Notes under the pieces: model-generated
Database searches by the model: none
Told to the model about the DNA's origin: nothing
The model's input: only the letters and a program-made list of their open reading frames with translations
Program-made: the position numbers and the translations under genes
Virus record (IMG/VR): IMGVR_UViG_3300037502_003155
Coordinates: 12,926 to 76,925 of that record
Origin: a virus
Length of the DNA stretch: 64,000 nucleotides
Direction: 5' to 3' (one strand)
Shown: one piece after another, positions 1 to 64,000 of the stretch
How the letters are laid out: the number at the start of each line of letters is the position of its first letter
Numbering within the stretch: the stretch's first letter is position 1

Positions 1-116
1 CTGAACGGTTTGCTATGGCGGGATGATTCGCTGATCTGCGATGGCAGGGTACAGAAGGTCTACGCCGCTGGCGACGAGCAACCCCATGTCGAGGTCGTTG
101 TTAGCGAGGCCACCGC

Positions 117-479
117 ATGACCTCTCATGCAAGACGCATCGCCCGCCCACGATGGGAGCCTGAAGCCGTCGCATGGCTCCAGGAATACGCCCCACAGATG
201 GGTTTTGCCAAACTGGTTGATCGCTTTGGTCATGCCGCACGGCAAAACGCATGGAAGCCACGAACAAGCCCCGCTCTGACAATGAAATTGTTTGATTTGG
301 GACTAGAAACTAATCGCCGCGTCATCAACTTGGACACTGGCGAGGTATACCCTGCGGTCAAGAATGCAGCCAAGGCCGTAGGGCGCAAGCCGGAATCAAT
401 ACGTTCAGCCATCCGTGGAGGCGGTACCTGCGCTAGCTACCGCTGGGCTTACGTTGACGATCTGGAGGACGCCGCATGA
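117..479 (+). CDS. NUMOD1-type DNA-binding domain protein
   Basis: C-terminal RRVINLDTGEVYPAVKNAAKAVG...SIRSAIRGGG...YRWAY resembles the NUMOD1/IENR1 HTH. ATGA-coupled to the next gene. Confidence 0.6.
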   Translation: MTSHARRIARPRWEPEAVAWLQEYAPQMGFAKLVDRFGHAARQNAWKPRTSPALTMKLFDLGLETNRRVINLDTGEVYPAVKNAAKAVGRKPESIRSAIRGGGTCASYRWAYVDDLEDAA

Positions 480-805
480 CTCTGGCCTTCAGCTTTGGCC
501 CGTGGGGTGGCTTCTACCTTCACACGGGTTACACCTTTCGTATTTGCCTAGGGTGGGTTGCCATCACCTTTTTGCCTGTTGATTTTGATTATTTACTGGA
601 GATTTCCATGCTCGATCCCGCCATCATCACAGCCCTGTATAGGGTAGCCGACTGTGCCGCTGCCATTACCGAAACGGCCTACCACGATGACACCGAAGAC
701 CCCACACGCCGCACCATTGGCGAGGCTGATTATGTGGCCCTGCACAATGCTCTGGCCGTGCTAGAGGCGCTAGAAGCGGCGGCTAAACAGGAGGTGCAGG
801 AATAA
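476..805 (+). CDS. hypothetical protein
   Basis: GGAGG RBS; overlapping start/stop codons on both sides. Confidence 0.6.
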   Translation: MTLAFSFGPWGGFYLHTGYTFRICLGWVAITFLPVDFDYLLEISMLDPAIITALYRVADCAAAITETAYHDDTEDPTRRTIGEADYVALHNALAVLEALEAAAKQEVQE

Positions 806-1518
806 TGTACACCAGCAATTGCGCGTATTGCGGCACTCAATTTACGTCTTTACGACCTAGAGAATGTTGCCAGCGGTCTTGCTCAGGCAAACTCAATCAT
901 CAACGACTAGGAACCGACTGGTCTCAAGATGCAGAGTTGTGGTTAGAACAAAAAGCAGGAACTATGCCTCTACCAAATTTAACCGCAGCCTACAACCGGT
1001 CGGCAGTTCAATATGGCTGGGCTAATAGAAGCTTAAATTCCATAAAGCTTAAGCTCAAGCGGCTAAATCTTAGCCGCAAGTGTACAGAGAACAACATCAC
1101 TCGCTATGAGTTGGCCAGGGTGCTAGAGATTTCCCCTGACAAGGTACGTGTCTGGACAAAGAATGGATTGCCGTATCGCAAAGTAGCCCGCAATCAAACC
1201 GCCATAAAAATCAGCGATGTTCGTGCGTTTTTGCTGAACAATCCTAGTCGGGCTTTTGGCGTATCTTTTGATGGGCTGTCGTGGCTGATTGGTGAAATTG
1301 ATGCAACCGCTATTTGCGAAGCAGACCATTCTCGGAGAGGACATCGTCGCCCCGTTGTAAATCTGGATACGGGAAAGGTTTACCCCGGCGTTAAGGCAGC
1401 AGCCCGAGAAAACTATCTTACTCACAACTGTATTGCACAATCAATTCAGAGGGGAGGCCGGAGTGGCGGTTGCAGATGGGCCTACATTGATCAAATGGAG
1501 GAACAACGTCATGCCTAA
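805..1518 (+). CDS. DNA-binding protein (N-terminal Cys cluster, HTH, C-terminal NUMOD1)
   Basis: CAYC...CCQRSC at the N-terminus; ITRYELARVLEISPDKVRVW HTH-like segment; C-terminal RPVVNLDTGKVYPGVKAAA...CRWAY paralogous to 117..479. Confidence 0.65.
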   Translation: MYTSNCAYCGTQFTSLRPRECCQRSCSGKLNHQRLGTDWSQDAELWLEQKAGTMPLPNLTAAYNRSAVQYGWANRSLNSIKLKLKRLNLSRKCTENNITRYELARVLEISPDKVRVWTKNGLPYRKVARNQTAIKISDVRAFLLNNPSRAFGVSFDGLSWLIGEIDATAICEADHSRRGHRRPVVNLDTGKVYPGVKAAARENYLTHNCIAQSIQRGGRSGGCRWAYIDQMEEQRHA

Positions 1519-1789
1519 GGCCATAAAGCCCGTAGCCAACCTTGACGAACTCCTAGATGCCACAGTAGATCTCGAGTCCGGCCATCCCATTGAGGCCGTC
1601 TTGGCCCAGCACGGTATCCCAGCACGGCATAGCGCCTACGATGTGGTGCGCCGATACCAAAAGAATTTGGCCTACTACGAAGGGTCTACAACCACCGTGT
1701 ATCAAACGATGTGGCTCAATGCCTGCAAGGAACTAGAGCCTGTAATTAAGGCCATTGCAAAGCATCTGGAGGAACAGCACCATGACTAA
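1511..1789 (+). CDS. hypothetical protein
   Basis: GGAGG RBS before ATG 1511; overlaps its neighbours. Confidence 0.6.
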   Translation: MPKAIKPVANLDELLDATVDLESGHPIEAVLAQHGIPARHSAYDVVRRYQKNLAYYEGSTTTVYQTMWLNACKELEPVIKAIAKHLEEQHHD

Positions 1790-1985
1790 AGGCTTTGCAC
1801 CACCTCGCCCATGGCAATGCCGGATCTACCAAGGTCAGCGCATCCACACCAGCCTGAAGATCGGCACGGTGGACGGCACCACCATCACCCGCAGCAATGC
1901 CCTGAAAACAGCCAAGATCGTCACAGCATTGTTGCAAGAGCCGACCAATACCGACTACCAATGTGGCCTAGCCCGACAAAAAAGG

Positions 1986-2171
1986 ATGAACGCCATCATA
2001 CATCAAATTGCCTACGCTGCCCTTACCTTGGGGGTTGCCGTCGCCCTCGCTTTGCCCGTGGAAGCCACCACACGCCGAGGGTGTGATGACGTAACTGATC
2101 CCCTGTGCGTGCCCTTTGGGGCTACGGAGGGCGATGAACAGGGCAGTGCCCAGCGGGGTACTGGCCGCTAG
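1986..2171 (+). CDS. PatX/PatS-like secreted peptide (signal peptide plus C-terminal RGTGR)
   Basis: MNAIIHQIAYAALTLGVAVALALPVEA is signal-peptide-like and the protein ends QRGTGR-stop. The frame is also open from ATG 1782, so the true start is uncertain. Confidence 0.6.
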   Translation: MNAIIHQIAYAALTLGVAVALALPVEATTRRGCDDVTDPLCVPFGATEGDEQGSAQRGTGR

Positions 2172-2238
2172 GCTCGATGCACGTAACCGGGAGTCGTGCC
2201 CCGGTGCTGCCAGCCCACAGCGTTAGCGAGGCAGATCA

Positions 2239-2490
2239 ATGACCACCGATGTTTTATCAGTCAGGACAATGGACATTGATGTTAAAAGCCGATGGATTGC
2301 TGGAGGTGTTTTAGATGACGGGCAAACGATTGCCTACCCTGCGGTTTATAGCCGAGAAGAGGCTTGGGCCTTCGTCGCGGAACACTACCCAGGGCGTTGC
2401 CTAGTCCGCCATATTAGGGCCACCGTTGACAACATGCCAGCGCAAATGAGCGCTGGCGAAATACCACTGTTTTTTAGTTCACTGGATTAA
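2239..2490 (+). CDS. hypothetical protein
   Basis: GAGG RBS; flanked by a direct repeat (2209-2231 and 2500-2521). Confidence 0.55.
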   Translation: MTTDVLSVRTMDIDVKSRWIAGGVLDDGQTIAYPAVYSREEAWAFVAEHYPGRCLVRHIRATVDNMPAQMSAGEIPLFFSSLD

Positions 2491-2555
2491 CCGCCCGCCG
2501 CCAGCCCACAGCGTAGCGAGGGCATACCGATGAATAAACCAACAAGGACAAACGT

Positions 2556-3356
2556 ATGAGCGACGATATTGTTTTGCATGAAGGGGCCGGAGTATCCGGC
2601 GGGCTTCAGATCCGCACCATGGACGACCTTAGCCGAGTGGCCAAAATGTTGGCTATGTCCAAGTTTTTCAGCGATGCCGCTGACGCTGCTCAGTGTGGCG
2701 TCAAGGTGCTGGCAGGTGCCGAGATGGGCTTTGGTGCCTTTGCCTCGATGACGGGCATCAACATCATCAAGGGGAAGCCCAGCATCGGGGCTAACCTGAT
2801 GGCGGCGGCGGTGAAGCGCCACCCTAATTACAACTATCGGGTTTTGGAGCATACCCCCGAAGTGTGCCGCATTGCATTCTATGAACGTTGGGACGGCAAG
2901 TTGGAGCAGGTAGGGGTAAGCGAATTTACCCTAGCTGACGCCAAAAAAGCAGGCACTCAAAATCTAGAAAAGTTTGCCCGCAACATGCTTTTTGCCCGCG
3001 CCATGAGCAACGGTGTGCGGTGGTATTGCCCCGATGTGTTTGACTCCCCCGTGTACACCCCTGAGGAGTTAGGGGCCAATGTAGACGGAGAGGGCAATTA
3101 TGTAGATGTGCAGGTATTGGAACCGGAAACGGCCCCGACGCCCCTGCGAGTGGCAGAGAACCACCTCGAGGAGCAGGTGGCCGAAATCATCCGCTACGGC
3201 ATGGAGAACGGGCTAGAGGTAGACCGAATCCGCGCACTATGCCGCAAGAGCAACCTGCCCGACACCAAAACGGGCTACACCAACTCCGCCCAGGTAACGA
3301 CCCTGGCGCAACTGATTGAAGACGAAATTAACCTAGCCACCACGGAGGCCGCTTAA
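2556..3356 (+). CDS. RecT-family single-strand annealing protein
   Basis: Motifs KVLAGAEMGFGAFASMTGINIIKGKP and RNMLFARAMSNGVRWYCPDV...YTPEEL; adjacent to ssb. Confidence 0.75.
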   Translation: MSDDIVLHEGAGVSGGLQIRTMDDLSRVAKMLAMSKFFSDAADAAQCGVKVLAGAEMGFGAFASMTGINIIKGKPSIGANLMAAAVKRHPNYNYRVLEHTPEVCRIAFYERWDGKLEQVGVSEFTLADAKKAGTQNLEKFARNMLFARAMSNGVRWYCPDVFDSPVYTPEELGANVDGEGNYVDVQVLEPETAPTPLRVAENHLEEQVAEIIRYGMENGLEVDRIRALCRKSNLPDTKTGYTNSAQVTTLAQLIEDEINLATTEAA

Positions 3357-3358
3357 CC

Positions 3359-3754
3359 ATGCCCGCAGAAGCTACTAACTACAACAGTGTTCAATTGATC
3401 GGCAACCTGGGGGCAGACCCCGAGGTTAAATTCTTCGACTCTGGCTCCCGTGTTGCAGAATGCCGAATTGCCGTTTATGCGGGGAAAGACAAGTCTACGG
3501 GAGAGAATAAGCCCTCGATGTGGTTCACGGTCAAGGCTTGGAATGCCTGCGCCGATGACTTGATGGACTTACGCAAGGGGGATCGACTCCAAGTAGTTGA
3601 GGGGCAACTTTCCCAGGACGCTTGGCAAGATCGGGAAACCGGAGCCAAGCGTAGCAAGGACTATGTGTTGGCCTGGAAAGTAGCCAAGGTTGAACGGCAA
3701 CCACGGGAAGCCCAACCCGCCGCCGCTACCAACTACGACGACATCCCTTTCTAA
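3359..3754 (+). CDS. ssb: single-stranded DNA-binding protein
   Basis: NSVQLIGNLGADPE OB-fold start; acidic DDIPF C-terminal tail. Confidence 0.95.
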   Translation: MPAEATNYNSVQLIGNLGADPEVKFFDSGSRVAECRIAVYAGKDKSTGENKPSMWFTVKAWNACADDLMDLRKGDRLQVVEGQLSQDAWQDRETGAKRSKDYVLAWKVAKVERQPREAQPAAATNYDDIPF

Positions 3755-3825
3755 CCCCACACCCTAGCCCCACACCAGCCCCGGCACTCGCTGGGGCTTT
3801 GCTGTTTACCCAACCAAGGGACACT

Positions 3826-4509
3826 ATGCTAGTCGCGATTGTTGACGTTGAAACCACAGGATTGAACCCCGAAACCGATGCAGTGATTGAGGTTGCCGCC
3901 ATCCTGTATAGCACTGAACACCGAGCCATCTTGCAGCAGGCTTCTACGCTGTTGCCCGTGGCGGCGAACCCTGCCGAGACGGTGAATGGAATATCTCTGG
4001 ACATGGTTAATGCAAGCAACAACCATGCCTGGGACTCCCAAGATTCGATCACGGATGCCATCGTTGAAATGATGGAGGATAGCGCCTACATTGTTGCCTT
4101 CAATTCTGATTTTGATCAGTCGTTCATTGAAACCATGGGCGACACGGCTTGGCAAGTAGAAACACCCTGGGCAGACGCCGCTGCCATCACCTACCCCCGT
4201 ATGGGCCACAAGCGCGATCTGGTGAACATTGCCCTCGCCAACGGTATCCCCATTGTCAATGCCCACCGGGCCTTAGACGATTGCAGAATCCTTGCTGAGC
4301 TACTGAGCAAGGTGCCTGACCTGGATGAGCAGCTAGCTAGAGCGGCACGGTCTAAGGCGACGGTTAAGGCGCTGGTGAGCTACAACCAAAGAGACCTCGC
4401 CAAGGCGGCTGGCTTTATATGGGATGCCATTGTACCCCGTGCATGGGCTAAACGGATGCCCCTTGAGGATGCGGAAGCACTGCCCTTCCCCGTGGAGGTG
4501 GTAGGCTAA
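3826..4509 (+). CDS. DEDDh 3'-5' exonuclease (DnaQ-like)
   Basis: Exo motifs DVETTG, AFNSDFD and HRALDDC. Confidence 0.9.
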   Translation: MLVAIVDVETTGLNPETDAVIEVAAILYSTEHRAILQQASTLLPVAANPAETVNGISLDMVNASNNHAWDSQDSITDAIVEMMEDSAYIVAFNSDFDQSFIETMGDTAWQVETPWADAAAITYPRMGHKRDLVNIALANGIPIVNAHRALDDCRILAELLSKVPDLDEQLARAARSKATVKALVSYNQRDLAKAAGFIWDAIVPRAWAKRMPLEDAEALPFPVEVVG

Positions 4510-4532
4510 GCCCAACAACAACCACACACAAT

Positions 4533-4567
4533 AAACCCCCAGTACCGCAAGGCGCTGGGGGCTTTTT
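4533..4567. terminator. bidirectional intrinsic terminator
   Basis: aaacccccagt...gctgggggcttttt hairpin between convergent units. Confidence 0.7.
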
Positions 4568-4972
4568 GTTGGGGTGGGGTTAGGGTTCAAAAACTGTTAC
4601 TGGGAATGCGCCTCTTCCTGGTTTGTGGCAAAAATGAAGCCGTGCCATCCTCATGCATATCAAAAACTTCCGGCAAATCATCCATCACCCAACCCTCCTA
4701 GGATCAATCGTTTTTATCTCATCCTTAACCCCCAACCGCCGCCACTTGGCCCGCTCCAATGCCGCCGCCTTTTGGCTATAACCCTCGGCGGTAACATGGC
4801 CATCGGGCGAAACCATCACCACCCGGAACACGTCGCCTAGTTCCGTTGCTAGGGCCATGAGTGCCTGGGCCGCATCATCGCCTAGGTGTCGGGTGTTCAG
4901 CCCCGCTTGGGCCTCAGAAACGCAGGCGGGGTTTTTACGTGCCTGGGTTAGTCCCCTCCCCAGGGCTTCTAT

Positions 4973-5551
4973 CTAGGCTAGTGCGGCGATCATCTCGGCT
5001 TTGGATAGGTGGCGACCTTGCCCGTGGGCATTCCGCCATTTCACCCCAGCGGCCTGGCAACGGCAGCGCAATTCGGCACTGGTCACGGGCTTGGGTGCCT
5101 CCACCTTGACCACAGCGACGGCCACGGGTTGGCTGATGGTAGCGGCCATGTCGGGGTAGTGCTGGTTGGTGGCAGGGCTGAAGGGGTCAGATTCGACCAT
5201 TTTCCCGGCGTCGGGAATATGGTCGGCGGGGAGGCAGGCGGCAACCTCCAGCCGTTCGGGCAAGCTCGGCAGGTCGTCCTCGAGGGCGATGGCGGGAAGC
5301 TGCTGGGCAGCGATGAACCATTCCCAGGCTGCGCGGGTCAGCATCCCGGCCCCGATGGCGTAGCACATCACCACGCCGATGATGGTGCCGATGTCCTCGT
5401 AGCGGCGGACGGCTTCAGGGCCGATAAAGGTGTTGACGTACCAGTGATAGGTGGCCTCGGTCTTGGCGGTGGCGACTTCAGAGAACTGATACCAGCGCTC
5501 GGCGGCGAGGGCGATATTGTCGATAGCGTTAATAGGTGCGGCGTAAGTCAT
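4973..5551 (-). CDS. hypothetical protein with a TM segment and a C-terminal Rho-N/HeH-like helix pair
   Basis: GGAG RBS before MTYAAP; C-terminal SAELRCRCQAAG...HLSKAEMIAAL. Confidence 0.6.
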   Translation of the reverse strand: MTYAAPINAIDNIALAAERWYQFSEVATAKTEATYHWYVNTFIGPEAVRRYEDIGTIIGVVMCYAIGAGMLTRAAWEWFIAAQQLPAIALEDDLPSLPERLEVAACLPADHIPDAGKMVESDPFSPATNQHYPDMAATISQPVAVAVVKVEAPKPVTSAELRCRCQAAGVKWRNAHGQGRHLSKAEMIAALA

Positions 5552-5749
5552 CGATTTCAAAGCTCCAAAATCTTGTGGTGAGGTGGCCCCTGTAGCGGTG
5601 GGGCCTACCTTATTGGCGTGGCTGCTGCTATTCCAGCCTGTCACCCATGCAACGCTTGGGGGGCGTTCCCGCTGCTGTTCCGGGACTGTCACCCTATTTG
5701 TATTCCGCCGGGGGGCGGCTGGTAGGCCGTGTTGCCTGCCGATGTAATA

Positions 5750-5779
5750 ACAATAACTGCCCCCCGGTTATCCTGTCAA
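5750..5779 (-). promoter_or_regulatory. sigma70-type early promoter
   Basis: TTGACA-N18-TATTGT on the minus strand. Confidence 0.55.
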
Positions 5780-5964
5780 CCCTTTTCTGAAATTTTTTTC
5801 AAAACCAGAACTTCGCCCTTGGCAATAGCGTCCAAAAGCTTGCTAACGCTAGGGCGTGAATTGTAGGTATAGCCTAGGGTCTGGGCGATATTGGCAAGGG
5901 CCAAAGGCGTATCGGTATCTACTCTGGGCTTAATGGTTGTGCGATTTTCTTTGCGGCGGGGCAT
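5776..5964 (-). CDS. small DNA-binding protein (RHH-like)
   Basis: 62 aa, basic N-terminal strand followed by two helices (SVSKLLDAIAKG). Confidence 0.55.
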   Translation of the reverse strand: MPRRKENRTTIKPRVDTDTPLALANIAQTLGYTYNSRPSVSKLLDAIAKGEVLVLKKISEKG

Positions 5965-6013
5965 GGCGAGAATACGTTAAACTGTACCCCAGTTATAGCA
6001 GAGAGGACGCCCA

Positions 6014-6166
6014 ATGAGAACCCGTAAGGAACGCGCCACTGATCTCGCCACCATGCAGCAGACGGTGGCAGAAGCCCAGGCCCAAGCCGATGCTATGCAG
6101 CGCAAGATGGAGCAGCAGCTACGAGAATTGGGGGACGCCAAGGCCATGATCGAGGAGTGCTGGTAG
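6014..6166 (+). CDS. small coiled-coil protein (50 aa, not in the ORF track)
   Basis: GAGAGGA RBS; MRTRKERATDLATMQQ...IEECW; followed by a terminator hairpin at about 6185-6223. Confidence 0.55.
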   Translation: MRTRKERATDLATMQQTVAEAQAQADAMQRKMEQQLRELGDAKAMIEECW

Positions 6167-6372
6167 CCTACGCATAGCTCCAACAACAAAACCCCCGGCA
6201 CCACACGGCACCGGGGGTTTGTGTTAGTCATCTTCCAGAGTCTCCCAAGACAGCTTCTCAGCGTAAGCTTTGACTTGGGCCACGATACGCTTTGGGACTC
6301 GCATCGTGGTGAGAAGTTCACCTGGGGGGTAGGGTGAGTGGCCTCGCCCACCCCGGCTGTAGTCGCGGCCCT

Positions 6373-6678
6373 TTATGCGGGCACTTTTGGGATTTCTACC
6401 ACAGTCCCCACGGGGGGGGCGGTGCGGCTGTGGCGGGAAGTGACGACAGCACCGCCTAGACGAGGGTCGAAGGTGCCGACCCATTGAGTGGTGTGGTAAT
6501 GATGGGCAAGGGCGGCGTAGAGCCACACAGGCCCACGTCCAGAGATGACTACGCCTTTGGTGCCGTCCACGTCGGGCGGGTTGAGGGTAGCAAGGTCTGC
6601 GGGTTCGCAGACCCCGCCGGGGATCTCGAACTCAAGCAGGGTCGCCCCTGCGAAGGGAGTGGTAGTGAACTGAATCAT
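6373..6678 (-). CDS. csx3: CRISPR-associated ring nuclease Csx3/Crn3 homologue
   Basis: 101 aa; family signature GVVISGRGPVWLYAALAHHYH...WVGTFDPRLGGAVVTSRH; GGAGG RBS. Confidence 0.88.
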   Translation of the reverse strand: MIQFTTTPFAGATLLEFEIPGGVCEPADLATLNPPDVDGTKGVVISGRGPVWLYAALAHHYHTTQWVGTFDPRLGGAVVTSRHSRTAPPVGTVVEIPKVPA

Positions 6679-6740
6679 GCTGCCTCCTTGGGCTGGTTGG
6701 GTGTGCAGGGCTTTACCTGCGGGGCTTGAGAGCGGTGACA

Positions 6741-7208
6741 TTAACGACGCTTGACGGGCCGGGGCTTGCCACTGGGGAGCGACTTGAACTCAGCCCCGAC
6801 CCATTGGCCGAGTTCGTCCAGCACCCACTGAGGGATCGGGATAGGTTCCCCTTTGTAGGCCGCTTTTGTGCGACCCAAGGCAGGGTTCCGGCGGCGGATA
6901 AATCCGCGCTCCAGAGTTTTTTGGGTTTTGTCCTCAATGACCGCGACCATTTTCGCGGGTACGCGAAAATCTTTGTAAACATTTTCGTCAATAGACCATC
7001 TTTTCATGTCAATAAACAACCCGTCTTTGATTACCCGGGTTTTTACTTGGTCTACTTCAACCAGATCGGTTTTTTTGCCGATCCGGATAAAAGTTTCCCA
7101 GTCCTCTCGACTAGGAACGACGGTGCCCTCAGCAAAGAACCATTCTGGGCCCCCATCCGAGGTTCCAGGCATAAACCCCCGGTAATGTCTCAACGCATCA
7201 GTTGCCAT
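6741..7208 (-). CDS. hypothetical protein (candidate anti-defence)
   Basis: 155 aa ORF co-oriented with csx3 and bounded by repeats. Confidence 0.65.
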   Translation of the reverse strand: MATDALRHYRGFMPGTSDGGPEWFFAEGTVVPSREDWETFIRIGKKTDLVEVDQVKTRVIKDGLFIDMKRWSIDENVYKDFRVPAKMVAVIEDKTQKTLERGFIRRRNPALGRTKAAYKGEPIPIPQWVLDELGQWVGAEFKSLPSGKPRPVKRR

Positions 7209-7225
7209 AGTCTTATCGCCGCCCC

Positions 7226-7854
7226 TCTTTTCGGCGCACCCTGCCCACCATGCAGGTTTCTTGGGGATAGTGTTGGTGGAATGCAGGGCTTTACCTGCTG
7301 AGCTTGAGATCGAGTGTGGCTATTCGTCCAAGGCGTCCAAGGCGTCCAAGACAATGTTAAACATTGCCTCAAACCGATACCACTCGGGCTCGGTCGTTGA
7401 TTCGAAAGAAACGACATCTCCCGAATCGGAATCGACAAACCTCAGCAGCCAGTCCATCCACTCTGGGATAACCTGCCCGTAAGCAGGGTATCCGTGAATG
7501 GGAGCAACGGGGACGGAAACCCCGAAGACGGATTTGATGTAGCGGCGGTAGAAGTCTGGCCGCACATCGCAATGCGGGCCGTCTCCACCTCCGTAGCTGC
7601 GAGCTATGCCGAGAGCGGCATAGCCTACAATCACCTCCATCTCGTCGATGGAGTCACACCCTTCGTACTGAAGGATGTGAACTTCCTCCCATTGGGAGGT
7701 GGAAGGGTCTTCCATGTAAGAGCGTTCGGTGCGCTCTTCAGAGACCACGCTGAAATACTGGTCTTGGCTCAAACGACTGTTGTACGCAGGCATAATCTTT
7801 TCGGCGTACCCTGCCCACCATGCAGGTTTACTTGGGGATTTAGTTGGTGGAATG
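7226..7854. repeat. ~58-bp intergenic direct repeat (7226-7283 and 7796-7854)
   Basis: tcttttcggcgYaccctgcccaccatgcaggttt(a)cttggggat....gttggtggaatg in both copies. A second 17-bp repeat, tgcagggctttacctgc, lies at 6704-6720 and 7282-7298. Confidence 0.9.
7320..7793 (-). CDS. acidic hypothetical protein (candidate anti-defence)
   Basis: 157 aa, D/E-rich; first gene after the early promoter. Confidence 0.65.
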   Translation of the reverse strand: MPAYNSRLSQDQYFSVVSEERTERSYMEDPSTSQWEEVHILQYEGCDSIDEMEVIVGYAALGIARSYGGGDGPHCDVRPDFYRRYIKSVFGVSVPVAPIHGYPAYGQVIPEWMDWLLRFVDSDSGDVVSFESTTEPEWYRFEAMFNIVLDALDALDE

Positions 7855-8038
7855 GGGCACCGTGCAACTGCTGCACTTTTGGCCGCTTGCTAGGGTTGTC
7901 GTGGCTGCTCCACCGTGCCCGGTTGCAGTAGCGCCCCTCTCGTGAACGCTAGCGGGACTCGAACCCACCATTTAACTTGCCTAGGGCTGACATCCTGAGA
8001 ACCCTGCCTTGCGGGCTGGTTCAGTGCCCATGAACATA

Positions 8039-8067
8039 ACTGTATACGGTTTGTTTAATGTTGTCAA
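8039..8067 (-). promoter_or_regulatory. sigma70-type early promoter for the csx3 island
   Basis: TTGACA-N17-TACAGT on the minus strand. Confidence 0.65.
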
Positions 8068-8074
8068 CGCCTTT

Positions 8075-9826
8075 TTATAAATCCAGTAGCAGGTGCCCCA
8101 CATCATTTGGAATCTGGTATCGTGCTGGGCTACCCCCATCGCTCACCACAAAGCCGTCATCGGTGGCCATGCGGTCGAGGGTGAAGGCTACCTGGTCAGT
8201 GGTCAGTTTTTTGAGAGCTGTGGATTGTTGCCGGATCTCTGAGGCCAGCATGGGGGCGTTGGCCTTGTGCTCCAGGATGGCAAGAATGAGTTGCTTAACC
8301 TCGCTCATGGTTTCGGGGGTTACGGCCACCGCAACCTCAGGGAAAGTCCCCAATGTGTTGAGCGTGGGAATCTCAAGCTCTGGCGTTTGCCCCACGAACA
8401 ACCGTGACGCATGAACGGCAAACGTGCGGTTCACTGCTGACTGACGACGTAGGGCAGTGTGATAGGTTTGAGCCGATTCGCGCTCAGACTTTGCGCGGAT
8501 CAGTGCATCGTCCGTGAGCACGTTGTCGATGGTTTTGGCGTTGCCCTCCATGGGCTTGCCTTCGTGGTCTTTGGTCGTTTTGCAGCCCAAAGCTAGGGTG
8601 CAAATGTTGTCGCGCAATCCGCTGGATAACGTGTTTTTGCCAGGGGAAAAGCTGATGTCTCCGAGCAAATGGCTTTGGTTTACCAAAATCATGTGCATAT
8701 TTAGCTCACGGCCCGCCACGATAAGATCAAGAAAAACGGTGGTGATTAGCTTTTGCTCATCCTTCTCAAGCCAAGCCAGCTTGCCTTTGGCTAACATCCA
8801 CTCATCGAAGACAAACCAGAGATGTTTTCCCACGGGTTGCCCTTGATTCAGCCGTCCTTTGCGCTTCGTTAGCTCAGTATTGATCTGGTTAAACAATTTC
8901 AGGTAATCGTTATCCGACTGCATAAACCGAGCGGCGGGCTTAAGGTTTGCCCAGTCAGATCCTTTAGGGTCAGCAATGGTGATAAGGTGCCCCTGGTTGG
9001 CCAGATGGGTACAGAGATTCCGCAGCACCCAGGTTTTTCCGCTACCTGTAGTAGCAGCGATCAGAATGTGTATTTGGCTAGCCAGGTAGGGAACAAAGGC
9101 TTGTGGCAATTCGGCGGGTTGCCAGCCAGTAGATTCAGCTTCCATCGGGGGCGCTACAGCCTCTATGTGTTCCCACGGCTCCGTCACCATGTCAGGGGTG
9201 CCCTGGGGGGCTTCTATGGGCTGGGTCGGCTGGTCAGTTCCTTCAACAGCCGAGGATGATTCTTGAGGCGAGGATGATTCTTGAGGCTTCTGAAGCCATT
9301 GGAACGGGCCTAGTTCAGTCGGCACGCCCTTAGGCTCAATCCCCCAATCCTCTAGCAGTTGCTCTAGCCGTTGAATGGGCAGCATGACGTTAGTGGGGTC
9401 GCTAGGGTCAATCCAGCAATAGACCTCTCCATATTTGGCCAAGGGGTGCTTGTCCTTGGGGCTAAACTCAATCCAGCCTGTATGGCCGAGCATCCCTTCA
9501 ATGGCTCGGTTGATGGCGGCTACGTCGTAGCGTTTTTTAAGTTGTGCGCGAAGATCGTTGATGCTGGGATGCTTTGGGGTAGAGGCGCTCAAGATTTCCT
9601 GCAATTCATCCCCCTCTTCCTTAGGGCGAAACTTTTTGATTTCGTCCAAAAAATAAGCCCCCATACCAACAACCGCCGCAACACTGGCAATGGGCAGTGT
9701 TGCGGCGGTTGTATATAAAACAACGATACCCCCACCCACAACGATTGCCCTTTCTAGCAGCCCGCCGCTAGCTGGTTTAATGAGCGCGGGCTGTTTCTTT
9801 TTCGGGCTGATGGTGGTCAGGGTCAT
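8075..9826 (-). CDS. membrane-anchored FtsK/SpoIIIE/TraB-like DNA translocase ATPase
   Basis: N-terminal TM hairpin; Walker A ATTGSGKT; Walker B WFVFDE; GRELNMHMILVNQ motif; C-terminal winged-helix-like domain. Confidence 0.75.
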   Translation of the reverse strand: MTLTTISPKKKQPALIKPASGGLLERAIVVGGGIVVLYTTAATLPIASVAAVVGMGAYFLDEIKKFRPKEEGDELQEILSASTPKHPSINDLRAQLKKRYDVAAINRAIEGMLGHTGWIEFSPKDKHPLAKYGEVYCWIDPSDPTNVMLPIQRLEQLLEDWGIEPKGVPTELGPFQWLQKPQESSSPQESSSAVEGTDQPTQPIEAPQGTPDMVTEPWEHIEAVAPPMEAESTGWQPAELPQAFVPYLASQIHILIAATTGSGKTWVLRNLCTHLANQGHLITIADPKGSDWANLKPAARFMQSDNDYLKLFNQINTELTKRKGRLNQGQPVGKHLWFVFDEWMLAKGKLAWLEKDEQKLITTVFLDLIVAGRELNMHMILVNQSHLLGDISFSPGKNTLSSGLRDNICTLALGCKTTKDHEGKPMEGNAKTIDNVLTDDALIRAKSERESAQTYHTALRRQSAVNRTFAVHASRLFVGQTPELEIPTLNTLGTFPEVAVAVTPETMSEVKQLILAILEHKANAPMLASEIRQQSTALKKLTTDQVAFTLDRMATDDGFVVSDGGSPARYQIPNDVGHLLLDL

Positions 9827-9832
9827 GGCTGA

Positions 9833-10489
9833 TTACTCTCCATACTTTCTCATGTTTGATTTTTTGCCCCCGCCGAACACCCCGGCAAAGGCGAAGGTGG
9901 CACCGATCAACGCATCGAGGGCGAGGCTATCAACCAAGGCCGCAGTCATTGAGGCTTCACCCCCACGGGCTACCCACACGATCCAGGCTTCCACCACAAA
10001 GGCGGCAACAGAAAACAGAAGGATCGTCCGCAGTTGCTCGGCACTGAGTTTGTTGTGGCGGTCTACCAGGCGTTTAATTTCGCCGCTGTCGTTGGACTCA
10101 GCCGCCAACAGATTGCGGTTGCGTTGCTGCCCTCGCAGGTGGCTAATCATGCCCTCGATGACTCTGGGGTGAAAGTAGAGGCCAGTAGGGAGGGATTGCA
10201 GAATGGTGAGGACAATCAACACCACCACAGGGAGCAGTCCCACGAGGACGGACGCTGTTAGGTTGCAGAACCCCCGCAAGAATCCCCCTATCAATGGGGC
10301 GGCAACGAACTGGACGCATACCCCACTGATACGGCTTATCCCCCAGCTAGCAAAGGCCGCTTGGTATAAGCCCAGGGCACGGTAGAGAAGGAACGTCCCC
10401 ACCATGCCAGAGGCAACGTAGACGGGCCATTTGACCCACGAAAGGCCCACTTGCTTGCGAGGTGCGGCACTCTTGAATTCTTGAGTCAT
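9833..10489 (-). CDS. multi-pass membrane protein
   Basis: Several hydrophobic segments; co-transcribed with the ATPase. Confidence 0.7.
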   Translation of the reverse strand: MTQEFKSAAPRKQVGLSWVKWPVYVASGMVGTFLLYRALGLYQAAFASWGISRISGVCVQFVAAPLIGGFLRGFCNLTASVLVGLLPVVVLIVLTILQSLPTGLYFHPRVIEGMISHLRGQQRNRNLLAAESNDSGEIKRLVDRHNKLSAEQLRTILLFSVAAFVVEAWIVWVARGGEASMTAALVDSLALDALIGATFAFAGVFGGGKKSNMRKYGE

Positions 10490-10493
10490 GCCC

Positions 10494-10964
10494 TTACTGC
10501 TCCTGGCTGATTTGATAAACAATCTGGGCGCGTTGCTGCATCGCCTGGGCTTCCAGGGCAAAACCACCAGCCACTAGCGCCTCTCTGATTCGGGGGCTGG
10601 TGCCAATATGCTCAACGATCTGGCCAGACTCCACCCGGAATAAACTCCCGTCGCTGCTGCACACATAGCCTCCCTGGATAGGCGTGCCTTGGGGGTAGAG
10701 CGTCGTCACGCTCATAGGGTCGATGGGAACATCGCCAACAGCAAAGTTGGTCGTCTGGGTTTCACGATTGATCGCCTGAGCAATGCAGCTTTGCTCTACG
10801 AAAATGTTTTCAGCCCGTAGCTGGGCTTTGGCTCCGGCCTCATCAGACTGGCTTGCCTGAACCTGGGCACGGAACCGCTCAGCCCCTCCTAGGTACAAGC
10901 TCCCGCCAATCACGCCAGCGCAGGCCAGCAAAATAAACGTCGTCTTGTGATCATCTAGCTCCAT
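10494..10964 (-). CDS. single-TM exported protein
   Basis: GGGAGG RBS before MELDDH; TM segment FILLACAGVIGGSLYL. Confidence 0.65.
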   Translation of the reverse strand: MELDDHKTTFILLACAGVIGGSLYLGGAERFRAQVQASQSDEAGAKAQLRAENIFVEQSCIAQAINRETQTTNFAVGDVPIDPMSVTTLYPQGTPIQGGYVCSSDGSLFRVESGQIVEHIGTSPRIREALVAGGFALEAQAMQQRAQIVYQISQEQ

Positions 10965-11007
10965 ATCTGGCCTCCCTAAAATCGTCGCGAGAATCCTCGA
11001 AAGCATT

Positions 11008-11119
11008 GATCTAAGGCCATCTAAGGGGTATCTGGTAGTATCTGGCAGAGCATCTAGCGAGGGCCGTTTTAGATACCCCTTAGATGCCTCCGAGATGGCC
11101 CGCCAGATAGCCCTAGATG
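11008..11119. repeat. helically phased inverted repeat array (clt- or centromere-like)
   Basis: Five nATCTRR units at 11008, 11018, 11029, 11039 and 11051, then five inverted units at 11069, 11080, 11091, 11103 and 11113; spacing 10-12 bp. Confidence 0.75.
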
Positions 11120-11149
11120 GGTGCGCGGCATCATCGCGCATGGCCAGAA

Positions 11150-11626
11150 TTAGCCGTGCGATGCGGTACTGCTGGCTCCGTCCGAACTTGTCAAGTAAGC
11201 CGACTGCGTCCCCTGTTGCAATGGCGCGAAGGACACTGGCTTCAAGCTCGGCGCGACGATGCCCGTCTTCGGCCCGGTCGGGTGAGCCGCTACTAGCTCC
11301 CCTACGTTCCGGGCAATTTGCCCGAAAAAAGAGCCACCTAGCAGAATGTCAGCAAGCATCACACTGCTGTCATTTACCAATGGCTGTGCCGCCGCTTGGT
11401 ATTCATTGCCAATCTTCTGAATAGCCTGAGCCTTGGCGGTTAGAGACTCTTGCACCTGAGTTCGGATCTGGGCAAGCTCAGCCGCCACCTGAGCCCGATA
11501 TGCGGCATCTTCGCCGCCAAGAGGCGTCTTGGTGCTGCTAGCCTCCGAAGAAGTTTGCCCACTGGCTTGCGCTGTCTGGGGCTGGGCTTTGGGGTTGGCT
11601 TTGGGGTCGAATCCGTTGTTTGCCAT
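11150..11626 (-). CDS. hypothetical coiled-coil protein
   Basis: AGGAG RBS; in the translocase operon. Confidence 0.65.
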   Translation of the reverse strand: MANNGFDPKANPKAQPQTAQASGQTSSEASSTKTPLGGEDAAYRAQVAAELAQIRTQVQESLTAKAQAIQKIGNEYQAAAQPLVNDSSVMLADILLGGSFFGQIARNVGELVAAHPTGPKTGIVAPSLKPVSFAPLQQGTQSAYLTSSDGASSTASHG

Positions 11627-11879
11627 GATTGGGTTCTCCTAAAAACAATGAAATTTGGTCGTCGCTGTAGCCCTGGCGTTTCCACAAAGCCACCTGGGCT
11701 AATCGGTGGCATTGGCTTTCTGTTAACTCTCGGAGCCGTGACGGGATGCCTGCTAGATTGCACCATCGCCATAGGGTGGGTTCCGAGATTACCTGCCTAC
11801 TTTCGGGGTATCGAATCCGCGAAAGCTCTTGCCGTGCGGTCAATCTGTCGAATGTGGCAGGCGCGTGAAAAGCTTTCAT
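11538..11879 (-). CDS. HTH (excisionase/MerR-like) protein
   Basis: ISEPTLWRWCNLAGIP motif; phased CTTTCA repeats (11873, 11883, 11894) over the start. Confidence 0.55.
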   Translation of the reverse strand: MKAFHAPATFDRLTARQELSRIRYPESRQVISEPTLWRWCNLAGIPSRLRELTESQCHRLAQVALWKRQGYSDDQISLFLGEPNHGKQRIRPQSQPQSPAPDSASQWANFFGG

Positions 11880-12014
11880 CAGCTTTCACCGTCCTTTCAT
11901 CGGGCTTATAGAAATAGCCTAGCGCTAAAATCTCCCCTGTCAACCCCTAAGAAGGGAGGCTATAGGGGTAAAATATGGCGAGTGCCAATGTGTCGTAATT
12001 TGGAGAGAACGATT

Positions 12015-12269
12015 ATGGAGAGTCCCATGGCCCCTCGAAGTGCCCAGCCAAACTTGCAGGAGATTAAGATCAACGTCCCGTCTGAGTTGCTAGCTGATGC
12101 GCTGGAAATGTTTGAGGCCATGGGACTGAAGCCAGGGGACGCCCACCGGGACGCATGGATCGAGGGCGTTCAGGCCATGGCGGAAAAGTACAACAAAGTT
12201 TTGGTTAACAAGCGCCTGCGGCGACGGCTGGCACAAGGGGATGTTTCTAATAGCCATGAGGAAAACTAA
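12015..12269 (+). CDS. small divergent regulator (RHH-like)
   Basis: EIKINVPSELLADA strand-helix pattern; divergent from the translocase operon. Confidence 0.55.
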   Translation: MESPMAPRSAQPNLQEIKINVPSELLADALEMFEAMGLKPGDAHRDAWIEGVQAMAEKYNKVLVNKRLRRRLAQGDVSNSHEEN

Positions 12270-12350
12270 CCATGCCCGACAAGAAACCCAAGCCCAAGAC
12301 CTACACACCCGATTGGCATGTAGACACCAACCCACAGGAGAACACCGACT

Positions 12351-12668
12351 ATGGCAACCAGCACAGCCCTAAGTCCGACCCGCATGGTTGGGATGCCCCA
12401 CCAGCTTGAGCTAGAACTCGTCACCATTGGCAGTCAGCCGACCGCACACAACACCCCTTGCGGTGTAGCCCTAGGCACCGCCACTCACCCCCGAACTATC
12501 CCAGGGCTAGACGCTGACCTATGCCGTTGCCCTGCCTGCACCGACCGAGCCGAGGGCGGTATCTGGTGGTTCAATTCAGCCATGCGAGAGGCTGTACTGA
12601 AGCGACGTACAGCGTTTCGGTTTCGGCTAGATGGCGGCGACCTGGCACGGGATGAAGCTGCCGCCTAG
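12351..12668 (+). CDS. hypothetical protein with Cys motifs
   Basis: AGGAG RBS; CRCPAC; followed by a terminator at about 12690-12723. Confidence 0.55.
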   Translation: MATSTALSPTRMVGMPHQLELELVTIGSQPTAHNTPCGVALGTATHPRTIPGLDADLCRCPACTDRAEGGIWWFNSAMREAVLKRRTAFRFRLDGGDLARDEAAA

Positions 12669-12742
12669 ACCATTTTCCCGACGCCAACAAAAAGCCCTGC
12701 TATCGGTGGATGGCAGGGCTTTTGTGTGGGGTTAGGGACAAC

Positions 12743-13657
12743 CTAGTGCCAACCCAGTGAATCCATAGCGTCATCACTGATCGGTGTAAACAGCATTTTT
12801 TCATGCCCGTTGCTGTCTTGACCGCATTGAATAGCCAAAGGGAATGTTCCGAACTCAGCAAGACCTCTAGCTAATTGCTGGTTTTGCTCTGTCAGATATT
12901 TTCTGCATGGATAAGCGGTAACAGACAGATGACATACCCCATTTTGCTTATCAGCGTGAATCAGGCTGACAACTGGAATCACTGGTTCGCTATTGTCAAA
13001 CTTTGGGTCTTGAAGAATATCCAAGATGTCGTGTCGAATTTGAGGATAAACATCGGCAACAATCAATCCAACGGCTTCCTCCTGTTGCTCTCTTGGCATT
13101 GCCCAAAATTCTTCTGGTGATTCAATGATCTTTACCCACATTTGCACCCCGCTATAGTCTTGCTCTAAACCAACCGGGTCTTTGCACTGAATGACAATGC
13201 TCTGTAGCGGCGTATTGTTTTTGATGGCGTCTCGCAAAGCCAGGGTAGGAATCATCATGGTTCCGTCAGGCGTATCAATGAAGCTGAGCAAAGACGGTTT
13301 GCTATTGAGGATTTTTCTCTGCTGCTTTTTTGTCAGCACCTTCTGTAAATCAACAGAAGCAAAGCCTTTAGGCTTCTTCCTGGATTTTTTGGTTTGCTTT
13401 ATGTTGTGGTTCCCCACCAATAGGGCAACATGATCCAAGACAGGGCGGCACAATTCAAACCATTCCCCTTCTAATCGATGATGTGCCAATTCAGAATGAA
13501 TACGGCTTTCTACTTCAACCCCACCGGGGATAAAGCCTAAGAGCCTTAGTTTGCGAGGGTTAGCGGTTTGCAAAGCCCTCAGCCTTTTTTCTGGATTTTT
13601 ATCTTTGGTGTAGCCAATCTTTACGGCATCGCCGTCTTCGATGAAATAGACCGTCAT
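12743..13657 (-). CDS. GIY-YIG (T5orf172/MUG113-type) domain protein
   Basis: VYFIEDGDAVKIGYT...KRLRALQTANP...ESRIH...GEWF. Confidence 0.85.
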   Translation of the reverse strand: MTVYFIEDGDAVKIGYTKDKNPEKRLRALQTANPRKLRLLGFIPGGVEVESRIHSELAHHRLEGEWFELCRPVLDHVALLVGNHNIKQTKKSRKKPKGFASVDLQKVLTKKQQRKILNSKPSLLSFIDTPDGTMMIPTLALRDAIKNNTPLQSIVIQCKDPVGLEQDYSGVQMWVKIIESPEEFWAMPREQQEEAVGLIVADVYPQIRHDILDILQDPKFDNSEPVIPVVSLIHADKQNGVCHLSVTAYPCRKYLTEQNQQLARGLAEFGTFPLAIQCGQDSNGHEKMLFTPISDDAMDSLGWH

Positions 13658-13711
13658 TGATTCTCTCCAAACAACGATGCCCCGGTCAATGCCGGGGCTA
13701 TGTGGTCTCAC

Positions 13712-14284
13712 CTAGTCTTCTAGCACTCTCTTAACCTTGCGGGCTACGTCAGAGCAAATGCCCTCACACTGATCGGCCCCCCAAGCCTGGGTATCTTCAA
13801 TCGTTCGGCCCGACTTAATCTCTGCCAACGTTAGGGCGGCTAACTCCAGTTCATCAAGGCCGTCCCTAGTTGACTTTACCTTGCGCGATGCCTGAAGCTG
13901 CTTGGCTGTCTGCCCAAATAGCCCCACGTTCACCGCATTGGTGCATCGGGCATATTCATGGGGGTAAGCAACGCCGTGATTCTTGAGCGTGTCAGTAAGC
14001 TGGTATCGCGCCACCTTGCCGTCAAGGCGTGCCTTAATCTGCTTGTCTGACCAACCTAAGCGACTGTATTTGCGAACGGCATGGTCAAGTGCTTTATCTG
14101 GGTCGGCAATGATGCCAGCAGCCCACCGCCGAAACTCAGCCCCACGCTTACCAGGGCACAGCATGAGGATTTGGTACATCCCCTCTTCATTGGTAACGGG
14201 GGTTTCCCGTTGCCCACGACCGGGGAATTTGAAGTCCGAACAAAAGTCGCTAACCTCAGGATTCTGCTTTTCAAGTCGCTGCCG
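13712..14284 (-). pseudogene. 5'-truncated phage antirepressor-like (BRO/KilA-type) gene
   Basis: The frame reads RQRLEKQNPEV...KFPGRGQRETPV...QILMLCPGKRGAEFRRWAA with no start codon upstream; it abuts the integrase end. Confidence 0.6.
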
Positions 14285-15347
14285 CTACATGAGGGATGCT
14301 AGCCCCCTGCTCCAGCAGGTGACTGCCTAGGCTATGCCGTGCGGAGTAGGGCACTCGGTCAACGCCCGCCGCTTTGCAGATCCGTTTCCATGTGCGTTGG
14401 GAAAAATCGCAATCATTGATCGGGTTGCCCCGTGGGGTTAAAAATATCAAGTCGTCCGGCTTAGCCCCGGCGGGCCTCCGGGCGTTCAGCATCGCCACCA
14501 TGTCAGCGTGCAGTGTCAGTGTCCTCACCTTGTTGGTCTTGGTGCCCTTTCTTTGCCGTGCCCAGCCAGCCGCCTTGCCATCGGGGGCTCGGGCGAGGGC
14601 TTCAGCAATGGTTGCCACACCGCGCTCTAGGTCAATGTGTCGCCACCTCAAGCCCGCTGCCTCGCTAACTCGCAGCCCCAAGTAGAACAGGGTCATTACA
14701 AAATCATGGTAGGGCTCGGTGCAGGGATCAGCCTTGGTGGCATCCAAGAAAGCCCGGATCTGCCCAGCAGTTAGCGGTGCCCGTTTTGGGTTGGGTTGGC
14801 GGCTGGCTTTGATGCGTGGCACGTCTGTCCACGGGTTGGACTCTAAGTGCCCCCGCTGCATGGCCCATTGACCAAAACTTCGCAGCCTCGATAGATTCTG
14901 GTTCGCCACAATGCCCGACTGAGAGGCCCGTAGGCGTTCGAGAAAGGCCGCTGCCTCTTTGGTGGTCACAATGTCCTTTCCCCATCGCTGTAGATGCCCT
15001 AGCAGTGGCTTATAGCTAGCGGTAATGGTTTGGCCGCTGGTGCCGTCCTCCCTGCGATGCTCGATAAATTGCTCGAACAGATCGGCGGTGGTTAGCCGGG
15101 GTGGCTCTGGCTCCGGCTCTGGCTGGGGTTTGTATTTGGCTAGCGTTGGGTCAAACTGCTCACGGGCAATATCAGCCTGAATCTCGGTGGCTAGTATCTC
15201 GGCACGATGGCGGTTGAGGGGGCTATCGGGTAGGCCAATGGCAAGCTGATACGGTCGCCCCTGGTGTGTCCACCTCAGGCGTAGCATTTCATTTCGCGTT
15301 GACACTGACACTGCCCCCCGTTTGTTACGGCGGTTTTTCCTGGGCAT
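14271..15347 (-). pseudogene. int: tyrosine integrase with arm-binding domain, C-terminally truncated
   Basis: LRLRW...G...QLAIGLPD arm domain; GLRVSE and YSARH motifs; the ORF stops before the LG[H/N]...Y catalytic segment. Confidence 0.8.
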
Positions 15348-15396
15348 GGTGGTTCATCTGCGTTCCTTCTCTGGTGTTCAGATCCTACCAAGGCAC

Positions 15397-15935
15397 CAGT
15401 CAGTAATTTACTGACTAACTGACAAAAGCCCAAAACCATTGAAGCGCAAAGGGTTTGGAGTTCTGTCAGCAACCCCAGTCAGTGAACTGTCAGCACCAGT
15501 CAGTAGAGCACTGACCAATAGAAATCCTTACGCAGCAAGGCTTTGAGGGGGACGAGTCAGTAAGTCAGTGAAATCCTTATATAGATATTTAAAATATCCC
15601 CCCCTAAAAGATCCCAAAAACTCTAATAGTTTTTGGCTCAACATCTCAATTTTTACTGACTTGCTGACTGGGATACCTCAAACCCTTATATATCAAGGGT
15701 TTGCATTAGTCAGTGGCCTACTGACTTGTACTGACTGGCCTGCTGACAAATCCCCATACAAAATCTAGAAAGCTATATACATCAATACTTTTAAGGATTA
15801 TTCTATTCACTGACACTTACTGACTGGTCTACTGACAAATCCCCCTTTACTTCTCATTCCCATCACCATCAATAAATAAATGGTTATCAGATCTATATAC
15901 CTATAGCTATAGAAGGGCGTTGTATACGGTACACA
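15397..15935. repeat. iteron-rich non-coding element, copy 1 (ori-like)
   Basis: Dense ACTGAC/GTCAGT hexamers in inverted halves around an AT-rich core; 36 bp (15562-15597) identical to 34484-34519. Confidence 0.8.
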
Positions 15936-16049
15936 ATAAGGATTGATAGTGATGCCTCTGGTCAATGAGTTGGACAGGGATTCACTGACTGACTGCCACG
16001 GCCTAGCGGGGTAGGATAAAGAGGTTGTTTACCACCCCAACCCCAACCA

Positions 16050-18416
16050 ATGGTTGTGAGTCAACAAAGACAAATTGACTTTCCCGCTAGCGCCCCCGTG
16101 GCGTATCCGCTGTTCTACCGCACCTATAGCCGCGTCACCGACGAGGGCCAACGCGAATCCTGGGAACAGGTCTGCCGCCGCACTGTGGCGGGACTCAAAG
16201 AACTGGGGGCGCTGAATGACGACGAAACCGCACTGCTGGCCCGGATGCAGCGCCAGGTTGTTGCCTTGCCCTCCGGTCGGTGGCTATGGGTCGGCGGAAC
16301 TGACTGGAGCAAGAAACCTGAGAACTTTTCGGGTAGCTATAACTGCACAAGCACGAACGTACTAGACTGGCGTGCCTTTGGCTTGATGATGGATTTGGCC
16401 ATGCAAGGCTGTGGCACCGGGGCCGTGCTTGAAGATCGGTATATCAGCCAGTTGCCCGTGATTCGCAATCGGCTGAACGTGGTGGTTGATGGGGAGATTG
16501 GTAGCGCCCGACCTGAGGAAAAGCACGATAGTACGGTATTGGCCATCAATGGCAATCGCGTCATCATCCAGGTGGGCGATAGTCGCCAAGGATGGGCAGA
16601 GTCTTATCAGAAGTTGCTAGAGCTATCCAGTGCAGGGCGCTTTGATGGCCCTGTTGATGTGGTTGTTGACCTGTCCTCTGTACGCCCTTCCGGGGCACGT
16701 CTGCGGGGCTTCGGGGGCATTGCTAATCCAGTTAAGCTGCCGGGGCTCTATGGCCGTTGTGCGGCGATTCTGAATAAGGCCATTGGACGAAAACTCAATG
16801 CCGTAGAATGCTGCCTTCTGATTGATGAGGCGGCGTCAGTAGTGGTGGCGGGCAATGTCCGAAGATCAGCGGGGATGCGTCAATTTGACAGCACCGACGC
16901 CCTTGCCGCCACCGCCAAAGACGACCTTTGGCAACAAGACGCCGAGGGCAACTGGCGGATCGACCCAGAACGCGATGCCTTGCGGATGGCCAACCATACC
17001 CGTGTGTTCCACCAAAAGCCTAGCCTGGAGGACTGCACTGCCGCCGTGCAGAAGCAGTTTTACTCTGGCGAGGGTGCGATTCAATGGGCGGGTGAGGCCG
17101 TCGCCCGCTCCAATGCGGATCTGCTCAACACCCCTGAAAAGAAACGGGAATTTATTGCCCAGTATGTTGAGGGCAAGGGCGCGGAATATTTAGGGGCATT
17201 GATGGCCGATGGCCCTAGCTTTGAAAGTGAGTTACAACACCGATTGCAGCGCTATGCCCTGAATCCATGTGGTGAGATAATCTCCGCAGATTTCTTTTGT
17301 AACCTTTCTGAGGTGCATCTGAATCAACTCAATCCGCACGATTTCGAGGCTCAAAACGACGCCTTCACAGCAGCGGGGTTATCGGTGGCTGTGTTGTTAA
17401 ACCACCAATTTGTTGAGCCACGTTATAAACAAGCCCGTGAATTTGACCCCATCGTAGGGGTATCCTTTACCGGGCTATTCGACTTCTTTGTGAATGCCTT
17501 TGGCGTAGACTGGCTGCGCTGGTGGGAGGCGGGACGGCCTAGCAACTGGAGCAGCTTGGGAGAGGATGCCGTATGGATTCCCCTTGGTGAAAAATTCAGC
17601 CAGGCCAACGCCGAATTTATGGCCCAAAGCGAATACTTCAGGTTGCGTGAACAGGAATACCTCACCCGCTGGGGCAACATCGCTCACCAAGCCGTGTGGG
17701 ACTACTGCGACCGCCACGGCCTAAAGCGCCCCAACCGTTGCACCACCGTGCAGCCTGCGGGATCTAAGTCCCTGCTAACCGGGGCATCCCCAGGCTGGCA
17801 TCCTCCCAAGGCACAGCGCTTTATCCGGCGCGTCACCTTCCGCAAGGGCGACCCCGTGGCCCTGGCCTGCATCGACTATGGCTATACCGTGGTGCCCTCG
17901 CAGTCCGACAAAGACGATGACGGCAACCTACTCAACGATCCCTTCGACCCCCGTTGTACCGAGTGGCTGGTAGAGATTCCGGTAGAGGTGCCCTGGGCTA
18001 ACCTGCCGGGTGCCGATGCCATCCACATCGAGCGATTCAGTGTGGCGGCACAGTTTGATTTCTACATGCAGGTGCAGAAGCACTATGCGACCCATAACGT
18101 TTCTAGTACCTTGGAAATGCGCGAGGGCGAAATTGAGGAACTAGCTGAGCTAATCCACAACGCCATCGAAAACGACGAGGGCTATATTTCAGCGGCCCTC
18201 CTAGCCCGCTTCGATGACCTCCAGACGTTTCCCCGATTGCCCTTTGAGCCCATCGACAAGGCCACCTATGATACGCTGTCAGCGGCGGTGCTAGAACGGC
18301 GGGCGACTGATGATTTCCACCAAGCTTTGGCCCGGTACGATGCCGGAGAATTAGTCGAGGCTGGCCCCGCTGGTTGCGACTCGGATAAGTGCATGATGCC
18401 GGAGAAAAAGCGCTAA
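16050..18416 (+). CDS. nrdJ: class II (B12-dependent) ribonucleoside-triphosphate reductase
   Basis: FYRTYSR, PSGRWLWVGG, YNCTS, NPCGEI, TTVQPAG and C-terminal GCDSDKC; cyanobacterial type. Confidence 0.95.
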   Translation: MVVSQQRQIDFPASAPVAYPLFYRTYSRVTDEGQRESWEQVCRRTVAGLKELGALNDDETALLARMQRQVVALPSGRWLWVGGTDWSKKPENFSGSYNCTSTNVLDWRAFGLMMDLAMQGCGTGAVLEDRYISQLPVIRNRLNVVVDGEIGSARPEEKHDSTVLAINGNRVIIQVGDSRQGWAESYQKLLELSSAGRFDGPVDVVVDLSSVRPSGARLRGFGGIANPVKLPGLYGRCAAILNKAIGRKLNAVECCLLIDEAASVVVAGNVRRSAGMRQFDSTDALAATAKDDLWQQDAEGNWRIDPERDALRMANHTRVFHQKPSLEDCTAAVQKQFYSGEGAIQWAGEAVARSNADLLNTPEKKREFIAQYVEGKGAEYLGALMADGPSFESELQHRLQRYALNPCGEIISADFFCNLSEVHLNQLNPHDFEAQNDAFTAAGLSVAVLLNHQFVEPRYKQAREFDPIVGVSFTGLFDFFVNAFGVDWLRWWEAGRPSNWSSLGEDAVWIPLGEKFSQANAEFMAQSEYFRLREQEYLTRWGNIAHQAVWDYCDRHGLKRPNRCTTVQPAGSKSLLTGASPGWHPPKAQRFIRRVTFRKGDPVALACIDYGYTVVPSQSDKDDDGNLLNDPFDPRCTEWLVEIPVEVPWANLPGADAIHIERFSVAAQFDFYMQVQKHYATHNVSSTLEMREGEIEELAELIHNAIENDEGYISAALLARFDDLQTFPRLPFEPIDKATYDTLSAAVLERRATDDFHQALARYDAGELVEAGPAGCDSDKCMMPEKKR

Positions 18417-18595
18417 TGGACATTCGCCCCCGCACAGACGAATTGATTGATGAAGTCGTAGACAGCCAAACCATGCTTCACCTTGAGAAGATGTGTGGGG
18501 GTGTATGGCATCTGAAGCTTTCAAAAGGAAATCAATGGTGCTTGTTTAACTTTTACCGTGGGCAAATGATTTTAATTGACAGAGGCACAGCATGA
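18416..18595 (+). CDS. small hypothetical protein (paralog of 18786..18968)
   Basis: TAATG-coupled to nrdJ; IDEVV...HLEKMCGGVW. Confidence 0.55.
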   Translation: MDIRPRTDELIDEVVDSQTMLHLEKMCGGVWHLKLSKGNQWCLFNFYRGQMILIDRGTA

Positions 18596-18785
18596 TTAAC
18601 TTGTTACCTCTTTGCCTGAAAACGGTGACATGGCACAATCGCATTTTTCGATTTAGTCAACCGATTTTCTTGCAACCTGAATTAAACAAGGAAAGCCAAC
18701 AGCTTTATGTTGTCGAAGAACCACGCCTAACGCTGTATGCTTATGCCCAAACCCGTGAACAGTTGACTCAGGAAATTAGAACGAC

Positions 18786-18968
18786 ATGGAAATTCGCCGC
18801 AACCCTGACAACTCCATTGATGAAATCGTGGCTAATGGTGCCTCGGTTCATATTGAGGACATGGGCGGCGGCGAATGGTTCCTTCGGATAGATGAGGGAG
18901 ATCGATGGTGGATCTTCTTTCAGCACAAGGGCAAGTGGTCGCTGTTTGAATCGTCAGACGAATCGTAA
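18786..18968 (+). CDS. small hypothetical protein (paralog of 18416..18595)
   Basis: IDEIV...HIEDMGGGEW; terminator-like hairpin follows. Confidence 0.55.
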   Translation: MEIRRNPDNSIDEIVANGASVHIEDMGGGEWFLRIDEGDRWWIFFQHKGKWSLFESSDES

Positions 18969-19085
18969 CCCCTCTCTGCAATGCCCCGATGCCTATGGTG
19001 TTGGGGGCATTGCTTTTCTGAGTGAACGACGAAACTTTTGCACAGGCCGATCCACTGCAATCACCAACAGCCAGGATAGTGATTA

Positions 19086-19796
19086 TCAATTTGTTGGGTA
19101 AGGATCTGAGGGAATGCCTGATATTGCCCTAACAACGCCGCGTGTTACCCTAATATCGTCTATTCTCCCTGCAAATTGCCAGGAGGGATTTATAGTAGAA
19201 GACCCTCCAATTTGATTTGCAAATGGACTGGAATTAATCAACCCACCATTAGTCCCTGAGTTTTCAAGGTTGCCATCTATATAGATAGCCCATATTCCTG
19301 TCGAGTGATTATAAGTAAATGCTACATAATAAGTAGTATTTGCAACCAAAGATGTGGTGGAATTTAGAAAATTAGTTCCGGATCTACTGGCAGATAATTT
19401 GTTTCCCTGGACAAATAAAATAAAAGATCCAATCTGGGTGGCACTACTGTTTCCATAACTGGTATAGATAATCTTATTTCCCGTTACATTGTCTGGGCGT
19501 ATAAAAGCTTCAATTGTAAAGCTTTCGTTTCTTAGTCCAAAATGAGGGATAGACAGGTTCCCACCAGAACCGCTAAACAATCCTGAGCTTGTACCTCTTA
19601 GAGGGGTTGTGGTTGTAATTACCGGGGTTGTAGAAACTACATTAACTGTTCTAGAAAATGCGCTTGAGTCAGTAAAGGTAGTGCTGTTATTCGCACCCTC
19701 AAAACTTAGAAGTAAGTTGACATTACTCCAATTAGGGTCAGTCTCACCACCACCCCGAAACGCTTTCCGTCGGTGCATCAAATAGGGGTTTACCAT
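19086..19796 (-). CDS. LamG/concanavalin A-like virion protein
   Basis: DPNWSNVNLLLSFEG, FTIEAFI and FAGRIDDIRVTRGV; AT-rich. Confidence 0.85.
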   Translation of the reverse strand: MVNPYLMHRRKAFRGGGETDPNWSNVNLLLSFEGANNSTTFTDSSAFSRTVNVVSTTPVITTTTPLRGTSSGLFSGSGGNLSIPHFGLRNESFTIEAFIRPDNVTGNKIIYTSYGNSSATQIGSFILFVQGNKLSASRSGTNFLNSTTSLVANTTYYVAFTYNHSTGIWAIYIDGNLENSGTNGGLINSSPFANQIGGSSTINPSWQFAGRIDDIRVTRGVVRAISGIPSDPYPTN

Positions 19797-22700
19797 GCTG
19801 TTGGCTCCGTCGCTGTTTCGGTGTATTGAAGCCTGATTCCAATCAGCCGCGCATCAGCGGTTAGGGTGTCGGCCACATCCCGGAACACCTCAAAATACAG
19901 CCAGTCATCTACCGCAGGGGTGCCCGCAATGGTGATGGCCGCTGTGGATGCGGTGACGTGCAAATCCCCCGTAGCGATCAGGGTATCGGTCACGCTCTGA
20001 GGTGTCCCGTAGGCCGTGTCTAGGGCGTCGTCATCGGCCAAACTGCCAGCCTCCAGTGCCCAGGTAACGGTGCCTGTACCCGCCGCTGCTGTCCAATAGA
20101 ATTTGGCCTTTACCGTGCCCCCATTCCACGCCTGAGGCAGGGATAGCTGAAAACACGCGGCCTCGCTGGTGGTTTGGTCAAAGTCCAAAACATCGTAGGT
20201 GATGTCATTGGTGGCAGTCTCCACCGTCGCCACCGCTGCGCCGTTGGTCGTCCTGGGCGTCATCGCCCCGGCCCCGATCCACAGTTCGCGCACTATCCCT
20301 GTTCGGGTGCCGTTGGATGCAGCGGTGATGCGCCCTTGGGCGTCCACGGTTAGGTTGGTGTTGGTATAGCTACCCGCCGAAACAGCGGTGCTTGCTAGCT
20401 TTGCCGCCGTTACAGCCCCCGTGTCGATTGTCCAGGTTGCCCCGGCACTAGACACAGTAATATCGCCCTTGTCCCCATCAGATACCCCGCTACCTGTGCC
20501 TATCTGAGTCTCACTACCCCCGGACGGTCGGTAGTAAAGCAGGTTGTCCGATTTTGCGTAGACAATAGTATTCCCCGCCGCAGGGGCCGATGGGGTGGCG
20601 ATATGCTCTAGGGTGAGGCCAGAGGCAGCGGAGACTGACCCGGATGCACCCGTGGGGCCAATTAGCGAGGTTGGGCTACCCCATGAACCGCCAACCTTGG
20701 GGCCGTAGATGGCGTTGGCTGTAGTGTCAATGTAGAAATCCCCGTCGGCACCTGTCCCACCTCCAGGGGCTCCGCTTCCGCTTAGGATGGTGCTACCATC
20801 GGCCCCCGCTGCACCCGTCGTCCCTTGCGGCCCGATCAACGAGGTCGGGCTTCCCCATGCGCCCCCAGTTTTTGGGCCATAGAGGGCATCTGCGGTGGTA
20901 TCAAGGTAGAAGTCACCGTTCACCCCCGTTCCACCGCTAGGGGCACCGTTTCCGCTCAGAATGGTATTTCCCGCTGGCCCCTGTTCCCCCGGTCGGCCCG
21001 CAATGTAGGTTTTACTGCCACTGGCCACGGTCGCCCCTGGCGAAGCATTGCCCGTGGCCCCAGTATTTTGCAGGGAGAGGGATGTCGATGAGGGCTTGCT
21101 AACCACGGTATAAGCCCCGCCCCCCTCCACAAACACCGTCGCCACTGCCGGGAAGATCCGCGAGTTACGAACGTTGACGGTGACGTTAGCCCCGATAGAA
21201 GGCTGGGTAAAGCTAGCGGTGGTCAGGGAGTAGGGCAAAAAATTAAACAGCGTTGACCAAGTGGTGGCACTGCTCTTTTTGAGGACATCGCCATAGGTGG
21301 TAAGAGCATCATTCGCCATTACCGCCAAATCCCCTGTTTCCCCCGTTGCCGCCGTAGGTGCCGCCTGAAGCACTAGGATTTGATCGGAGTCATCCTTGAC
21401 CCAACGCCCTGCACTGGGATAGGCGATATCGAATGGGCGAACAAATTGAGTCCCCCAACTCGCCACGATGGCCGCACCATTGGCTAAGGTGCCGTTGCCA
21501 CTAGAGTAGGTCACGGTGACCGTGCGGTAGGCTCCGCTATCTGCCACCGCGCTGATGATGTACTCGGCATAGGTCGCTTCTGTGGAGACCGATTGCAGCC
21601 TCAAAGTCTGGTTTGCCGCAAGGGCATCTAACAGTGTCGCCACCGATGTACTAGCGCTGTTGGTTTCGGAGAGGTAAACCGTGGTGACGCTGGCCAGGGT
21701 GGCATTGTTGACCCGGACTTGCCCCGATGCTGGCCCTGGTGTTGTGGTTGTGGAAAACAGGTAATCAGCGTCTTCGGTGACAGTCTCAGCCGCCTGCCAA
21801 CGGTAGGGATTCCCTTCGGCTGCGCAAAAGACTTCTTTGTAGGTGGTACGGTCACTAGGGCCAAGGCTCTGCAAATCCCAAACCGTATCGACCGGACGGC
21901 CTAGGTAAGTCAGCAGTTGAAACAGGTCGGCTAGGTTGCCGTCTACTTCAGTGATGCAGCCCGACGTGGTGCGATGGTCAATACTGGTGACGGTGCTATC
22001 AAACCGAAAGGCTATGGCGACTTCATAGTTCTGGGAAGTGAAGACCGAACTACCTGCGGTGGGTACCGGGACAAAGCTATCGTCGGCGGGCTCGTATAGC
22101 CCAAAGCGATCATTGGGCCTTGCCGGGGGTTCAGTGCCCCCGCTATCCACACCAGACACAGCCCCCACGGTGAAGACATCAGAGGCGTTGCCTTGGGTAA
22201 CGGGGAAATCCCAGTAGATCGCATTGCCGCCCCCGGTGGGTCTAACGTAAACCCGTACCGTATCCGCATTAAATTGGCCTAGGGTGCTACCTGCAATTGC
22301 GTCGTCATAGTCGAGGCGGATTGCCGTGGGGTAGGTGACGGTGACTTGGGCATAAAGGGCGTTGGAGAGGGTGACGGGGGCGCTCCATGCCGTGGCCTTG
22401 CCTTGTCCGTCTACGGTGCCCACAATGGCCCTCAATGGGGCATAATCAGGCACGGTGCTAGACACCAGGCAATCGCCACTGGCATTGATGACCACGTTTT
22501 GGTTGGCCGTGTTGGCCAGCAGTCCCGTTACTGATTGTTCCCCCACATTGGTAAAACTGAACCCCTTGTTTAGGGGTAACTGAAGGATGCCTGACCCATT
22601 TAAGGACAAAGGGTTCAGCGTCCTAGTAGGGACTAGGCGGCGACGGTCGTACTCTCCCAAGATGACCGACCCCGTGATGGCAGCGGCATTGTTGGGGGTA

Positions 22701-23749
22701 GCATTCTCAGCAAAGAAGGATGGGGTAATCCTCAGAACGGTGCCGTCGGGGATCTGGGTGGTCAGCGTGGCTACATCAAGGTTGGCGCGAATGCTCACCA
22801 CGTAGGCCGAGCCAGCGGGCAACGCCTTTTGCAGGATAAGCCCCGTGTCACCATCCCCGGTATAGGTCACGGATTCCCCAATACCCGCCATGGTGCCCAC
22901 ACCACCGCTACCTGTGGTGTCTAATACCCCAGTAGAGACGTTGACAAACCCTAGAAAGGCTAGCTCGATGCCGCCAATGATGCCCGCCAGGTTCGTTAGG
23001 TCAGTGTCGATGCCGCCAATATCTGCCGAAACGGTGAGGCCCACACGAGTCCCCTGAGCAACGGGGCTAGCGTCGTTGTTGGTTAGCCAGTATTTGATGG
23101 GTTCTGAGTCCCCAGAAAGGGCATAGCTGGGGTAGATGATGGCGCTTAGGTCTGTGATGGCCGATAGACTTTGGCTGGCCCCTAACGTCCCCTCAAGGCT
23201 GGTGGTGTAGCCGCTGAATACCTGAGGGATAGCCACGACCCAGGCTGTAGATGCAGCGCTCCATTCGTAGATCGCCCCGTCGAGGTCGTCGATAGAGCGG
23301 CGTATCCCGTTGATCCTGTTTGCCCCCGTGGGTAGGTTGGCACTGCTGGCGACGGTTAGGGAGGTGAGATTGATGTGTTCGTTCTCGGTGAGGTCGATGG
23401 TAAAGGGCGGGGGCAATACCGTCGTTCCGTCGGTGTCGATGCCAGGTTTAGCCGCAATGATGACGGCATTAAGGGGGTTAGTGTCAGCGCTGCAAAGGAT
23501 GCTGTAGGAACGAATATCCACTCCCCCTGACGGGTATGGTAGGACAGTTGATGGAATGGTGAGGCGTAAACCCGATCCGCTGGCGATAGTGGCCTCTACA
23601 CGGGTTGAAACGAGAGAGAACCCGCCACGGGATTGAGTTTGTAGCCAGAACGAATAGGTGCCCGCCCGTGTGGTGATATTCCCGGCAATGATGCCCGTAG
23701 TGAGTGCCGGGGGATTGGATGGGGCCGCTGCATATTGGTATCTGGGCAT
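19790..23749 (-). CDS. large tail fibre/spike protein with collagen-like repeats
   Basis: 1319 aa, T/S/G-rich; two internal repeats GxxGDFY[LI]DTTA..YGPK.GG.WGSPTSLIGP; VDAQGRITAAS and DGDKGDITVS fibre motifs. Confidence 0.8.
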   Translation of the reverse strand: MPRYQYAAAPSNPPALTTGIIAGNITTRAGTYSFWLQTQSRGGFSLVSTRVEATIASGSGLRLTIPSTVLPYPSGGVDIRSYSILCSADTNPLNAVIIAAKPGIDTDGTTVLPPPFTIDLTENEHINLTSLTVASSANLPTGANRINGIRRSIDDLDGAIYEWSAASTAWVVAIPQVFSGYTTSLEGTLGASQSLSAITDLSAIIYPSYALSGDSEPIKYWLTNNDASPVAQGTRVGLTVSADIGGIDTDLTNLAGIIGGIELAFLGFVNVSTGVLDTTGSGGVGTMAGIGESVTYTGDGDTGLILQKALPAGSAYVVSIRANLDVATLTTQIPDGTVLRITPSFFAENATPNNAAAITGSVILGEYDRRRLVPTRTLNPLSLNGSGILQLPLNKGFSFTNVGEQSVTGLLANTANQNVVINASGDCLVSSTVPDYAPLRAIVGTVDGQGKATAWSAPVTLSNALYAQVTVTYPTAIRLDYDDAIAGSTLGQFNADTVRVYVRPTGGGNAIYWDFPVTQGNASDVFTVGAVSGVDSGGTEPPARPNDRFGLYEPADDSFVPVPTAGSSVFTSQNYEVAIAFRFDSTVTSIDHRTTSGCITEVDGNLADLFQLLTYLGRPVDTVWDLQSLGPSDRTTYKEVFCAAEGNPYRWQAAETVTEDADYLFSTTTTPGPASGQVRVNNATLASVTTVYLSETNSASTSVATLLDALAANQTLRLQSVSTEATYAEYIISAVADSGAYRTVTVTYSSGNGTLANGAAIVASWGTQFVRPFDIAYPSAGRWVKDDSDQILVLQAAPTAATGETGDLAVMANDALTTYGDVLKKSSATTWSTLFNFLPYSLTTASFTQPSIGANVTVNVRNSRIFPAVATVFVEGGGAYTVVSKPSSTSLSLQNTGATGNASPGATVASGSKTYIAGRPGEQGPAGNTILSGNGAPSGGTGVNGDFYLDTTADALYGPKTGGAWGSPTSLIGPQGTTGAAGADGSTILSGSGAPGGGTGADGDFYIDTTANAIYGPKVGGSWGSPTSLIGPTGASGSVSAASGLTLEHIATPSAPAAGNTIVYAKSDNLLYYRPSGGSETQIGTGSGVSDGDKGDITVSSAGATWTIDTGAVTAAKLASTAVSAGSYTNTNLTVDAQGRITAASNGTRTGIVRELWIGAGAMTPRTTNGAAVATVETATNDITYDVLDFDQTTSEAACFQLSLPQAWNGGTVKAKFYWTAAAGTGTVTWALEAGSLADDDALDTAYGTPQSVTDTLIATGDLHVTASTAAITIAGTPAVDDWLYFEVFRDVADTLTADARLIGIRLQYTETATEPTAW

Positions 23750-23828
23750 GGGTAGGCCGCAATGGGGTCATGCTCAGTATGCCGAGGATGGCCTTAGTTG
23801 GTCGGGAGTTTGCGGAATCCGCTAAAGG

Positions 23829-24998
23829 CTAGCCCCGTGGGTAGATGGCGACCGATAGGACTTGGCGGGCATTGGCGGGGGCACCTTGAAAATCAGAACT
23901 CAATGATTCGGAAAAGAAACTAGGGTCGCCGTTAGCATCGACTGTCACATATTCCTTGCTAAAAGCAAAGTTTTTCACCACTCCTCCTTCTGTCAAGAAG
24001 AGATCTGTAAAGAAAAAAGTTGAATAACCCTCGTAGGGATTTTGTTTGACAACGTTTCGGCCTTGGAAGATACGTTTGCCAATCCCTGACAGCATGGGGT
24101 CTTCTGGGCTGATGTCGTAAACAAACCTTTTAGGGTCAGCGACAATGTGCCCTGTAATATCCAATGGGTTAGGCTCCGACACATCAATATCAAGGGTGCC
24201 ATTAACCCAATACTGAGACTCCATCCAAACGTCACCGTCGGTACGGTCTGGGGCAGGCGTGCCAGGGCTGTGATAGGGGTTGTGGCGAAGATAGACAAAT
24301 GTATTATCCCTGCGACGCTGCAAAAAAACAGATACTTGGTTAGACATTGAGTTTAATGTGATTGAGCTAGCGTCACTAACGTGTAGCAATCGGCTGTACA
24401 AGTGTTGAAATGTAGGGGCAAAATTAGGGCCATAATAGGCAAAATTGTCTACACCCGTCCCTAAAGGTAGGTTAAATAGATTGATACCCAATGTCGCATC
24501 TGTGTTTTGTGCTACGACACTAGATGATCCATTTTCAAGGGTTGAGGTGATTTGCAGGTTTTCCTTGTCAACAAAGCCACTATTGATAACGTCTGCCGCA
24601 TCCTTAGGATCTAAAATAACTGCGTCTAAAGATTGCCTTATGATGTAGCCCAAAAGTGACGGGGGGCTTGCTGAGCTTAGCCTCGTGCTTGTCCAGCCTA
24701 GGGTTATCCGCCGTGGCAGGGTGGTAATTAGCACAGGTGTGCCCCCGTCATCTTGCAGCCACACTTCAGAGTTAGTGCCATTGACCACCTCGTAAAGGAT
24801 GGCCGCTGCATAGCCCTCAATAACGACTGGTTCTCGCCGCCGCCTATCCCGTGCCACCTGGCTACGAATTTCAACCGTGCCATTGCCAAGGGCGTAGCCA
24901 TCGAGGTACGTCATCCCATTGCGAATCTGTACCCGGTCACTGCGGGAACCTAAATCGAGTAGCTTTCTGGCAATGCGTTCGTCGTCTTGCTGGCTCAT
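23829..24998 (-). CDS. putative tail/virion protein
   Basis: Lies in the structural operon; ATGA-coupled. Confidence 0.6.
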   Translation of the reverse strand: MSQQDDERIARKLLDLGSRSDRVQIRNGMTYLDGYALGNGTVEIRSQVARDRRRREPVVIEGYAAAILYEVVNGTNSEVWLQDDGGTPVLITTLPRRITLGWTSTRLSSASPPSLLGYIIRQSLDAVILDPKDAADVINSGFVDKENLQITSTLENGSSSVVAQNTDATLGINLFNLPLGTGVDNFAYYGPNFAPTFQHLYSRLLHVSDASSITLNSMSNQVSVFLQRRRDNTFVYLRHNPYHSPGTPAPDRTDGDVWMESQYWVNGTLDIDVSEPNPLDITGHIVADPKRFVYDISPEDPMLSGIGKRIFQGRNVVKQNPYEGYSTFFFTDLFLTEGGVVKNFAFSKEYVTVDANGDPSFFSESLSSDFQGAPANARQVLSVAIYPRG

Positions 24999-25168
24999 CG
25001 GAATCGAGGGGTAGACCCGGATTGTTGTACGGTCTGCCCTAGCTGCACGGTGATGGTTTGGTTGCCCTGCTGAATCACCAATCGGTTGCCATTCTGTGAC
25101 ACCTGGGGGCCGCTGCGGTCTATCAAGGTTAGCAGCTTGCGGGCTAGGCGTTTGTCTTGGTCGCTCAT
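24995..25168 (-). CDS. small protein (57 aa, not in the ORF track)
   Basis: MSDQDKRLARKLLTL...; coupled on both sides; N-terminus resembles that of 23829..24998. Confidence 0.6.
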   Translation of the reverse strand: MSDQDKRLARKLLTLIDRSGPQVSQNGNRLVIQQGNQTITVQLGQTVQQSGSTPRFR

Positions 25169-27462
25169 TAGAAGTTCCTCCGATTAGGCAATGGCTTGAG
25201 AATGCGACCGAGGGCCGTTCCAGTCGTACCCGTTACCCGTCCTGCTACCGTAGGGCTTCCCCCTTGGGCAGAACTAGGGCGGGTGTCGTAGCGTATAGGT
25301 CGAGGACGGTCTAGCCCTAGCGATAGGCTCATGCCCTCGCAGCTTACCGTGGGCGTTCCCAGGTCGGCTATGTTGCCATCAAAGGTCAACTTCCAACTGA
25401 GTTGGGTAATCAGCCATTGCCCCAAGTGTCGGTGCCGATCTCCCTCAATCGCCACGGTATCCCCCGGTTTCATATTTGGGTAAAAGCCATGCACTTTGTA
25501 TTGGGCCTGGGTATTTTGCAGCCCAGACCGACGCAGACGCACCCGCAACCCTGCCTTAGCCTCGCTCAATGTCTTAGCCCCTGGAATATTAATGCTGCCC
25601 TCGCCTTCTGCGTAGCGGTCGGCCACGTCTGGCGTGGTGACGAGGGTAATGGTGGTGGTGTCGGGCTTCTGTTTGGTGTCAAGCTCCTCTGGCTCAAACT
25701 GATTTCGGCGCACCGTGGGCGAGGGCGGCGTACCCTGCATTTCCTTGAAGGTGGTTTGCTCGGCCACGGCAATAAACTGAGGGTCTTGGGAGCTATACTG
25801 CCGGGTTGTTTCGGTGTAGCGTCCCTCCTCTGGCTTGGTAGGGGTGCGTTTGATGCGTGTCTCCGATTCTTCCCCCGTCTGAAAGTGTTCTGGGGGTTTC
25901 GGTGGATCGTCTGGGTCGGGTGCAATGTCTACGTCGGCCTCTGGGTCAGGTGCCCAGCGGTAGCTATTCGCTTGCCGCCCCTCTTCCGCGATCCATAATG
26001 GTTCAACAAAATTGGGGTCAGGATACAGAATAGCGACCTGTCCGGTGCTGGTGGTCACGGACTCTTCTACTAATTCCTGGATGCGTGGCTCTAGGCTATC
26101 GTAGGCCGCAAATTCTACCCTGAAGGGCAGTTGCTCATCCTCTGGGGTAAAGGTACCTCGTGAGGGCTTCAATAGGTAGGCCGTGCGGTCTTCGTAGGGC
26201 GTCCAGGTGGGTTCAAATAATTCAGCCTCAACCCATGGATCGGTGGGGTCGAGGGTGTTCCTTGCGTCGGATTCTTGCACCAATCGGGTTAGCTTGCGCC
26301 CTTTGGTGACAGATCCTAAAAGATACTGTGTTTCAGATTTGATGCTAGTACTTGAAACAATGGGGCCGCCCGACACAAACCGCTGAAAATCGGGATGAAC
26401 AAGGGCTTTTAGCCGCCGTTCACGCTTCGGGTCGGACGAGTCAGTGATGGTAATGGCAATCCCGGTGAAGTTGTCGAGGTTAGAGTAGGTGTGTGTCGTC
26501 GTTCGTTCTTCTACCTTGCGCCAGAAATCGGCGGGTTTATATTCTGAAGGTTTGCGGGGGTATCCATCCTCATCAAAGATGTCGATGTATCGGTAAACGT
26601 AGCCCCAGAGTTCATAGGATTCTGACTCCGGTGTCCCGTCTACCGTTGTAACAACTCTCTTAAATTTGGTTGGCCCAGACTGGTCGAAATTGCTGCTCAT
26701 GTCTCTCAGCTTTTTGGCTTCCGCTGACTGGGCCTCATCCGAAAGCCAAAGCTGAGCATCATTATCGGGTGGCTTCTCAGGGTTCGTGTCGCCTTCGGTC
26801 AGCGTCAATCTTTCCGGCTTTTTGGGGGTCAGAGGCGCATTAGGTGAGGGCGTTTTGGCTCCGTCTGTTCCCCAGGTCAGCGGTGCTTTGTTGTAGCCTT
26901 CCGAGGGCAACGCCACAGAACTGCCCCCCACCTCGATCACCTGCTCACGGGTGAATTTCCATGTACTACCAAACCCTAGCGCCTTTACCCGCAATCCATC
27001 GGAGTAGGCTAGGAACCCCTTCAGGTCGGCTTCATTGCCCAGTTCTTCGAGCTTTTCTTGCCACTTGGGTCGGCTACTTTGCCCTGGCGTGACCCGTCCA
27101 GAGGTACCACTGCCATACCGGGCTTTGGCCTGCAAAACAATGCTCAAAAACTGTAGGGATATGGTGACGGTGTAGCTGTCGAGCCACCCCACCCGATCCA
27201 CCTTCACCGAATCTTGGCTGTAGCTGCGATTATTGACCTCCATGGGCACACCGTAAAGGAAGATGCGCTGACCCATGGGGTAGGCCCGTTCAATCTCAGC
27301 AATAGTCCCGCTGGATACCCCCGTATAGACCAACGTTGCCGTGGGTTCGCTGGTCATGCTGTCGCTGTAGCTAATCTCCCCCGCCATCATCGGGTAGGGG
27401 AGCCTGGGTGCATCGAAGACCAGAGGGCTATGGGTAAAGCTGGTGCGGGTGAGGATGGGCAT
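25168..27462 (-). CDS. putative baseplate hub/tail tip protein
   Basis: 764 aa; C-terminal PNMKPGDTVAI...WLITQLSWKL resembles hub proteins. Confidence 0.55.
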   Translation of the reverse strand: MPILTRTSFTHSPLVFDAPRLPYPMMAGEISYSDSMTSEPTATLVYTGVSSGTIAEIERAYPMGQRIFLYGVPMEVNNRSYSQDSVKVDRVGWLDSYTVTISLQFLSIVLQAKARYGSGTSGRVTPGQSSRPKWQEKLEELGNEADLKGFLAYSDGLRVKALGFGSTWKFTREQVIEVGGSSVALPSEGYNKAPLTWGTDGAKTPSPNAPLTPKKPERLTLTEGDTNPEKPPDNDAQLWLSDEAQSAEAKKLRDMSSNFDQSGPTKFKRVVTTVDGTPESESYELWGYVYRYIDIFDEDGYPRKPSEYKPADFWRKVEERTTTHTYSNLDNFTGIAITITDSSDPKRERRLKALVHPDFQRFVSGGPIVSSTSIKSETQYLLGSVTKGRKLTRLVQESDARNTLDPTDPWVEAELFEPTWTPYEDRTAYLLKPSRGTFTPEDEQLPFRVEFAAYDSLEPRIQELVEESVTTSTGQVAILYPDPNFVEPLWIAEEGRQANSYRWAPDPEADVDIAPDPDDPPKPPEHFQTGEESETRIKRTPTKPEEGRYTETTRQYSSQDPQFIAVAEQTTFKEMQGTPPSPTVRRNQFEPEELDTKQKPDTTTITLVTTPDVADRYAEGEGSINIPGAKTLSEAKAGLRVRLRRSGLQNTQAQYKVHGFYPNMKPGDTVAIEGDRHRHLGQWLITQLSWKLTFDGNIADLGTPTVSCEGMSLSLGLDRPRPIRYDTRPSSAQGGSPTVAGRVTGTTGTALGRILKPLPNRRNF

Positions 27463-27466
27463 GGGG

Positions 27467-28555
27467 TTATGAACGAGTCCTTCTCATTTTTTCAGTCACC
27501 TCTCGCCCGAAGTAGGCTGATGTCACCGTTACATCGGGGATTCTCTCTAATCCGCCATGTTGGGCGAGGGCATCGGGGTTGATGTATTCCATCATGTCTC
27601 TGGTGTAAAACGCCCCATTGTTGGCGGCTACCTGTTCAGCCACCATGCCCAGATCGGTACGACTAGGCTTACCTGTTGCCGCGTTTTGCCGAGCAATGCC
27701 AATATCTTTAGGGGACTCAAAGGAACCGTCATCAAACCCGACCATCATTCGATGGAACTCCGCCTTGCCATCGGGGGCATAGACGGCATTCGTGACGGAT
27801 ACGGGTTGTCTCTCTCCCATCGACAGGGATTTCTTGAAGGTTTCTAGGCTATCTTCACTATTGGCGATAGCCTTGCGCTCTTCTTCCCCCGCATTCTCCC
27901 AGAATTGCCTAGCGGCCCCCTGGATATCCCCACGGGCAAGCGACTTCTTGAGCCGATTATAGCTTTCCGGCTGAGACAACAAAAAAGCAGAATCAAGCCC
28001 CTGTGTTGTACCGTCCGACATCACGGCATAGTATCGGGCCAGTTGGCCGCTATTTTGGCTGCGAATCATGTAGTTATCGCTATAGGCATCTTCCGCGTAA
28101 ACCTTGCGGTCTCCAAATGGCCCTTCTTCAATGAGGTATGGCGCGTCATTTTCTTTAAATGAGTCAGCGATGCGAGTGATCTTGGGTCGCTTTTCTGGAG
28201 GGGTTTCTAGCGATTCTTTTAGGGTTATGCGCTTTGTCTTAGCTGGTCTTTTAGGCTTTGTTTCAACGGGCTTAGGCTTCACATAAGGTTTCTGTCCCTT
28301 CGCAGCCTTAACCTCACTCTTTAACTTCGCCCGTTCTTTCGCTTTCTCTACTGTCTTCGCCTTGGCCTCTTTACTGGTCTGCGAAGCCTTATCCCGGCTG
28401 CATTTCTTCGTCCTGGGAATCCAACCCCGACCACAAGCAACGCCTTGGCCTCGTTGGTCTAGACGCATCCCGTCAGCATACCCTTGGATGAACTCCGGGG
28501 AAGCGTCCAACCTAAGGTCATACTGAAGCGCTAGAAGGTGATGGGATAAGGCCAT
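27467..28555 (-). CDS. RxD/FIQGY-leader protein (putative capsid cargo)
   Basis: N-terminal ~90 aa nearly identical to that of 29564..30931; unrelated C-terminus. Confidence 0.7.
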   Translation of the reverse strand: MALSHHLLALQYDLRLDASPEFIQGYADGMRLDQRGQGVACGRGWIPRTKKCSRDKASQTSKEAKAKTVEKAKERAKLKSEVKAAKGQKPYVKPKPVETKPKRPAKTKRITLKESLETPPEKRPKITRIADSFKENDAPYLIEEGPFGDRKVYAEDAYSDNYMIRSQNSGQLARYYAVMSDGTTQGLDSAFLLSQPESYNRLKKSLARGDIQGAARQFWENAGEEERKAIANSEDSLETFKKSLSMGERQPVSVTNAVYAPDGKAEFHRMMVGFDDGSFESPKDIGIARQNAATGKPSRTDLGMVAEQVAANNGAFYTRDMMEYINPDALAQHGGLERIPDVTVTSAYFGREVTEKMRRTRS

Positions 28556-28628
28556 GCTGCCAAGTTGAACTCATTAATTCCAATCCTGTCACCCTACCTC
28601 ACCTATACCCTCTATTTTGCGAAATCCG

Positions 28629-29561
28629 CTAACCTAGCCCCGACAGATACGACAATTCACCCAATGCACTAACCCCGGTGCCACCATCAGCCCCCGTCCC
28701 TCGTACCCATAGCGCACGGGCATAGGGCACACACACGGTCGCAATGTTTCGGGTCGCTAGCAGATCCCCGACCTGCACGGCAAAAACATCCCTCGCAGGC
28801 CGACACACAATGCCGAGATAGGTCAGTTCATCCACCACTTCGCCGCTGATGGCCGACAGGTCGAACGACACCAGCACCCCGGTCATCTCTGGTAATGACC
28901 CTTGCCAAACGCCCTCGATCTGCACCGATTGGAACGACCGGGGGCGGTAGGTTGTGCTGCCGTACAGCGTCACAATGTCGCCAACTTGCACCAATTCCCC
29001 GACCTGGGGACTGGCAGGGTTAGCGGCGGCGGTAAAGCTCAGTCCTTCACTCACTGCCCTCGCCACGGTGAAGGTATTGGCCCCAATAAAGTCGGCTAGA
29101 TCAATGGCATAGTTCAGGTTGTTATCGGGGGCCGGGGCTTGGGCCTCTACCGTTAGCTGCACCGTCACCTCATCGCCCGCCACGGTGCCCACGGGGGCAT
29201 AGAGGCTTAGCCCTTGGGTATCCGCCCATCCCATCAATGGCACGACACCAGGAATAGCGTTAGGGTCTGCCTTGAGGGTATAGAGTTGGCCCCCTAGCGC
29301 TACCCTTGCCACCGCTGACACCGTGTAGTTCTCGGCTTCGCTGAATGGCACCGTGAACAATCGGCCCGCATAGGTTGGGGCTGGCAGTGGCACCGATACC
29401 GCATCAAACCCAGGGCGCAACCCAAAGCCCCCGTAGGCACTCACCAGGGCGAACGGGGGCCGTACCTGGGGCGTGGTGATAGTTTGTACCCTGAGTAAAG
29501 GTGCCTTCGCCAATGGTGGCTCTGGGGTGGTGGGTAGGCTAGCGTTGGTGAGTAGGAGCAT
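28629..29561 (-). CDS. putative structural protein
   Basis: 310 aa, beta-rich; in the structural operon. Confidence 0.6.
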   Translation of the reverse strand: MLLLTNASLPTTPEPPLAKAPLLRVQTITTPQVRPPFALVSAYGGFGLRPGFDAVSVPLPAPTYAGRLFTVPFSEAENYTVSAVARVALGGQLYTLKADPNAIPGVVPLMGWADTQGLSLYAPVGTVAGDEVTVQLTVEAQAPAPDNNLNYAIDLADFIGANTFTVARAVSEGLSFTAAANPASPQVGELVQVGDIVTLYGSTTYRPRSFQSVQIEGVWQGSLPEMTGVLVSFDLSAISGEVVDELTYLGIVCRPARDVFAVQVGDLLATRNIATVCVPYARALWVRGTGADGGTGVSALGELSYLSGLG

Positions 29562-29563
29562 GG

Positions 29564-30931
29564 TTAGCCGTAAAGAGCTTCTGCTAGGGAGATGTCACTA
29601 GAGTCAAGCTTTACGCCATTTTTTGTCCAAGTCAGGAAATCGGCCAATGATTCACGTTCTTGACGAGCTAGCTTTTGTGGATTCCCACTCCAGTCAATCC
29701 CAGACTCAAGCAAAGCGGATGCGATGGCCCTAGCCTCTTTGCCGTTACTTGATGCCGTAATTTGCATTCCCGATGGAATATGGGTGATGCTATAACCCGT
29801 TCTCTTCCCAGCAGCATTCGGGTTTAAGTTGATATCTTTTAGCGGAACAATCGCCAAATCTCCCTCAACCTTGGCGTTAACTTTTTGACTGCCATTAAGG
29901 CCAACAATCTCAATTTCTTGGGATTTGAATTTCTTTCCTTCCATGGCGTCTTGAAAAAATTGCCTGCGTTCTTCCATTCCTGCCTTGGAACTAAGAGTCA
30001 TTGCCGTCATCCTTTTTGGCAGGAAGGCGTCAGAAAACTTTTCCATTTTTTCAGGATCGGCTGGCTTTGGATTTGAAAGCCCTGATGTTGCTTTCTTGGT
30101 GGCTGTCCTCCGTTGTTTCCGTTCTTCTTTGTATTTCTTATCAAATTCCTCTTGTGACGTTGTTTTTGATCGGGTTTTTCCTGGTTGTTGTTTTGATTGC
30201 CGTTTAGCCCGATTTTCCATGCCGACACGCTCAGACCCCTGAATATCAGACGGCATCGAAAAAGCTTTGCCAGATTTTTGAGATTCACGGGCCAGTCTTG
30301 CCGCTTTCTCCACCTGAAATGCAGCAGACCTAGGATTCCCTTTCGGGCCTCCTGATGCGCTCATGGTGCCCTTGACGTTTCGTTGCCAATTCTTAGCCCA
30401 CGAATTAGCCACTTCCATACCCGCAGCTTCCGCCTTGCCAACATCCCCCGTCTCGGCCAATGTACGGGAAAAGGTCAGCAAGGAATCACCCATCGACTCT
30501 AATTCAACATGACGGGCACCTATAGCGATTTCGCCTTGACGGGGCTTAGCGTTATTGGCTTCCTTTAGATATTCCGTGGCAACGTCCGTAACTCGCCTAG
30601 AAAACTCAGTATTGACCTTCTGAAGCTTAGCCGGATCTTGCTTAGGCTCTGGCTTTTCCTTATCCCGTGGCTTCTGCCCTTTCGCCGCCTTAACCTCGCC
30701 CTTGAGCTTCGCCCGTTCTCTAGCCTTCTCAGCCGTCCGTGCCTTAGCTTCTTTGGGTGTAGCCGTCGCCTTATCCCGCGAGCACTTCTTGCTCCTGGGA
30801 ATCCAACCCTTACCACAAGCCACCCCCTGACCACGCTGGTCGAGGCGCATTCCATCCACATACCCTTGGATAAAGGCTTCAGAAGCATCTAGCCGTAGCC
30901 CATACCGAAGCGCCAAAGAAACCGTAGACAT
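29564..30931 (-). CDS. RxD/FIQGY-leader protein (putative capsid cargo)
   Basis: LRLDASEAFIQGYVDGMRLDQRGQGVACGKGWIPRSKKC leader; basic body. Confidence 0.7.
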   Translation of the reverse strand: MSTVSLALRYGLRLDASEAFIQGYVDGMRLDQRGQGVACGKGWIPRSKKCSRDKATATPKEAKARTAEKARERAKLKGEVKAAKGQKPRDKEKPEPKQDPAKLQKVNTEFSRRVTDVATEYLKEANNAKPRQGEIAIGARHVELESMGDSLLTFSRTLAETGDVGKAEAAGMEVANSWAKNWQRNVKGTMSASGGPKGNPRSAAFQVEKAARLARESQKSGKAFSMPSDIQGSERVGMENRAKRQSKQQPGKTRSKTTSQEEFDKKYKEERKQRRTATKKATSGLSNPKPADPEKMEKFSDAFLPKRMTAMTLSSKAGMEERRQFFQDAMEGKKFKSQEIEIVGLNGSQKVNAKVEGDLAIVPLKDINLNPNAAGKRTGYSITHIPSGMQITASSNGKEARAIASALLESGIDWSGNPQKLARQERESLADFLTWTKNGVKLDSSDISLAEALYG

Positions 30932-30933
30932 CG

Positions 30934-31596
30934 TTAAGCCTCCATATTCAAAACTTCCACCAACACCCGATCCGGGTCACAGGTCAGCGACAGCACCTTA
31001 GCCACCGCTGCACACTCACAGCCCGCCAACCTCACATAGACCACATCATCCCCCCGCCGTGCCAACAAATGGGCGGTGACTGGCCCTAGCGGTTCCTCTG
31101 TGGTCACAATGGCTTGGCCGTACTGCACCCTTACCCTTAGCGCACGGTCGTATAGGTCGGGGCTACACTTTGCGGTGGCCCCCTTGCCCACATCAGGAAA
31201 CACCTGGATCGAGTTGGGGCCAGTGCCCAGCGTGGCCTCGGTCGCCTGAACCTGTTGCCCATCTACGCTCTTAGGCAGGGAGTAGGCCACAATCGTTGCG
31301 CTGGTCAGGTCTGCCGCTTCTAGGGTATAGCCCGTGCCCGATGGCCGTAGGGTGAGCAACCCAGGCCCACCCACGGCTTCAAACATCCCCACAAAGGGCA
31401 TTCCCGATACCTCCCACCGTCGCCCCTTCAGCAGCGCATCCCGTTCAGGGCATGGGTTAAGCTCTACCGTCAGCACATGGCCCGCCAACTTGGTTTTGCT
31501 GGGCTTGGCATAGACGGGCACCGCTAACCCCTGGAGGTCGCCTATGGGGTCAACCTCCAGCCATGTACGGTAGATGTGGGTTAGGGAGGGGAGCAT
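30934..31596 (-). CDS. hypothetical structural-region protein
   Basis: TAATG coupling. Confidence 0.6.
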   Translation of the reverse strand: MLPSLTHIYRTWLEVDPIGDLQGLAVPVYAKPSKTKLAGHVLTVELNPCPERDALLKGRRWEVSGMPFVGMFEAVGGPGLLTLRPSGTGYTLEAADLTSATIVAYSLPKSVDGQQVQATEATLGTGPNSIQVFPDVGKGATAKCSPDLYDRALRVRVQYGQAIVTTEEPLGPVTAHLLARRGDDVVYVRLAGCECAAVAKVLSLTCDPDRVLVEVLNMEA

Positions 31597-32285
31597 TACT
31601 CACCCTGAGCCGTCCGAATCGCATCCATCGTTTGAGGATGGGTAAACGATCCGCTGGTGGTATTGACAGCCGTAGGCGATGCCGCGCCATCAAAGAACGA
31701 AATCCCGGTAGCCTGTACGGTAAACTTCCGGTTGGCATCAATGTCGGGGGCAATGGTCAACTGCGCCAACTTGCGTACCTTGCCACTCCCACTAGCGGCG
31801 GTCGTCGTCGTTCGAGAAATGGCATTCGATACTGCACTGCCATTTGACAAAGACAAGCAGGTAACGGTACAGGTAAACGCGCCCGTCGTGCCAGGGGTAA
31901 CACCCGTCACAACCACGGTATTTTCTACGCCTGTTCCACCCTGTACCGCCATTACGTCAGGGTGTAGGTTAATCAATTCAGCCAGGGCAGCCGCTACATC
32001 ATCTTCGGTCGGGGTCTCGCTGGAATCAAAGAACCAGGAAAAAACCCGCGCCGCCCCCGTGGGGCCATCAATGCTCACCTGGTAATGGGCATCAGCCACG
32101 GGCAGGTTAGCCTGAGAAACGGTGATGGTCTCTACCTGTGGTTCGCTGGTCGCATCCAAATTTACCCAGTGCTCTACCCGTACATTGGCACCCCCGGCAA
32201 TGGGCACCACACGGGCTTCGACCTCCAACGACACCGAGGACGTGGACGTGGTAATAGCGGTATAGGTTAAGTCAGCAATACTCAT
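31596..32285 (-). CDS. putative virion protein
   Basis: T/A/V-rich; preceded by a late box. Confidence 0.6.
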   Translation of the reverse strand: MSIADLTYTAITTSTSSVSLEVEARVVPIAGGANVRVEHWVNLDATSEPQVETITVSQANLPVADAHYQVSIDGPTGAARVFSWFFDSSETPTEDDVAAALAELINLHPDVMAVQGGTGVENTVVVTGVTPGTTGAFTCTVTCLSLSNGSAVSNAISRTTTTAASGSGKVRKLAQLTIAPDIDANRKFTVQATGISFFDGAASPTAVNTTSGSFTHPQTMDAIRTAQGE

Positions 32286-32364
32286 GGGGAACCCCTAAAA
32301 CAAGTGGTGTGATCACGTTGCTACAGTGACAGGGCTAAGGCACGATAGGCGACAGTTTGCGGAA

Positions 32365-32811
32365 TTAGCTAAACAACCCTGCCAATGACCTCAATTCCCT
32401 TTCCAGCACCGGCCCCGTCACCCTACACAGTCGATTGCGGGGGCAACGCCCCAACCCACAGGAAAATGTAGCCCGGTCATTCACCATGGCTTGGTGCTGC
32501 GCCCGTTTCTCGCTAGAAAGCCGTCGGGTAAGCTTCCCAGGGTTAGGCACCGTCAGGCTATGGGCCAACATCGGCTGTACCGCACCGATCTGACGATAGG
32601 ACAAGGTATTCCCTCGCCATTCAAAGCCGTAGACCACCCCATCTAGCCCCTTGAACCAACCCCGAAACCAGCGCTCAGCCCCCAGTTGCTCTGCCTGGAA
32701 TGACACCTGTTGGATGCCATCGGTAAACCCGTGGCGGGCCAGGGCTTGGTATACCTTCAACCGGGCTTGCCCCTGCTGTCGGCGTTGGTAAAGGGTGGGG
32801 AGGATGGCCAC
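32365..32811 (-). CDS. hypothetical protein
   Basis: GTG start overlapping the upstream stop codon. Confidence 0.5.
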   Translation of the reverse strand: MAILPTLYQRRQQGQARLKVYQALARHGFTDGIQQVSFQAEQLGAERWFRGWFKGLDGVVYGFEWRGNTLSYRQIGAVQPMLAHSLTVPNPGKLTRRLSSEKRAQHQAMVNDRATFSCGLGRCPRNRLCRVTGPVLERELRSLAGLFS

Positions 32812-33269
32812 TAAGAACGCCCCCGTCGTCTCAACACCATTGACCAATGCAGTTGACTCTGTTCTTCCACCTCCACTCCCGGCACCAGGTCGCAGAGGAT
32901 GCCTCCAAACGATTCAATCAACCCTTGGTCTAGCCGTTCTGAAACCAAGGCCGATAGTTGGTCTGCCGTTAGCCCCACCACATAGAATTTGCCCCTGCCG
33001 TGGATTTGGTCGAGGGCGTAGGCTTTGCTAATCCCCTGCACTTGGAGATCGTCAAGCTCGACCTCTACCCCCTGAATGCCCTCGTACCGCTGCACCAGTC
33101 GAGGGGAAATCAGATCAATCGCTGGGTTAGGGCAGATGGTCAGCCAGGAAAAGCCCTCGGTGCGGTCGCCAATGGTTAGCACGCGGTTAGTCGGCAAGCC
33201 ATAGCTACTGGCATGGTGGGCAGCGGCGTCCCTGGATGACTGGAATAGGGCGGTGAGGTTGATGGCCAT
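32811..33269 (-). CDS. putative head closure/neck protein
   Basis: Follows the DUF4054-like adaptor; coupled. Confidence 0.5.
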   Translation of the reverse strand: MAINLTALFQSSRDAAAHHASSYGLPTNRVLTIGDRTEGFSWLTICPNPAIDLISPRLVQRYEGIQGVEVELDDLQVQGISKAYALDQIHGRGKFYVVGLTADQLSALVSERLDQGLIESFGGILCDLVPGVEVEEQSQLHWSMVLRRRGRS

Positions 33270-33613
33270 TAGAACGCAAACCCTAAACGTTTAGGCAATG
33301 TCCGGCGCAAGCGCTTAAACTGCTGTCCGTACAAGGTCTGGGAAAGGTCATCCTCTCCACCGGGGGCATTTACACTGGCTTGCCCTTGCGCCACACTCTG
33401 AGCCGTTGCTGCACTCATCGCCTGCTGTAGCCGCTGACACTCAAGGGTATGCGCCGTCAACAACTTTACCCCTCGTTCCCGTATCGTGGCCACATCCCAC
33501 ACCGTTGCAGGGCATTGAAGCTCAGCAATGGCAAGGGCTTCTGAGATTTGGCCCTCAGTGAACCCGTCAAAGTCTGGGTAGGCCGTCTTGAATTGGGCAA
33601 CGGTGATCGCCAT
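33269..33613 (-). CDS. DUF4054-like head-tail adaptor
   Basis: ITVAQFKTAYPDF...LLTAH...LSQTLYGQQF. Confidence 0.8.
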   Translation of the reverse strand: MAITVAQFKTAYPDFDGFTEGQISEALAIAELQCPATVWDVATIRERGVKLLTAHTLECQRLQQAMSAATAQSVAQGQASVNAPGGEDDLSQTLYGQQFKRLRRTLPKRLGFAF

Positions 33614-33680
33614 GGCATCCTCAACGCTCATCCCACGGTGCCACGGGGGAACGACGTTGATTTAGGCTTTGCGAAATGCG

Positions 33681-34004
33681 CTAATTCAGCCAGCCAGGGG
33701 TAAACCGGGTCTGCCCCACCCTAAACTTGCGGCGTCCCGTGGCCCACACCACGCCGCTGCCTACCGCTTGTACCTCGTATTCCCCGGTTGTTTGGGGCAC
33801 GATGGTAAACCGATAGACCCCCGTGGCCGTCTTGGTCACTTCAGCGTTAGTGCCATAGACAAAGTTGCTTTGCTGCCCATTGGGGTTGATCAAGGCAAAC
33901 CCGACCTTCTCTGGGTCGGTAAGAACTTCATCCTCATCGCGGAACTCGCCCGTGTAGATGATGGCCGTCCCTGGTTCAACAAGGGTCGTCGTTTCCTGGT
34001 TCAC
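33681..34004 (-). CDS. small Ig-like virion accessory protein
   Basis: TATGVYRF...GEYEV pattern shared with the 61-62 kb genes. Confidence 0.6.
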   Translation of the reverse strand: MNQETTTLVEPGTAIIYTGEFRDEDEVLTDPEKVGFALINPNGQQSNFVYGTNAEVTKTATGVYRFTIVPQTTGEYEVQAVGSGVVWATGRRKFRVGQTRFTPGWLN

Positions 34005-34251
34005 TTCGGTAAAGCCTCATGGAATGGGTAGCGGTGGTTAGGCCGAGCAAGGGCTCTGAGGGATGCAGAATCACAGCATGGGGCAACACGCTAAGCCCAG
34101 GAGATGGCATCGCTAGCCGCTCCAACGACAGACGATGCGTGGCGGCATTGAGCGTATGCACCCACAGCGGGGGCCGCTCAACACGACGGGAGGAAGGGTT
34201 TAAACCCAGCGGGCTGAGATTTCCTTTTAGGCCAAGCGGGAAGAGGGCCAT
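33976..34251 (-). CDS. hypothetical protein (paralog of 59662..59952)
   Basis: MALFPLGLKGNLSPLGLNP versus MTLYPLGLHTNLSPLGLNP. Confidence 0.55.
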   Translation of the reverse strand: MALFPLGLKGNLSPLGLNPSSRRVERPPLWVHTLNAATHRLSLERLAMPSPGLSVLPHAVILHPSEPLLGLTTATHSMRLYRSEPGNDDPC

Positions 34252-34310
34252 GACTCTACAAAACTCACCCCACCATCTTACCAAGGCCACCCATAGCCTC
34301 CACTGCCAAT

Positions 34311-34872
34311 GAGTCAGTGTTCACTGACTGGCTGACAAAACGCCAGAACCGCCACCGCGCAAGGGTTTTGAGCAACGTCAATAATCCCAGTCAGTGATTT
34401 GTCAGCGCCAGTCAGTACCAGTCAATAGCCTACTGACTGGCCAAAACCATTGATATACAAGGCTTTAGGGTACACCAGTCAGCAAGTCAGTGAAATCCTT
34501 ATATAGATATTTAAAATATTCCTCCCTGAAATGCCCTAAAGGATAAAAATGTACTACCTATAAAAATAATCGCGATACCTCAATTTTCACTGACTTACTG
34601 ACTCGTCCTACTCAAACCCTTGATATATAAGGTTTTTCACCAGTCAGAGCCTTACTGACTGACACTGACTGACACTGACTGGTCTGCTGACAATTCTCCT
34701 AGAACCCTTGATATATAAGGCTTTCCATTAGTCAGTAGTTACTGACTGGTTTTACTGACTTGGATTATTGACTGAGATAGCTTCCCTCTAATCCAAAGAT
34801 GGAAGTAAATATATCTACTAAGAGTTATTTATCTATATCTATAAAGAGCGCATTGTATACAGTACACAGTCA
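34311..34872. repeat. iteron-rich non-coding element, copy 2
   Basis: Same architecture and orientation as copy 1; ends ttgtatacagtacaca. Confidence 0.8.
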
Positions 34873-34984
34873 GTTTTCCGCAGATCGGCCAGTGGTGTTG
34901 GCGCTGACTGACTGGGCAGCAAAAAGCCCCACCGTGGGGCGGGGCTGGTCAGCGGGCTTTTGAGGGGCAGTGGTGCGGGCTGGG

Positions 34985-35221
34985 CTACAGAACCGGGCGA
35001 GTACCCTTGCCAGCGGCCCGCCACCCGCTGACAAACGCCTTGGCCCATTCGTGCGAGGAGCGCACGATCTGAATGTCGCGCCCTGCGATGGGGGCATGGA
35101 CGGGGAGCTTGGTGTGGCCCTGTTGTGCCCAGCGACGGCCTGCCTCGTAGCAAGCCTCCTCGGTAGCGTTGAAATCGGGGCTAGGGGTAAAGGTTCCCCC
35201 GAATGATGCGTATGCGGTCAT
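34985..35221 (-). CDS. small early protein
   Basis: AAGGA RBS; upstream TTGACA-N18-CATATT (35271-35300); terminator at about 34921-34946. Confidence 0.6.
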   Translation of the reverse strand: MTAYASFGGTFTPSPDFNATEEACYEAGRRWAQQGHTKLPVHAPIAGRDIQIVRSSHEWAKAFVSGWRAAGKGTRPVL

Positions 35222-35296
35222 GGTGTTTCCTTGTTGATTGGGTGGTGAGGTTGGTTGCCTCATGTAAATCAATATGCCACACTTGACCGTGACGTG

Positions 35297-35542
35297 TCAA
35301 GCGTTTTCTGAATTATCTTTTTGCTGTTGGCGTTTAATGTTACGCAGGATTCTGTTGACTGCTCGGCTGCGTCGTTGGCGTTCAGCGTCGGGGGTGCCAC
35401 CTGGTGCGCCGTGGCGGTGCCCGCCGTGGGAAGACTGAGAGTCGGTCACGGTTTTTCCGCAGGGCTTGCATCGCCAGCGCTGGGCATAGCTTGACGTTCT
35501 TCCGTTGCGAACCATGGGTCTATTGCAGTGGGGGCAGTTCAT
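35297..35542 (-). CDS. InsA-like zinc-ribbon protein
   Basis: CPHC...VRNG...QRWRCKPCG. Confidence 0.65.
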   Translation of the reverse strand: MNCPHCNRPMVRNGRTSSYAQRWRCKPCGKTVTDSQSSHGGHRHGAPGGTPDAERQRRSRAVNRILRNIKRQQQKDNSENA

Positions 35543-35676
35543 GTCGTTGTCATCGTTGCCTACCTCCTTAATATACGCGCTTGAGTGTGACGGGCTAATC
35601 AAGGTTGCAGCACGTTTTAATGACCCAACAAAAAAGCCCCTCGGGCGGAGGGGCTATCACACACTCAATCACGCAT

Positions 35677-35946
35677 CTATCGCACAGCCACGCCCGCCGC
35701 CTGATAGACCTGCTGGGCATCCACCGCATCCTCGAGGCGCGTCCCCACGGGGGCGCCGGGCAACGTCTCCACCGTGGGCACCGAGGACACCCGCAGCCCT
35801 ACCGAGTCAGGATGGGCCAATGCGGCCTCTTCACTGCGGAAATACCAGGGCTTACCATCGTGGGCTGATTGGATCGTGCCATCGGCCATCAGCCGGAAAC
35901 GGTCGTGGCGGTCGGCTAGGTAGTAAAGGGTCTTGGGTAGGGTCAT
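35677..35946 (-). CDS. hypothetical protein
   Basis: ATGA coupling; terminator downstream. Confidence 0.55.
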   Translation of the reverse strand: MTLPKTLYYLADRHDRFRLMADGTIQSAHDGKPWYFRSEEAALAHPDSVGLRVSSVPTVETLPGAPVGTRLEDAVDAQQVYQAAGVAVR

Positions 35947-36212
35947 GGCGTCACCGGGGCAAACTCTAGGCATTCTCTGACCTCCGGGTGCATGGCCGCA
36001 ATGGCGTCGTCTAGCGCCCCCATGCGCCCCTCTAGGGTTTCTCGCTGATCTACAACCCGGCATGGATTAATGCAGCCCTGCCGCCCCCGCTGTCGGGCAT
36101 AGTGGCAGCATCGGCTATTGAATTTTATCTCGCTCATCGGTGGGCCATGGCTCACAATAAAGCGCTGTTGGTTGGGGTCGTGAACAGCGGTGCAAAGCTC
36201 ACATCGTCGCAT
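35943..36212 (-). CDS. small Cys-rich protein
   Basis: CELC...CC...GCINPC. Confidence 0.55.
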   Translation of the reverse strand: MRRCELCTAVHDPNQQRFIVSHGPPMSEIKFNSRCCHYARQRGRQGCINPCRVVDQRETLEGRMGALDDAIAAMHPEVRECLEFAPVTP

Positions 36213-36536
36213 GGTGGTCCCCAGAATTTTGCCAAGGCTAGCACAGGGGTATTATCGCGGTGTAGTAAGGGATACAGAGGGTAATAAAAACCACCCTCAC
36301 TACATTAGTGAGGGTGGTTTGGTTTAGCTGTTGAACAGGATTTGGCAACCTTGTTCGCCGTATGAGCTACTTTTGACCCACTCCCTTCTCTGGGAACCCT
36401 AACCGTAATTTGGTACGCCGTGAAACCCTTGCTGAGTAAGGCTTTCAGCTTTTTAGGCAATTTTTTGGTACGCTGTGAATTTAGCAGACGGCGATAATAA
36501 TTCTCTGCATACAGTCCCACCTCGAAGCGTGATAAG

Positions 36537-36580
36537 AGCAGGGGAGCGTTCCCTCAGATCTGAGGGAACGCTCCCCTGCT
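36537..36580. repeat. perfect 44-bp palindrome
   Basis: agcaggggagcgttccctcaga|tctgagggaacgctcccctgct. Confidence 0.95.
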
Positions 36581-36712
36581 GAGCCTCAAACTCAGCTATT
36601 AAGTCTTGAGTCTTGACCGTTACAAGTCAAATAATTAGTGGCACACATTACTGGCACAACAAAAAGCCCGCCTATTCAGCGGGCTAAGGACTCATCATGG
36701 ATTGGCTCTAGT

Positions 36713-37012
36713 TTAGCCTGCCCACTGAGCTACGGCCTCAGGGTCAACCTTATAGCGTCCCTCGAACAGCGCCGGGTTCAGTTCCCAGGCTTGCTCTAGG
36801 CTGGCATAGCCCCCGTCCGGGCGATTCTCAATCAGCACCTTGGCCGCGCCCTGGCCAATGGTGGGGATGATCGCTACATCGCGAGCCACGTCGGAGCCGT
36901 TGATTAGGGTAAGGGCGGCGGGGATAGGTTCTAGGGATTCTTCTGGGGGTGTCTCAGGTTTTGCGGGGGCTTTGGCCAGGGCCATCTGCCACGCATTAGA
37001 TAGTCTAGACAT
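36713..37012 (-). CDS. helix-hairpin-helix protein
   Basis: LIN...AIIPTIGQGAAKVLIENRPDGGYASLE; late box upstream. Confidence 0.7.
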   Translation of the reverse strand: MSRLSNAWQMALAKAPAKPETPPEESLEPIPAALTLINGSDVARDVAIIPTIGQGAAKVLIENRPDGGYASLEQAWELNPALFEGRYKVDPEAVAQWAG

Positions 37013-37148
37013 GGGGTCACCGGGGTTGTTTCCCTTACCGTGGCATAGACACATTTTGGTGTAGATACCTTTGCGAAATCCACTAAAAAAACCCCGATCA
37101 CCGCAAGGGCAATCGGGGTAGCGTAGGGAGATAGGCGCGGAGGGAAAA

Positions 37149-37643
37149 CTATTCGTTGGCCATAGCTCGCTTACTGAGGGCTTGCAGGCGGCTATCAATG
37201 GCGTCCATCTGCTTTTTCAAGGCTTCGCGGATGGCAGGGCGTTTCTCCTGTTTCTCAGAGGTTTCGAGCCATACCCGATCTTCAGAGTCGCGGATGATGC
37301 TGAGGGCTGTCACATCGTCGTAATCGCTGGTGGTGCCGCTGGCTTCTTCGGGCTTTTCGGGGCTGATAAATTGCAGAACGCCCTGGTCTAGCAGTTTCTT
37401 GCCCTCGTCGGACGCCTTGATAATTTCCAGTTGCTCCCCCGTCAGGTTATGGTTAGGGCCACCGGGGGTAAGCCAGACGCTTTTTAGTTCGGGGTTAGCC
37501 TTACCCTTGGGGCTATTGTCGGCAAAGGCGACAAACCGCACGGGGCCAGTGATTCTCATGCCCCCGCAGACACGGGAGTAGCGGTCATTATTGAAAATCA
37601 CAGTATGAACAGCGGCGTCTTTGATGGGGGTAGCGGTGGGCAT
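37149..37643 (-). CDS. hypothetical late protein
   Basis: Late box upstream; downstream of the capsid gene. Confidence 0.65.
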   Translation of the reverse strand: MPTATPIKDAAVHTVIFNNDRYSRVCGGMRITGPVRFVAFADNSPKGKANPELKSVWLTPGGPNHNLTGEQLEIIKASDEGKKLLDQGVLQFISPEKPEEASGTTSDYDDVTALSIIRDSEDRVWLETSEKQEKRPAIREALKKQMDAIDSRLQALSKRAMANE

Positions 37644-37754
37644 AGAGGGTTGTCTTTTGAAGGGATACCACTATCATGCCCTGTCGTTTGAGGACAGGGC
37701 TGATTTTGCGGAAATCGCTAACTGAGTGTGTAGGGAGTGGTCATGGGTCGTTGC

Positions 37755-38327
37755 CTATCGGTAGAGGTTGGCCCGTGCTGAACTACGACCTTTTACAGCC
37801 CTAGTCTTTCTTACCTTGCCCCCTTCAATCTTGACCGTCTGCCGTTGCAATCGTTTCGGGGTGTTTGCACGACTTCCCCATAGTGCTTGCTGCTTTGCTT
37901 TCTTAGCCTCACGGGTAGCCTTCTGCTTTGCAATGGTTTCAGGGCTGCGTTGCCGCTTAGCCTTCTGCGGTGCAGGAGAGTTATCACCACCCTCAAACGG
38001 GTTAGCCATTTCCACTCCAAAGAACTCCTCCTCTTGAGGTGCGGGCTGTGGTCTTTGAGCCCTTCTTGCGGCCTGTTGCGCCATCGCATTCCGCTTACCT
38101 GTGGCCACTCGTGCCTTAGCCCCGGCATCACCCGCTTTCAGATCTGCGGCAAGCTGTCGCGATCCTTTAGCGCTACATTTCTTCCCTGGGGCAATAAACC
38201 CCCGACCGCAGGGCTTTCCTTGGCCCTTAGCATCGAGACGCATTCCATCGGCATAGCCCTGAACAAAGTCTTCGGGGGCATTGAGGGGCAGTCCATAATG
38301 CGCTGCCCACGCTTGTGTTGAATACAT
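37755..38327 (-). CDS. RxD/FVQGY-leader basic protein (putative capsid cargo)
   Basis: YGLPLNAPEDFVQGYADGMRLDAKGQGKPCGRGFIAPGKKC; directly after the major capsid gene. Confidence 0.7.
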   Translation of the reverse strand: MYSTQAWAAHYGLPLNAPEDFVQGYADGMRLDAKGQGKPCGRGFIAPGKKCSAKGSRQLAADLKAGDAGAKARVATGKRNAMAQQAARRAQRPQPAPQEEEFFGVEMANPFEGGDNSPAPQKAKRQRSPETIAKQKATREAKKAKQQALWGSRANTPKRLQRQTVKIEGGKVRKTRAVKGRSSARANLYR

Positions 38328-38399
38328 GGCAAAACCTCTTGAGTGCCAGAACGATAAACAGCGGCAGGCTCCCCACGGGGCAAGCCTACCGAACCCAAC

Positions 38400-39311
38400 C
38401 TAGACGTTGATCACCAGATGGACGCTGTAGGGGCGATACAGGCGAATCCCGGCATAGCGGAAGATGGCGGGCCGCTCATAACCCAGGCCACGACGTTGAA
38501 GATCCAGGAATTTGAAATCTTCGTAGACCATGGCTTTCAGCTTGCGACGGTCACGCTTCATCACCAGCATCACGTCTTCGCCGTCAGGCCCAGCCCCATC
38601 GCACTCAATCAGGGGTTCCACGTTCTTGATGTACGGAGAAGCCGCCAAAAACTGCTCCAGAATGGTGCGGTCGGTGTTGTCGGTGCGGTTGGTGGTGCTC
38701 ACGTAGTCGAACTGGGCCGTGGGCAAAAACAGCGTATCCGGCTGCTCTACCCGTTGGGTTAGGTTAACTACGGTCGTCACCGCATCGTTCATGGTGGCCA
38801 AGATTTGAGCCGGGGTAGCGGTGCTATTGAACCGGACGGGGCTGTAAGAGCGCAGTACGTCGGGATGATTCAGCAGTCCGGGCATCCGCAGTTCATCAGA
38901 ACCGACCGCCATCAGTCGGTTCATTTCCTGCATCGCCGCTTCACGAACAGCGGTGATTTCCTCAGCTTCTAGGGGGAAATCAGCGACTTGGGCGCTAGCA
39001 ATGTCGTCATCGCTGAAGTAGTACATCCCTGCCCATTTATGGATCTGCTGAGTAAACTCCTCAGACAGAACATTGATGGAAGGGATAGAGGTGCTGTAGG
39101 AACGAACCAAACCAAACTGACCCACGCGAGTCAGTTGGCGGTAGGTGCTGGTACGAAAACCGGGCTTATTTTGGATGTCTACGGGGCAAACCTTACCATC
39201 GGCAAAGCTCAATTCCGCAAACTGTACCCGTTGGGCCTCGGCTTCAATGTCCTCCAACTGGCGAAGAAACATCCCAGGAATGGCGTCATCTTTTCGGATT
39301 GAAATAGACAT
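38400..39311 (-). CDS. major capsid protein (DUF2184/encapsulin-like, HK97 fold)
   Basis: 303 aa; GLLNHP, EQPDTL, TDRTILEQF and AGIRLYRPYS motifs; position after the scaffold and decoration genes. Confidence 0.85.
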   Translation of the reverse strand: MSISIRKDDAIPGMFLRQLEDIEAEAQRVQFAELSFADGKVCPVDIQNKPGFRTSTYRQLTRVGQFGLVRSYSTSIPSINVLSEEFTQQIHKWAGMYYFSDDDIASAQVADFPLEAEEITAVREAAMQEMNRLMAVGSDELRMPGLLNHPDVLRSYSPVRFNSTATPAQILATMNDAVTTVVNLTQRVEQPDTLFLPTAQFDYVSTTNRTDNTDRTILEQFLAASPYIKNVEPLIECDGAGPDGEDVMLVMKRDRRKLKAMVYEDFKFLDLQRRGLGYERPAIFRYAGIRLYRPYSVHLVINV

Positions 39312-39367
39312 AATTTGTCTCCAGAACAGGGGAATAAAACGTGGTTACGCAGGGGCTAGGCCGAAAC

Positions 39368-40219
39368 CTAGTTCAAGAACAGCGCAACCTTCACGACAAA
39401 GCCCCCGTTCGGGTCGGCTGTCGCAGGTTCAACGATTTTCACACCCGTAGGTAGGGCGAGGTTGCTGGTGCTGGTGGCCGTCACAACGCCTAGGGTGGTG
39501 TTGCAATCGATGTAGGCCGTAGTGGTCGGCAGGATGCTGCCAGAATCACACTTCACCCACACCCCACCACCGGGGGCGGTGCGGTCGATGACGTCCATCA
39601 CATCGTTAGCGGCGTACTGGGCAGCCGCCGTATTGCCAACAGCGCCCCGCTCAATGGCATGGGTCGGGGCGATGGCCACCCCAGCCACCGTCACGTTGCT
39701 GGCAGTAGCAGGCAGTCGGGCTTCGTTGAACGAATCCACGGTGCCAGAGGTAGAGCGAACCACGAAACGCCCAAAAGGCACCGCAGTTGAACCCGATGCC
39801 GCCACCGTTTGAGTGAGGGTGAGGTCATTAGTCGTGGTGGCATTGGTCGGGCTAGTGACCGTGTAGCCCACGTTGGGTGTCAACGCCCGCAACGTGATGA
39901 CGTTGGACGCTTCACTGACGGCAAAGTATTGGCTAAGGTCGCTAGCCTGAATCGCCGCCAGAAGGCCCGCCGTTAGCTCGGCGCGGGTTGCACTGCCATC
40001 GGTGGTAAACGAAGCCACGATGGCCGCAGGGATAGCCCCACCGACGACCGAGATCGAGTAGGTGCCGCTATTGTCTACCGTGGCTGGGGTGGTGACCGTC
40101 CAAGTGTTCTGGGCATCCAGGGCAGAGTTAATCATGGCGCGTACGCCCATATCCCCTAGGCCATCGACTTGACCGGGGAACGCCTTAGCGCTGGTTTGGC
40201 TGTAGTTGGTTTGTGACAT
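39368..40219 (-). CDS. capsid decoration/cement protein
   Basis: MSQTNYS...AFPGQ start and VPFGRFVV; between the scaffold and MCP genes. Confidence 0.7.
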   Translation of the reverse strand: MSQTNYSQTSAKAFPGQVDGLGDMGVRAMINSALDAQNTWTVTTPATVDNSGTYSISVVGGAIPAAIVASFTTDGSATRAELTAGLLAAIQASDLSQYFAVSEASNVITLRALTPNVGYTVTSPTNATTTNDLTLTQTVAASGSTAVPFGRFVVRSTSGTVDSFNEARLPATASNVTVAGVAIAPTHAIERGAVGNTAAAQYAANDVMDVIDRTAPGGGVWVKCDSGSILPTTTAYIDCNTTLGVVTATSTSNLALPTGVKIVEPATADPNGGFVVKVALFLN

Positions 40220-40267
40220 GGCTGAAAAATCCTCAAAACAGGGAGCTAGTTAGCTGAAATCAAGCGC

Positions 40268-41830
40268 CTAGCGACGTTTGCCGTAGTTGTCTTTGTTGGC
40301 CGTCAACGGGGTAGCAAAATTGTTCATCCGCCGTTCCCGATCTGCCGCACCCGCATCCATGGCACGGCCACTGGTAGCGGTGCCCAGCACGAGGCTCAAC
40401 TCATCGGCATAGCCAGAGTCAGAACGACGGCTAGGGGCGCTGTGTTGGCCCATGGCGTCGTCAACAATGGCGTCGTAGAGGGCTTGGATGTAGGGATCGC
40501 TGGCATCGTCCCGGTACAGGTTGGGGCGCTTTTGCTCGACCACAAAGCGGCGAATGTCGGCAGCATCGTCGATGGCATCCATCCGCAGATCGGAGAAGTC
40601 AACGCCAATGGCCTCAGCTTCGCGAATAACTTTGACCATTTCGACAGCATCAGACCGGACAGAATCCTTCTTAGATTTCATGTCCTTTTTGGTCTTCTTA
40701 GACTTGGCGGGGGCGGGCATCTCGTCCTCGTCCTCGTCCATATACTCTTCGTCTTCGTAGTCTTCGTCCTCGTAGTCTTCCATATCATCCATGTCTTCGA
40801 CGTATTCCTCGTCTTCCTCCATGTCCTCTAGGAAGGCAGGCATCTTGCCTTTTTTCTTGCCCTTGCCATCTAGGCGCACATAGCTATCGCCACGCCATGC
40901 AATGTCGGCATCCTCTAGCAACGATTCGGCCTGGTCTAGGCGGTCACGCAGGGCTTCGATCATGCCGTCCTTGTACTGAACTTGCCCTTGAACATCGCCT
41001 AGGGCCGATTCGGCGCTATCAGCGCGATCCTCAGCCTCTTCTAGCTCAGCCTCAAGACTGTTGACGGCAGAGTCATTGCGGGCCAGTAGGGGAGAGATGG
41101 TGTTGAAAACATCTTGGGGCACCTGAACGGAGCCACCAGGAAGATTCAAAGTTGCCAAAGGCATATATCCGTTGGTACTCATGGTTTCCTCTTGGGTAAA
41201 CAGATTGGAGTATGGTGGCTCCTGTGCTTTAACCTGATAAGCCAGGTCGTTTTCTTCCAAATCAGCGCTATCAAAGCGACCTAACACCTTCACCGAGGGG
41301 CCTGCTCGACCCATCCGAGTAAGGGCAATGTGGTTTACCTTGATGTCTCGCTGAATGGCGTCGTAGCGTTCGCTTTGGCCTGTGGCAGGGTTAAACCACA
41401 CCCCAGAGGTTTCCTCGATTCGGCACTTATAGCCCGCGCTAATTTCGGAGGCATCCCCGCGATGCACCGCATCCTGGGCATCGCGGCTCATCACCGCAAT
41501 TTGCCCCGTTACAAAACCACCCTTCCCAGGCACAACGACGTACCGAGGGGTTTGCAACGAAATGCCCTTTCGCAGCCGATCACCGTTCGACTCATCGACT
41601 AACCCCGTGGGATGTTCGAGGGTTAGCGAGGCTAAGCCAAATTCGGCAATGGACTTTTGGTTCTCCTCAGGGGGCCGAAATTCGCGCCGTGTTTTGCCGC
41701 CCGGAGCTTTATACTCCAGTACCCCATCCCGGGCAAAGATGGCATCACACAACAAAATCCCGTCATCAGTACGATGCGGGTTCAGAACTTGGCCGCTATC
41801 AAATCGAATCGCCAAAGGAACACTAGCCAA
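40268..41830 (-). CDS. DUF2213 prohead protease/scaffold
   Basis: ARDGVLEY, LTLEHP, EISAGY and QRDIKVNHIAL..GRAG; coiled-coil and acidic C-terminus. Confidence 0.85.
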   Translation of the reverse strand: MASVPLAIRFDSGQVLNPHRTDDGILLCDAIFARDGVLEYKAPGGKTRREFRPPEENQKSIAEFGLASLTLEHPTGLVDESNGDRLRKGISLQTPRYVVVPGKGGFVTGQIAVMSRDAQDAVHRGDASEISAGYKCRIEETSGVWFNPATGQSERYDAIQRDIKVNHIALTRMGRAGPSVKVLGRFDSADLEENDLAYQVKAQEPPYSNLFTQEETMSTNGYMPLATLNLPGGSVQVPQDVFNTISPLLARNDSAVNSLEAELEEAEDRADSAESALGDVQGQVQYKDGMIEALRDRLDQAESLLEDADIAWRGDSYVRLDGKGKKKGKMPAFLEDMEEDEEYVEDMDDMEDYEDEDYEDEEYMDEDEDEMPAPAKSKKTKKDMKSKKDSVRSDAVEMVKVIREAEAIGVDFSDLRMDAIDDAADIRRFVVEQKRPNLYRDDASDPYIQALYDAIVDDAMGQHSAPSRRSDSGYADELSLVLGTATSGRAMDAGAADRERRMNNFATPLTANKDNYGKRR

Positions 41831-41902
41831 ACGCTATTAGCGCTACTTTGACAAAGGGCTTTCTAAATTGGATAAAATTAGCGAAATACGCAAAATCGGG
41901 AT

Positions 41903-42346
41903 ATGCCACTAACCCGCGAAGAAGAATTAGGGATTATCAGAAACAAGTTGGTGCGACTCGGAATCCTCACCGATACCGATACCGCCCACAACCTTGCACT
42001 CCTAGAAAGCCACCTGGTACGAGCATTGGCTGAGCACAATGAGAAGATCAACCCCTACGAACGGGTCGGCAAAATCCTGCGCCACCATCGGGAACAACGC
42101 CTACAGATGCCTCGACACATTGCGGTAGCGAGGGCAAACCGTATCCTCCATTCATTGGGAGACCAAGGCATCTGTCATCAATCTGCCCTCTGCCACATGG
42201 AGGCAGGCACCCAGCGGATCTACTACCTCCAAGCCTTGGCCCTCGCTGATGTCTACGGCATTCCCTACGACGGTCTACTCCCCCCAGGCTACGACCCTGA
42301 GCTAGGACTGACGGATTGGGACGACGCCGCACCAGACCTAGGCTAG
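41903..42346 (+). CDS. XRE-family HTH regulator (candidate late activator)
   Basis: VGKILRHHRE...QSALCHMEAG...LALADVYGI; a late box lies immediately upstream. Confidence 0.7.
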   Translation: MPLTREEELGIIRNKLVRLGILTDTDTAHNLALLESHLVRALAEHNEKINPYERVGKILRHHREQRLQMPRHIAVARANRILHSLGDQGICHQSALCHMEAGTQRIYYLQALALADVYGIPYDGLLPPGYDPELGLTDWDDAAPDLG

Positions 42347-42397
42347 GCAACACCACACGATGACACAGCCCCGACCAGGGGCTTTTCTTTTGCCTTG

Positions 42398-43045
42398 AGT
42401 CAGTCAGCACTGTCAGCACTGTCAGCAAAACCCTGACAGACCACCTTAACCCCGCAGTCCGTGGAAAACTCTTTGTGTACTGTATACAATCCCTCTATAT
42501 ATAGATATAGATAAATCTTCTAATAGATTTTTATTTATCTATCTCCATTGGTGGGGGTAGATTTAGGGGGATTTGTCAGTAAAAAAATAGTTTTGTCAGT
42601 GCCTAGTCAGTGAATTGTCAGTAAAGGTGTTTAAGAAAGAATCCTTATATATCAATGCTTTCAGGTTTTTGGTAGGGGATTTGTCAACAAGTCAGTGAAT
42701 TTTGAGGGTTAGCGCAGAAAACTATAGAGGCCACAAAAATACCCCCTGAGGAAAACCTAGGGGGTGATGGAGGTATCTAGTGCGTTTTTGAAATATACCC
42801 CTAGGTTTTTACTGACTTGCTGACTCGTCCTGCTCAAACCCTTGATATATAAGGATTCTTGGTACTGACTAGCCACTGACTAATCACTGACTAGTCACTG
42901 ACAAATCCCTTTTTTACTGACAAATCTCTTTTTGCTTTGAAGCGTGAAGCCCTTACAGTATAAGGTTTCTGGGCAACGATGGGGATAAAGTTTGATGCGT
43001 TTTAGCCAAGTCAGCGTTTTACTGACACATCTCCTGGCTGACTGG
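42398..43045. repeat. iteron-rich non-coding element, copy 3 (inverted)
   Basis: Begins with tgtgtactgtatacaat...tatagatatagataaat, the reverse complement of the end of copy 2. Confidence 0.8.
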
Positions 43046-43056
43046 CAGCGCCCTCG

Positions 43057-43488
43057 CTACCCTCGCAGGTAGTCCGCCATGATTTGCTCAATCTCGGCTC
43101 GGTCTTCATCGGATAGCCCGATGAACTCCCGCTTAACCTGCCCCTGGCCGTTCTGGTGGTAGGTCATGTAGGCCAGCGGCGTCCCCACTGACACGCTAAA
43201 CCGATTGGCCTGGTAGTTGATGGAGGCCCGACCCGTCCCGGTGTCCTGGAGAATCTTGTCAATGCGCCCCTTGGCTCGTTTGATGGCACGGGTTCGGGGG
43301 CTAATGTCTTCCCAGTGCACCCCCATGGGGTCTACTTCTTTCTCAAAGCGTTCATCGGTGCTGAGTAGTAGTGCTTCCCCGATCTCTCTCATGGGGGCTG
43401 AGAACCCCCGCAGACGCAACAATATGCCCACGATGTAGCGGCGTAGGTCTTTGTCTAGGTAGGAGATGGATAGGAGTGGTTTGGCCAT
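43057..43488 (-). CDS. phage virion morphogenesis protein (Mu gpG/P2 S-like)
   Basis: MREIGE...RFEKEVDP.G..W, KILQDTG, VGTPLAY..YHQ.G and REFIGLS. Confidence 0.85.
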   Translation of the reverse strand: MAKPLLSISYLDKDLRRYIVGILLRLRGFSAPMREIGEALLLSTDERFEKEVDPMGVHWEDISPRTRAIKRAKGRIDKILQDTGTGRASINYQANRFSVSVGTPLAYMTYHQNGQGQVKREFIGLSDEDRAEIEQIMADYLRG

Positions 43489-43617
43489 TAGGTGACGGCC
43501 CCCGATGGAATACCTGGATCATAGTCTTCGACCTGGCTATCCCCTACGCTCTCCGGTTGCCAGCCGTTGAGCATAAACAGGGCATAGTCAAGGTCTATAG
43601 CGGTGGTGCGCTCCACA

Positions 43618-45366
43618 TCAAAGGTATGGCCAAAGGCACCGGTAGCCTTGGAGGGAGGAGTCGGTGCGGTTGGGTTTCTTTTGTTGGCGCTTGAAATGCT
43701 GTAGTTGAGTAAATAGCGAGTTGCCCCAAAAGCTTCCTTCGCCGCCTAATATTTTGTCCGCCGCAGCAATTCGCGCCATCACCGTCCCCTTCCCTACCTG
43801 AAGGTTTGTGGCGATCTGCTGAGCGCTAAGACCTTGTGCTGTCAGTCCTAGTACGTCTTTGTTGAGAATGTCTTTGGCAAACTCTTTTAATTCGCCAACC
43901 TGCTTATCTGTAAAAGGAAAAGCATTCTCTTTCACCCTCGCCTTCTGCCCCTTAGCCTCTTTCACCGCCCGCTTAAGCTCAGCCCTAGCCTTAGACTTTT
44001 CAACGGTGCGATCCAAAGCGGCTCTAGGGGTTTGCCTAGCTTTCTCTGGGCTGCATTGCTTCCCCCTAGGAATCCAGCCATTTCCACACGCTACCCCTTG
44101 CCCCCGTTGGTCAAAGCGGTTGTGCATCACATCTAGGTAGCCTTGAAGGAAGGCATCAGCACGGGTATTCTTCGCTTCCTGGGCCTTCCATAGTTGATCC
44201 ATAATCCAGTTGTAAGGCCGTTCCCCGTTGGCGTCCTCTGTGCCAATGGTCTGCATTGTCTTAAGGGTCTTTCTTAACTCTGGATGCGAAGCCGCTAACA
44301 ACGTCCGTTCTCTGCGTTCAAGCTCATCCCTAGAATATCCGTCTGAGGCTTGGTCAAGTTCAGCTTCAGGATCCCATTTGGTGTATTTGTTGAACGCTTT
44401 GCGTGCATCAGGGTTAGCCGCAACTTGCTTTAAGTCGTCCCGTGCATCGTCATACCCTGCCAATTCCTTAGGAGAGTATTCAAACAACTCCATCACTTCA
44501 TCAAAGTCGCCTGAGTCAATGCCCTTCAACTGTTGAGCGAGATCCTTAGCCTTAGGAAAAGCTTCAACCTGGCTCAAGTCGCCGCTTTCTATGGCAACCC
44601 TCAGCACTTCTTTGGCCGCATAGGGGTCATCGCCAAATGCCGCATATTGATCGGCTAGCCGTAGCGCATTCTGGGTCTTAGCTAGGTCTTTCTTGACACT
44701 AGCAGCGGACGTTTCCGTTGCTAGCTCTAATACTTCCTCTGGCTCATCCAACTGCATCAGATCAGACAGAAATGCCTGGGTATCCTCAGTGGGGGTATAG
44801 GGGTAATCCCGCTCATCTGGTTCCTGCCCTGCCCCCGTTGATTCCCATTGCTCTAGGTCTTTTTCGTAGCGCTCATAGTTAGGATCGGCCAAGACCTTTT
44901 TAACGTCGGCTTTTGCTAGTGTCTCCCCAGGATTATTCACCCGGCACACATAGGCTTGGCTGATATGACTACCGCCACACTTTTGCCCCCGTGCTGCCTC
45001 CCCCTGGTCAAACCGCCATACCCCATGTTGGTTCAACGCTTCCAGGATAGTTTCAAACTCAATGACTCCCCCCTGCTGGTAGCGCTTGCGAATATCCCGC
45101 AGCAGTGCCGATAGCTCAGGGCGCATATCCGCCGATTCTTCCGCCGCCTCATGGAGGTGCCCTATCGCCAATAGCTTGTGCTCTGGGTAACCTGCCTCAG
45201 CTTCCCCCATTAGCACCAGGGCAGCGCCAAGGTGTTTCTCCACGCACTCCATGCAGGATGGCCGTACCGAGTCCATCCGCATCGTATCGGCATACCCCCA
45301 CACAAACTCCGGGGGCGTATCCAGTGGCAACCCATATCGGGACGCAAGCACAACAGTAGACGGCAT
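43618..45366 (-). CDS. multi-module RxD/GY-leader protein (putative cargo polyprotein)
   Basis: Leader motifs recur at the N-terminus, internally and at the C-terminus; the last module is HTH-like. Confidence 0.7.
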   Translation of the reverse strand: MPSTVVLASRYGLPLDTPPEFVWGYADTMRMDSVRPSCMECVEKHLGAALVLMGEAEAGYPEHKLLAIGHLHEAAEESADMRPELSALLRDIRKRYQQGGVIEFETILEALNQHGVWRFDQGEAARGQKCGGSHISQAYVCRVNNPGETLAKADVKKVLADPNYERYEKDLEQWESTGAGQEPDERDYPYTPTEDTQAFLSDLMQLDEPEEVLELATETSAASVKKDLAKTQNALRLADQYAAFGDDPYAAKEVLRVAIESGDLSQVEAFPKAKDLAQQLKGIDSGDFDEVMELFEYSPKELAGYDDARDDLKQVAANPDARKAFNKYTKWDPEAELDQASDGYSRDELERRERTLLAASHPELRKTLKTMQTIGTEDANGERPYNWIMDQLWKAQEAKNTRADAFLQGYLDVMHNRFDQRGQGVACGNGWIPRGKQCSPEKARQTPRAALDRTVEKSKARAELKRAVKEAKGQKARVKENAFPFTDKQVGELKEFAKDILNKDVLGLTAQGLSAQQIATNLQVGKGTVMARIAAADKILGGEGSFWGNSLFTQLQHFKRQQKKPNRTDSSLQGYRCLWPYL

Positions 45367-45436
45367 GGGACATTCCGCGAAACTGTCACCAGTCTGCCAA
45401 GGGTGCGGGGGCATGGCTTAGCGTTTGCGGAATGCG

Positions 45437-46639
45437 CTAAAACAGTTTGCTCAAGAACCCTTGCAAGTTCGGCTCATACTTTTTGATGGCCTCGTTCAGA
45501 TAGGTCTGCCGATCTCGGCTACCGTAGGGGGTTTCCGCATTGAACGGTGTGTCAAAACCCTTTTCAAAGATGGTTTTGGGGTCGGGTGGGTCGGTTAGGA
45601 TTTCGATGCCCTTGCGTTTGGCCCCGTCTTCAGACATAGAGAAGATGGCACAGCGACACCCCCAGCCAGCCGGAACTCTGCCCGCCCTCCAGAATGGGTC
45701 ATCGGCATAGATCGCTTTGTTGTGCAGCGCTTTGTGGTGGTCACGGGGCTGGGGCGAATCACGCCACCGCCAGACCCACAGCGGGCGACGCACCAACACC
45801 GATGGTTCCCGCATCTGCTGATACCGTCCGGCCCCCATGGCCCCCCTGAAGTTGGTATCAAAGATTGTCCAGATGTGGCGGGGGTTGGCAGGTTTCCAGC
45901 CCTTGCGGCCAATCAACCTAGACCACGACTTTTCAAAGTCAGCAAAGCTCATCCCCTCGGTAACGGCCTGTTCCACCAACCACTTCGCAGCCTTAATCAG
46001 GTCAGCCTGGGCCATCCTTGCCACCACAAAGGCCCAATCGTGAAAGTCTGCGGTAAGTTGCTGGTAGGTCTCCGCTGGTAGCGCTACCTTAGCCCTGAAA
46101 TAATCCACGGCCTCCTTGAACGGCAACTTAAGCCATGCGGGCTTAGCCCTGCCATCAAAGCGCACCCCGTCGCCATCGTCGCCCTCATCTAGCACCTGTT
46201 CCCGCCCTGCCAAGTTAGCCAGCACCATGCCCTGGTAAACCTCCCGCTCTAGGCCACGGTAGGGCAGTCGAGTAAACAATTCCCCCGGTTGCATGGAGAT
46301 GCGTTGTAGGGCCGCTTTCATGTCCCCTTGCGCCAGAATCCAGGCTAGAGTACGTTTCTGCCATTGCTCCATGATGGGCTTCACATGAGCCAAGCTACGT
46401 TCCCTCAGCCATCGGCCAAGGGCATCGGGGTCATCCCCGGCATCGTGGCGCAGGTCATCCCCTAGCCAGCCATCGCGGCGTAGCTTGGCCCCCGTCATCG
46501 ACTCCACCGCAAACAGGGCCAAGGCTCGGCCCTCGGCTACCAGTGCCGATTCATCGAGGGAGTCTAGGCGGGTGGGGGTGATTCTGGGGTCAGCAATGCC
46601 GATGAGAGCGGCGTAAAATTCAGCTTCGGTTAGGTTCAT
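45437..46639 (-). CDS. MuF/SPP1 gp7-like minor head protein
   Basis: LPFKEAVDYFRAK, AFVVA, TIFDTN...GRYQQM and H...DDPFW...PAGWGCRC. Confidence 0.9.
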   Translation of the reverse strand: MNLTEAEFYAALIGIADPRITPTRLDSLDESALVAEGRALALFAVESMTGAKLRRDGWLGDDLRHDAGDDPDALGRWLRERSLAHVKPIMEQWQKRTLAWILAQGDMKAALQRISMQPGELFTRLPYRGLEREVYQGMVLANLAGREQVLDEGDDGDGVRFDGRAKPAWLKLPFKEAVDYFRAKVALPAETYQQLTADFHDWAFVVARMAQADLIKAAKWLVEQAVTEGMSFADFEKSWSRLIGRKGWKPANPRHIWTIFDTNFRGAMGAGRYQQMREPSVLVRRPLWVWRWRDSPQPRDHHKALHNKAIYADDPFWRAGRVPAGWGCRCAIFSMSEDGAKRKGIEILTDPPDPKTIFEKGFDTPFNAETPYGSRDRQTYLNEAIKKYEPNLQGFLSKLF

Positions 46640-47022
46640 GGGCGCGTCACCTTCATACTTAATCCATCCTGATACCCCTGCAAAAATGCGCTATCAGGCC
46701 GATACCGTTCCTTTTGGCGGTTGGCCCTAGCCAATATCCCTTGCACATCCTTGTAGTTTTTAGGCACCTTCTCACCCCATCTGCGAAACTGCATGGCGGC
46801 GGGTGTGGGCATTCCCTTGTCATCCACCAACGGATCTTTACGGCTGAGGATCTGCGCGGCCTTTCGACTGTTGAACTTAGCCCGATCCCACTTATCGCCA
46901 TCACTGGCCCCTGTGGCCTTCCGCACGGGCTTACGCACCGCACCGCTGCCCTCGTTATACTGGGCCATCTTGCGATTGGTGCGACGGTCGTAGGCGGCGT
47001 AATGTTCGGCTAGGGTGGTCAT
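46636..47022 (-). CDS. small basic protein with a C-terminal RPDSAFLQGY motif
   Basis: Coupled between the portal and MuF genes. Confidence 0.65.
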   Translation of the reverse strand: MTTLAEHYAAYDRRTNRKMAQYNEGSGAVRKPVRKATGASDGDKWDRAKFNSRKAAQILSRKDPLVDDKGMPTPAAMQFRRWGEKVPKNYKDVQGILARANRQKERYRPDSAFLQGYQDGLSMKVTRP

Positions 47023-48683
47023 TGTGTTAGCTCCTGATACCGTCTATCCCGCCACGCCACTGCATAGCGGCTAGGCCAAATCACAAACCTCTGCTGGGCT
47101 TCCTGGGTAGCGATGGCGAGGGCATCCAACCGCACCGAGTCACCCCTTGCTCCCTCCAATACCTCAAGGCTCATATCCTCTTCTTCGGGGGGCAGTGCCT
47201 CATCAACAAACTCCCCATCATCCACGGGGGCATCCTCAAAGCCCTCTTCGGGAATCCCCTCATCCATCGGCATCTCCCCTTCCATGCCCCCGGCCTGTTG
47301 TTGAGCCGCCTGGAATGCCTCATCATCCAGCGTCGTTTCAAAGCTGAACGATGCCCCTCCAAAGCGCGATTTCCGTACCTCTTCGGGCACCAATACCCCC
47401 GCCTGAAGGTAAACGCTATCGGTCTGGGCTTGGCTGCTACGATTGGCAATCTTTTCAGCTTCGGTCTGCTCTAGCAGTGGGTTGAATGCAATACTCCATC
47501 CCTCCAGTGGCTTGCCCCCGGTGGGGCCGTCCTTGGCTAAGAACATCAACTGATAGATTCGGTTCAGCGCTGCCAAGGGCCACCCCTCTTGGTAGGCTCC
47601 CACCTTCTTAGCCCAAGTCTTTTCCTCACTTTCCCCAGTTGCCCCAAGGCCGCTAGGCGACTCGCCAAAGAGGATGGTGTGGGGAATCCCCAGGGCACCG
47701 ATCAGCATATCCCGGTAGCTGCTAATCAGGTCGTTCAGCCCTGAGAACTGGCGAGACACAAAGTTAACCGATTCCTCATCCTTATCCAGCACCACCCCGC
47801 CCATCATCGAGGCCATCATTTGGAGTGAGGTAATGCGCTGACGAATCGCGGCTTCATTGCCTTCGGTCATCATGTCGCCAAAGCCCGCCACCTGGTAGAC
47901 GAACAGGCTATAGTCTTTCACCAGATGCTCAACCCCCCTGGTCATCGACTCCCAAGCCGAGAACTGATCCCAGACCACCTCTAGCAATGACCGATCCCAT
48001 CCGTTGTTGTAGCGCATCACTTGCGGGGGCACGGGTATCCCCGGCACACGAATCACGCGACTGCGGTGGATAGGATAGCTTTGGCTATACCCTTGCCCAG
48101 AGAATCGCCCTTGAAACATACTGACCAAGCCAGGATGCCAATCAGGGGTAATTTGCAGATGGTAATGAGTGGTCTTCAGTGGGTTAGCAATGGCGGTTTG
48201 ACCGGGGTAAAGCTGAAAGCTGTCGAGGACTTCAATCTCGCGGATCGTCTTGATGTTGGCTGTATCGATGGGTTCATGGGGCGGTCTGCCATCGTCCACG
48301 TTCAGCACAATCGCGGCACCTCGATACACATTGGCTAGATACCCTGCCCATCGAATAATTTCTCGGTCACTCGATAGAGGTTGGTCTCTCAGGTCAGAAT
48401 CCTTTGTGCGCGTACCCACCACGTTACGGTACACCTCAAAGGCCGTCTTTACCTTGTCGCTCACCCCTTCCGGCCATGAGATTTCCCAGCCCTTAGCCGT
48501 GGCGGCATCAGGGTAAGCGGTACACGCCACATTTAGGGGCCACACCTGACACAGTTGGTCTAACTGCCCCTGCCCTAGGCGATGAACAGCTCCGACCTGG
48601 GTATACAGGGTGCTATCTGAGGCTGTCCCTAGCCCCGTCAGGGCATTGATGAGAACCCCGTCATTGCGGATTACGTCAGACAT
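47019..48683 (-). CDS. portal protein (DUF1073 family)
   Basis: RNDG..NALTGLG, IHRSRVI, IPHTILFGESPSGLGATGE and FNPL; late box upstream. Confidence 0.85.
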   Translation of the reverse strand: MSDVIRNDGVLINALTGLGTASDSTLYTQVGAVHRLGQGQLDQLCQVWPLNVACTAYPDAATAKGWEISWPEGVSDKVKTAFEVYRNVVGTRTKDSDLRDQPLSSDREIIRWAGYLANVYRGAAIVLNVDDGRPPHEPIDTANIKTIREIEVLDSFQLYPGQTAIANPLKTTHYHLQITPDWHPGLVSMFQGRFSGQGYSQSYPIHRSRVIRVPGIPVPPQVMRYNNGWDRSLLEVVWDQFSAWESMTRGVEHLVKDYSLFVYQVAGFGDMMTEGNEAAIRQRITSLQMMASMMGGVVLDKDEESVNFVSRQFSGLNDLISSYRDMLIGALGIPHTILFGESPSGLGATGESEEKTWAKKVGAYQEGWPLAALNRIYQLMFLAKDGPTGGKPLEGWSIAFNPLLEQTEAEKIANRSSQAQTDSVYLQAGVLVPEEVRKSRFGGASFSFETTLDDEAFQAAQQQAGGMEGEMPMDEGIPEEGFEDAPVDDGEFVDEALPPEEEDMSLEVLEGARGDSVRLDALAIATQEAQQRFVIWPSRYAVAWRDRRYQELTQ

Positions 48684-48754
48684 AGCCCCTGCCAAACAGA
48701 ACCCCTCTACCGTGCAGGATAAAGGGGTCTGCGGGGGCTAGTTTGCGAAATGCG

Positions 48755-49144
48755 CTAATCATTGAACTCAGGGCAAAGGTACTCAGGGGCATAGGTGGCT
48801 ACCGCTGCCATCACCGTTACGGGTTCATCGTCAAGGTATCCATAGTTGCCAATGGTAATATCAACCTGCTCAGAGGCGATCTCGTCGCGGGTCATGCCTC
48901 CCCGCAATTGTTCGCAGTAGCGTTTCCCCAAGGCTACAACTTGCCAGGTTGTCCCGTCCCATCCTTGGTCTTCAATGGCGGATAGGGTTTGTCGTTCATA
49001 TTGTGCCGTTGCGGTGGCTACGGTCGCTTGCTGTCGCACTACCCCGCACATCTCTGCCAGGTTCACTACCGCCCCCGTGGGAGTCTCCATGTAGCAATAG
49101 TGGTCTCCGGTCGCAATCTGGGCAATCAACAATAGTTCAATCAT
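48755..49144 (-). CDS. exported protein (DUF732-like C-terminus)
   Basis: CYM.T..G..VNL..MCG; LGKRYCEQL...AA.....YLCP. Confidence 0.6.
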   Translation of the reverse strand: MIELLLIAQIATGDHYCYMETPTGAVVNLAEMCGVVRQQATVATATAQYERQTLSAIEDQGWDGTTWQVVALGKRYCEQLRGGMTRDEIASEQVDITIGNYGYLDDEPVTVMAAVATYAPEYLCPEFND

Positions 49145-49248
49145 GGTGATGGTCTCCTACGTTGCCCCTAGTGTTCCCCGTTAGTGAATCCCGCAAACAT
49201 CTGACTAGGTCGGCATATTCCCCCTAGCCTAGACCTAGTTTTGACGGT

Positions 49249-52200
49249 ATGGCTATGGCACGGGGCAATGGTGACAATTTAGCGGTCAAGATGGTGCTTC
49301 AGGCCCAGGACTTGGCCTCCAAGGTATTCGCCAAGGCTCAAGCCCAAATGCAGTCCTTTGGCGACACATCTGAAGCCGTCTCGCAGCAGATCGCAGAACA
49401 ATTTGAAGCCCTCACCAAAGAAGCCGAAAAGTTTGCTGAGCAAATCAAGGGGCTAGAGGGTAAGCGGATTCGCCTAGAACTGAATCAGCAGGACATTCAG
49501 GGCAAAATCGCCCAGGTGGATGCTGACCTCAAAAGCCTGAGCGACCAAAAAATTAAGCTTGAGGCCGAGGGTGGCAGTGCTGAAGAAATTGCCAAGCTTC
49601 AGCGCAAGATTGAGGCTCTAAGCCGTACCAAGATCCGCCTAGGGTTGGATGCCGGGGACGTTGAGGCTCAGATTAAGGGCATTGATGACCAGATTGAGGG
49701 GCTGAATGGGAGTATTGCCGGGGTCAAAAAGCGACTCGGCACCGTTGGGGATGACATCAAATCGGCCAATAAGCCCGCCCGTGGTTTTGGGGAAACGATC
49801 AAGGGATTCTCAGGCGCTTTTGACAAGGCGGCTGGCCTTAGCTCCAAAATCTTTTTCATCGGGGAAGCCTTTCAACAAATCTCAGGACTCGTTAATGTCG
49901 CGAGGGCATCCGTTGCAGGCTTTTACGACTCCTTCATTAATAGCAACGTTCAGCTACAGGAGCAATTGCTAGGCACTCAAGCCACCCTCGCCGCCACCCA
50001 AGACGTATTTAGGAATGGGGTTCGTATTGAAGACCCCACAGAGGCCATTCAGGCGCTAGAAGCCCCCCTACGCCAGTCCTTGGCTAACATTCGACGCGAT
50101 TCATTAGAACTAGTTGGCGTCACTTCGGCTGAACTGGTGCCATTATTCCAGGTTATTGCCCAGGGGACGGGACAGATCAACGGCACCCTTCAAGATGCAG
50201 AACGGCTAACCATCGACTTTGCCGCCGCATTGGGGACACTCGCTATCCCCGCAGAACAGGCGCGATTTGAGATTAATTCAATCTTTCAAGGCCAGATTAC
50301 TCAAGACTCTGACCTTGCCCAGAGGCTAGGGATTACCAACGAAACAGTAGCCATCTGGAAGGCTCAAGGGAATGCCGCTGAGGAACTATCAAAACGATTG
50401 GCCGCATTCCGACAAGGTAATGCCCTCGCGGCTCAATCCATCGGTGGTGTTACGTCAAACATCCAAGAAATCTTTCAGGAAGTTACTCGTGTTGCGGGGG
50501 AACCCTTACTAACGCCCATCATCCAACAACTAGACCGCTTTTACCAAGCCCTCGCCCTCGCTCGACCCACCATTGAAGCCACACTAGGTCAGGCTATCAA
50601 CTTCCTGATTGAGGTTTTTAAACGTGGTGTTGCCGTTGTTGATGCGTTATTGCCATCCTTGGGTCGGCTAGGAAGTGCCTTGTTTGACGCAGTAGGTAGC
50701 AGCGCCCAGGCCGTAGGTGAACTATTTCTCCAGTTGGTGGACGCCGCCGTTACTCTTGCCCCTGCCCTAGGGGTCATCATTGACTTGGTTGCAGGGTTGG
50801 CTCAACGTTTTGCCGATTTTGCCGAAACGGGGGTAGGAAAAGCAGTCATTAAGATTGTTGCCTTTGGGGCTGTCATTGGCACCATTGCGGCGGGCATTGC
50901 GGGGCTTGTTGCTCTGTTTGGCGTGGTTGGCCCAGCGATTGCCGGAGTTGCCGGAAGCATGGCTTCTGCCGCCGCCATTGGTGGGGGGCTTGCCGCTGCC
51001 TTTGTGGTACTTCAAAAGCCTCTCACAGCAGTAGGCAAAGCCGTTGGTGGGTTCCTCGTCAATTCGTTTGAGAAGCTTAAGAACCTGTTTGAACGAGTAA
51101 AGCCTGTCATCGTTGACATTGCCCAGCGCATGATTGAGTTTGGGAAAAGCCTTGCACCCATTGGGGAGGTTATCAAGCAAGGGGTTTTGCTAGGGTTCGA
51201 TTTACTCAGGGTTGCCATCAATGTTGTTACGTCTAACTTTGGGACATTTTTTAGTATTGCTAGGTCTGGGTTTGAGGTGCTTTCCGGCCTTATGCAAACC
51301 TTTGGCGAAACCATTCTATTGCCGCTGACAACTTCACTCAACGTTTTTGGTGTAACAGGGAAAGACGCCTTTAATGCGATCCAGACGGTAGGGAAAGCAG
51401 CCTTTGATGGATTCGTTGCTATTGTCGAAAAGTTTGCCACAACCCTATCTAATGCCCGTCAATTTTTGAGGGATATTGGACTGCTTCAGGAAGACATCAA
51501 GCCAGGGTTTAGCGACCTAGGTGAGGCCGTTGGGGGCGCTGCCGAAGCCGTAGGGGGGATGGGTGAAGCGTTAGGGGCCACCAGTGACGCCGCCAATGGT
51601 GCAGCGGGGGAAGTAACCTTGGCCGTCAAAGCCGTTGATAACCTCAAGCAATCGGTCACTGCTGCATCCCGCGAGATTGGCAACGAAAAAATCAGGATTG
51701 ATGCCGATCAATCTAGCCAACTAGCCGAGCTTCAGTCTCAGCTTGACCAGGGATTGATTACGGAAAGGGAGTTTCAAAACCGTCGCACCGAAATCACCAA
51801 TGCCGGAATTGACCAGCAGTTGGAGGTTATTGGTTCTCGTGCTGCCGATCTACGTGCTGAGTATGAAGCCCTCACCGAAGAGGAAAAGCGTGGTGCAGGC
51901 GATCAACTCCTTGAAATTCAAAAGCTAGAAACCGAGGCCAATAACCTAAGGCAGCAATCCGGGGAACAACGCCTAGAGCAACAGCGCACCTTGCGAGAAC
52001 AGGAGCGTCAAGACCTAGAGAATGCCCAGAAAAAAGCCGACGACGCTATTGCCGCCAGCGTTACCCAAAGAGAGATTGAACTACAGAAGCTTCGCAACCA
52101 AGGGCTAATCAGTGAGCGTGAACAGCAGGAAGCCCTAACCCAAATCAACGCCGACCGCATCGACCAGACCCTTGCCCAAGAGCAGGGGCGATTAGCTGGG

Positions 52201-53391
52201 TTGAAGAAAGTTCGCGCAGGCATCAAAGACGCCACCAGTCAGGAGGCTATTCAGGCCGAAGAGGCTATTCGCGCCAGTGAGCAGCGCATCCTCGATCTCA
52301 CCAAAGAACGGCTCACCACAGAACAGGAACTTCAACAACAAGCCCAAGAAGCCATTCTACGCGCCATCGACCGTCGCGCCAAAGCTGCCGAGAATGCCGC
52401 CACCCGTGAAACCCAAGACCTTGAAAGCGTCCTACGCCTCTATGACAGTCTCAATGCGTCCCTAGAGCAACAAAGCAAACTCGTCCAGGCCCAAGCCGAC
52501 CTACGCCGCGCCGAAAATGACCTCGCCGCCAGCAACTTTGACATTGCCGCCAGTCTCACCAAAAATGAACGGGAACGGCAACGCATCCAAGCCCAAGGGG
52601 CCATTGCTCAGTTAGAGGCATTGCAGGAACAACAAGCCTTTGAAGACCAATCCCTCGCCATTCAGCAGGAACTAGAACGGCTTGCCCTACGTCGCCGTGA
52701 AACTGAGGCCGAGATTGCCGAGATTCAAGCCAAAGCCGCCCTCGCCCAAGCTGAAGCAGAACAAGCCCGTGTGCAAGCCGCCTTTGAACGTGGGGAGGCC
52801 AATGAGCAAGAATTAGAAGCCGCCAACCTAGGCGTCCGCGCTGCTCAATTTGGGGTAGAGGCTGCCCAGCAACAAAAGGCAATCACCGCTGAAGAAGCCG
52901 CCCTACTGCCTCAAGTACAAGCCATCGCCCAGCGACAGCAAGACGTAAACCAGCAGGGGCAACTCAACCAAGCCCGTGCTACGGTCATCCAAGCCCTGCC
53001 CGAAAATAGCCGCATTCGTCGGGATGCCGCTAATGCCCAAATCGACCAGCTTCTCACCCCAGGGCAACGTCAACTAGCCCGTAGCACCCGTGGCACCAAT
53101 GACGCGCTCCTAGCCTCCCTAGACGCAGCCCCAACCAGCACCTTAGGCGCTAACCCTGTCCTCGCCCCCGCACCCGACCTAGCGCCATTGCAAGGCGTCC
53201 AGGAAGCCGGAAACCAATACCTCGAAACTATCGCCGCCAATACCGCACGACGAGACACCCCCGGCATTACCGTCAACGTGTCGGTCAATGGTGGGGCCAC
53301 CAACGACCAAACCGGGACTGCCGTCGCCGCTACGGTGCGTGCTGAATTGGAACGACTGTTGGATCGAGCGGGGGCATTACAGACGGCTTAA
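49249..53391 (+). CDS. tail tape measure protein
   Basis: 1380 aa, A/Q/E-rich helical, with a central hydrophobic region; late box upstream. Confidence 0.85.
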   Translation: MAMARGNGDNLAVKMVLQAQDLASKVFAKAQAQMQSFGDTSEAVSQQIAEQFEALTKEAEKFAEQIKGLEGKRIRLELNQQDIQGKIAQVDADLKSLSDQKIKLEAEGGSAEEIAKLQRKIEALSRTKIRLGLDAGDVEAQIKGIDDQIEGLNGSIAGVKKRLGTVGDDIKSANKPARGFGETIKGFSGAFDKAAGLSSKIFFIGEAFQQISGLVNVARASVAGFYDSFINSNVQLQEQLLGTQATLAATQDVFRNGVRIEDPTEAIQALEAPLRQSLANIRRDSLELVGVTSAELVPLFQVIAQGTGQINGTLQDAERLTIDFAAALGTLAIPAEQARFEINSIFQGQITQDSDLAQRLGITNETVAIWKAQGNAAEELSKRLAAFRQGNALAAQSIGGVTSNIQEIFQEVTRVAGEPLLTPIIQQLDRFYQALALARPTIEATLGQAINFLIEVFKRGVAVVDALLPSLGRLGSALFDAVGSSAQAVGELFLQLVDAAVTLAPALGVIIDLVAGLAQRFADFAETGVGKAVIKIVAFGAVIGTIAAGIAGLVALFGVVGPAIAGVAGSMASAAAIGGGLAAAFVVLQKPLTAVGKAVGGFLVNSFEKLKNLFERVKPVIVDIAQRMIEFGKSLAPIGEVIKQGVLLGFDLLRVAINVVTSNFGTFFSIARSGFEVLSGLMQTFGETILLPLTTSLNVFGVTGKDAFNAIQTVGKAAFDGFVAIVEKFATTLSNARQFLRDIGLLQEDIKPGFSDLGEAVGGAAEAVGGMGEALGATSDAANGAAGEVTLAVKAVDNLKQSVTAASREIGNEKIRIDADQSSQLAELQSQLDQGLITEREFQNRRTEITNAGIDQQLEVIGSRAADLRAEYEALTEEEKRGAGDQLLEIQKLETEANNLRQQSGEQRLEQQRTLREQERQDLENAQKKADDAIAASVTQREIELQKLRNQGLISEREQQEALTQINADRIDQTLAQEQGRLAGLKKVRAGIKDATSQEAIQAEEAIRASEQRILDLTKERLTTEQELQQQAQEAILRAIDRRAKAAENAATRETQDLESVLRLYDSLNASLEQQSKLVQAQADLRRAENDLAASNFDIAASLTKNERERQRIQAQGAIAQLEALQEQQAFEDQSLAIQQELERLALRRRETEAEIAEIQAKAALAQAEAEQARVQAAFERGEANEQELEAANLGVRAAQFGVEAAQQQKAITAEEAALLPQVQAIAQRQQDVNQQGQLNQARATVIQALPENSRIRRDAANAQIDQLLTPGQRQLARSTRGTNDALLASLDAAPTSTLGANPVLAPAPDLAPLQGVQEAGNQYLETIAANTARRDTPGITVNVSVNGGATNDQTGTAVAATVRAELERLLDRAGALQTA

Positions 53392-54872
53392 ATCCGCTTC
53401 AACCACTGCCCTCGTTTCCGTGCCCTGCCTTTGGGGTCTAGCTCGTGGAAGAACACCCACGCCGCTGCCATGGCCATCACCCGGTCATCCTTGCCCGATA
53501 GCGCAGCCCGTTCCATTAGGCCAAAGTGCATCATCTCGTTTAGCCCCTGCCAGTCGGCGGGGTAGGTCACTTCCCTTGACTCAATGGCGAGGGCAATGCG
53601 GTCGGTGTTCACCTTTTTGCTAGCTGAGGTGGTGGTTACGCCCTCAATGCGTACCGAGGGGAATAGGCGGATCAGTTGCTCTAGGACGATACGGCCCCCG
53701 CTATTGCTCTCTACCGCTACAATTTCAGGGCCATAGTCCTCAATCAATCGGGCCACCGATTCTACGCTGGTTTCAATGGTGCGGTCAGCTTCAGCATATT
53801 CAGCCACCAAGGCCACAGGCGACTCTGTGCAGTCCCACACCTGGGCCACAAAGTTATCCTTACCACCAAAGTTGGGGTCGATGCCCATAAGGTAGCGCCT
53901 GCCTTTTTTCGGTGCCTGCCATAACCCATAGGCCATCGCCTTGGCCACTGTCATCTCAAACAGAACGCCCGTGGTAGCACTGTCAAAGGATAGGTTGAAC
54001 TCCCGTTGTAGCTGGGTTTCGGTGATGCGCTGGGCGTCCTTAATCTCCTGGAGGTAGTTGGGCCTAGCGCCATAGATCGGGTGTGCCCTCCAGTGGATGA
54101 TGGCCTTACCCCAGCCCTGCTCATCTACCCAGGCATGGAACGGGGGCAACTCCTGATCCTTCACCTTGCGGCATAGGTCTAGGGCATCAATATCCCCGTT
54201 GTTGCCCGTGAAAAAGTCGTAGTACATCCCCTCCTTTACCTCAGGAGGTGTGGATACCAGGATGGTTCTGGCATTGCCCTGGCTCTCAGGGATGCTCTGG
54301 GCAGGCGTTGCGGCCCCGTAGATGTCTTCGATGCCAGAGACGAAACCGGATTCATCGTAGAGAATATCCCACACCGACTCTAGGCCGCGCCCGCTGTTAG
54401 GGGATGCGGTTCTGAATACGATGCGGCCCCCGCCCGCTACCTGAATATCCTTGACGTTGTTGCTACTGAGGGGGATTCTGGCTGATGCCGCCATGAGGCG
54501 CACCCTTCGGGCAATATTGGCGGTGTCGTCTTGGCCTTTGGAGAATACCGCTGCGAAGTAGGTCGGGTATAGGCAAGCCTTGTGAAGGAATTTGTTGGCC
54601 ACAAACTCGGTCATGCCTGTTTGTCGGGTCTTGGTGACAACCACCCCACGGTTGGCATCAATCAGATCGGAGATGCTGACCTGGTAAGGGTAGGGGTTGA
54701 AGGGGATCATTTGGGTGCCCGACCGGATACTGGTCAGCGGGGCAAACGCTTCCCAGCGTTGGGGGATGTGCCTGAGGTGGGGTGGCACTTCGTTTCTTAC
54801 GGATTTGGGTAGAACATCCCAGTCGGCAAGGGCGGATAGAACGGCCTCGGCATTAGCTTGCTTTCGCTGCAT
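53388..54872 (-). CDS. terL: terminase large subunit
   Basis: PYPYQ; KTRQTGMT Walker A; ILYDE Walker B; VSTP; MGIDP and DDRVMA nuclease motifs. Confidence 0.92.
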   Translation of the reverse strand: MQRKQANAEAVLSALADWDVLPKSVRNEVPPHLRHIPQRWEAFAPLTSIRSGTQMIPFNPYPYQVSISDLIDANRGVVVTKTRQTGMTEFVANKFLHKACLYPTYFAAVFSKGQDDTANIARRVRLMAASARIPLSSNNVKDIQVAGGGRIVFRTASPNSGRGLESVWDILYDESGFVSGIEDIYGAATPAQSIPESQGNARTILVSTPPEVKEGMYYDFFTGNNGDIDALDLCRKVKDQELPPFHAWVDEQGWGKAIIHWRAHPIYGARPNYLQEIKDAQRITETQLQREFNLSFDSATTGVLFEMTVAKAMAYGLWQAPKKGRRYLMGIDPNFGGKDNFVAQVWDCTESPVALVAEYAEADRTIETSVESVARLIEDYGPEIVAVESNSGGRIVLEQLIRLFPSVRIEGVTTTSASKKVNTDRIALAIESREVTYPADWQGLNEMMHFGLMERAALSGKDDRVMAMAAAWVFFHELDPKGRARKRGQWLKRI

Positions 54873-55305
54873 AGCGAGACCTTAGCAGGGACACAAACCG
54901 TTCAGGGTCAAAATCGGGACGGGATAGCAGTTGGTCTACCAGTTCCTCCATGTTGGGGGGGTTCAACTGGGCATAGAACTGCATGTATTTGAGCTTTACC
55001 CCAGCTACCCCTTCAAAGCTTTTTACATCAGCCCCAGCCATGGCCCCCGTCATTGATTTGATGTCATCGATCAAGTGCTGAGTAAAATCAATCCCGTCAA
55101 TTGTCACCCGTGCCCCATGTACAACTGCCGCCCTCACCACTTCGGTGACAGGGGCATGAATTTCGGGATCAATCCCCTTACAAACCCGCTGGATCGTCCG
55201 TTCAGACACTTTGAAGCGCATCGCCAACGAAGCGACACTTTCCCCGACACTACGGGCCTTTCTTATTGCTTGCTGAGTGATTTCCGGCAACGGCTTTCTA
55301 GGCAT
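54853..55305 (-). CDS. HTH protein, probable terminase small subunit
   Basis: GESVASLAMRFKVSERTIQR HTH; directly upstream of terL. Confidence 0.65.
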   Translation of the reverse strand: MPRKPLPEITQQAIRKARSVGESVASLAMRFKVSERTIQRVCKGIDPEIHAPVTEVVRAAVVHGARVTIDGIDFTQHLIDDIKSMTGAMAGADVKSFEGVAGVKLKYMQFYAQLNPPNMEELVDQLLSRPDFDPERFVSLLRSRYAAKAS

Positions 55306-55475
55306 TACAGCGTTTTGTCGCCCACGACAAATAACGACAGATACCTCTATCCTACCCTAGGCTATGGGCAGAGCGTGGATGGTTGATCCTCTCTCCATTA
55401 GCTAATTTCGCAAACTCTAAACCGTGGGCAAAGGGCTAGGCAACAGTAGGGGCGTACCCTGATCAGGTCAGTTTT

Positions 55476-55874
55476 ATGCCTATCAACGTAAGTCTATTCA
55501 CCAAAACCATTGGCAACCGCCAATATGCTTTCGACACTGGAGACATCAGCTTTGGCGATGCTGAGTCTAAGCAGTTGGTCAAGAACGTAGGCACCGACAT
55601 TCTTCAATTCACCCTACGGAAGCGCCAAGTTACCTTTACCATCCGGGGTTGTAATGCTGCCGACGTGCAAGCCCTGAACCAAGCCCGTGACAATAGCATC
55701 CTCCAAGTGGTGAACGCCACCGAACCTCTCACCGGGGAAGACATTGTGCTAGGCGGCGATACCATCTACGGTGCAATTCTGGTAGATGTGCAGGCAGGGC
55801 CGCCCATTGGGATTGGTAGCACATCGTTGGTGGAACAGGTGTCGGTGGTCTACAACTCTACGGTGTTCGTCTAA
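55476..55874 (+). CDS. putative tail protein (paralog A)
   Basis: MPINVSLFT...EQVSVVYNSTVFV; late box upstream. Confidence 0.6.
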   Translation: MPINVSLFTKTIGNRQYAFDTGDISFGDAESKQLVKNVGTDILQFTLRKRQVTFTIRGCNAADVQALNQARDNSILQVVNATEPLTGEDIVLGGDTIYGAILVDVQAGPPIGIGSTSLVEQVSVVYNSTVFV

Positions 55875-56260
55875 TGCCGATCACGGTGGGCCACTTTACG
55901 GCCTTTAAGGGGTTTGCCGTGGCTCCTGAAGATATCCAGGCGGGGGAAGCGGAGAGCAAAACCCTGCCTGTGGTGTCTGAATCGGGGCAGACCTTGCAGG
56001 CGAAGTTTAGGCGATATTCGCTGCAAATTGTGGTGCGCGGCATTCGGGAAGCTGAGGCCAGCGCTTACCTATTGGCAGCACAACAGGCGAACCTCAATCT
56101 ATTTAGGGGGTCTCCCCAGGTAGAGGACATTGCGGTGCTAGGGCGAGTCTTTCGGCGGTGCATGTTGGTGGATTGCCAGGTGTCGCAACCCTATACCTTG
56201 AATGGAACGGGGCTGATTGAGCAAATGACATTGACCTACGAATCTCAGGTGTTTGTTTGA
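55874..56260 (+). CDS. putative tail protein (paralog B)
   Basis: MPITVGHFT...EQMTLTYESQVFV. Confidence 0.6.
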   Translation: MPITVGHFTAFKGFAVAPEDIQAGEAESKTLPVVSESGQTLQAKFRRYSLQIVVRGIREAEASAYLLAAQQANLNLFRGSPQVEDIAVLGRVFRRCMLVDCQVSQPYTLNGTGLIEQMTLTYESQVFV

Positions 56261-56976
56261 AACCCCTCTCCCACTGGAAACTCAAATTCAACGATGGCCG
56301 ATGGCGACTCGTCACCGCACCCCCAGTGTTGCGTGACGGGGTTCTGGTGTCGCGCATGGTGCGGGGCTACCATCAAGAACTGCTACAGGCCATTGCGGGG
56401 CGGTACATTTGGCCAGTCACCAGGGCAGAAGAGCTTGCCCTATTCAGCGAATTTTGCCAGCACTATCGCAACCTTGCCGAGTGGGCGATACCAGGGATAG
56501 ACCCTAGCGATCTGGCCTGGGAATCGCGGCACGGGTTTTTCATTGCCACCGAGAGCCATCCACACCCTAATCCTGCCCATCCTGAGACCGTACGGGGGTT
56601 ATCGGGCCTAGAGCAACTGCTGGGCTATTCCTACCCCGAAACCGACACGGTAGACCATGAGGCCGATGAAGGAGCGGGGGATAGCGACCTTTCTACTTTG
56701 GCCATTGCCCTACTCACCTTTGAACGGCAGAATGTTCTAGCCTTGGCTGAGGTGATGAGTAGCGCCGACCTGGCGGGGGTGGTGGGGTATGCCAACCGGA
56801 AGCGACAGGAAGCCCATCAACAGGCAGAGGATAAGGATAAGCCCCCCGTCGCGCCCCATGAGCCCAGCGAAGACCCCACAGGGGCCGATGATGACCTATT
56901 CAGGGAATGGAAGGGAGTCGTTGAGGAACGGTTGAGGGGTATGGGTGTAGCGATGCCGGGAACGTTGTCAGAATGA
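56257..56976 (+). CDS. hypothetical protein (possible tail assembly chaperone)
   Basis: TTGA-coupled in the tail operon. Confidence 0.55.
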   Translation: MKPLSHWKLKFNDGRWRLVTAPPVLRDGVLVSRMVRGYHQELLQAIAGRYIWPVTRAEELALFSEFCQHYRNLAEWAIPGIDPSDLAWESRHGFFIATESHPHPNPAHPETVRGLSGLEQLLGYSYPETDTVDHEADEGAGDSDLSTLAIALLTFERQNVLALAEVMSSADLAGVVGYANRKRQEAHQQAEDKDKPPVAPHEPSEDPTGADDDLFREWKGVVEERLRGMGVAMPGTLSE

Positions 56977-57053
56977 TGATCTATCCCTCACTGGAAACTC
57001 AAATTCAACGATGACATGCGGTGAATTATTGCCTAGTAAGGCACAATAAGAGC

Positions 57054-57602
57054 ATGATTACCCCCACTGGCAGCACCTACGCAGACCAAATGCCCCGCCT
57101 GATCCAAGACCTCAGACGGGCGATTGCCAATGAGTTTAGTTGGCGCTTACCCTTTGATGCCTACAACCTGCTACCAGGGGAGCGACAAGGGCAGCTAATG
57201 GTCAATTCTCTGGCCACTGCCCAGGGGCGTCCCGACTTGGACGAGGTACGCCTTGGCAGTATGGCCAAGACCATTACCCTAACCCTATGGAATCAGGTTG
57301 CCTTTGATAGCGACGGCATGACGGGGGATGAATCGGTGTTGTATGCCGAGTCGCTATTCTTGGCTGAAGCGGTGGCCCTAGAGCATCGCATTGGCCGAGT
57401 CTGTGCCGAGATTGACGCCCCGGACTGGGTTGAGAAGCTGGTCATCAATGGCCCCATCGACCCCCGCCGTAGCACCCCGCTGAAGGACGGGGGCCGTACC
57501 TGGGTGATCGACATCACCACCGATCTTGCCCTAAGTTTCTTCGTCAACGCCGACATTTATGGTCGACATGTCCCGATTTATACAAGTCACCAAGCACTAT
57601 GA
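57054..57602 (+). CDS. hypothetical protein (possible tail terminator)
   Basis: About 180 aa alpha/beta ORF in the tail operon. Confidence 0.5.
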   Translation: MITPTGSTYADQMPRLIQDLRRAIANEFSWRLPFDAYNLLPGERQGQLMVNSLATAQGRPDLDEVRLGSMAKTITLTLWNQVAFDSDGMTGDESVLYAESLFLAEAVALEHRIGRVCAEIDAPDWVEKLVINGPIDPRRSTPLKDGGRTWVIDITTDLALSFFVNADIYGRHVPIYTSHQAL

Positions 57603-58240
57603 GCAACACCGTAACGATTCGAGGGCAGCAACATTCCCTAGGCAAGGCATCGGTCATGGTGCTATCGCCCCTGCTATCGGCCATGGGCGTTACCGAAGAT
57701 GACTCTGGCAACCTAGCGGCGATGTCGGAGGATGACCGGGAAGCCTATGGACGCAGCCTACTGAAGCGGCTAGCAGAACCCACCCGGCATTACCAGATCG
57801 CCTTTACCTTGGCACGGTTATACCCCACCGTGCCCGATGACATTTTGAGCTATCGGGTATGGAACGAAGGTGGCAAGCGGTTTGAAGATTTCACCCTAGA
57901 TCTAGAAGTTGAGGAACTGGCCTTGATGATTCAAACGGCCATGGCCCAGTTTGCAGCGTCGGATGAGCCCACCTTGGTAGAAGCCCCCGCACCATTGCCT
58001 AAGCCCAAACCACAAGGATTCGCCCCAGAGGTGCCCGTAGCCAAGGCAAAGGCCATCCCCGCAGCCATCAGGCCCGAAGTGTTGCCCGCAAGGCCCACTC
58101 TGACCGGGGCTGAACTTGCCACACTGGAGGGGCTAACGGATGAAGCCGTGGGCCAACTGCGGGGGATGGCGACGTATCTGCCCATTTTGGAAAGCGCTGG
58201 GGTAACAGAGAATTTATTTGACTTCCTAAAACTTCAATGA
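57599..58240 (+). CDS. hypothetical protein (possible chaperone)
   Basis: ATGA coupling. Confidence 0.55.
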   Translation: MSNTVTIRGQQHSLGKASVMVLSPLLSAMGVTEDDSGNLAAMSEDDREAYGRSLLKRLAEPTRHYQIAFTLARLYPTVPDDILSYRVWNEGGKRFEDFTLDLEVEELALMIQTAMAQFAASDEPTLVEAPAPLPKPKPQGFAPEVPVAKAKAIPAAIRPEVLPARPTLTGAELATLEGLTDEAVGQLRGMATYLPILESAGVTENLFDFLKLQ

Positions 58241-58402
58241 CACTCTGTGTGGCCTCGTTTGCAATTTCCTACCTCTCTACCCCGGCATTGAAACCTCTCT
58301 ACCCCGGCATTGAACCGTCCGGGGTTTTGTTTGGGGCTAGGGCGTATCCAGGATGGTTGCATCAATGGCCCGCTGAGCAGACCACGCCGATTCACCCTTG
58401 CT

Positions 58403-58624
58403 CTAACGAGTTTTTTTGTGTGTATCCTCGTAAGCTTCAAGCGCCATTGTGATCGCACGGCTGACCGACTCAGGGCTATACCGCTTTGCTGGGTCTACCT
58501 TTTCAACTGCGAGTTGCAGTCCAGCGGCGAAGGCGAGAACCTCATGGGGTGCGCTGGGGTAGGTCAGTTTTAACAGTGAGATTTTCTTGTGTATTGGTTC
58601 CATTGGTTCCCTGCTCAAATTCAA
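58403..58624 (-). CDS. small hypothetical protein
   Basis: Co-oriented ORF bounded by a 39-bp direct repeat. Confidence 0.45.
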   Translation of the reverse strand: MNLSREPMEPIHKKISLLKLTYPSAPHEVLAFAAGLQLAVEKVDPAKRYSPESVSRAITMALEAYEDTHKKTR

Positions 58625-58638
58625 TCCGGTGTTCTGAG

Positions 58639-58953
58639 TTAGGGCGCATTCAGGATGGTTGCATCAATGGCCTGCTGAACGGATATTAATGCCTCGGTCA
58701 AGTCTTGTAGTCGTCCCTTACTACCCCGCTGACCAGGGCATAGCAACTTCTTCACAGCATGGTCTATGGCTACATCCCCAGGCTGGTAAGGCAGTGGCGT
58801 ACCGTCTTGATTAAACTTGAATGATTCCAGGGAGTTGTAAACATCGATCCATACTTGCACGGCCTCACCATCGGCGTTGCGACCCCAGATTAGGCGATGA
58901 TATTTGGTCTTCCATTGGGGGGTAGGGGGGTAGGTTCCTGGGGTTTCTGGCAT
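58639..58953 (-). CDS. conserved phage protein (DVY...HAVKKLL..G.RG.K motif)
   Basis: IDVYNSL...AIDHAVKKLLCPGQRGSKGRLQDLTEA. Confidence 0.65.
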   Translation of the reverse strand: MPETPGTYPPTPQWKTKYHRLIWGRNADGEAVQVWIDVYNSLESFKFNQDGTPLPYQPGDVAIDHAVKKLLCPGQRGSKGRLQDLTEALISVQQAIDATILNAP

Positions 58954-59105
58954 AGGGTTATCGGTGCCGATACAGAATCTTCAATCAGTTTGCTCCCACA
59001 CTTTTTACACCGCCATCGCTGCCGGATTTTGCCACTGGCCAGTGTGCGATTAAAGCCATTCTTAGCTAGTCGCTGGCTGTGGCAGTGTGGGCAGGCAACG
59101 GCCAT
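58890..59105 (-). CDS. InsA-like zinc-ribbon protein
   Basis: CPHCHS...KNG...QRWRCKKCG. Confidence 0.65.
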   Translation of the reverse strand: MAVACPHCHSQRLAKNGFNRTLASGKIRQRWRCKKCGSKLIEDSVSAPITLCQKPQEPTPLPPNGRPNIIA

Positions 59106-59140
59106 GGGTAGAATGGGAACATCCCCTATCAGTGTAAGCA

Positions 59141-59611
59141 ATGGCCGATTACTTGGATGGCAAAATCTACCCCGTTGGCACCGCTGGTATCGAGGGGATT
59201 GGTTTCAGCTTCACGCGCCCGGAAGGCATCACCAATTACAGCCTAGTCAATGCTGCCATTGCCTTACGGATTTGGCGGCTAGAGGGCACGGTGAAATTAA
59301 GCGACGGCACAATACCCGATAAAACCAGGGCACTACCCCCAGTGGTAGGTGGGCCTACCATAACGCTAACGGTGGGGACAGGGCTAAGCCTTACCACCAA
59401 TACCGCTGCACTGTTAGAAGGCGCGATTAGGATGACCCAGGCGCAATTAGTGACGCTGCTTGGCACCGCCACAGTGGGCGCTTACAGCTATCAATGGGTG
59501 ATTACCCCAGTGGGCTATGGTGCTGCCAATAAGCCCCTAGGTGAGGGCTATAACGGTGTGTTTGGCCTGGTGGCTGAGGGGTATTCTTTAGAGGCAGCGG
59601 CGAAGGCGTAG
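59141..59611 (+). CDS. putative virion accessory protein (BppU-N-like)
   Basis: Beta-rich, GAYSYQW; terminator at about 59621-59644. Confidence 0.5.
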   Translation: MADYLDGKIYPVGTAGIEGIGFSFTRPEGITNYSLVNAAIALRIWRLEGTVKLSDGTIPDKTRALPPVVGGPTITLTVGTGLSLTTNTAALLEGAIRMTQAQLVTLLGTATVGAYSYQWVITPVGYGAANKPLGEGYNGVFGLVAEGYSLEAAAKA

Positions 59612-59661
59612 GGGCAAAACAAAACCCCTCGCAATGGAGGGGTTGAAGAGAGTACGGAGAT

Positions 59662-59952
59662 TCAGCAGGAGCAAGCCGTTGCATCGAGGGATGGTAGGTC
59701 ATCCCGTATCTCAACATTGCTGAGTCTATTGTAGCTATCTAGCTGGGCAATGGTTTGGGCTAGGGTAAGCGGCGGCAATAGCAGGGCTATGGCTACGGGG
59801 GGTAGGGTGTCGGTGGTGTCTGCGGTGGGGAGGATGGATGACACCGCCAGGCAGGGTAGGCATCGTAGGGCTACCCGTGGGGCTAGGAGAAAGCCTGGGT
59901 TTAGGCCCAAAGGGGATAGGTTGGTGTGGAGGCCGAGGGGGTAGAGAGTCAT
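59662..59952 (-). CDS. hypothetical protein (paralog of 33976..34251)
   Basis: Shared PLGL..NLSPLGLNP N-terminus. Confidence 0.55.
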   Translation of the reverse strand: MTLYPLGLHTNLSPLGLNPGFLLAPRVALRCLPCLAVSSILPTADTTDTLPPVAIALLLPPLTLAQTIAQLDSYNRLSNVEIRDDLPSLDATACSC

Positions 59953-61082
59953 GAAGCAGACTCCCATAGGCTAAGTTGCTGTGTGGCTTCAATCTTGCGT
60001 AGCTTGGCCCCTTGCGCCTGTACCTGGGTTTCGAGCCATGCCACCCGCTGTTCTAGCGTCACAAAGCTCTGTGTCTCCCCTAGCTTGCCCTTGGCCACAT
60101 CGCACCAATGGGGGTCGATCTCAATGCCGATGTATTGCCGCCCTAGCTTTTTAGCCGCTACCAACGTGGATCCAGAGCCCGCAAAGCAATCGAGTACCAC
60201 GGCATCGGGTCGGCTTGATGCGGTGATGATGTGCTCCAACATGGCGGCGGGTTTCTCGCAAGGGTGCTTACCCCGGTAGGCTTGCACCGTGGGGAATGTC
60301 CACACATCGGTATAGGGAACATCAGCCGTTACCGAAAAGGGGCGGCGTAGGTCTTCGTATTCCCGGCGTAGGTCTTCGTATTCCCGGCGTAGGTATTCAT
60401 CACCATCGCCATTGAATAGTCGCCGCAACCAAAGGTAATTTTCTTCGGTGGGTAGCGTCCATTGCACGGAGGTAAACCAATGCCCCGCCATGCCTGTCAC
60501 GGTACGGCTTCCGGTCTTCTGCTGAAAGGCTTCAGCTACACCACGAACAGAGAACCCCGCCCGTTGCCGTTCCCCATCCAAGTAAGCCCGCAACGGTTCA
60601 AACACAAAGCCCCGCAGTTCATCGCACTTGGCACCATAGCCCGCCTCACCCTTGGCGATGCTGTCCGCCCCGTAGTGTTCGCAGAAGAGGATTCGTTCAG
60701 AGAATGGAGTCCATGATCTCATTGCATCTTTGCCGCAGTATGGCGGGACATAGCTTGCTTCAGGCTTCAACCAAGTGATATGGTTCAACACCGCAAACCG
60801 TTCCCCCAGTGTCACCTCGACTTGTGCGGCCATGCGTGGGGAGGCAAAGCAGTAGAGGCTACCGTTAGGCTTTAGGATGCGTTGCCATTGGGCGGCGAGT
60901 TGGTCGATCCACTTTAGGAACTCGGTAGGCTTCTCCCATTGCCGATCCCACCATTCAAAGCGGCCTTTATCGCCGCCCCCTTTAACGCCAAAGTAGGGCG
61001 GGTCTGTGCAGATGAGGTCAATGCTGTTGTCGGGCAAAGTTGCCATCACCTCTAGGCAATCCCCCTGTATCACCTGGTTCAT
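59949..61082 (-). CDS. orphan DNA N4/N6 methyltransferase (beta class)
   Basis: GDCL, DPPY, HPCEKP and DCFAGSGST; internal 21-bp tandem repeat at 60343-60394. Confidence 0.92.
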   Translation of the reverse strand: MNQVIQGDCLEVMATLPDNSIDLICTDPPYFGVKGGGDKGRFEWWDRQWEKPTEFLKWIDQLAAQWQRILKPNGSLYCFASPRMAAQVEVTLGERFAVLNHITWLKPEASYVPPYCGKDAMRSWTPFSERILFCEHYGADSIAKGEAGYGAKCDELRGFVFEPLRAYLDGERQRAGFSVRGVAEAFQQKTGSRTVTGMAGHWFTSVQWTLPTEENYLWLRRLFNGDGDEYLRREYEDLRREYEDLRRPFSVTADVPYTDVWTFPTVQAYRGKHPCEKPAAMLEHIITASSRPDAVVLDCFAGSGSTLVAAKKLGRQYIGIEIDPHWCDVAKGKLGETQSFVTLEQRVAWLETQVQAQGAKLRKIEATQQLSLWESAS

Positions 61083-61531
61083 GGCCGTGGCCTCCTATCC
61101 ACCGCACCTTCCGGCGTCGTTGCCAGGTTGCCATCCCGGTCGTACAGGTCAAACACCGTGCGGGTGGTGCCGTCGGTGTCGTATTGAGTAGCGGTGCTGT
61201 TGGCATAGTCGATCCGGTGTCGGCCATCGGCTACCGCAAGGGCAGCGGAGCGGGCATCAGCAAACACCGTCCCCACGGGCTTGGTGAGCACCGCTGGTAG
61301 GGCGTTGTAGGTGCCTGCCAGCCGACATTCCACAGCCGTGTAATCCGGCCATGAGGGCAGGGTAGCGCTCACCACATAGCGCCCGGTTGCCGGGGTTGTG
61401 ATGCTGGTCACAACCGAGGTATCCAGCCCATCCCTGACCAACACCGCCACAGCCCCCGATAGGGCCGCAGGTTGGCTATTGACAGAAACCTCAAAGGTGG
61501 CGGTGATAGTTTGGCCAGGGGAGAGGATCAT
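61079..61531 (-). CDS. virion accessory protein
   Basis: TGRYVVS; C-terminal VFDLYD motif. Confidence 0.6.
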   Translation of the reverse strand: MILSPGQTITATFEVSVNSQPAALSGAVAVLVRDGLDTSVVTSITTPATGRYVVSATLPSWPDYTAVECRLAGTYNALPAVLTKPVGTVFADARSAALAVADGRHRIDYANSTATQYDTDGTTRTVFDLYDRDGNLATTPEGAVDRRPRP

Positions 61532-61893
61532 TAGCGAATCACCGGGGTAGTGGCAACATCAGCGGGCACAACCAGGAAGCTGAACGTTTTCTTGGGGGCC
61601 GTATTGCCATTGATGGTGGCCGACACCTCTACCCAAACCACATCACCCACCGACAAGGAGTTAGGAGACCCCGTGGGGAAGCTCACCTGGTAAGCCCCGG
61701 TGATATTGGCCGGGACAGTATTTTGTAATTGAGCCACAGCCGGCGCACTGCTGAGGGTTGTGGCGGTGCCATTAACCCAAGTACCTGTGACTGTTGGTGC
61801 CGAGTCAGGGGCCACCCGTGCGCCATTCTCTGCAGCGAGGGTTTCAAAGATGGCGCGGGCGGTGCTACCTAAGGGAATTTCGATTTGAGCCAT
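61531..61893 (-). CDS. virion accessory Ig-like protein
   Basis: TGAYQVSF...VSATING. Confidence 0.6.
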   Translation of the reverse strand: MAQIEIPLGSTARAIFETLAAENGARVAPDSAPTVTGTWVNGTATTLSSAPAVAQLQNTVPANITGAYQVSFPTGSPNSLSVGDVVWVEVSATINGNTAPKKTFSFLVVPADVATTPVIR

Positions 61894-61919
61894 GGTTTTA
61901 CCTAGTAGAGAACAATTGC

Positions 61920-62264
61920 CTAGCGAATAGCGGGCAACGCTTTGGCCGCTGCATAGGCCACGAGGGCATCATTAACCGCCACCGTGGTTTGCAGCGTGGT
62001 CAACGGGGGTAGGTTGGCGATGTTCACTTCTGAAGTGCCGTCCCACGCGATAAACCCTGTCCCGATAGTGGTAGTGCCATCCACGATGAAACGCACCGCA
62101 TAGCCCCCTGCCGGAGCGCTCATCGTCGCGGTGTAATAGCCGGGGCTTGACTCTGTCGCAGCAATAGGACTTCCGAACAAAACGCCATTCAGCAATAGTT
62201 GAACGGTCATGGTGTAGCCCGTTCGGGCTGGGGTTAGATCGATATTAAGTTCGTTCGCCATCAC
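61920..62264 (-). CDS. virion accessory protein
   Basis: GYYTA...WDGTSE. Confidence 0.6.
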   Translation of the reverse strand: MMANELNIDLTPARTGYTMTVQLLLNGVLFGSPIAATESSPGYYTATMSAPAGGYAVRFIVDGTTTIGTGFIAWDGTSEVNIANLPPLTTLQTTVAVNDALVAYAAAKALPAIR

Positions 62265-62550
62265 CCATTACCTCGACGCCTTCTTTCAACTTTTCTAGTA
62301 AGGCCACGAACGTTGTAAACGGCGCATCCTGAAAGCTCGCTGCAAGCTGAACAAACTCAGGATTGGCTAGGGCCGAAGCATCTGCATTTGCTAACGAATC
62401 ATACTGCTGATTAAGGCACATGGCCATGGCTCCGACGACATTATCGCTATCGAATAGGCTCACTTTTTGCCAAAAACCTTGAATGCTCACACTTCCGGAA
62501 ATAGGGTCTAAATCTGCCTGAAATCGTGAAAGTTTGTTTTCAATCATCAC
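62245..62550 (-). CDS. fibre-associated hypothetical protein
   Basis: Coupled downstream of the fibre gene. Confidence 0.55.
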   Translation of the reverse strand: MMIENKLSRFQADLDPISGSVSIQGFWQKVSLFDSDNVVGAMAMCLNQQYDSLANADASALANPEFVQLAASFQDAPFTTFVALLEKLKEGVEVMGDGERT

Positions 62551-63998
62551 TAAGTTCCTTTCAATAGATTGACTTCATTTTTCAAGTCTTCAATTTGAGC
62601 CTGTTGCTCTTGAATGGCTTTAGTAAGCAGAGCAACCATATTGGCGTAAATCACCCCCTCTGGTTGTTTTTCCTCGTTGTAGAGCATTACATCCGATAGT
62701 CCTAGTTCATCAACTTCTTCAGCGATAAAACCCATATTTGTCCGGGCTTCACCATTGAACTTGAATGAAACAGGGCGCAACTGCATCACCTCATTCAACC
62801 CCTTTCCAAGCTCTTCAACATCATGTTTGTATCGAAGGGAGGACGAGGATGCCCGTAGGTCGCCGTTCGCATCAAATCCAATTGCAGTAATAGTTCCAGC
62901 GGCAGGACGATTAGTGTAACGAATTGTGCCGTTAACGTGGAGAAGAGTGGCGGGGGATGTGGTGCCAATACCAACATTGCCAGAGGCGGTAATTTGCATC
63001 CGGTCTATATCGTTTGTGGCAATAGAGAGGCCAATATTTTCGCGCATGATTATTCGCCCAAACGCGGCATCAAGACCAATCACCATTCCGTCACTATCAA
63101 GGGTTTGCCCCTGTGTTGCTATTGATAAGTATGTTTGTGCGCCTCCGCTTTGCAGCCCAAGCACATAGCCAGCAGTAGCACCCCCCTGCGTGGTTGCCCC
63201 AATAAGCAAATTGCCTTGAGGGGTGAGACGCATTCCTTCAGACCCATTCGCGCTAAAGGCCACGGTATTAGCGGCAGGGAGGTACATTCCATTTCCGGCC
63301 ACAGTATTAGCCGTTGGAGCAAATTTGCCAGCGGTTGCAGTTCCCCCCGCAAACAACGCTCCACCAACACCCAGACCGCCTGTTACCACCAACGCGCCTG
63401 TTGTTGTGCTGGTGGATGCGGTTGTACCGGATGCGGTGACAGTACCCGTAAACGTTGGCGAGGCTAACGGCGCTGCGCCTAGGTTAGTTCGTGCGTTTTC
63501 CGCTGTACTTGCTCCGGTGCCCCCATCGGCAATCGCTAGGTCAGTGATGCCAGCAATAGATCCGCCAGTGATGGTGACGTTATTGGAATTTTGTGTCGCA
63601 ATGCTCCCTGCCCCAATGGCCGTCCTAAAGTCGGATGCGTTAAGTGCCGAGACAGTATTATCGGCATTGAGCCGAGGGAAGGTAATGTCCGATGGATTAG
63701 CCAGGGTGAATAGGTTGGAGCCGACTGTGGTAGCGCCTAGGGCGGTTCTAGCCGTTGCATCAGTGGTTGCCCCTGTGCCGCCGTTGGCAATCGCAACTAT
63801 CCCAGTCACGTTAGCCGCTGTTCCTGTGGTGTTTTGGTTGAGGGCAGGAATATCGGTTGCCACCAATGCCCGAAAGGCAGGGGTGCCATTGCCATCAATG
63901 GGCGCAGCCAAAACATGAGATTGTGTTTGAGAAGCCCAGACGGCGGTCAGGGTTCCCGTCCCGGTTACGGGAGAATCTGAAATCGTGAATTGGGCGGG
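62550..63998 (-). CDS. tail fibre with C-terminal peptidase S74 chaperone domain (5' end outside the window)
   Basis: ANGGTGAT...ARTNLG repeats; GNVGIGTTSP; SSLRYK...GFIAEEV...KAIQEQQ; the frame stays open to the window edge. Confidence 0.88.
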   Translation of the reverse strand, partial: PAQFTISDSPVTGTGTLTAVWASQTQSHVLAAPIDGNGTPAFRALVATDIPALNQNTTGTAANVTGIVAIANGGTGATTDATARTALGATTVGSNLFTLANPSDITFPRLNADNTVSALNASDFRTAIGAGSIATQNSNNVTITGGSIAGITDLAIADGGTGASTAENARTNLGAAPLASPTFTGTVTASGTTASTSTTTGALVVTGGLGVGGALFAGGTATAGKFAPTANTVAGNGMYLPAANTVAFSANGSEGMRLTPQGNLLIGATTQGGATAGYVLGLQSGGAQTYLSIATQGQTLDSDGMVIGLDAAFGRIIMRENIGLSIATNDIDRMQITASGNVGIGTTSPATLLHVNGTIRYTNRPAAGTITAIGFDANGDLRASSSSLRYKHDVEELGKGLNEVMQLRPVSFKFNGEARTNMGFIAEEVDELGLSDVMLYNEEKQPEGVIYANMVALLTKAIQEQQAQIEDLKNEVNLLKGT

Positions 63999-64000
63999 GA

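What the first reader, a model, noticed from the sequence alone, without database searches (positions are those of the whole stretch)
1986..2171. Phage-encoded PatX/PatS-like secreted peptide ending in RGTGR
Seen: a 61-aa ORF with a signal-peptide-like N-terminus (AALTLGVAVALALPVEA), a short acidic linker and a terminal QRGTGR-stop, inside the early operon. Established: RG(S/T)GR is the HetR-inhibiting motif of PatS, HetN and PatX in filamentous cyanobacteria, and PatX has this signal-peptide plus C-terminal motif layout. Inference: the phage may export a mimic of the host patterning signal to manipulate HetR-controlled cell states along the filament, or use it as an arbitrium-like signal between infected cells.
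Basis: partly seen in the sequence, partly recalled or inferred. Interest (0 to 1): 0.88.

Follow-up and report, generated by a model that had tools for sequence, protein, structure and literature searches.

The report
Cyanophage exported peptide ending RG[ST]GR
A widespread freshwater cyanobacterial virus carries a small, conserved gene for a probably exported peptide that ends in the five residues filamentous cyanobacteria use to switch off their developmental regulator HetR, so the virus may tamper with host cell-fate signalling; neither the host nor binding has been shown.

Summary
Window 1986-2171 encodes a 61-aa peptide with a hydrophobic N-terminal helix, a two-Cys core, an acidic linker and a C-terminal QRGTGR-stop.

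It is a real gene. Eight stand-alone homologues (57-59 aa) and four metagenome loci keep it. All end in QRG[ST]GR-stop except one with RCSGR. The tail shows 3-4 synonymous changes but only T/S replacement, while the adjacent linker varies freely.

The alternative start at 1782 comes from a rearrangement. This strain carries a real 2.9-kb inversion (1979-4886, between 7-bp inverted repeats) that fuses the peptide in frame to half of another early gene. Relatives place the peptide gene first in the SSAP-SSB-exonuclease module.

The virus is a probably temperate cyanophage. Five genes match phages of filamentous cyanobacteria best. Two of those relatives carry PatS-like ERGSGR or CDERGSGR ORFs.

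The peptide does not match the PatX profile (NF047413). The host, and therefore hetR, is unidentified; the 55% GC is a caveat.

My best reading (about 0.5) is a viral analogue of the PatS/PatX HetR inhibitor. This scan has flagged similar phage RGSGR peptides before on other DNA. I found no published description.

The parts
1986..2171 (+). Peptide gene (61 aa from ATG 1986, stop included). It is the window's copy of a conserved stand-alone 57-62 aa gene.
   Evidence: pN/pS 0.25-0.45 against relatives
1986..2066 (+). Residues 1-27: hydrophobic N-terminal helix ending L-P-V-E-A. It is a candidate Sec signal peptide with cleavage after A27, or alternatively a membrane anchor.
   Evidence: AlphaFold helix 2-22, pLDDT 78-87; hydropathy and charge counts; SignalP not available
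2079..2123 (+). Residues 32-46: two-Cys core (GCDD...PLCVPFGA). Twelve of its 15 columns are invariant in all nine aligned sequences.
   Evidence: residues 28-46 (which contain this core) show 3 synonymous and 0 replacement changes against L005
2124..2147 (+). Residues 47-54: variable acidic linker.
   Evidence: 0.5 synonymous and 5.5 replacement changes against L005
2148..2168 (+). Residues 55-61: conserved C-terminal tail AQRGTGR. RGTGR is at 2154-2168 and is followed directly by TAG.
   Evidence: 3-4 synonymous changes against one T/S replacement; predicted disordered, pLDDT < 50
1782..1985 (+). First 65 codons of a conserved 131-134 aa early gene, cut by the inversion, then three junction codons (QKR), fused in frame to the peptide ORF.
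   Evidence: homologues P0001, P0003 and P0006 share only this part and then continue differently
1972..1978 (+). Left 7-bp repeat CCCGACA at the inversion breakpoint.
   Evidence: BLAST overlaps; joint 1978/4886 on opposite strands with 7 shared letters in run X3
4887..4893 (-). Right 7-bp repeat CCCGACA (read on the minus strand) at the inversion breakpoint.
4685..4886 (-). Displaced C-terminal half of the same 131-134 aa early gene.
   Evidence: translation matches the second half of P0001; L003 carries the intact gene
4894..4972 (-). Native upstream intergenic region of the peptide gene, now separated from it by the inversion.
   Evidence: L005, L002 and L004 join this sequence directly to the peptide gene
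4973..5692 (-). 239-aa gene of unknown function. In relatives it lies directly upstream of the peptide gene on the same strand.
   Evidence: no Pfam or PHROG match
2239..4509 (+). Downstream genes of the module: 83-aa ORF (2239-2490), RecT-like annealing protein (2556-3356), SSB (3359-3754) and 3'-5' exonuclease (3799-4509).
   Evidence: same order after the peptide gene in L003

Best explanation
The gene encodes a small pre-pro-peptide of a probably temperate freshwater cyanophage lineage. Its working part is the constrained C-terminal hexapeptide QRG[ST]GR, which copies the HetR-inhibiting signal of PatS (ERGSGR), HetN and PatX (HRGTGR).

Proposed mechanism:
1. The hydrophobic N-terminus takes the peptide across or into the cytoplasmic membrane.
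2. Signal peptidase cuts after V-E-A, leaving a 34-residue acidic peptide.
3. A host periplasmic protease such as PatP trims it to the terminal penta- or hexapeptide. No C-terminal trimming is needed, because the motif already ends the chain, as in PatS.
4. The peptide binds the hood domain of HetR in the infected cell or its neighbours and blocks HetR DNA binding.
5. This holds cells in the vegetative, virus-productive state, or blocks HetR-dependent death and fragmentation.

Shown: the gene, its conservation, selection on the tail, the cyanophage identity of the virus, and RGSGR-bearing ORFs in related phages.

Inferred: export, processing, HetR as the target, and a HetR-bearing filamentous host.

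In this particular strain an inversion makes the peptide the C-terminal part of a 129-aa fusion. The basic RQKR flank would favour the same outward orientation.
For: 1. It is a real, selected gene. Eight homologues and four loci exist. pN/pS is 0.25-0.45. The tail AQRG[ST]GR has 3-4 of about 6.5 synonymous sites changed but only a T/S replacement, whereas the adjacent linker has 5.5 replacements.
2. The only variation allowed in the motif is S/T, which is exactly the PatS/PatX alternation. The codons are ACT versus AGC, two base changes.
3. The motif sits at the extreme C-terminus in every member and on a predicted disordered tail.
4. The layout matches PatX. PatX is small, needs Sec export for activity, and HRGTGR binds HetR at 88 nM and abolishes DNA binding (PMC12756182).
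5. The virus is a cyanophage whose closest isolates are mostly phages of filamentous hosts:
- portal: Aphanizomenon phage CL131, 38.6%
- capsid: Planktothrix phage PaV-LD, 37%
- terminase: Cylindrospermopsis phage Cr-LKS4, 40%
- 1319-aa tail protein: CL131, 37%
- ribonucleotide reductase: Cr-LKS4, 62.7%
- Csx3: matches only Allocoleopsis and Nostoc plasmids
6. Those relatives carry the motif with PatS- or PatX-like flanks:
- an unannotated 18-aa ORF ending ERGSGR-stop in Cr-LKS4
- CDERGSGR in CL131 gp103
- HRGSGRR in CL131 gp091
About 0.2 chance hits are expected per genome.
7. Chance in this genome is 0.05 for the motif before a stop in any frame.
Against: - The host is not identified, so the presence of hetR is unknown. 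The virus itself has no hetR.
- GC is 55%, against 38.5% for Cr-LKS4 and 64% for the picocyanobacterial phage S-LBS1. Freshwater picocyanobacteria, which lack hetR and are common in the lake metagenomes that hold this virus, remain a plausible host.
- The RecT-like gene is closest to S-LBS1.
- There is no similarity to the PatX profile NF047413.
- The conserved two-Cys core has no counterpart in what is described for PatS or PatX.
- The residue before the motif is Q, not E or H.
- The n-region lacks Lys or Arg, and two Arg residues follow the helix. Export is therefore not assured.
- One homologue has RCSGR.
- All homologues are close (64-95% identity), so conservation is measured over a short evolutionary distance.
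Confidence: 0.5

Rival explanations
1. It is a phage peptide with a function unrelated to HetR, and the likeness to RG[ST]GR is coincidence. It could be a secreted pro-peptide whose C-terminal hexapeptide is the phage's own quorum signal (arbitrium or Phr-like, with QRGTGR and QRGSGR as two dialects). It could instead be a small periplasmic or membrane protein for superinfection exclusion. The host may be a unicellular picocyanobacterium.
For: - The architecture (signal sequence, variable linker, conserved C-terminal hexapeptide at the chain end, temperate phage with an integrase at 14271-15347) is also that of AimP.
- The S/T variants follow lineages.
- GC is 55%, and the virus is prevalent in lake-water metagenomes of 16 studies.
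- The RecT-like gene is closest to the Synechococcus phage S-LBS1.
- The strongly conserved two-Cys core suggests that the mature peptide itself, not only its tail, has a partner.
- Across a scan of many genomes, a few chance RG[ST]GR ends are expected.
Against: - No AimR-like or other receptor gene lies next to it. The neighbours have no TPR or HTH-receptor family match.
- The coincidence would have to fall on a cyanophage whose relatives also carry PatS-like RGSGR ORFs.
- Heavy palindrome avoidance and a Csx3 ring nuclease point to a host rich in restriction and type III CRISPR systems. From general knowledge, that fits non-picocyanobacterial hosts better.
Confidence: 0.25
2. HetR is the target but the route differs. 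The peptide is not exported. The short uncharged N-terminus flips out and the helix anchors the protein in the membrane with the tail in the cytoplasm (N-out, C-in). The free C-terminal RG[ST]GR then sequesters HetR only inside the infected cell or lysogen, more like membrane-associated HetN than like PatX.
For: - The positive-inside rule fits: no Lys or Arg before the helix, and Arg-Arg three residues after it in nearly all members.
- HetR is cytoplasmic.
- The tail needs no processing to expose a free C-terminal RG[ST]GR.
Against: - The V-E-A motif at -3 to -1 fits signal peptidase I.
- The net charge after the helix is negative (-1 over the first 18 residues in most members).
- Two conserved Cys suggest a disulfide in an oxidising compartment.
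- In the window strain the fusion adds RQKR before the helix, which would force the opposite orientation, yet the peptide sequence is fully kept.
Confidence: 0.15
3. In this particular strain the copy is a crippled remnant. The inversion cut it from its own upstream region and the shared start codon is lost, so the window's ORF is no longer expressed as a peptide even if the family is functional elsewhere.
For: - The inversion is fixed in the source sample at 260x depth and in a second sample.
- The conserved ATG with its AAGGA is replaced by ATA with a 3-nt gap.
- The 131-134 aa early gene is split.
Against: - The fusion is in frame.
- Residues 6-61 are identical to L002.
- ATG 1986 remains, and the strain is abundant in two samples.
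Confidence: 0.05

Closest known systems
PatX (Asl2332 of Nostoc/Anabaena PCC 7120; NCBIfam NF047413)
   Same: Both are small proteins (PatX is given as 56 aa; the UniProt entry has 77) with a hydrophobic Sec-type N-terminus and an RG[ST]GR motif. For PatX, export is required for activity, and HRGTGR binds HetR and blocks DNA binding (PMC12756182). RGTGR is identical in the window's copy.
   Different: - There is no profile match.
- It is encoded by a virus, not next to hetR.
- The motif ends the chain, whereas in PatX further residues follow (RGTGR-R-S, read from the published primer).
- Q replaces H before the motif.
- It has a conserved two-Cys core.
PatS (Anabaena PCC 7120, 17 aa, ends ERGSGR)
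   Same: The motif lies at the extreme C-terminus, so the active penta- or hexapeptide needs only N-terminal trimming. Half of the homologues carry RGSGR exactly.
   Different: It is 57-62 aa rather than 13-17 aa. It has a signal-like N-terminus that PatS lacks. Q replaces E before the motif.
AimP of the arbitrium system (SPbeta-group Bacillus phages)
   Same: Both are temperate-phage-encoded short pre-pro-peptides with a signal sequence, and the conserved hexapeptide is the C-terminal end. Lineage-specific variants exist.
   Different: There is no adjacent AimR-type receptor and no AimX-like element. The host would be a diderm cyanobacterium. There is no sequence similarity.
RGSGR-bearing ORFs of isolated cyanophages, seen here: Cr-LKS4 18-aa ORF upstream of g73; CL131 gp103 and gp091
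   Same: They are virus-encoded carriers of the same motif, in phages that share portal, terminase, tail and RNR genes with this virus.
   Different: The protein scaffolds are unrelated: an 18-aa PatS-like mini-ORF, and 145-aa and 132-aa cytoplasmic-looking proteins. None has the signal-like N-terminus plus Cys core. They have not been tested either.

Membership tests
PatX (NF047413 heterocyst_PatX) | Match to the family profile above its cut-off (30 bits) | tested here: not met
   No hit at E <= 10 for any of the nine family members, nor in six frames of the whole virus record.
PatX (NF047413 heterocyst_PatX) | RG[ST]GR pentapeptide | tested here: met
   RGTGR at 2154-2168. RG[ST]GR is present in eight of the nine aligned sequences (the window's plus eight homologues) and in all four loci.
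PatX (NF047413 heterocyst_PatX) | Sec/SPI signal peptide and no transmembrane domain (the criterion used in PMC12756182) | tested here: inconclusive
   Helix at residues 2-22, hydropathy maximum 2.27, V-E-A before T28, but no basic n-region. SignalP and DeepTMHMM were not available.
PatX (NF047413 heterocyst_PatX) | Occurs in a hetR-bearing genome, typically directly upstream of hetR | tested here: not met
   No hetR (PF03574) in the virus record. The neighbours are recombination genes. The host genome is unknown, so hetR in the host is not testable here.
PatS | Very short ORF (13-17 aa) ending in RGSGR | tested here: not met
   Length is 57-62 aa. The C-terminal position of the motif is met.
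HetR-inhibitory peptide (functional class) | Binds the HetR hood domain and abolishes DNA binding | not testable with these tools
ITC and EMSA are needed.
Arbitrium AimP | Encoded next to its receptor AimR in a temperate phage | tested here: not met
   No TPR or AimR-like family in the neighbouring genes, in the window or in L002-L005. An integrase is present elsewhere.
Arbitrium AimP | Signal sequence plus mature hexapeptide at the C-terminal end of a short pro-peptide | tested here: inconclusive
   The layout is compatible. Processing is unknown.

The most novel reading that the evidence does not exclude
A cosmopolitan freshwater temperate cyanophage secretes its own version of the host's diffusible patterning inhibitor. 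One infected or lysogenic cell would then reprogramme HetR-controlled fates (heterocyst formation, necridia, fragmentation) in neighbouring cells of the filament. This would be a virus-encoded morphogen acting beyond the infected cell. The RGTGR and RGSGR lineages might also let the phage sense infected kin.
Probability: 0.3. Interest if true: 0.9.

Novelty: new variant of a known kind. Interest (0 to 1): 0.72.

Why it matters
HetR with its RG[ST]GR inhibitors is the textbook bacterial example of activator-inhibitor patterning. It also underlies nitrogen fixation in bloom-forming cyanobacteria.

A virus that makes and perhaps exports the inhibitor would be the first case of a phage hijacking a multicellular patterning signal. 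That would be comparable to viral mimicry of host cytokines.

It would link phage infection to heterocyst frequency, filament fragmentation and bloom nitrogen budgets.

The peptide is short and synthesisable, and the assays exist already (ITC, EMSA and heterocyst suppression, as used for PatX). The idea is therefore directly testable.

Together with the PatS-like ORFs seen here in Cr-LKS4 and CL131, and earlier notes of this scan, it suggests a recurrent viral strategy built on unrelated protein scaffolds.

Tried and rejected
Family and homology searches that found nothing useful:
- Pfam, PHROGs and NCBIfam gave no family for the peptide or for the 129-aa fusion. The weak hits (PhnV, DUF5133) are noise from the hydrophobic segment.
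- The ESM Atlas gave a best score of 0.77 with unannotated clusters, which is not informative.
- Scans of virus contigs with the 132-aa protein, the peptide alignment and the capsid found no relatives.
- tblastn of the peptide against isolated phages found nothing.
- A search for longer, fused forms found none.
- The one genome-collection hit (L001, a Dongiaceae MAG) is spurious. It is a frame overlapping a real gene on the other strand.

Host identification failed:
- No cyanobacterial genome handle could be obtained.
- HIP1 count is 0, but this is uninformative because its core CGATCG is avoided altogether.
- There is no tRNA and no Rfam family in the record.
- The integrase is only 28% identical to a Leptolyngbya plasmid gene.

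Expression and regulation:
- No RNA holder was listed among the sequencing runs.
- Raw-read run X21 did not cover the region.
- Promoter and terminator scans around the gene found nothing.
- The hairpins flanking the gene are no more stable than shuffled sequence.

Structure:
- The AlphaFold model has mean pLDDT 62. Only the N-terminal helix is confident.

Among the motif hits in related phages, CL131 at 101322 (antisense in the DnaD gene) and S-CBS4 at 55361 (no start codon) were rejected as spurious.

As a result, no HetR-peptide model was made, and the contigs of most homologues could not be inspected.

Full report
**What is in the sequence.** Window 1986-2171 (+) is an open frame of 61 codons. 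It has a hydrophobic N-terminus, a short region with two Cys, an acidic stretch, and QRGTGR directly before TAG. The same frame is open back to ATG 1782, which overlaps the stop of the preceding ORF and gives 129 aa. No Pfam, PHROG or NCBIfam family matches either form.

The window is bases 12926-76925 of a 76.9-kb IMG/VR virus record rated 91% complete. The neighbours are phage genes:
- a RecT-like annealing protein, SSB and a 3'-5' exonuclease just downstream;
- a tyrosine integrase, portal, MuF, capsid, cement protein and terminase elsewhere.

**The start at 1782 comes from an inversion.**
- Homologues of the 129-aa reading fall into two unrelated sets.
- One set, of 131-134 aa, shares only residues 1-65. 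It then continues with a sequence that in the window lies on the minus strand at 4685-4886.
- The other set consists of stand-alone proteins of 57-59 aa that match only residues 73-129.
- Four metagenome contigs (L002-L005) show the usual order. A 239-aa gene (window 4973-5692, minus strand) comes first, then about 90 nt, then the peptide gene on the same strand. After it come an 82-aa ORF, an annealing protein, SSB and the exonuclease.
- The intact 132-aa gene converges on this module (L003).
- The window therefore carries an inversion of 1979-4886 between 7-bp inverted repeats CCCGACA (1972-1978 and 4887-4893).
- The inversion is not an assembly error. An independent Logan contig of the probable source run spans 1400-5107 without a difference at 260x depth. 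A second run of that study bridges both junctions.
- A lake-water run from another study shows the two opposite-strand joints of the usual orientation.
- No fused form exists in the protein collection.
- The start codon shared by relatives (MMTQ or MLHQ, 9-12 nt after AAGGA) is ATA in the window, with a 3-nt gap. Here the peptide must be made from ATG 1986 or as the tail of the fusion.
- The fusion is in frame and puts RQKR before the hydrophobic segment.

**The peptide gene is real and its tail is constrained.**
- The nine aligned sequences (the window's plus eight homologues, alignment A1) are 64-95% identical to the window's.
- Invariant parts are the end of the hydrophobic segment (P-V-x-A), the core G-C-D-D ... 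P-L-C-V-P-F-G-A, and the tail A-Q-R-G-[ST]-G-R. One Logan-derived variant has RCSGR. Every member stops right after the motif.
- At the DNA level the window and L005 differ at 15 synonymous and 14 replacement positions, giving pN/pS of 0.34.
- By segment: the region containing the core (residues 28-46) has 3 synonymous and 0 replacement changes. The eight-residue linker has 0.5 and 5.5. The seven-residue tail has 3 synonymous changes and 1 replacement.
- That one replacement is T to S, through two base changes (ACT to AGC). The Gly and Arg codons after it changed silently.
- The motif occurs once in six frames of the whole record. Shuffles give 1.47 occurrences anywhere and 0.05 before a stop.
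- The gene keeps its place in front of three different, unrelated annealing-protein genes in L003, L004 and L002/L005. It therefore travels with the 239-aa gene and the head of the module, not with a particular recombinase.

**Export is plausible but unproven.**
- AlphaFold predicts a helix at residues 2-22 and no confident structure after it. The last 15 residues have pLDDT below 50.
- The 15-residue hydropathy maximum is 2.27. V-E-A precedes T28. The 34-residue remainder has net charge -2.
- Against a classical signal peptide: there is no Lys or Arg before the helix, and Arg-Arg follows it. An N-out, C-in anchor with a cytoplasmic tail is therefore a fair alternative.
- SignalP was not available.

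**What the virus is.** The best matches among 50,697 isolated phage records are:

| Gene | Best match(es) | Identity |
|---|---|---|
| Portal | Aphanizomenon phage CL131; then Synechococcus phage S-CBS4 and Planktothrix phage PaV-LD | 38.6% |
| Capsid | PaV-LD | 37% |
| Terminase | Cylindrospermopsis phage Cr-LKS4; Nodularia phages | 40%; 37% |
| 1319-aa tail protein | CL131, PaV-LD, Nodularia phages | 37% (CL131) |
| Class II ribonucleotide reductase | Cr-LKS4 | 62.7% |
| RecT-like gene | Lake Synechococcus phage S-LBS1 | 44.7% |

- A Csx3 ring nuclease (6373-6741, Pfam E = 1e-26) finds only two plasmid homologues. Both are in filamentous cyanobacteria, Allocoleopsis PCC 7113 and Nostoc edaphicum.
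- The record avoids 6-bp palindromes to an unusual degree. Nine have no copy where 15-32 are expected.
- Near-identical DNA is held by lake and freshwater metagenomes of 16 studies.
- So this is a widespread, probably temperate freshwater cyanophage.
- The host could not be named. GC is 55%, far from Cr-LKS4 (38.5%) and below S-LBS1 (64%). That fits neither Nostocales nor high-GC picocyanobacteria.
- The GC leaves two host candidates open. One is mid-GC filamentous Synechococcales, Leptolyngbyales or Prochlorothrix-like hosts, which would have hetR. The other is mid-GC freshwater picocyanobacteria, which would not. This last step rests on my general knowledge, not on a tool result.

**Comparison with the known system.**
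- RGSGR (PatS, HetN) and RG[ST]GR (PatX) inhibit HetR (PMC7761841).
- Xu et al. 2025 (PMC12756182) showed that PatX has a functional Sec signal, must be exported to act, and is cut by the periplasmic peptidase PatP, which is conserved across cyanobacteria.
- They also showed that HRGTGR binds HetR with Kd 88 nM and abolishes binding to the hetP promoter.
- patX and hetR co-occur mainly in Nostocales and Oscillatoriales. In non-heterocystous filaments the pair is proposed to control necridia and fragmentation.
- The viral peptide shares PatX's size class, hydrophobic N-terminus and motif. It shares with PatS the position of the motif at the chain end.
- It is not a PatX homologue by profile. 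Its Cys core has no counterpart in what is described for PatS or PatX.
- I file it as something that probably works like PatS/PatX, not as a member of either family.

**Support from related phages.** I scanned five isolated relatives for the motif and checked each hit against the annotation.
- Cr-LKS4 has an unannotated 18-aa ORF, MIKISQYQNQEIERGSGR. Its stop abuts the ATG of g73 (TAAATG). This is PatS-like in length and ends in the PatS hexapeptide.
- CL131 gp103 carries CDERGSGR, the PatS octapeptide, nine residues from its end.
- CL131 gp091 begins MRTKSHRGSGRRK.
- Two other hits were spurious. PaV-LD and Nodularia phage 2AV2 have none.
- At 39% GC I calculate about 0.2 chance occurrences per 100-kb genome in six frames.
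- Both host genera form heterocysts. This makes viral carriage of the HetR-inhibitor motif look recurrent in this phage group, and it raises the prior for the present peptide.
- Earlier notes of this scan report similar cases on other DNA. I treat them as leads only.
- Full-text searches found no paper describing a phage-encoded PatS or PatX-like peptide.

The mimicry reading is the best single explanation (about 0.5, plus 0.15 for a non-exported variant of it). It hinges on an unidentified host and an untested binding.

A HetR-unrelated phage peptide remains at about 0.25.

Noticed in passing
L026:1484-1540 (minus strand; Cylindrospermopsis phage Cr-LKS4, OQ625504.1, about 71683-71739): An unannotated 18-aa ORF, MIKISQYQNQEIERGSGR, whose stop abuts the start codon of g73 (TAAATG). 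It is PatS-like in length and ends in the exact PatS hexapeptide, in a phage of a heterocyst-forming host.
   Followed up: partly
L027:6557-6994 and L027:617-1015 (Aphanizomenon phage CL131, MG209611.1, gp103 and gp091): gp103 (145 aa) carries CDERGSGR, identical to the PatS C-terminal octapeptide, nine residues before its end. gp091 begins MRTKSHRGSGRRK, which resembles the PatX HRGTGRR.
   Followed up: partly
window 1979-4886: A real, strain-specific 2.9-kb inversion between 7-bp inverted repeats splits a conserved 131-134 aa early gene and turns the whole recombination module around. It is fixed at 260x in the source run and absent from lake-water relatives. The module it inverts encodes the RecT-like protein and exonuclease that could promote such short-homology events.
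   Followed up: yes
whole record (window plus L007): Extreme avoidance of 6-bp palindromes. TACGTA, ACGCGT, CACGTG, CAGCTG, CGATCG, GAGCTC, GCATGC, CCGCGG and CGGCCG have 0 copies where 15-32 are expected, and six more have 1 copy. This suggests a host with many type II restriction systems.
   Followed up: partly
window 6373-6741 (-): A stand-alone Csx3/Crn3 ring nuclease (Pfam E = 1e-26) with no cas genes nearby, a candidate anti-type III CRISPR gene. Its only plasmid homologues are in Allocoleopsis PCC 7113 and Nostoc edaphicum.
   Followed up: partly
window 2206-2242 and 2497-2533: A 37-nt direct repeat (73% identical) ends at the start codons of the 83-aa ORF and of the RecT-like gene. It may be a shared translation or transcription initiation element of the module.
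   Followed up: no
L002:265-1251, L004:2021-2728, L005:796-1713, against window 2556-3356: Relatives carry three unrelated annealing-protein genes (266-aa RecT-like, 235-aa, 305/328-aa) at the same position behind the peptide gene. This is cassette exchange within an otherwise conserved module.
   Followed up: partly
L003:2676-3299 (-): A 207-aa coiled-coil-like ORF of low GC is inserted between the exonuclease gene and the 132-aa gene in one relative. It is absent from the window.
   Followed up: no
protein P0013: One homologue, from a Logan assembly, has RCSGR instead of RGSGR and further changes in the core. It is either a sequencing error or a natural loss-of-motif variant. It would serve as a negative control in binding assays.
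   Followed up: no

Follow-up and report, generated by a model that had tools for sequence, protein, structure and literature searches.

Viral ring nucleases provide phages with an off-switch for the cyclic-oligoadenylate arm of type III CRISPR. The locus described here raises the question whether a gene of the Crn3/Csx3 family, situated in a phage genome, encodes a further switch of this kind. The window, i.e., the whole stretch of 64,000 nucleotides that was analysed, comprises bases 12926-76925 of an IMG/VR virus record of 76,925 bp, which is about 91% complete according to CheckV. A sequence-only reading of the window had placed a stand-alone Csx3/Crn3 gene in a phage early island and had proposed that a host off-switch was captured and repurposed as an anti-CRISPR. 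By analogy to the characterised proteins of the family, we assign a probability of roughly 0.65 to the reading that the phage protein would destroy cyclic tetra-adenylate (cA4) and thereby act against type III CRISPR.

The csx3 gene and its product

The gene runs on the minus strand from the ATG at 6678-6676 to the TAA at 6375-6373, and a Shine-Dalgarno motif is situated directly ahead of it:

6373..6678 (stop codon included), minus strand: csx3/crn3 coding sequence, 101 aa (P0001), identified by curated HMMs, PDB matches and an AlphaFold2 model
6683..6687, minus strand: Shine-Dalgarno motif GGAGG, 4 nt ahead of the csx3 ATG, read from the sequence

A longer reading of 122 aa, starting 21 codons earlier at the ATG at 6741, is unlikely. 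The ATG at 6678 is preferred because the Shine-Dalgarno motif serves this position and because the methionine of the motif MI.F is the start in all 29 aligned relatives; the same two observations bear out the coordinates originally given for the gene.

Concerning family membership, the HMM search that the sequence-only reading had proposed was run, and both curated cut-offs were passed: Pfam PF09620 (Cas_csx3) matches P0001 with an E-value of 6.5e-27 and 93.6 bits (cut-off 21), and the NCBIfam equivalog TIGR02579 ("CRISPR-associated ring nuclease Crn3/Csx3") with 87.8 bits (cut-off 55.4). Four PADLOC models of stand-alone Csx3 match as well (E 1e-27 to 2e-26), as do, through the common Csx3 domain, the PADLOC models PDLC01045 and PDLC01059 of the Csx3-AAA and AAA-Csx3 fusions. 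The closest solved proteins are five distinct PDB sequences of Archaeoglobus fulgidus Csx3 (E around 1e-18). The protein is thus a member of the Crn3/Csx3 family, with a match far beyond chance. That the viral ring nuclease AcrIII-1 belongs to a different family, as had been stated, is in accordance with the Pfam scan of P0001 up to an E-value of 1, which yielded only Cas_csx3 and a sub-threshold match to AHSA1, and no match to DUF1874.

Among phage resources, PHROGs holds no family for Csx3, and the viral structure library BFVD contains nothing resembling the Csx3 model (best E 0.16). Neither 25 kb of the window (megablast) nor the Csx3 protein (tblastn) found a match among 50,697 GenBank phage records, a set that may exclude near relatives.

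The Csx3 signature is intact, as had been recognised from the letters alone: SGRGPVWL occupies residues 46-53, followed by H59..H62 and by DPRLG at residues 71-75. The closest characterised proteins of the family are those of A. fulgidus (AfCsx3, AF_1864; structures 3WZG, 3WZI, 6VJG and 6YUD) and Methanosarcina mazei (MmCsx3), which are likewise around 100 aa long. In AfCsx3, cA4 is contacted by I22, S44, G45, R46, I49 and R71, catalysis depends on D69 and H60, and the absolutely conserved histidines are H57, H60 and H80 (PMC7371418). After correction of the PDB chain numbering, which is offset by six relative to native AfCsx3 (five separate anchors being concordant), the phage residues V23, S46, G47, R48, V51, H59, H62, D71, R73 and H83 correspond to AfCsx3 I22, S44, G45, R46, I49, H57, H60, D69, R71 and H80. 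All functional residues are therefore retained, the only changes being two conservative exchanges of isoleucine for valine at main-chain contacts. Among 28 close relatives, the "D69 face" (S46, G47, R48, V51, D71, R73) is invariant, and on the "H60 face" H83 is invariant and H59 and H62 are at least 90% conserved. Judged by its residues, the phage protein would be a catalytically intact Crn3/Csx3, with activity predicted.

The AlphaFold2 model, computed from an alignment of 30 sequences, reaches a mean pLDDT of 93 and a pTM of 0.84. The 13 best Foldseek matches to it in the PDB are all AfCsx3 chains (TM 0.84-0.87, rmsd 1.1-2.6 A), with a TM of 0.86 and an rmsd of 1.1 A both to the cA4 complex 6YUD and to 3WZG. 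The phage protein, as modelled, has the Csx3 fold, and its identity to AfCsx3 in the structural alignments amounts to 41-44%.

The initial description of AfCsx3 was that of an RNA deadenylase, and its crystals contained an RNA tetraloop (PMC7371418); the phage protein might accordingly also act on RNA by 3' deadenylation and alter host or phage transcripts, leaving cA4 untouched. This reading is highly improbable, since the RNA complex was later explained as occupancy of the cA4 site, with ring-nuclease activity as the function (PMC7371418), and since the locus shows nothing that points to RNA metabolism.

One close relative (P0007, 84% identity) deviates at the histidine face: it reads ALARHYY where the others have ALAHHYH, by which both histidines equivalent to AfCsx3 H57 and H60 are lost.

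Phage genome and probable host

The record is the genome of an uncultured, temperate tailed phage. To the right of csx3, an operon with a membrane FtsK/HerA-like ATPase is situated, and further to the right follow a T5orf172 protein, a tyrosine integrase (14271-15347), from which we take the phage to be temperate, and a class II ribonucleotide reductase. Around 30 kb of tail and head genes on the same side include the major capsid protein, the prohead protease and the portal; the large terminase, a DNA methylase and a tail fibre with an S74 chaperone domain are found there as well. To the left of csx3 lie a RecT-like annealing protein and a DnaQ-like exonuclease, and the 13 kb of the record beyond the left end of the window encode a primase-helicase, a methyltransferase and a dCTP deaminase. 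The csx3 gene and the genes next to it belong to a leftward gene block on the side of the integrase.

The statement that the window is free of cas genes and CRISPR arrays holds for the full 76,925-bp record, in which searches found no RAMP gene, no Cas10 of the Csm1 or Cmr2 type, no Cas1 and no CRISPR-like tandem array. The Rfam search of 5500-8300 gave no match and no CRISPR repeat in the leader, and the tRNA search of the record found no tRNA.

The type III CRISPR-Cas association that otherwise characterises the family is thus absent from the 76.9-kb record, a feature that concerns context, not protein homology. It is the sole defining feature that the phage copy lacks, and its absence is the point of the finding: AfCsx3 and MmCsx3 are cellular proteins to compare with, whereas the phage copy is virus-encoded in a record devoid of type III CRISPR genes and lies outside any cas locus, as is typical of the AcrIII-1/AcrIII-2 class. 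The sequence-only reading had itself named a position within a host cas locus as what would speak against it; the gene is surrounded by phage genes, and cas genes are absent. That csx3 is host DNA after all, either a fragment of a cas locus or part of a mis-binned contig, is suggested by the fact that most Csx3 genes are cellular and cas-linked and that IMG/VR records can be chimeric. However, phage genes for replication, recombination and structure stand on both flanks in one contig, and independent metagenome contigs (e.g., L049) join csx3 to the same phage genes, such that this explanation is hardly credible.

The host is probably a filamentous cyanobacterium, as judged from sequence relatives. 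All named relatives of the large terminase (TerL) are cyanobacterial, namely from a MAG (63% identity), from Leptolyngbyaceae CCMR0082 (48%) and from a Stenomitos MAG (43%); the one in CCMR0082 is probably part of a prophage, because it is situated on a contig of 2.0 Mb. For the major capsid protein, relatives were found in only 5 of 401 cyanobacterial genomes, with at most 36% identity. Genomes of Leptolyngbyaceae (Phormidesmis) and Nodosilinea contain csx3 loci linked to RAMP genes (L038, L041), which indicates that the likely host group has type III systems that employ Crn3 and therefore probably signal through cA4.

Concerning short palindromes, CGATCG is absent from the 76,925-bp record and GGATCC occurs three times, with around 22 copies of each expected from base composition; GATC, GGCC and GANTC are near expectation. 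This depletion suggests avoidance of specific host restriction sites and fits restriction avoidance in cyanobacteria.

The island around csx3 and its variation in lake phages

Three minus-strand genes, in the order orf157, orf155 and csx3, form an island with the following features:

8039..8067, minus strand: sigma-70-like promoter match TTGACA-17-TACAGT at the head of the island (consensus match; 2 found, 1.2 expected)
7808..7829, minus strand: Box B copy 2, ahead of the orf157 start codon (22-nt repeat; 2 exact copies, 0 expected)
7320..7793, minus strand: orf157, first cassette gene, an ORFan with no Pfam, PHROGs or PADLOC match
7282..7308, minus strand: Box A copy 2, just downstream of orf157 (27-nt repeat; 2 copies in the window, 0 expected)
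7238..7259, minus strand: Box B copy 1, ahead of the orf155 start codon (as copy 2)
6741..7208, minus strand: orf155, cassette gene directly upstream of csx3, an ORFan with no Pfam, PHROGs or PADLOC match
6704..6730, minus strand: Box A copy 1, just downstream of orf155 (as copy 2)
6189..6220, minus strand: intrinsic terminator closing the island, a 14-bp GC-rich stem with U run (folding energy)
6386..8089, no strand: block absent in related lake phages, containing promoter, orf157, orf155 and csx3 (contigs in two runs)

The terminator has a folding energy of -32.3 kcal/mol (z -5.6), which none of 200 shuffled sequences equalled. Concerning the promoter, the sequence-only reading was right in that a sigma-70-like match exists ahead of the island; however, it lies 1.4 kb upstream of csx3 with two genes in between, and the number of such matches is close to that expected by chance, such that the match does not substantiate early expression. 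For orf155, only 6 relatives exist among 5.8 billion protein clusters, which gives an alignment of 7 sequences, too shallow for a structure model, and the Atlas provided no usable lead. Nine alternative cassette genes of related phages likewise belong to no family of Pfam, PHROGs or PADLOC.

Within the window, boxes A and B are confined to the island, where they mark the joints of single-gene cassettes; an exact search of IMG/VR for box B gave no match. Possible roles of the boxes are those of recombination joints or of binding sites for proteins. Their interpretation as stable RNA hairpins was rejected (z 0.3 to -1.1). In T4-like phages, promoter-stem-loop cassettes are known, and morons and cassette regions generally consist of small accessory genes with their own promoter and short repeats that are swapped between relatives. 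Unlike the promoter-stem-loop cassettes of T4-like phages, boxes A and B lack significant RNA structure and occur only in this island.

Three small elements accompany the island. Between the promoter-like site and orf157, the leader at 7935-7990 (minus strand) reads GGTGGGTTCGAGTCCCGC and then TAGCGTTCA, which resembles the T-arm and 3' acceptor strand of a tRNA; a complete tRNA was not detected by ARAGORN, and 6.5 kb separate the leader from the integrase. The sequence could represent a tRNA-like element or what remains of an attachment core. Downstream of csx3 and ahead of the terminator, a putative ORF of 26 codons (MRVPKRIVAQVKAYAEKL...) at 6260-6340 (minus strand) persists in the island-less variant. 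Just past the terminator, an ORF of 62 aa (5776-5964, minus strand) with a helix-turn-helix-like middle and no family match is followed by a second sigma-70-like site at 5779-5750; judged by its sequence, this ORF could be a small regulator with a putative Aca-like role.

The phage is widespread: 45-62% of the sampled words of the region are present in runs from around 16 lake or freshwater studies. No RNA run was among those listed, which carries no information on expression. Four short contigs of one JGI metagenome (L046-L049) are pieces of related phages by blastn, in which csx3 is kept and its neighbours change. Identity over csx3 and its downstream flank is 88% in L046 and 96% in L047. 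In L047 and L049, other genes stand upstream of csx3, the change-over being located at the repeat, and in L049 the FtsK-like gene is followed by two other cassettes and then by csx3. When the csx3 gene of the window was compared pairwise with those of L046, L048 and L049, dN/dS was 0.14-0.22 at a dS of 0.42-0.54, which indicates purifying selection.

The contigs of four lake or freshwater runs were furthermore compared with positions 5700-9800. In two runs from two studies, contigs pass from 6385 to 8090 across 26 unrelated letters, with 34 letters on the shorter side, such that the whole block is missing; in another contig, 7241 is joined to 7825 and orf157 alone is missing. A joint was treated as weak if its shorter side comprised fewer than 31 letters (6735-7216; 7279-7855), and island stretches that remained uncovered by contigs in single runs were not counted as evidence. 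Since the island is missing in some related phages, it is dispensable. The insertion point of the block follows the stop of the FtsK-like gene and precedes the terminator of that upstream operon. The island has, in short, the layout of a moron, both optional and swappable.

Such a layout in a temperate phage could also mean that the island is transcribed from the prophage and that Csx3 keeps the cA4 level of the lysogen low, by which dormancy would not be triggered when type III spacers of the host match leaky transcripts of the prophage; the chemistry would be the same, the timing and the beneficiary different. The temperate lifestyle, the position of the island in the leftward gene block on the integrase side, the host-type promoter match of the island itself, the insertion ahead of the operon's terminator, and the presence or absence of the island as a block are in line with this reading, whereas the promoter match is not above chance. 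We consider it the main alternative but unlikely, also in view of a second virus described below.

Some csx3 copies of related phages deviate from that of the window. A sister-type, phage-linked Csx3 with around 60% identity (L050:934-1236, P0040) stands behind the same leader and box-B elements and has FAPSEGG in place of FDPRLGG, by which the equivalents of D69 and R71 are lost and SGRGP and the histidines are kept; from its residues, it may be a binding-only (sponge-like) or an inactive variant. Directly downstream of it, a pentapeptide-repeat protein of 153 aa is encoded (L050:1513-1974; Pfam E 5e-58), of a class that is abundant in cyanobacteria and of which some members mimic DNA. L048 (1131-1478) exhibits a tandem duplication of around 10 residues at the N-terminus of Csx3, and in L047 (943-1215, DNA 96% identical) the C-terminal tail is altered and truncated, consistent with a frameshift; each of the two is either an assembly error or a real variant.

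Viral copies of Csx3 and their proposed function

Of 143 relatives of similar length, the window protein shares one clade (SH-aLRT 92) with the 32 that are most similar to it (58-90% identity). This clade of 33 members is known only from metagenomes, with none from the 185,579 species genomes scanned, and is characterised by an invariant Cys24 and a C-terminal segment APP.G. The best genomic relative (63% identity) comes from a Gloeobacteraceae MAG, where its contig of 4 kb contains no RAMP gene. In around 24 of 41 genomic loci, placed by hand, csx3 and RAMP genes share a contig within about 10 kb, and the loci with no placed RAMP gene are mostly on short contigs or at contig ends; this agrees with the literature, in which Crn3 of cells is described as linked to cas genes.

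Two alignment-based scans of IMG/VR revealed six other records with a solo csx3 of around 95-105 aa, namely L002 (= L087), L003, L088, L089, L090 and L091; a scan with the single sequence had found nothing, so that alignments were needed. The six records are 23-273 kb long with a GC content of 30-56%, two have direct terminal repeats, CheckV completeness reaches up to 100%, and none contains a RAMP gene (Terminase_6C proved to be the wrong terminase family for these records). All of their Csx3 proteins keep the motifs SGR (TGR in L003), H..H, DPR and H. In the 90-kb record L002, the solo csx3 is situated between a DnaG-type primase and RecA-like and ribonucleotide reductase genes, with sigma factor and SbcCD-like genes nearby and no integrase in the stretch examined, which speaks against a role restricted to lysogens.

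The phylogeny that the sequence-only reading had asked for supports the clade of the window protein, but is otherwise poorly resolved, as the tree comprises only 99 columns. In this tree, the seven viral copies occupy seven places; a single clade of all seven has a log-likelihood lower by 71.8 and narrowly escapes rejection (AU test, p 0.072). Several independent captures of csx3 by viruses are likely on these sequences, and the distribution of the gene suggests a transfer from host to phage.

Concerning function, a role against type III CRISPR is probably the most economical one by analogy. It is favoured because the chemistry appears intact, the context is viral, the gene is under purifying selection, it recurs in unrelated viruses, and MmCsx3 provides a precedent: in E. 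coli, this protein partially relieved Csx1-mediated immunity, with a longer incubation needed than for AcrIII-1, i.e., with slower action in vivo (PMC7371418). Csx3 is cooperative and requires stacking of dimers (PMC7371418). Following A. fulgidus Csx3, dimers of the phage protein would form a head-to-tail stack that encloses cA4: one dimer would bind the ring through its SGR/DPR face, the neighbouring dimer would provide the Mn2+ site through its three-histidine face, and the ring would be cut into linear di-adenylates. When the type III complex of the host recognises phage RNA and Cas10 makes cA4, phage Csx3 would remove it before CARF effectors (e.g., Csx1 or Csm6) are activated, and the phage or the lysogen would be spared dormancy or death. 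Viral ring nucleases of other folds are anti-CRISPRs (PMC12751052, PMC12830947); a published dispute, known to us as cited in PMC12751052, concerns the question whether natively expressed AcrIII-1 is effective as an anti-CRISPR at all.

Crn4 and Csx15 cleave several cyclic oligoadenylate species and CBASS signals (PMC12830947; bioRxiv 10.64898/2026.10.26.761840), and the phage protein might likewise intercept a cyclic oligonucleotide outside CRISPR (linked to CBASS or SAVED) or accept broader substrates than cA4. This is very unlikely, as characterised Crn3 is described as specific for cA4 and the residues that contact cA4 are conserved here.

Compared with AcrIII-1 (DUF1874), the viral counterpart of Crn2, phage Csx3 is likewise small and virus-encoded, and degradation of cA4, known for AcrIII-1, is predicted for it. 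AcrIII-1 and Crn2 are the viral and cellular versions of one family, to which viral and cellular Csx3 form a parallel. Despite this similarity, there are clear differences: AcrIII-1 has an unrelated fold and mechanism, is metal-independent and holds cA4 in a single dimer, whereas Csx3 is Mn-dependent and holds cA4 between two dimers; furthermore, AcrIII-1 is thought to have passed from virus to cell, and the reverse is suggested for phage Csx3. AcrIII-2 (viral SAVED) and phage Crn4b, Csx16 and Csx20 are likewise solo ring-nuclease genes of phages, proposed or shown to be anti-CRISPRs (PMC12751052, PMC12830947, PMC12409355). In AcrIII-2, cA4 is also sandwiched between subunits, whereas the protein family differs from Csx3. 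Fusions of Csx3 and AAA occur in type III loci of cyanobacteria and Bacteroidota and are frequent in the phylum to which the host probably belongs (L024, L035); unlike these, phage Csx3 has no ATPase domain and groups with the short stand-alone forms.

In a survey of 28,114 phage genomes with profiles of Crn1-3, Csx15, Csx16 and Csx20, AcrIII-1 was found in 36, Csx20 in 4 and Csx16 in 2 genomes; Crn3 was searched for and is not among the ring nucleases reported (PMC12409355). According to the AcrIII-2 study, a single viral ring nuclease was known before it (PMC12751052). The literature searched contained no report of a viral Crn3 and none on Csx3 together with cyanophages. The protein thus extends the Crn3/Csx3 family by a new viral member, and its mechanism is not new. 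We tentatively go further, with slightly more doubt than belief, and propose that Csx3/Crn3 may represent a third, unpublished viral fold against type III CRISPR, taken up by unrelated phages and possibly repeatedly, and that csx3 may mark a counter-defence island of this freshwater cyanophage, of which the ORFans (orf155, orf157 and the alternative cassettes of L047-L049) may be new anti-defence genes.

The established viral folds are AcrIII-1 and AcrIII-2 only, and phage homologues of Crn4b, Csx16 and Csx20 are reported. If the proposed function is true, Crn3, the metal-dependent ring nuclease, would have been recruited by viruses as a third fold, and counter-defence against type III systems would extend to phages of cyanobacteria, the probable host phylum, which has type III loci with Crn3. 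The cassette genes beside csx3 are candidates for further counter-defence functions, and the coexistence of phages with and without the island in the same lakes amounts to a natural experiment in which the costs of csx3 can be weighed against its benefits.

Follow-up and report, generated by a model that had tools for sequence, protein, structure and literature searches.

The window analyzed here is a stretch of 64,000 nt, positions 12,926 to 76,925 of IMG/VR record IMGVR_UViG_3300037502_003155, a freshwater viral genome of 76,925 bp that is 91% complete. Positions 8075-11879 of the window hold, on the minus strand, a single co-directional row of genes for an HTH-like protein, a helical protein and, beyond a gap, a protein with one transmembrane (TM) helix, a protein with four, and a 583-aa ATPase. 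The ORFs of this row were found where the first-pass annotation had placed them, with two starts corrected, and hydropathy bore out the membrane character it had given the last three products. The first gene (11538-11879, minus strand) encodes 113 aa with an HTH-like pattern of the Xis/MerR type; counterparts of 81-92 aa open the cassette in related loci, and positional alignment gave 11-15% identity to those of L003, L004, L006, L016 and L017. The second gene (11150-11626, minus strand), with AGGAG 8 nt upstream of its ATG, starts within the end of the first, overlapping it by 89 nt, and encodes a soluble, predicted helical protein of 158 aa whose sole match was weak and apolipoprotein-like; soluble proteins of about 130-152 aa stand at the equivalent position in related loci. 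On the plus strand a divergent small ORF of about 84 aa (12015-12269, candidate starts), possibly a ribbon-helix-helix regulator, has a comparable divergent ORF in L006. The labels given to these three small proteins at first reading are sequence patterns only, with no Pfam or PDB match for the HTH protein, no Pfam, NCBIfam or PDB profile support for a coiled coil in the 158-aa protein, and no Pfam match for the regulator.

The start of the single-TM gene (ORF 10494-11141, minus strand) was corrected to the ATG at 10964, behind AGGGAGG, so that 10965-11149 is a non-coding gap of 185 bp. The resulting 156-aa bitopic protein (10494-10964) has an N-terminal TM helix and an extracytoplasmic domain with two conserved cysteines, of which C60 is invariant and C102 near-invariant in the family alignments (A4, A6). 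It has 13 homologues among 5.8 billion proteins, and its AF2 model (pLDDT 58) gave no fold match. For the next gene (ORF 9833-10567, minus strand) the most likely start is 10489, giving a polytopic protein of 218 aa with about four TM helices (9833-10489); it aligns remotely with multi-TM proteins of 163-180 aa upstream of the ATPase in related loci and had no relatives in Pfam, NCBIfam, PADLOC or Atlas. All of the partner proteins are orphans, for which no connection with Spd, VirB8, VirB6 or another known family could be detected.

The ATPase (8075-9826, minus strand) begins with a TM hairpin at residues 26-60 (9647-9751), conserved across the family and serving as membrane anchor, a topology from which the motor core would face the cytoplasm. 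A small alpha/beta domain follows at residues 70-165 (9332-9619; AF2 pLDDT 60-77), with 45-49% identity to the N-termini of P0075-P0078 and P0053-P0069, and is common to a second ATPase family having a different P-loop core. Residues 231-500 (8327-9136) form a single RecA-like motor core of FtsK/TcpA type, modeled with pLDDT mostly 85-97 and bearing the motifs ATTGSGKT (Walker A), DPKG, VFDEW (Walker B), GRELNMH..NQSH and LRDN, in the order typical of FtsK and found also in the FtsK of phage CrV-01T. The C-terminal winged helix that had been suspected was located at residues 503-573 (8108-8320) and matched the Rpa2 winged helix (VIA Z 10.3, rmsd 1.6, 65 residues aligned). It is confined to the lineage that resembles the window (P0002-P0004, L008) and is missing in the majority of the family, whose members have 409-454 aa, while related winged helices also occur as free small proteins (P0081, P0084). 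Foldseek ranked TcpA best (E 4e-7) and FtsK next, and VIA Z scores for the motor were 15.4 for TcpA (rmsd 4.0, 221 aligned), 13.7 for EccC (rmsd 3.7, 212 aligned), 13.6 for HerA, 12.8 for FtsK and 11.4 for TrwB. TcpA, FtsK and EccC are thus nearer than the VirD4 type, represented by TrwB, but HerA lies only about 2 Z behind TcpA, and the fold ranking leaves TcpA, FtsK, EccC and HerA within about 2 Z units. The top three BFVD structural matches were a Nodularia protein and entries of 641 and 525 aa, the lengths of the CL131 and N1 proteins. In sequence the ATPase belongs to a small and separate clade, with 74 matches among 1.84 billion representatives, so membership in TraB is not established.

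Within the non-coding gap lies a phased array of five ATCT followed by five AGAT, spaced at 10-12 bp (11009-11118, no strand), that contains a perfect 16-bp inverted repeat (11018-11033 and 11071-11086). The array pattern is unique in the window, with 6 matches against 0 expected from shuffles, and is kept in the 88% relative L009 although the downstream gene of L009 has diverged. It was not seen in the gaps of L004 and L006 nor in the other loci compared, its conservation being confined to the lineage bearing the winged helix. The array is a candidate protein-binding site, possibly clt-, operator- or centromere-like.

The carrier is a tailed, temperate phage. Capsid, protease, portal, TerL and MuF genes are present, in keeping with the first placement of the cassette inside a phage, and temperate life follows from a tyrosine integrase (14271-15347, minus strand; Pfam Phage_integrase at 1.5e-19 together with Arm-DNA-bind_2, PHROG 1 at 3e-46). 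With a terminase and portal of the phage's own, the cassette ATPase is not the packaging motor. Neither relaxase nor VirB4 was found among the scanned ORFs, and no nuclease or type IV secretion system (T4SS) partners of the cassette were found, which agrees with a membrane cassette built on one translocase and lacking a T4SS. The cassette adjoins the integrase and regulatory region, lying between an island of PDC-S13-like and T5orf172 genes, on the side of the integrase, and the ring nuclease Csx3, with which it shares one long leftward operon containing other small early-looking genes; the linkage to Csx3 recurs in L012 and L017.

The gene order of the cassette is kept in 15 independent metagenomic loci, making the row more than chance, and most related cassettes additionally have a tail-anchored protein. 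Since the capsid gene is a different one in viral contigs with the cassette, the latter behaves as a module in its own right. Among isolated phages, divergent forms are found in those of Planktothrix, Aphanizomenon, Nostoc/Anabaena, Nodularia and Cylindrospermopsis, with an equivalent layout in PaV-LD, CL131, Nostoc N1/A1, Nodularia phages and CrV-01T; where the ATPase gene only was compared, Elbi, A-1(L), YongM, YongM2 and Dfl-JY23 carry homologues of the N1 ATPase, and Leptolyngbya phage Lbo402-yong5 carries one like that of CL131. Hosts of all of these named isolates are filamentous cyanobacteria. The survey of filamentous against unicellular hosts proposed by the first-pass annotation found divergent cassettes only in filamentous-host phages among those examined: an architecture scan gave 0 of 11 for unicellular-host phages, a panel both small and biased, and three filamentous-host phages (A-4L, Pf-WMP3 and PA-SR01) lack the cassette. 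The panel was hand-picked and in part assembled by way of the matches themselves, and phage lineages cannot be counted as independent. Phages of Bacillus and Mycobacterium, too, often carry FtsK-like genes.

Because the layout recurs in filamentous-host phages and not in the scanned unicellular-host phages, it may move phage DNA between neighboring cells. The reading that we favor from this distribution, at a probability of roughly one in three, is that the cassette pushes phage DNA across the septum into the adjacent cell of a filamentous cyanobacterial host. In the cytoplasmic membrane its products would assemble into a small machine for DNA translocation, in which the ATPase, by analogy with FtsK, TraB and TcpA, would form a ring pumping double-stranded DNA. 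Synteny suggests that the bitopic cysteine protein and the four-TM protein, joined in most relatives by the tail-anchored protein, may form the membrane and periplasmic side of a conduit, and that the products of the first two genes may have roles on DNA or in regulation. In the window lineage the C-terminal winged helix, perhaps with the first gene product, could recognize the ATCT/AGAT array and so load the motor onto phage DNA, as the winged helix of TraB does on clt repeats. Such sequence-specific loading cannot be the general mechanism, as winged helix and array are missing from most members. If transfer does occur, several cells might be reached from one adsorption or one induced prophage. 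Several of the isolated carriers are phages which we take to be lytic, and prophage spreading without virions, as originally suggested, is therefore only one version of the idea.

Passage to a neighbor would be the counterpart of TraB/Spd spread over Streptomyces cross-walls, the precedent being dsDNA transfer by Streptomyces plasmids and AICEs (pSVH1, pIJ101, pSAM2) (PMC4447253). At the level of layout the analogy, drawn already from the gene row, is sound: each has one FtsK-like motor that is anchored in the membrane and ends in a winged helix, small and partly overlapping membrane-protein genes without relaxase or T4SS, a putative DNA-binding protein followed by membrane proteins and then the motor, a repeat array, lying in the operon or close to it, as candidate loading site, and a host, presumably multicellular in the case of the window phage, with septa to cross. 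As in AICEs, an integrase is close by. Membership in the TraB family did not hold up, however, with Pfam FtsK_SpoIIIE reaching 14.4 bits where the cut-off is 24, no GntR-type TraR/KorA regulator, and partners without homology to Spd or other known families. Unlike the Streptomyces systems, moreover, the cassette resides in a tailed phage whose virion module is complete and probably meets a diderm envelope in its host, and most of its relatives have no winged helix.

An alternative explanation, unlikely in our view but the one to be taken most seriously, is that the apparatus handles incoming DNA at the membrane of the infected cell itself, either as an early-made motor drawing in the rest of the phage genome, in the manner of second-step transfer or phi29, or as a complex that blocks or expels the DNA of superinfecting phages. 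A motor on the cytoplasmic side, anchored in the membrane, could pull DNA inward, presumably lytic carriers are in keeping with this reading, and the early-looking leftward operon with Csx3, linked again in L012 and L017, would suit host take-over or exclusion just as well. In temperate phages, genes for exclusion are often located near the integrase and regulatory region, as the cassette is. To our knowledge, however, FtsK-like ATPases do not feature in any exclusion or genome-entry system, and incoming DNA would leave unexplained why, among the phages examined, only those of filamentous hosts had the cassette, and fail to account for the operon-internal array and the winged helix.

It is less probable that the motor acts in FtsK-like segregation, clearing or partitioning replicating or episomal phage DNA across closing host septa so that the phage passes to the daughters or concatemers caught there are resolved. 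Phage FtsK/SpoIIIE genes have been linked in a published comment to moving phage DNA into spores (PMC8597652), and CrV-01T has a fuller FtsK-like protein of 672 aa at the equivalent position. The cassette ATPase shares with FtsK/SpoIIIE and with FtsK-like genes of phages (PaV-LD ORF127L, CrV-01T gp053, A-1(L), Bacillus and Mycobacterium phages) the motif order Walker A, DPK, Walker B, GR..G.H..Q, R.N, a membrane anchor and an optional C-terminal winged helix like FtsK gamma. It lacks the alpha domain, however, has a two-TM hairpin instead of a four-TM domain, has a gamma-like winged helix in one lineage only, and differs in its small clade and in its cassette of dedicated small membrane partners, which are not an FtsK feature. 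The window phage also has an integrase, so partition is not needed.

Protein export of the type VII kind, in which the helical proteins encoded upstream would be the cargo of an EccC/EssC-like ATPase and its small membrane partners, is more doubtful again. EccC is the second-best fold match, and the set of bitopic, tail-anchored and polytopic proteins with a helical protein of about 140 aa loosely recalls EssA/EssB/EsaA and a WXG-like substrate, but there is one ATPase domain rather than three, no WXG100, EssB or EccB family was matched, TcpA and FtsK score equal or better, and winged-helix domains and repeat array point to DNA. We give still less credence to a prophage-borne anti-phage or abortive-infection defense built on a HerA/FtsK-type ATPase. 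Fold matches include HerA, DndH and HerA-Sir2/DUF assemblies (Z 11.6-13.6), PADLOC gave a weak match to mad8 (1.5e-7, P-loop region only), and the position between the PDC-S13-like/T5orf172 island and Csx3 would suit defense; against this, the search turned up no effector partner such as a nuclease or Sir2, no PADLOC system was matched, and the cassette occurs also in isolated phages presumed lytic.

TcpA of Clostridium perfringens pCW3 (PDB 6o1w-6o1z) is the best structural match and likewise has two N-terminal TM helices and one FtsK-like domain, but the similarity in sequence is marginal (E 0.4) and TcpA operates with the full Tcp T4SS (TcpF/VirB4, TcpH/VirB6, TcpC/VirB8 and the relaxase TcpM), none of which is found here. 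That the ATPase is a coupling protein mobilizing the phage genome via a host- or plasmid-encoded T4SS is very improbable, for although one homologue carries the annotation "DNA translocase coupling protein" and streptococcal IMEs are reported to have TcpA-type coupling proteins of their own (PMC5357655), no relaxase, oriT-like nick region or VirB4 was identified and the conserved membrane partners would be superfluous for a hijacker.

Two observations give a hint of the host: the major capsid protein of the carrier is closest to those of PaV-LD and CL131, and one homologue of the 156-aa partner sits in a Nodosilinea sp. MAG. Among other stand-alone motors, TdtA of Thermus thermophilus has different partners and depends on recipient competence. 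TdtA is reported as the transjugation DNA donor ATPase of ICETh1 and resembles the cassette motor as a stand-alone ATPase of the FtsK/HerA superfamily, encoded by an integrated element and exporting DNA without a T4SS (PMC5365140).

The present analysis identifies a recurrent, self-contained membrane-motor module of six to seven orphan proteins in freshwater phages, represented in the window by a cassette on the minus strand. The gene row described in the first-pass annotation was confirmed: five minus-strand open reading frames (ORFs) follow one another in the same orientation between 11879 and 8075, the last encoding a 583-amino-acid (aa) membrane ATPase (8075–9826). The earlier statement that no relaxase or type IV secretion system (T4SS) genes are visible also held, with no relaxase or VirB4-like gene among the scanned ORFs of the phage record. 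By hydropathy the 156-aa protein has one transmembrane (TM) helix and the 218-aa protein four, and residues 26–60 of the ATPase make up a TM hairpin. The start of the single-TM gene was corrected to the ATG at 10964, preceded by AGGGAGG; in locus L009, an 88%-identical relative, the sequence upstream of 10964 is conserved, whereas the protein encoded after it is another member of the family, and from this start and conservation pattern 10965–11149 is non-coding. The multi-TM gene probably starts at 10489. The earlier labels "HTH", "coiled-coil" and "divergent regulator" are pattern-based and no library match supports them. The HTH-like proteins did not match any PDB profile, the partner proteins had no match in Pfam, PHROGs, NCBIfam or PADLOC, the multi-TM protein had no relatives in the ESM Atlas, and a poor AF2 model of the bitopic protein (pLDDT 58) gave no fold match above Z 3.4, an outcome that speaks neither for nor against a VirB8/TcpC-like identity. 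Neither GntR nor any other family was found among the small proteins, and the partners are without known relatives.

The IMG/VR virus record has 76,925 bp at a completeness of 91%, and the window spans its positions 12926–76925. The record carries the tailed-phage genes for major head protein, prohead protease, portal, large terminase and MuF, together with a prim-pol/DUF3987 replicase, two methylases, SSB, an exonuclease and a class II RNR, and a tyrosine integrase with an arm-binding domain at 14271–15347 indicates that it is temperate. A role of the ATPase as packaging motor was ruled out because the phage has its own TerL, portal, MuF, protease and capsid genes. The data show an FtsK/TcpA-type motor that is anchored in the membrane, has conserved small membrane partners and is separate from the packaging machine. 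The window stretch or a near-identical relative was present in lake and freshwater metagenomes from at least 12 studies, and metatranscriptome contigs from two freshwater libraries, which cannot prove transcription, strand or timing, included short pieces at 8639–8810, 10995–11135, 11214–11508 and 12110–12260, falling in the ATPase, the gap with its repeat array, the helical gene and the divergent ORF, respectively. There are hints of the host: the capsid protein is nearest to those of the cyanophages PaV-LD (37%) and CL131 (30%), and a 923-bp contig of a Nodosilinea sp. MAG encodes a 58% homologue of the bitopic partner.

The ATPase is a member of the FtsK-HerA superfamily. Its library matches are P-loop-level only, with 14.4 bits for FtsK_SpoIIIE (PF01580; Pfam cut-off 24), 21.9 for DUF87 (cut-off 23.2) and 21.1 for TrwB_AAD_bind (cut-off 20.5, P-loop stretch only), TraD and EssC fragments in NCBIfam, and TcpA at E 0.4 among PDB sequences. 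An AF2 model built on 21 homologues was confident for residues 231–500, the motor core, which is a single P-loop domain with a beta-like core only and a short helix before Walker A. Foldseek placed pCW3 TcpA first (E 4e-7) and FtsK next, and VIA-align gave Z 15.4 to TcpA (rmsd 4.0, 221 aligned), followed by EccC (13.7), HerA (13.6), DndH (13.2), FtsK (12.8), VirB4 (12.5) and TrwB. The first-pass view of an FtsK-like rather than a VirD4- or HerA-like ATPase was borne out in part, as TcpA and FtsK lead in Foldseek and TrwB scores lower in VIA-align (Z 11.4), but HerA lies within 2 Z of TcpA; on this model the FtsK/TcpA side appears closest, by a margin that is not decisive. The motif order (Walker A, DPK, Walker B, GR..G.H…Q, R.N) matches that of the FtsK of phage CrV-01T, and residues 503–573 fold as a winged helix (Z 10.3, rmsd 1.6). 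The family is small: 5.8 billion proteins yielded 71 matches and 1.84 billion representatives 74. Its typical member has 409–454 aa and no winged helix; Pfam labels vary among relatives, some being PF01580 and others PF01935 or PF10412. The only matches in actinomycetes, at 31% across 150 aa (E 4e-4), were unnamed proteins of Streptomyces plasmids. Two scans of 185,579 species genomes found no prophage copies, which is weak evidence of absence given the narrow patterns; an archaeal match there was spurious, P-loop only. The N-terminal anchor with its small domain (residues 1–165) and the winged helix recur on two other, unrelated-looking P-loop cores among proteins from the family searches (P0004 and P0053–P0069, with related proteins P0075–P0079); the winged helix is found on its own as a small protein as well. 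Since different P-loop cores share these end domains, the core seems, judging from sequence, to be an exchangeable part that has been swapped while the ends were kept. Within the ATPase gene, an 18-bp tandem duplication (9248–9283) encodes a QESSSP/QESSSA repeat in a disordered linker, and a lake metagenome contig short by exactly 18 bp there indicates copy-number polymorphism; a perfect inverted repeat of 18 bp, its arms 8 nt apart (9669–9712), lies in the region coding for the TM hairpin.

The ATPase was present in four viral contigs and eleven metagenome contigs, and wherever upstream sequence was available the gene order was identical: a protein of ~85 aa, a soluble protein of ~140 aa, a gap with a tiny hydrophobic ORF in some, a tail-anchored protein of ~158 aa, a bitopic protein of ~164 aa with two conserved Cys, a multi-TM protein of ~165–180 aa, and the ATPase. 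The tail-anchored gene is missing from the window cassette, whose bitopic and multi-TM proteins share 17–25% identity with those of the other loci. The capsid protein of the window had no match in the four viral contigs (only 62–79% complete) and three of the four carry integrases; the cassette therefore moves between different, apparently temperate, phages. Among viral proteins the best structural matches were a 712-aa Nodularia phage protein and proteins of 641 and 525 aa, the lengths of the CL131 and Nostoc N1 ATPases, respectively. By neighbourhood reading, five isolate groups, namely PaV-LD (ORF131L–127L), CL131, Nostoc A1/N1, the Nodularia phages (gp131–gp140) and CrV-01T (gp046–gp053), share a layout in which one or more DNA-binding-like small proteins, a helical protein and small TM proteins precede an ATPase that is anchored N-terminally and ends in a small C-terminal domain. 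BLAST, for the ATPase only, added Elbi, A-1(L), YongM, YongM2, Dfl-JY23 and Leptolyngbya phage Lbo402-yong5, and the hosts of all named carriers are filamentous. Each isolate ATPase recovered only its own lineage in BLAST, and PF01580 and our ATPase family profile (A2) were too insensitive for a census, missing N1, A1 and CL131. An architecture scan, which required an ORF of 250 aa or more with a TM among its first 120 residues and a Walker A after that, was positive in all controls. It found none in 11 phages of unicellular hosts (Ma-LMM01, Mic1, Me-ZS1, P-SS2, S-PM2, S-CBS1-4, S-EIV1 and S-LBS1), after a match in Ma-LMM01 was discarded as a chance motif in a polytopic transporter-like protein; the filamentous-host phages A-4L, Pf-WMP3 and PA-SR01 were also negative. 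Fisher's test gave p ~0.005 for 5/8 against 0/11, with positives partly found through the query, and a hand calculation gave p ~0.03 for the a-priori panel only (3/6 against 0/11). The phages compared are related lineages and some positives are query-derived, so that the tracking of filamentous hosts is suggestive, a pattern and not a result. Bacillus and Mycobacterium phages, too, commonly have FtsK-like genes, so that the presence of such a gene in a phage is no novelty as such. Individual genes had been annotated only as "FtsK/SpoIIIE", "DNA translocase FtsK" or "coupling protein", and among titles and abstracts on cyanophage FtsK and PaV-LD FtsK none covers the cassette or its distribution.

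The cassette parallels the TraB/Spd layout of Streptomyces (PMC4447253). Like TraB, the ATPase combines an N-terminal membrane anchor with a cytoplasmic motor, and the analogy of layout drawn in the first-pass annotation is sound but does not establish membership of the TraB family; the PF01580 score is below cut-off and the motif order is FtsK-like. TraB binds 8-bp clt repeats through a C-terminal wHTH; the possible counterparts in the window, as read from sequence and model, are the winged helix and an array in the gap of five ATCT then five AGAT at a spacing of 10–12 bp, plus a perfect 16-bp inverted repeat. The array pattern had six matches at one spot and none elsewhere in the 64 kb, and shuffles gave 0. 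Among all loci it is present in L009 alone, which belongs to the winged-helix lineage; the equivalent gaps of two other related loci, L004 and L006, lack it. This suggests a candidate loading or operator site; the co-occurrence of array and winged helix is confined to a single lineage, and both features are absent from most members of the cassette family. TraB also works with a GntR-type TraR/KorA regulator and Spd partners, whereas family searches found neither in the cassette.

The likeliest purpose of the cassette is to pass phage DNA through the septum to adjacent cells (probability roughly 0.35), a reading by analogy based on the TraB/Spd-like layout and the tracking of filamentous hosts. 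The ATPase ring would pump dsDNA at the cytoplasmic membrane. The outer membrane of such filaments is not known to enter the septum, and only membranes and perforated septal peptidoglycan would have to be crossed there. One adsorption or one induced prophage might then reach several cells of a filament. The full proposal, a dedicated TraB/Spd-like apparatus by which phages of filamentous cyanobacteria pump their dsDNA via the septum and infect or lysogenise several cells virion-free, is tentative and, taken whole, somewhat unlikely. An alternative explanation could be genome entry or superinfection exclusion, which we consider unlikely. Septal segregation is distinctly doubtful: FtsK/SpoIIIE has alpha, beta and gamma winged-helix domains, a long linker and a 4-TM N-domain, whereas the ATPase has a beta-like core and a 2-TM hairpin, and a gamma-like winged helix occurs within the family only in the window lineage. 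Protein export resembling a type VII secretion system would fit the structural score to EccC, but is improbable, as EccC/EssC has three tandem FtsK-like domains, WXG100 substrates and EccB/EssB, while the ATPase is a single domain with no such partner families and EssC/EccC matches in NCBIfam of only 11–14 bits. Defence is more improbable again, PADLOC matches of the ATPase being P-loop-level only (mad8 1.5e-7, HerA, PtuA). A relation to HerA itself, which has a HAS-barrel N-domain and usually a nuclease partner, may hold in view of the close score; no NurA, Sir2 or other nuclease was seen, and no barrel is evident in the model, where the N-domain is of low confidence. A coupling protein for a foreign T4SS would explain TcpA being the top match in Foldseek and VIA-align but is very improbable, since TcpA-type proteins share the motor fold yet work with a relaxase and a VirB4-containing T4SS, neither found in the scanned phage ORFs.

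To our knowledge, there is no description of a bacterial virus passing between the cells of a multicellular bacterium without virions. If septal transfer occurs, bacterial viruses would have a conjugation-like way of spreading within one organism, TraB-type dsDNA transfer would reach beyond Actinobacteria, and burst size, lysogenisation and resistance would be counted per filament instead of per cell in bloom-formers such as Planktothrix, Aphanizomenon, Dolichospermum, Nodularia and Cylindrospermopsis. If the idea is wrong, an undescribed recurrent cassette in a widespread freshwater phage group still stands. Its function is directly testable because A-1(L), N-1 and Elbi, which have homologous ATPases, infect the tractable host Nostoc/Anabaena PCC 7120.

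Several features of the neighbourhood may be recorded. Downstream of the ATPase and in the same direction lies a stand-alone Csx3 ring nuclease (6373–6741; Pfam 1e-26); after the ATPase come a 155-aa gene and Csx3, both in the window and in metagenome locus L012 (1636–2106), and the 155-aa gene only in locus L017. In one DNA contig of a freshwater metagenome, 6385 and 8090 are connected by 26 other letters, a natural variant without the 155-aa and 157-aa genes between Csx3 and the ATPase. Between integrase and cassette (12743–14179) are two genes, for a 322-aa T5orf172/MUG113 (GIY-YIG-like) protein and a 155-aa DinD/DdrC-like protein matching PADLOC candidate system PDC-S13 (1e-18), a pair that may be a defence or anti-defence islet. 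In PaV-LD (84775–88430, locus L038) small TM proteins, a peptidase and the endolysin come immediately after the membrane ATPase, an order that hints at a link of the cassette to cell-wall remodelling in that phage. At 19086–23749 a ConA-like/Laminin_G_3 protein adjoins a very large tail-region protein, and in Nodularia phage kac65v161 (MK605243, 28830–33199) a ConA-like lectin likewise follows a 3.7-kb gene.

Follow-up and report, generated by a model that had tools for sequence, protein, structure and literature searches.

Five late genes with a common module

The window, a 64,000-nucleotide stretch of a virus record (IMGVR_UViG_3300037502_003155, positions 12,926 to 76,925), carries five genes whose products share a conserved module. 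All five are located on the minus strand, and the plus-strand translations in these places are riddled with stops. Gene 1 (27467..28555; 362 aa, pI 9.35) opens with the module (aa 1-90, 28286-28555), which contains an FIQGY motif (28478-28492), RLD at aa 15 and 31, and a cysteine "knuckle" (CGRGWIPRTKKC, 28400-28435) followed by a basic helix (aa 53-90); the body of the protein matched no known family in profile searches. Gene 2 (29564..30931; 455 aa, pI 9.88) also begins with the module (aa 1-88, 30662-30931; FIQGY 30860-30874, knuckle 30782-30817), and its C-terminal body is homologous to ORF065R of phage PaV-LD (E 5e-7). In gene 3 (37755..38327; 190 aa, pI 10.7), FVQGY (38253-38267) and a knuckle (CGRGFIAPGKKC, 38175-38210) were located by sequence scan.

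Gene 4 (43618..45366) encodes 582 aa from the ATG at 45366. Its reading frame is open to 45414, but the start is most likely at 45366, since 45414 lies 9 nt past the end of a late box and the consensus of the orthologs opens with MPST..LA..YGL. After the N-terminal FVWGY-RMD (45292-45306) comes a four-helix domain (aa 39-121, 45004-45252), and a divergent knuckle (CGGSHISQAYVC, 44944-44979) is found only further along. A second, full FLQGY-RFD-knuckle-basic module lies at aa 403-476 (43939-44160; FLQGY 44137-44151, knuckle 44053-44088), and RTDSSLQGY (43642-43668) and a weak helix-turn-helix (HTH) are found at the C-terminus. The first-pass annotation had claimed an RxD followed by a CGxxxI module for four genes, which holds for genes 1, 2 and 3 and in part for gene 4. 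Gene 5 (46636..47022; 128 aa, pI 10.3) ends as stated there, with the C-terminus ...RPDSAFLQGYQDGLSMKVTRP; the FLQGY motif of this terminal segment (RPDSAFLQGYQDG...) is located at 46672-46686. A sister genome, 85-99% identical, encodes an ortholog of 323 aa that continues with RLD, a knuckle and a body of approximately 170 aa, so that gene 5 of the window is a truncated form, cut after FLQGY and before the RxD and knuckle.

The common leader motif on these five late genes is real. In a six-frame regular-expression scan of the window, F[IVL][QW]GY matched six times (shuffle mean 0.06), [RPK]x[DN]..FxQGY five times (0.02) and CGxG[WFY]I..C four times (0.02), all in frame in the five genes. The leaders of genes 1 and 2 are 78% identical at the protein level, while a four-way DNA alignment of the leader copies gave a mean column identity of 66% with many synonymous differences; the similarity is thus kept at the protein level and does not reflect a recent DNA duplication. 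The C-terminal bodies, as the first-pass annotation had also noted, are unrelated to one another (best BLASTP E 0.21), and no effector domain was recognised in the module proteins of the window by profile searches against, among others, Pfam-A, PHROGs v4 and NCBIfam 20. Four of the five proteins are basic (pI 9.4-10.7, compared to a late-gene median of 5.4).

The module genes are late genes that accompany a head block of portal (PF06381), MuF, DUF2213 and PF09950 genes. The late box TTAGCGnATTyCGCAAA occurs 12 times in the window (0.09 expected), which bears out the earlier proposal of late-box-driven units. Copies on the minus strand lie immediately upstream of gene 1 (TTAGCGGATTTCGCAAA, 28616..28632) and gene 4 (45424..45440), and further minus-strand copies head the unit containing gene 2 (32356..32372) and the portal-gene 5-MuF unit (48742..48758). 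A palindromic box (41878..41894) heads the unit of scaffold, cement, major capsid protein (MCP) and gene 3, the last gene of this unit, and has a plus-strand ORF on its other side. Genes 3, 4 and 5 are located inside the head block, gene 5 between the genes for the portal protein (PF06381, equal to DUF1073; 47019..48695) and the Mu F-like minor head protein (PF04233; 45437..46639). The block further comprises the DUF2213 prohead protease/scaffold protein (40268..41830, 520 aa) and the MCP (PF09950; 38400..39311), all on the minus strand. Genes 1 and 2 are found in the distal late region, on either side of a homolog of ORF_031, a virion protein of the isolate CL131, and adjoin a homolog of CL131 ORF_032, likewise in this region.

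Architecture and relatives of the module

What had been described as a leader consists of three parts that are separable, namely the FxQGY helix, a two-Cys beta-hairpin (the knuckle) together with an R-x-D, and a basic helix. The conserved unit covers approximately 90 aa and not approximately 50. F-x-Q-G-Y is carried by a short amphipathic helix, which in the leaders at the N-termini of genes 1 and 2 has R-x-D on both flanks; in an AF2 model (pLDDT 79.5 for the gene 2 module), both leader RLD sites fall in predicted coil, one ahead of this helix and one behind it. The basic helix after the knuckle (net +7/+8) is present in genes 1, 2 and 4. A simple N-terminal leader is ruled out, as the module is also internal, in tandem (up to five copies) or fused to portals in relatives.

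The Cys knuckle is the widespread core of the module. PaV-LD ORF080R and ORF081R begin directly at the knuckle and lack the FxQGY part, which therefore cannot be the sole incorporation signal. In relatives, the knuckle has four cysteines (C-x5-6-CG-x2-C-I-x5-C), whereas the copies in the window have two only (C-x10-C), with G/R and W at the first and third positions. Judged from this pattern, the window form is a degenerate version of the four-Cys knuckle. Zinc knuckles and zinc ribbons, defined by four Cys/His ligands in two knuckles, were considered as a class, but the window copies have only two cysteines. An [RK]xD was found at most 16 aa upstream in 82% of 109 knuckles (background 16.5%), and 7 residues was the most frequent spacing.

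No match to the module was obtained at E<=0.1 in Pfam-A, PHROGs v4 or NCBIfam 20, so that the match to a characterised domain by which the first-pass annotation would have been refuted was not seen. Structure and literature searches returned neither a solved structure nor a published description. Among 1.84 billion representatives, 81 matched at E<=1e-3, in tiny metagenomic clusters. The diversity of fused bodies anticipated earlier was found: among 60 representatives, the bodies fall into 29 BLAST clusters, and the domains fused to the module in relatives comprise ART, kinases, InPase, NUDIX, DnaJ, GNAT, esterase and portal. Such domains are typical of head-packaged polyvalent proteins (PMC5512222) and count for a virion-cargo reading. 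As to the expected co-occurrence with head genes, the PF06381 portal was present in 7/7 genomes with context. In the distant relatives L001, L002 and L008 the module protein is portal-fused, encoded directly downstream of the portal or, for the InPase protein of L001, three genes downstream. The same knuckle is N-terminal in a stand-alone ART gene of L001 and lies at aa ~1127 of a portal-ART fusion in L008, upstream of the ART domain (aa 1268-1373).

Seven knuckle genes were found in PaV-LD and four in CL131, all in late regions (reversed-pattern control, 0). Most of them are located between the head-completion genes and the tape-measure gene, those of CL131 just upstream of the latter. Hydrophobic TM-like segments come after the knuckles of CL131 ORF_048 and P0007. 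The "type B" module of gene 3 (GQGKPCGRGFI...LAADLKAGD) is 71% identical to a module in L001, while the L001 portal is only 27% identical. Conservation of the module so far above that of the portals is more easily reconciled with a conserved ligand (DNA, for example) or with horizontal transfer than with a module that co-evolves with a docking partner specific to each phage. In the sister genome, cassette gain, loss, truncation and permutation are confined to the module genes, and the permutation falls at module boundaries. The module is a real, rare and conserved family, and the genes that it marks are hypervariable within a late region that is itself conserved.

Proteolytic motif and candidate roles

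The four knuckle-bearing proteins of CL131 (ORF_044, 045, 047 and 048) all appear in its virion LC-MS/MS list, with ORF_048 scoring highest (105 peptides; PMC6293099 Table S5); this list reports presence in the virion and does not tell head from tail. In the DUF2213 scaffold of the window, RxD is the top-enriched gapped dipeptide (14 sites, mostly R-x-D-[A/S], compared to 4.3 expected; z 5.2-5.4). It also ranks first in the PaV-LD scaffold (15 compared to 4.1, z 5.5-5.9), and is enriched in that of S-CBS4 and, as KxD, in Rogue1, weakly in CL131 and not in two other DUF2213 scaffolds examined. The leader itself showed no significant likeness to scaffold segments (iE 0.15). At the MCP N-termini, [RK]xD|A is conserved (RKDD|AIPG in the window, RLD|ADEIG in PaV-LD, RMD|APTIG in CL131). 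The sequenced N-terminus of the mature MCP of the T1-like phage TLS, ASDMGIW (PMC11447400), comes right after K-N-D, the equivalent in Rogue1 being K-A-D|A; TLS provides a single experimentally mapped cleavage in a distant phage, and the DUF2213 protease (PF09979) belongs to its relative Rogue1, while the MCPs of both are PF09950, the same families as in the window. Scaffold enrichment and the TLS capsid N-terminus thus indirectly support a match between the invariant R-x-D of the module and the cleavage motif of the DUF2213 protease family. The DUF2213 protein would be both enzyme and substrate, its own sites defining the motif used in the module. PaV-LD ORF080R and ORF081R resemble pre-cleaved forms.

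On these grounds we lean towards accessory virion proteins as the products of the five genes, most likely internal head or ejection proteins, with the composite module acting as an assembly-and-maturation cassette. The proteins, made late, would enter the procapsid, with the scaffold core or the portal/MuF vertex as the possible docking site of the FxQGY helix, the knuckle or both. The prohead protease might then cut after [R/K]-x-D and remove the FxQGY peptide, a step suggested by the motif and with experimental support only in TLS; in polyprotein relatives, the same cuts would separate the units. The mature protein would start at the knuckle and basic helix, which, given pI values of 9.4-10.7, may hold it on packaged DNA; a point against is the acidic gene 4 product (pI 5.3). 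The protein would leave with the DNA at infection, as suggested by the effector-type domains that accompany the module in relatives. The capsid-targeting or maturation tag on swappable cargo first proposed for this locus is consistent with the late and head context, the CL131 virion list, the protease-like RxD and the diverse bodies, though not in its form as a simply N-terminal leader. Taken together, the comparative data suggest that the module labels exchangeable proteins which enter the particle of a freshwater cyanophage and are trimmed by its head protease.

A more far-reaching version, which we regard as tentative and rather less probable, is a portable encapsidation-and-processing tag, defined by its sequence, across the cyanophage clade. 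Here, an FxQGY docking helix would be excised by DUF2213 at the flanking [R/K]-x-D, leaving a (once metal-binding) knuckle and basic helix as the mature N-terminus that rides the DNA into the host.

Placement in or on the tail (for example alongside the tape-measure protein in the lumen, or at the baseplate), with a structural, uncleaved R-x-D, appears unlikely. The position of most CL131 and PaV-LD knuckle genes ahead of the tape-measure gene, the distal location of genes 1 and 2 around the ORF_031 and ORF_032 homologs, and the TM-like segments, as in membrane-inserting tail or ejection proteins, would suit it. However, the knuckle is portal-fused or within the portal-MuF block in L001, L002 and L008, genes 3, 4 and 5 are inside the head block, R-x-D matches the inferred specificity of a head protease acting inside proheads, and cytoplasm-directed enzyme domains (ART, kinase, InPase, NUDIX) suit injected cargo.

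Similarly improbable is a functional domain with no targeting role, a small knuckle with basic helix that binds nucleic acid, metal or membranes, is needed in the host and is shared because the genes diversify by recombination at a conserved 5' segment. The high cross-phage conservation relative to structural genes, the four-Cys ancestral form suggestive of metal binding, the strong basic helix and cassette permutation at module boundaries agree with such a domain, but it would leave unexplained why R-x-D keeps so strictly to a spacing of 7 residues and matches the scaffold/MCP motif, why the module is confined to late structural operons and portal fusions, and why R-x-D stands on both flanks of the FxQGY helix. 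For the retained knuckle part, it is compatible with the internal head or ejection protein reading.

An N-terminal anchor that is conserved among receptor-binding proteins (tail fibres or spikes) while their specificity domains are exchanged would reproduce the classic pattern of constant N-terminus, variable C-termini and cassette exchange and the distal position of genes 1 and 2, but is very improbable given small, basic, mostly helical or low-confidence predicted proteins, modules that are internal, in tandem and on portals, genes 3-5 in the head block, and fused domains (ART, kinase, InPase, esterase and similar) of intracellular type, none receptor-binding or depolymerase-like.

If accessory virion proteins are indeed encoded here, the module would show how a bloom-associated freshwater cyanophage clade (PaV-LD, CL131 and uncultured relatives) loads a fast-changing protein set, in relatives including ADP-ribosyltransferases, kinases and esterases, into the particle. 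[R/K]-x-D followed by Ala or Ser would then be a simple, testable cleavage rule for DUF2213 prohead proteases, which occur in hundreds of sequenced phages, T1-like coliphages included. Should the tag prove portable, it would provide the first defined cleavage code for this widespread family and a natural plug-in system by which these phages swap injected effectors. In metagenomes, the module flags virion accessory genes that are otherwise unrecognisable.

Comparison with known systems

T1-like phages (TLS, Rogue1) share the capsid family PF09950 and the protease family DUF2213, the latter shown for Rogue1, and the mature TLS capsid N-terminus after K-N-D matches the [R/K]-x-D|A sites of module, scaffold and MCP. 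Only capsid cleavage is documented there, however, and the T1-like head loci examined contained neither a knuckle nor an FxQGY module, apart from one raw six-frame pattern match in the Rogue1 locus. Phage polyvalent proteins (Iyer, Burroughs, Anand, de Souza, Aravind 2017) are multi-domain proteins predicted to be packaged and injected (PMC5512222). Module proteins of relatives are likewise multi-domain, with InPase, ART, kinase, GNAT, NUDIX and MuF or portal links, and several effector or enzymatic domains combined with MuF or portal linkage were seen in P0006, P0007, L008 proteins and CL131 ORF_048. Polyvalent proteins have 2-15 known domains, whereas those of the window mostly consist of the module and one body of no known family. 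Neither a Pfam LPD nor any other model recognises the module, and the terms cysteine motif, knuckle and linker do not occur in that paper (PMC5512222).

In SPN3US-type giant phages, several head or ejection proteins are made with N-terminal propeptides, which have the AXE motif in common as their cleavage site and are proposed to target the prohead (PMC7411985). These propeptides are 111-130 aa long and, in the part of that account used here, not described as a conserved module shared by unrelated bodies; the protease is T4-like and not DUF2213. A close parallel is the T4 capsid targeting sequence (CTS), with which a likeness in concept had been proposed from the start. It is a short N-terminal element common to the internal proteins IPI-III and Alt, which are diverse, often basic and ejected; the prohead protease cuts it off at a simple consensus, of which the scaffold also contains many copies, and among related phages the cargo genes are hypervariable (PMC3012670, PMC7411985). 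In the window, too, an N-terminal module is shared by unrelated bodies. In contrast to the CTS, the module, known here from sequence, is also internal or tandem in polyproteins of relatives and on portals; it is composite, approximately 50-90 aa long, and its predicted knuckle and basic helix would stay on the mature protein. The motif is unrelated ([R/K]-x-D), and the protease family is a different one (DUF2213, not gp21-like). By these features the module appears to be an analogue of the T4 CTS and not a member, and, as has been done with the CTS, it might serve to load proteins of choice into such capsids.

Sequence and genomic setting of the module

The five genes under study (gene 1, 27467-28555; gene 2, 29564-30931; gene 3, 37755-38327; gene 4, 43618-45366; gene 5, 46636-47022) were given correct coordinates in the first-pass annotation. 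All five are encoded on the minus strand, and a plus-strand translation at these coordinates was ruled out, being full of stops. The shared motif claimed for these genes was recovered in a six-frame scan of the window, in which F-[IVL]-[QW]-G-Y was found six times (0.06 in shuffled sequence) and CG-x-G-[WFY]-I-x(3-6)-C four times (0.02), all matches being in frame within the five genes. The conserved unit spans approximately 90 amino acids in genes 1, 2 and 4 and is shorter in gene 3. Since the modules of genes 1 and 2 share 78% protein identity, while the DNA of the leader copies averages only 66% identity per column in a four-way alignment, with many synonymous differences, the similarity is kept at the protein level. 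With local HMMs, the unit was split into three separable parts, namely the FxQGY segment, a cysteine knuckle (R-x-D..GQGxxCGxG[WF]I-x5-C) and a K/A/E-rich basic helix with a net charge of +7 or +8. An AlphaFold2 model of the module (46-row alignment, mean pLDDT 79.5) comprises a helix (3-9), a coil with the first RLD, the FxQGY helix (18-27), a coil with the second RLD, a beta-hairpin formed by the knuckle (37-44) and a long basic helix (60-84). Foldseek found no neighbours for this model in PDB (best E 1.8) or BFVD (best E 0.5). The remaining parts of the proteins (bodies) are mutually unrelated, as had been proposed (best pairwise E 0.21), and neither a PDB sequence search nor the protein atlas gave any result for them.

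Gene 4, for which 45366 is the most likely start, carries the N-terminal FVWGY-RMD described before; the knuckle is not directly attached to it, because a four-helix domain comes next. A divergent knuckle, CGGSHISQAYVC, is located approximately 100 aa beyond FVWGY-RMD, and a second complete module at aa 403-476. A wide VIA-align search with the gene 4 model retrieved generic four-helix bundles only (Z<=11.1, under the noise level stated by the tool for helical proteins). The C-terminal region (43618-43900), modelled with low pLDDT, gave weak helix-turn-helix signals, all below curated cut-offs (GerE/LuxR, E 0.004; HTH_23, 0.006; phrog_3855, 0.008; PedR-like, 0.09), and is possibly a putative DNA-binding cargo domain. 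At the extreme C-terminus (...NRTDSSLQGYRCLWPYL, 43642-43668), one more R-x-D precedes a QGY motif, which looks like a further module that has been cut off. Gene 4 showed no similarity to ORF064R, the 'transcriptional regulator' found at the corresponding place in Planktothrix phage PaV-LD, and a relationship to it was rejected.

The source record is a 76.9-kb IMG/VR virus (approximately 91% complete) with a Mu-like head block in its late region. In order of transcription, the block encodes TerL, the portal (PF06381), gene 5, the Mu F-like minor head protein MuF (PF04233), gene 4, a Mu-G-like morphogenesis protein, the DUF2213 protease/scaffold, a cement protein, the PF09950 capsid protein and gene 3, followed by smaller virion genes, gene 2, a 310-aa protein, gene 1 and large distal proteins. 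Genes 3, 4 and 5 are in the head block, and genes 1 and 2 further along the late region. The late box (TTAGCGnATTyCGCAAA) is real, with 12 matches versus 0.09 expected; copies are found immediately ahead of genes 1 and 4, and others lead the units to which genes 2, 3 and 5 belong. The copy at 41878-41894 is a near-perfect palindrome flanked by the scaffold gene (minus strand) and an ORF on the plus strand (41903-42346), and may thus act in both directions. Another plus-strand ORF (49249-53391, 1380 aa), located between the terminase and portal genes, has its own late-box-like site (49181-49197) and only weak SbcC-like and SHOCT matches. Judged by the capsid protein, the nearest isolates are PaV-LD (37%) and Aphanizomenon phage CL131 (30%), both of which are clearly syntenic with the window.

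Distribution, fused domains and variability

The module defines a real but small family. When 1.84 billion representatives were searched exhaustively with a profile, only 81 proteins matched at E<=1e-3, ranging from 57 to 1853 aa, and the clusters looked up among the module representatives were all tiny and metagenomic. In roughly 25 representatives the protein begins with the complete tripartite leader, in line with its first description; an exclusively N-terminal position did not hold, since local HMMs placed the knuckle in others alone, internally or in up to three copies. In a check on the diversity of fused domains, suggested earlier, 60 N-terminal-leader proteins were assigned to 29 body clusters. 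DnaJ, InPase, protein kinases, portal, histidine phosphatase, LRAT, NUDIX and ADP-ribosyltransferase domains were found fused to the module. The same repertoire has been described for head-packaged polyvalent proteins, in a paper that mentions no Cys motif at all (PMC5512222).

Pfam, PHROG and NCBIfam models did not match the module in the five window proteins or in relatives with four cysteines. The window region and gene 2 were unmatched in 50,697 phage records (megablast, tblastn), and the knuckle pattern yielded no confirmed relatives across 185,579 species genomes. A knuckle-like DNA match in Pseudomonas phage DL60 does not lie in frame and was attributed to chance. As the knuckle was not found in S-CBS4, Nodularia phage 2AV2 and a PB1-like phage, it is restricted to a subset of the phages having this head type. 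The head locus of phage Rogue1 (L028) contains one six-frame match to a generalized knuckle pattern, counted without regard to frame.

The module is linked to portal genes as well as to late operons, and the expected co-occurrence with the head module was observed as a PF06381 portal in all seven genomes checked. In one locus of a distant relative (L002), terminase and portal are followed by a 1168-aa protein with knuckle, TM segment and kinase, and by MuF. In a second (L001), the portal itself has a knuckle in its C-terminal extension (aa ~509), followed by an ART gene with an N-terminal knuckle, a 385-aa ORF and an 854-aa InPase protein with three knuckles. A third (L008) encodes a portal-ART fusion with a knuckle (aa ~1127) upstream of the ART domain (aa 1268-1373), and next to it a 1633-aa GNAT protein that contains a complete module internally. 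The stand-alone ART gene and the portal-ART fusion share the same knuckle; they form a Rosetta-stone pair, with the knuckle marking the N-terminal end of the cargo unit, portal-fused or not. In the 'portal' ORF_012 of CL131 (L010, 8800-12981; 1393 aa), portal, InPase-like region and MuF are fused, so that the window portal, gene 5 and MuF have a single polypeptide as their counterpart in CL131.

Four-cysteine knuckles (C-x6-CG-x2-C-I-x5-C) occur in seven late genes of PaV-LD, 14-139 aa from the N-terminus and in three of the seven preceded by W-E-x-F-S-x-G-[YF]-x-[YF]-R-x-D-A, and in four genes of CL131. All strict-pattern matches in the two phages are on the late-region coding strand (reversed-pattern control, 0). 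The two-cysteine knuckle of the window matches this form, with G/R in place of Cys1 and W in place of Cys3. Module-carrying relatives are present in virions: ORF_044, 045, 047 and 048 of CL131 are all included in the LC-MS/MS list of purified virions, ORF_048 with the top score (105 peptides, 54.6% coverage; PMC6293099 Table S5). This 1811-aa protein (L011, 9706-15141) has five knuckles approximately 290-335 aa apart, TM-like segments after some of them and Pfam alpha/beta-hydrolase (esterase/lipase-type) matches at three positions, and looks like a putative polyprotein of membrane-directed enzymes. In PaV-LD, ORF065R is homologous to the gene 2 body (E 5e-7), and ORF080R and 081R, which begin directly at the knuckle, resemble pre-cleaved forms. 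The PaV-LD knuckle protein ORF079R (L012, 2750-4525), annotated merely as hypothetical, has ADP-ribosyltransferase matches (PF01129, PF03496).

The module marks hypervariable genes. Synteny with the window was found in the metagenomic contig JACCEC013122205.1, whose core proteins are 85-99% identical to those of the window, and it is the leader-bearing genes that vary between the two. The gene 5 ortholog (323 aa) runs on into RLD, knuckle and body, which indicates a truncation of gene 5 in the window. In the counterpart of gene 4 the same domains are arranged in a permuted order, and the gene 3 ortholog retains the leader (89% over 82 aa) with a different body. Two additional leader genes are inserted between genes adjacent in the window, and the gene 2 ortholog occupies the position of gene 1, the body of which was not found within the stretch of the contig examined.

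R-x-D sites and the DUF2213 protease

An [R/K]-x-D is located up to 16 aa upstream in 82% of 109 non-redundant knuckles, versus 16.5% of background windows, with a modal spacing of 7 residues and most often A or Q after the D. RxD is the most enriched gapped dipeptide in the DUF2213 protease/scaffold of the window (14 vs 4.3) and, independently, in that of PaV-LD (15 vs 4.1), the sites in both being mostly R-x-D-[A/S]. Saturation of all head proteins with RxD was ruled out, the enrichment being restricted to the scaffold, with a slight excess in module proteins and 22 observed versus ~26 expected in the rest; the other late proteins show no enrichment. That the enrichment tracks the presence of the module was also rejected, since the DUF2213 scaffolds of the module-less S-CBS4 (gp022, 7 vs 1.9) and T1-like Rogue1 (gp19, KxD, 12 vs 3.5) are enriched as well; a Rhizobium and a Vibrio DUF2213 scaffold are not. 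The strong excess in gp022 and gp19 points to a cleavage code that would be general within part of the protease family. Mimicry of scaffold segments by the leader was discarded: the scaffold is the best non-family match to the leader profile, but not a significant one (iE 0.15).

For the T1-like phage TLS, the mature capsid N-terminus ASDMGIW was obtained by N-terminal sequencing (PMC11447400), and K-N-D directly precedes it in the capsid sequence. The mature Rogue1 capsid starts with Ala (PMC11447400), and its sequence reads K-A-D followed by AAGIW. The Rogue1 protease (DUF2213) and both capsid proteins (PF09950) belong to the same families as those of the window. The window, PaV-LD and CL131 capsid proteins each have [R/K]-x-D followed by A at residues 9-11. 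From the scaffold enrichment, the mature N-termini and these capsid sites, we infer that [R/K]-x-D followed by Ala/Ser is a cleavage motif of the DUF2213 protease family and that the R-x-D sites of the module serve in maturation. Genes 1 and 2 have one such site on either side of the FxQGY helix; a protein cut there would begin with the knuckle in its mature form.

Role of the module

A simple docking tag is difficult to reconcile with a cross-phage conservation of the module (71% to L001) far above that of the portals (27%), with the lack of FxQGY in some family members and with the tape-measure gene adjoining many knuckle genes in CL131 and PaV-LD. The module is best read as a cassette for assembly and maturation that accessory virion proteins carry. 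These proteins would be cleaved at R-x-D and are probably located in the capsid rather than the tail; FxQGY or the knuckle may have a targeting role, the basic part may associate with DNA, and the proteins might finally be delivered to the host. The T4 capsid targeting sequence and the SPN3US-type propeptides (PMC7411985) are analogues of such a cassette, although the module is built from different parts than either.
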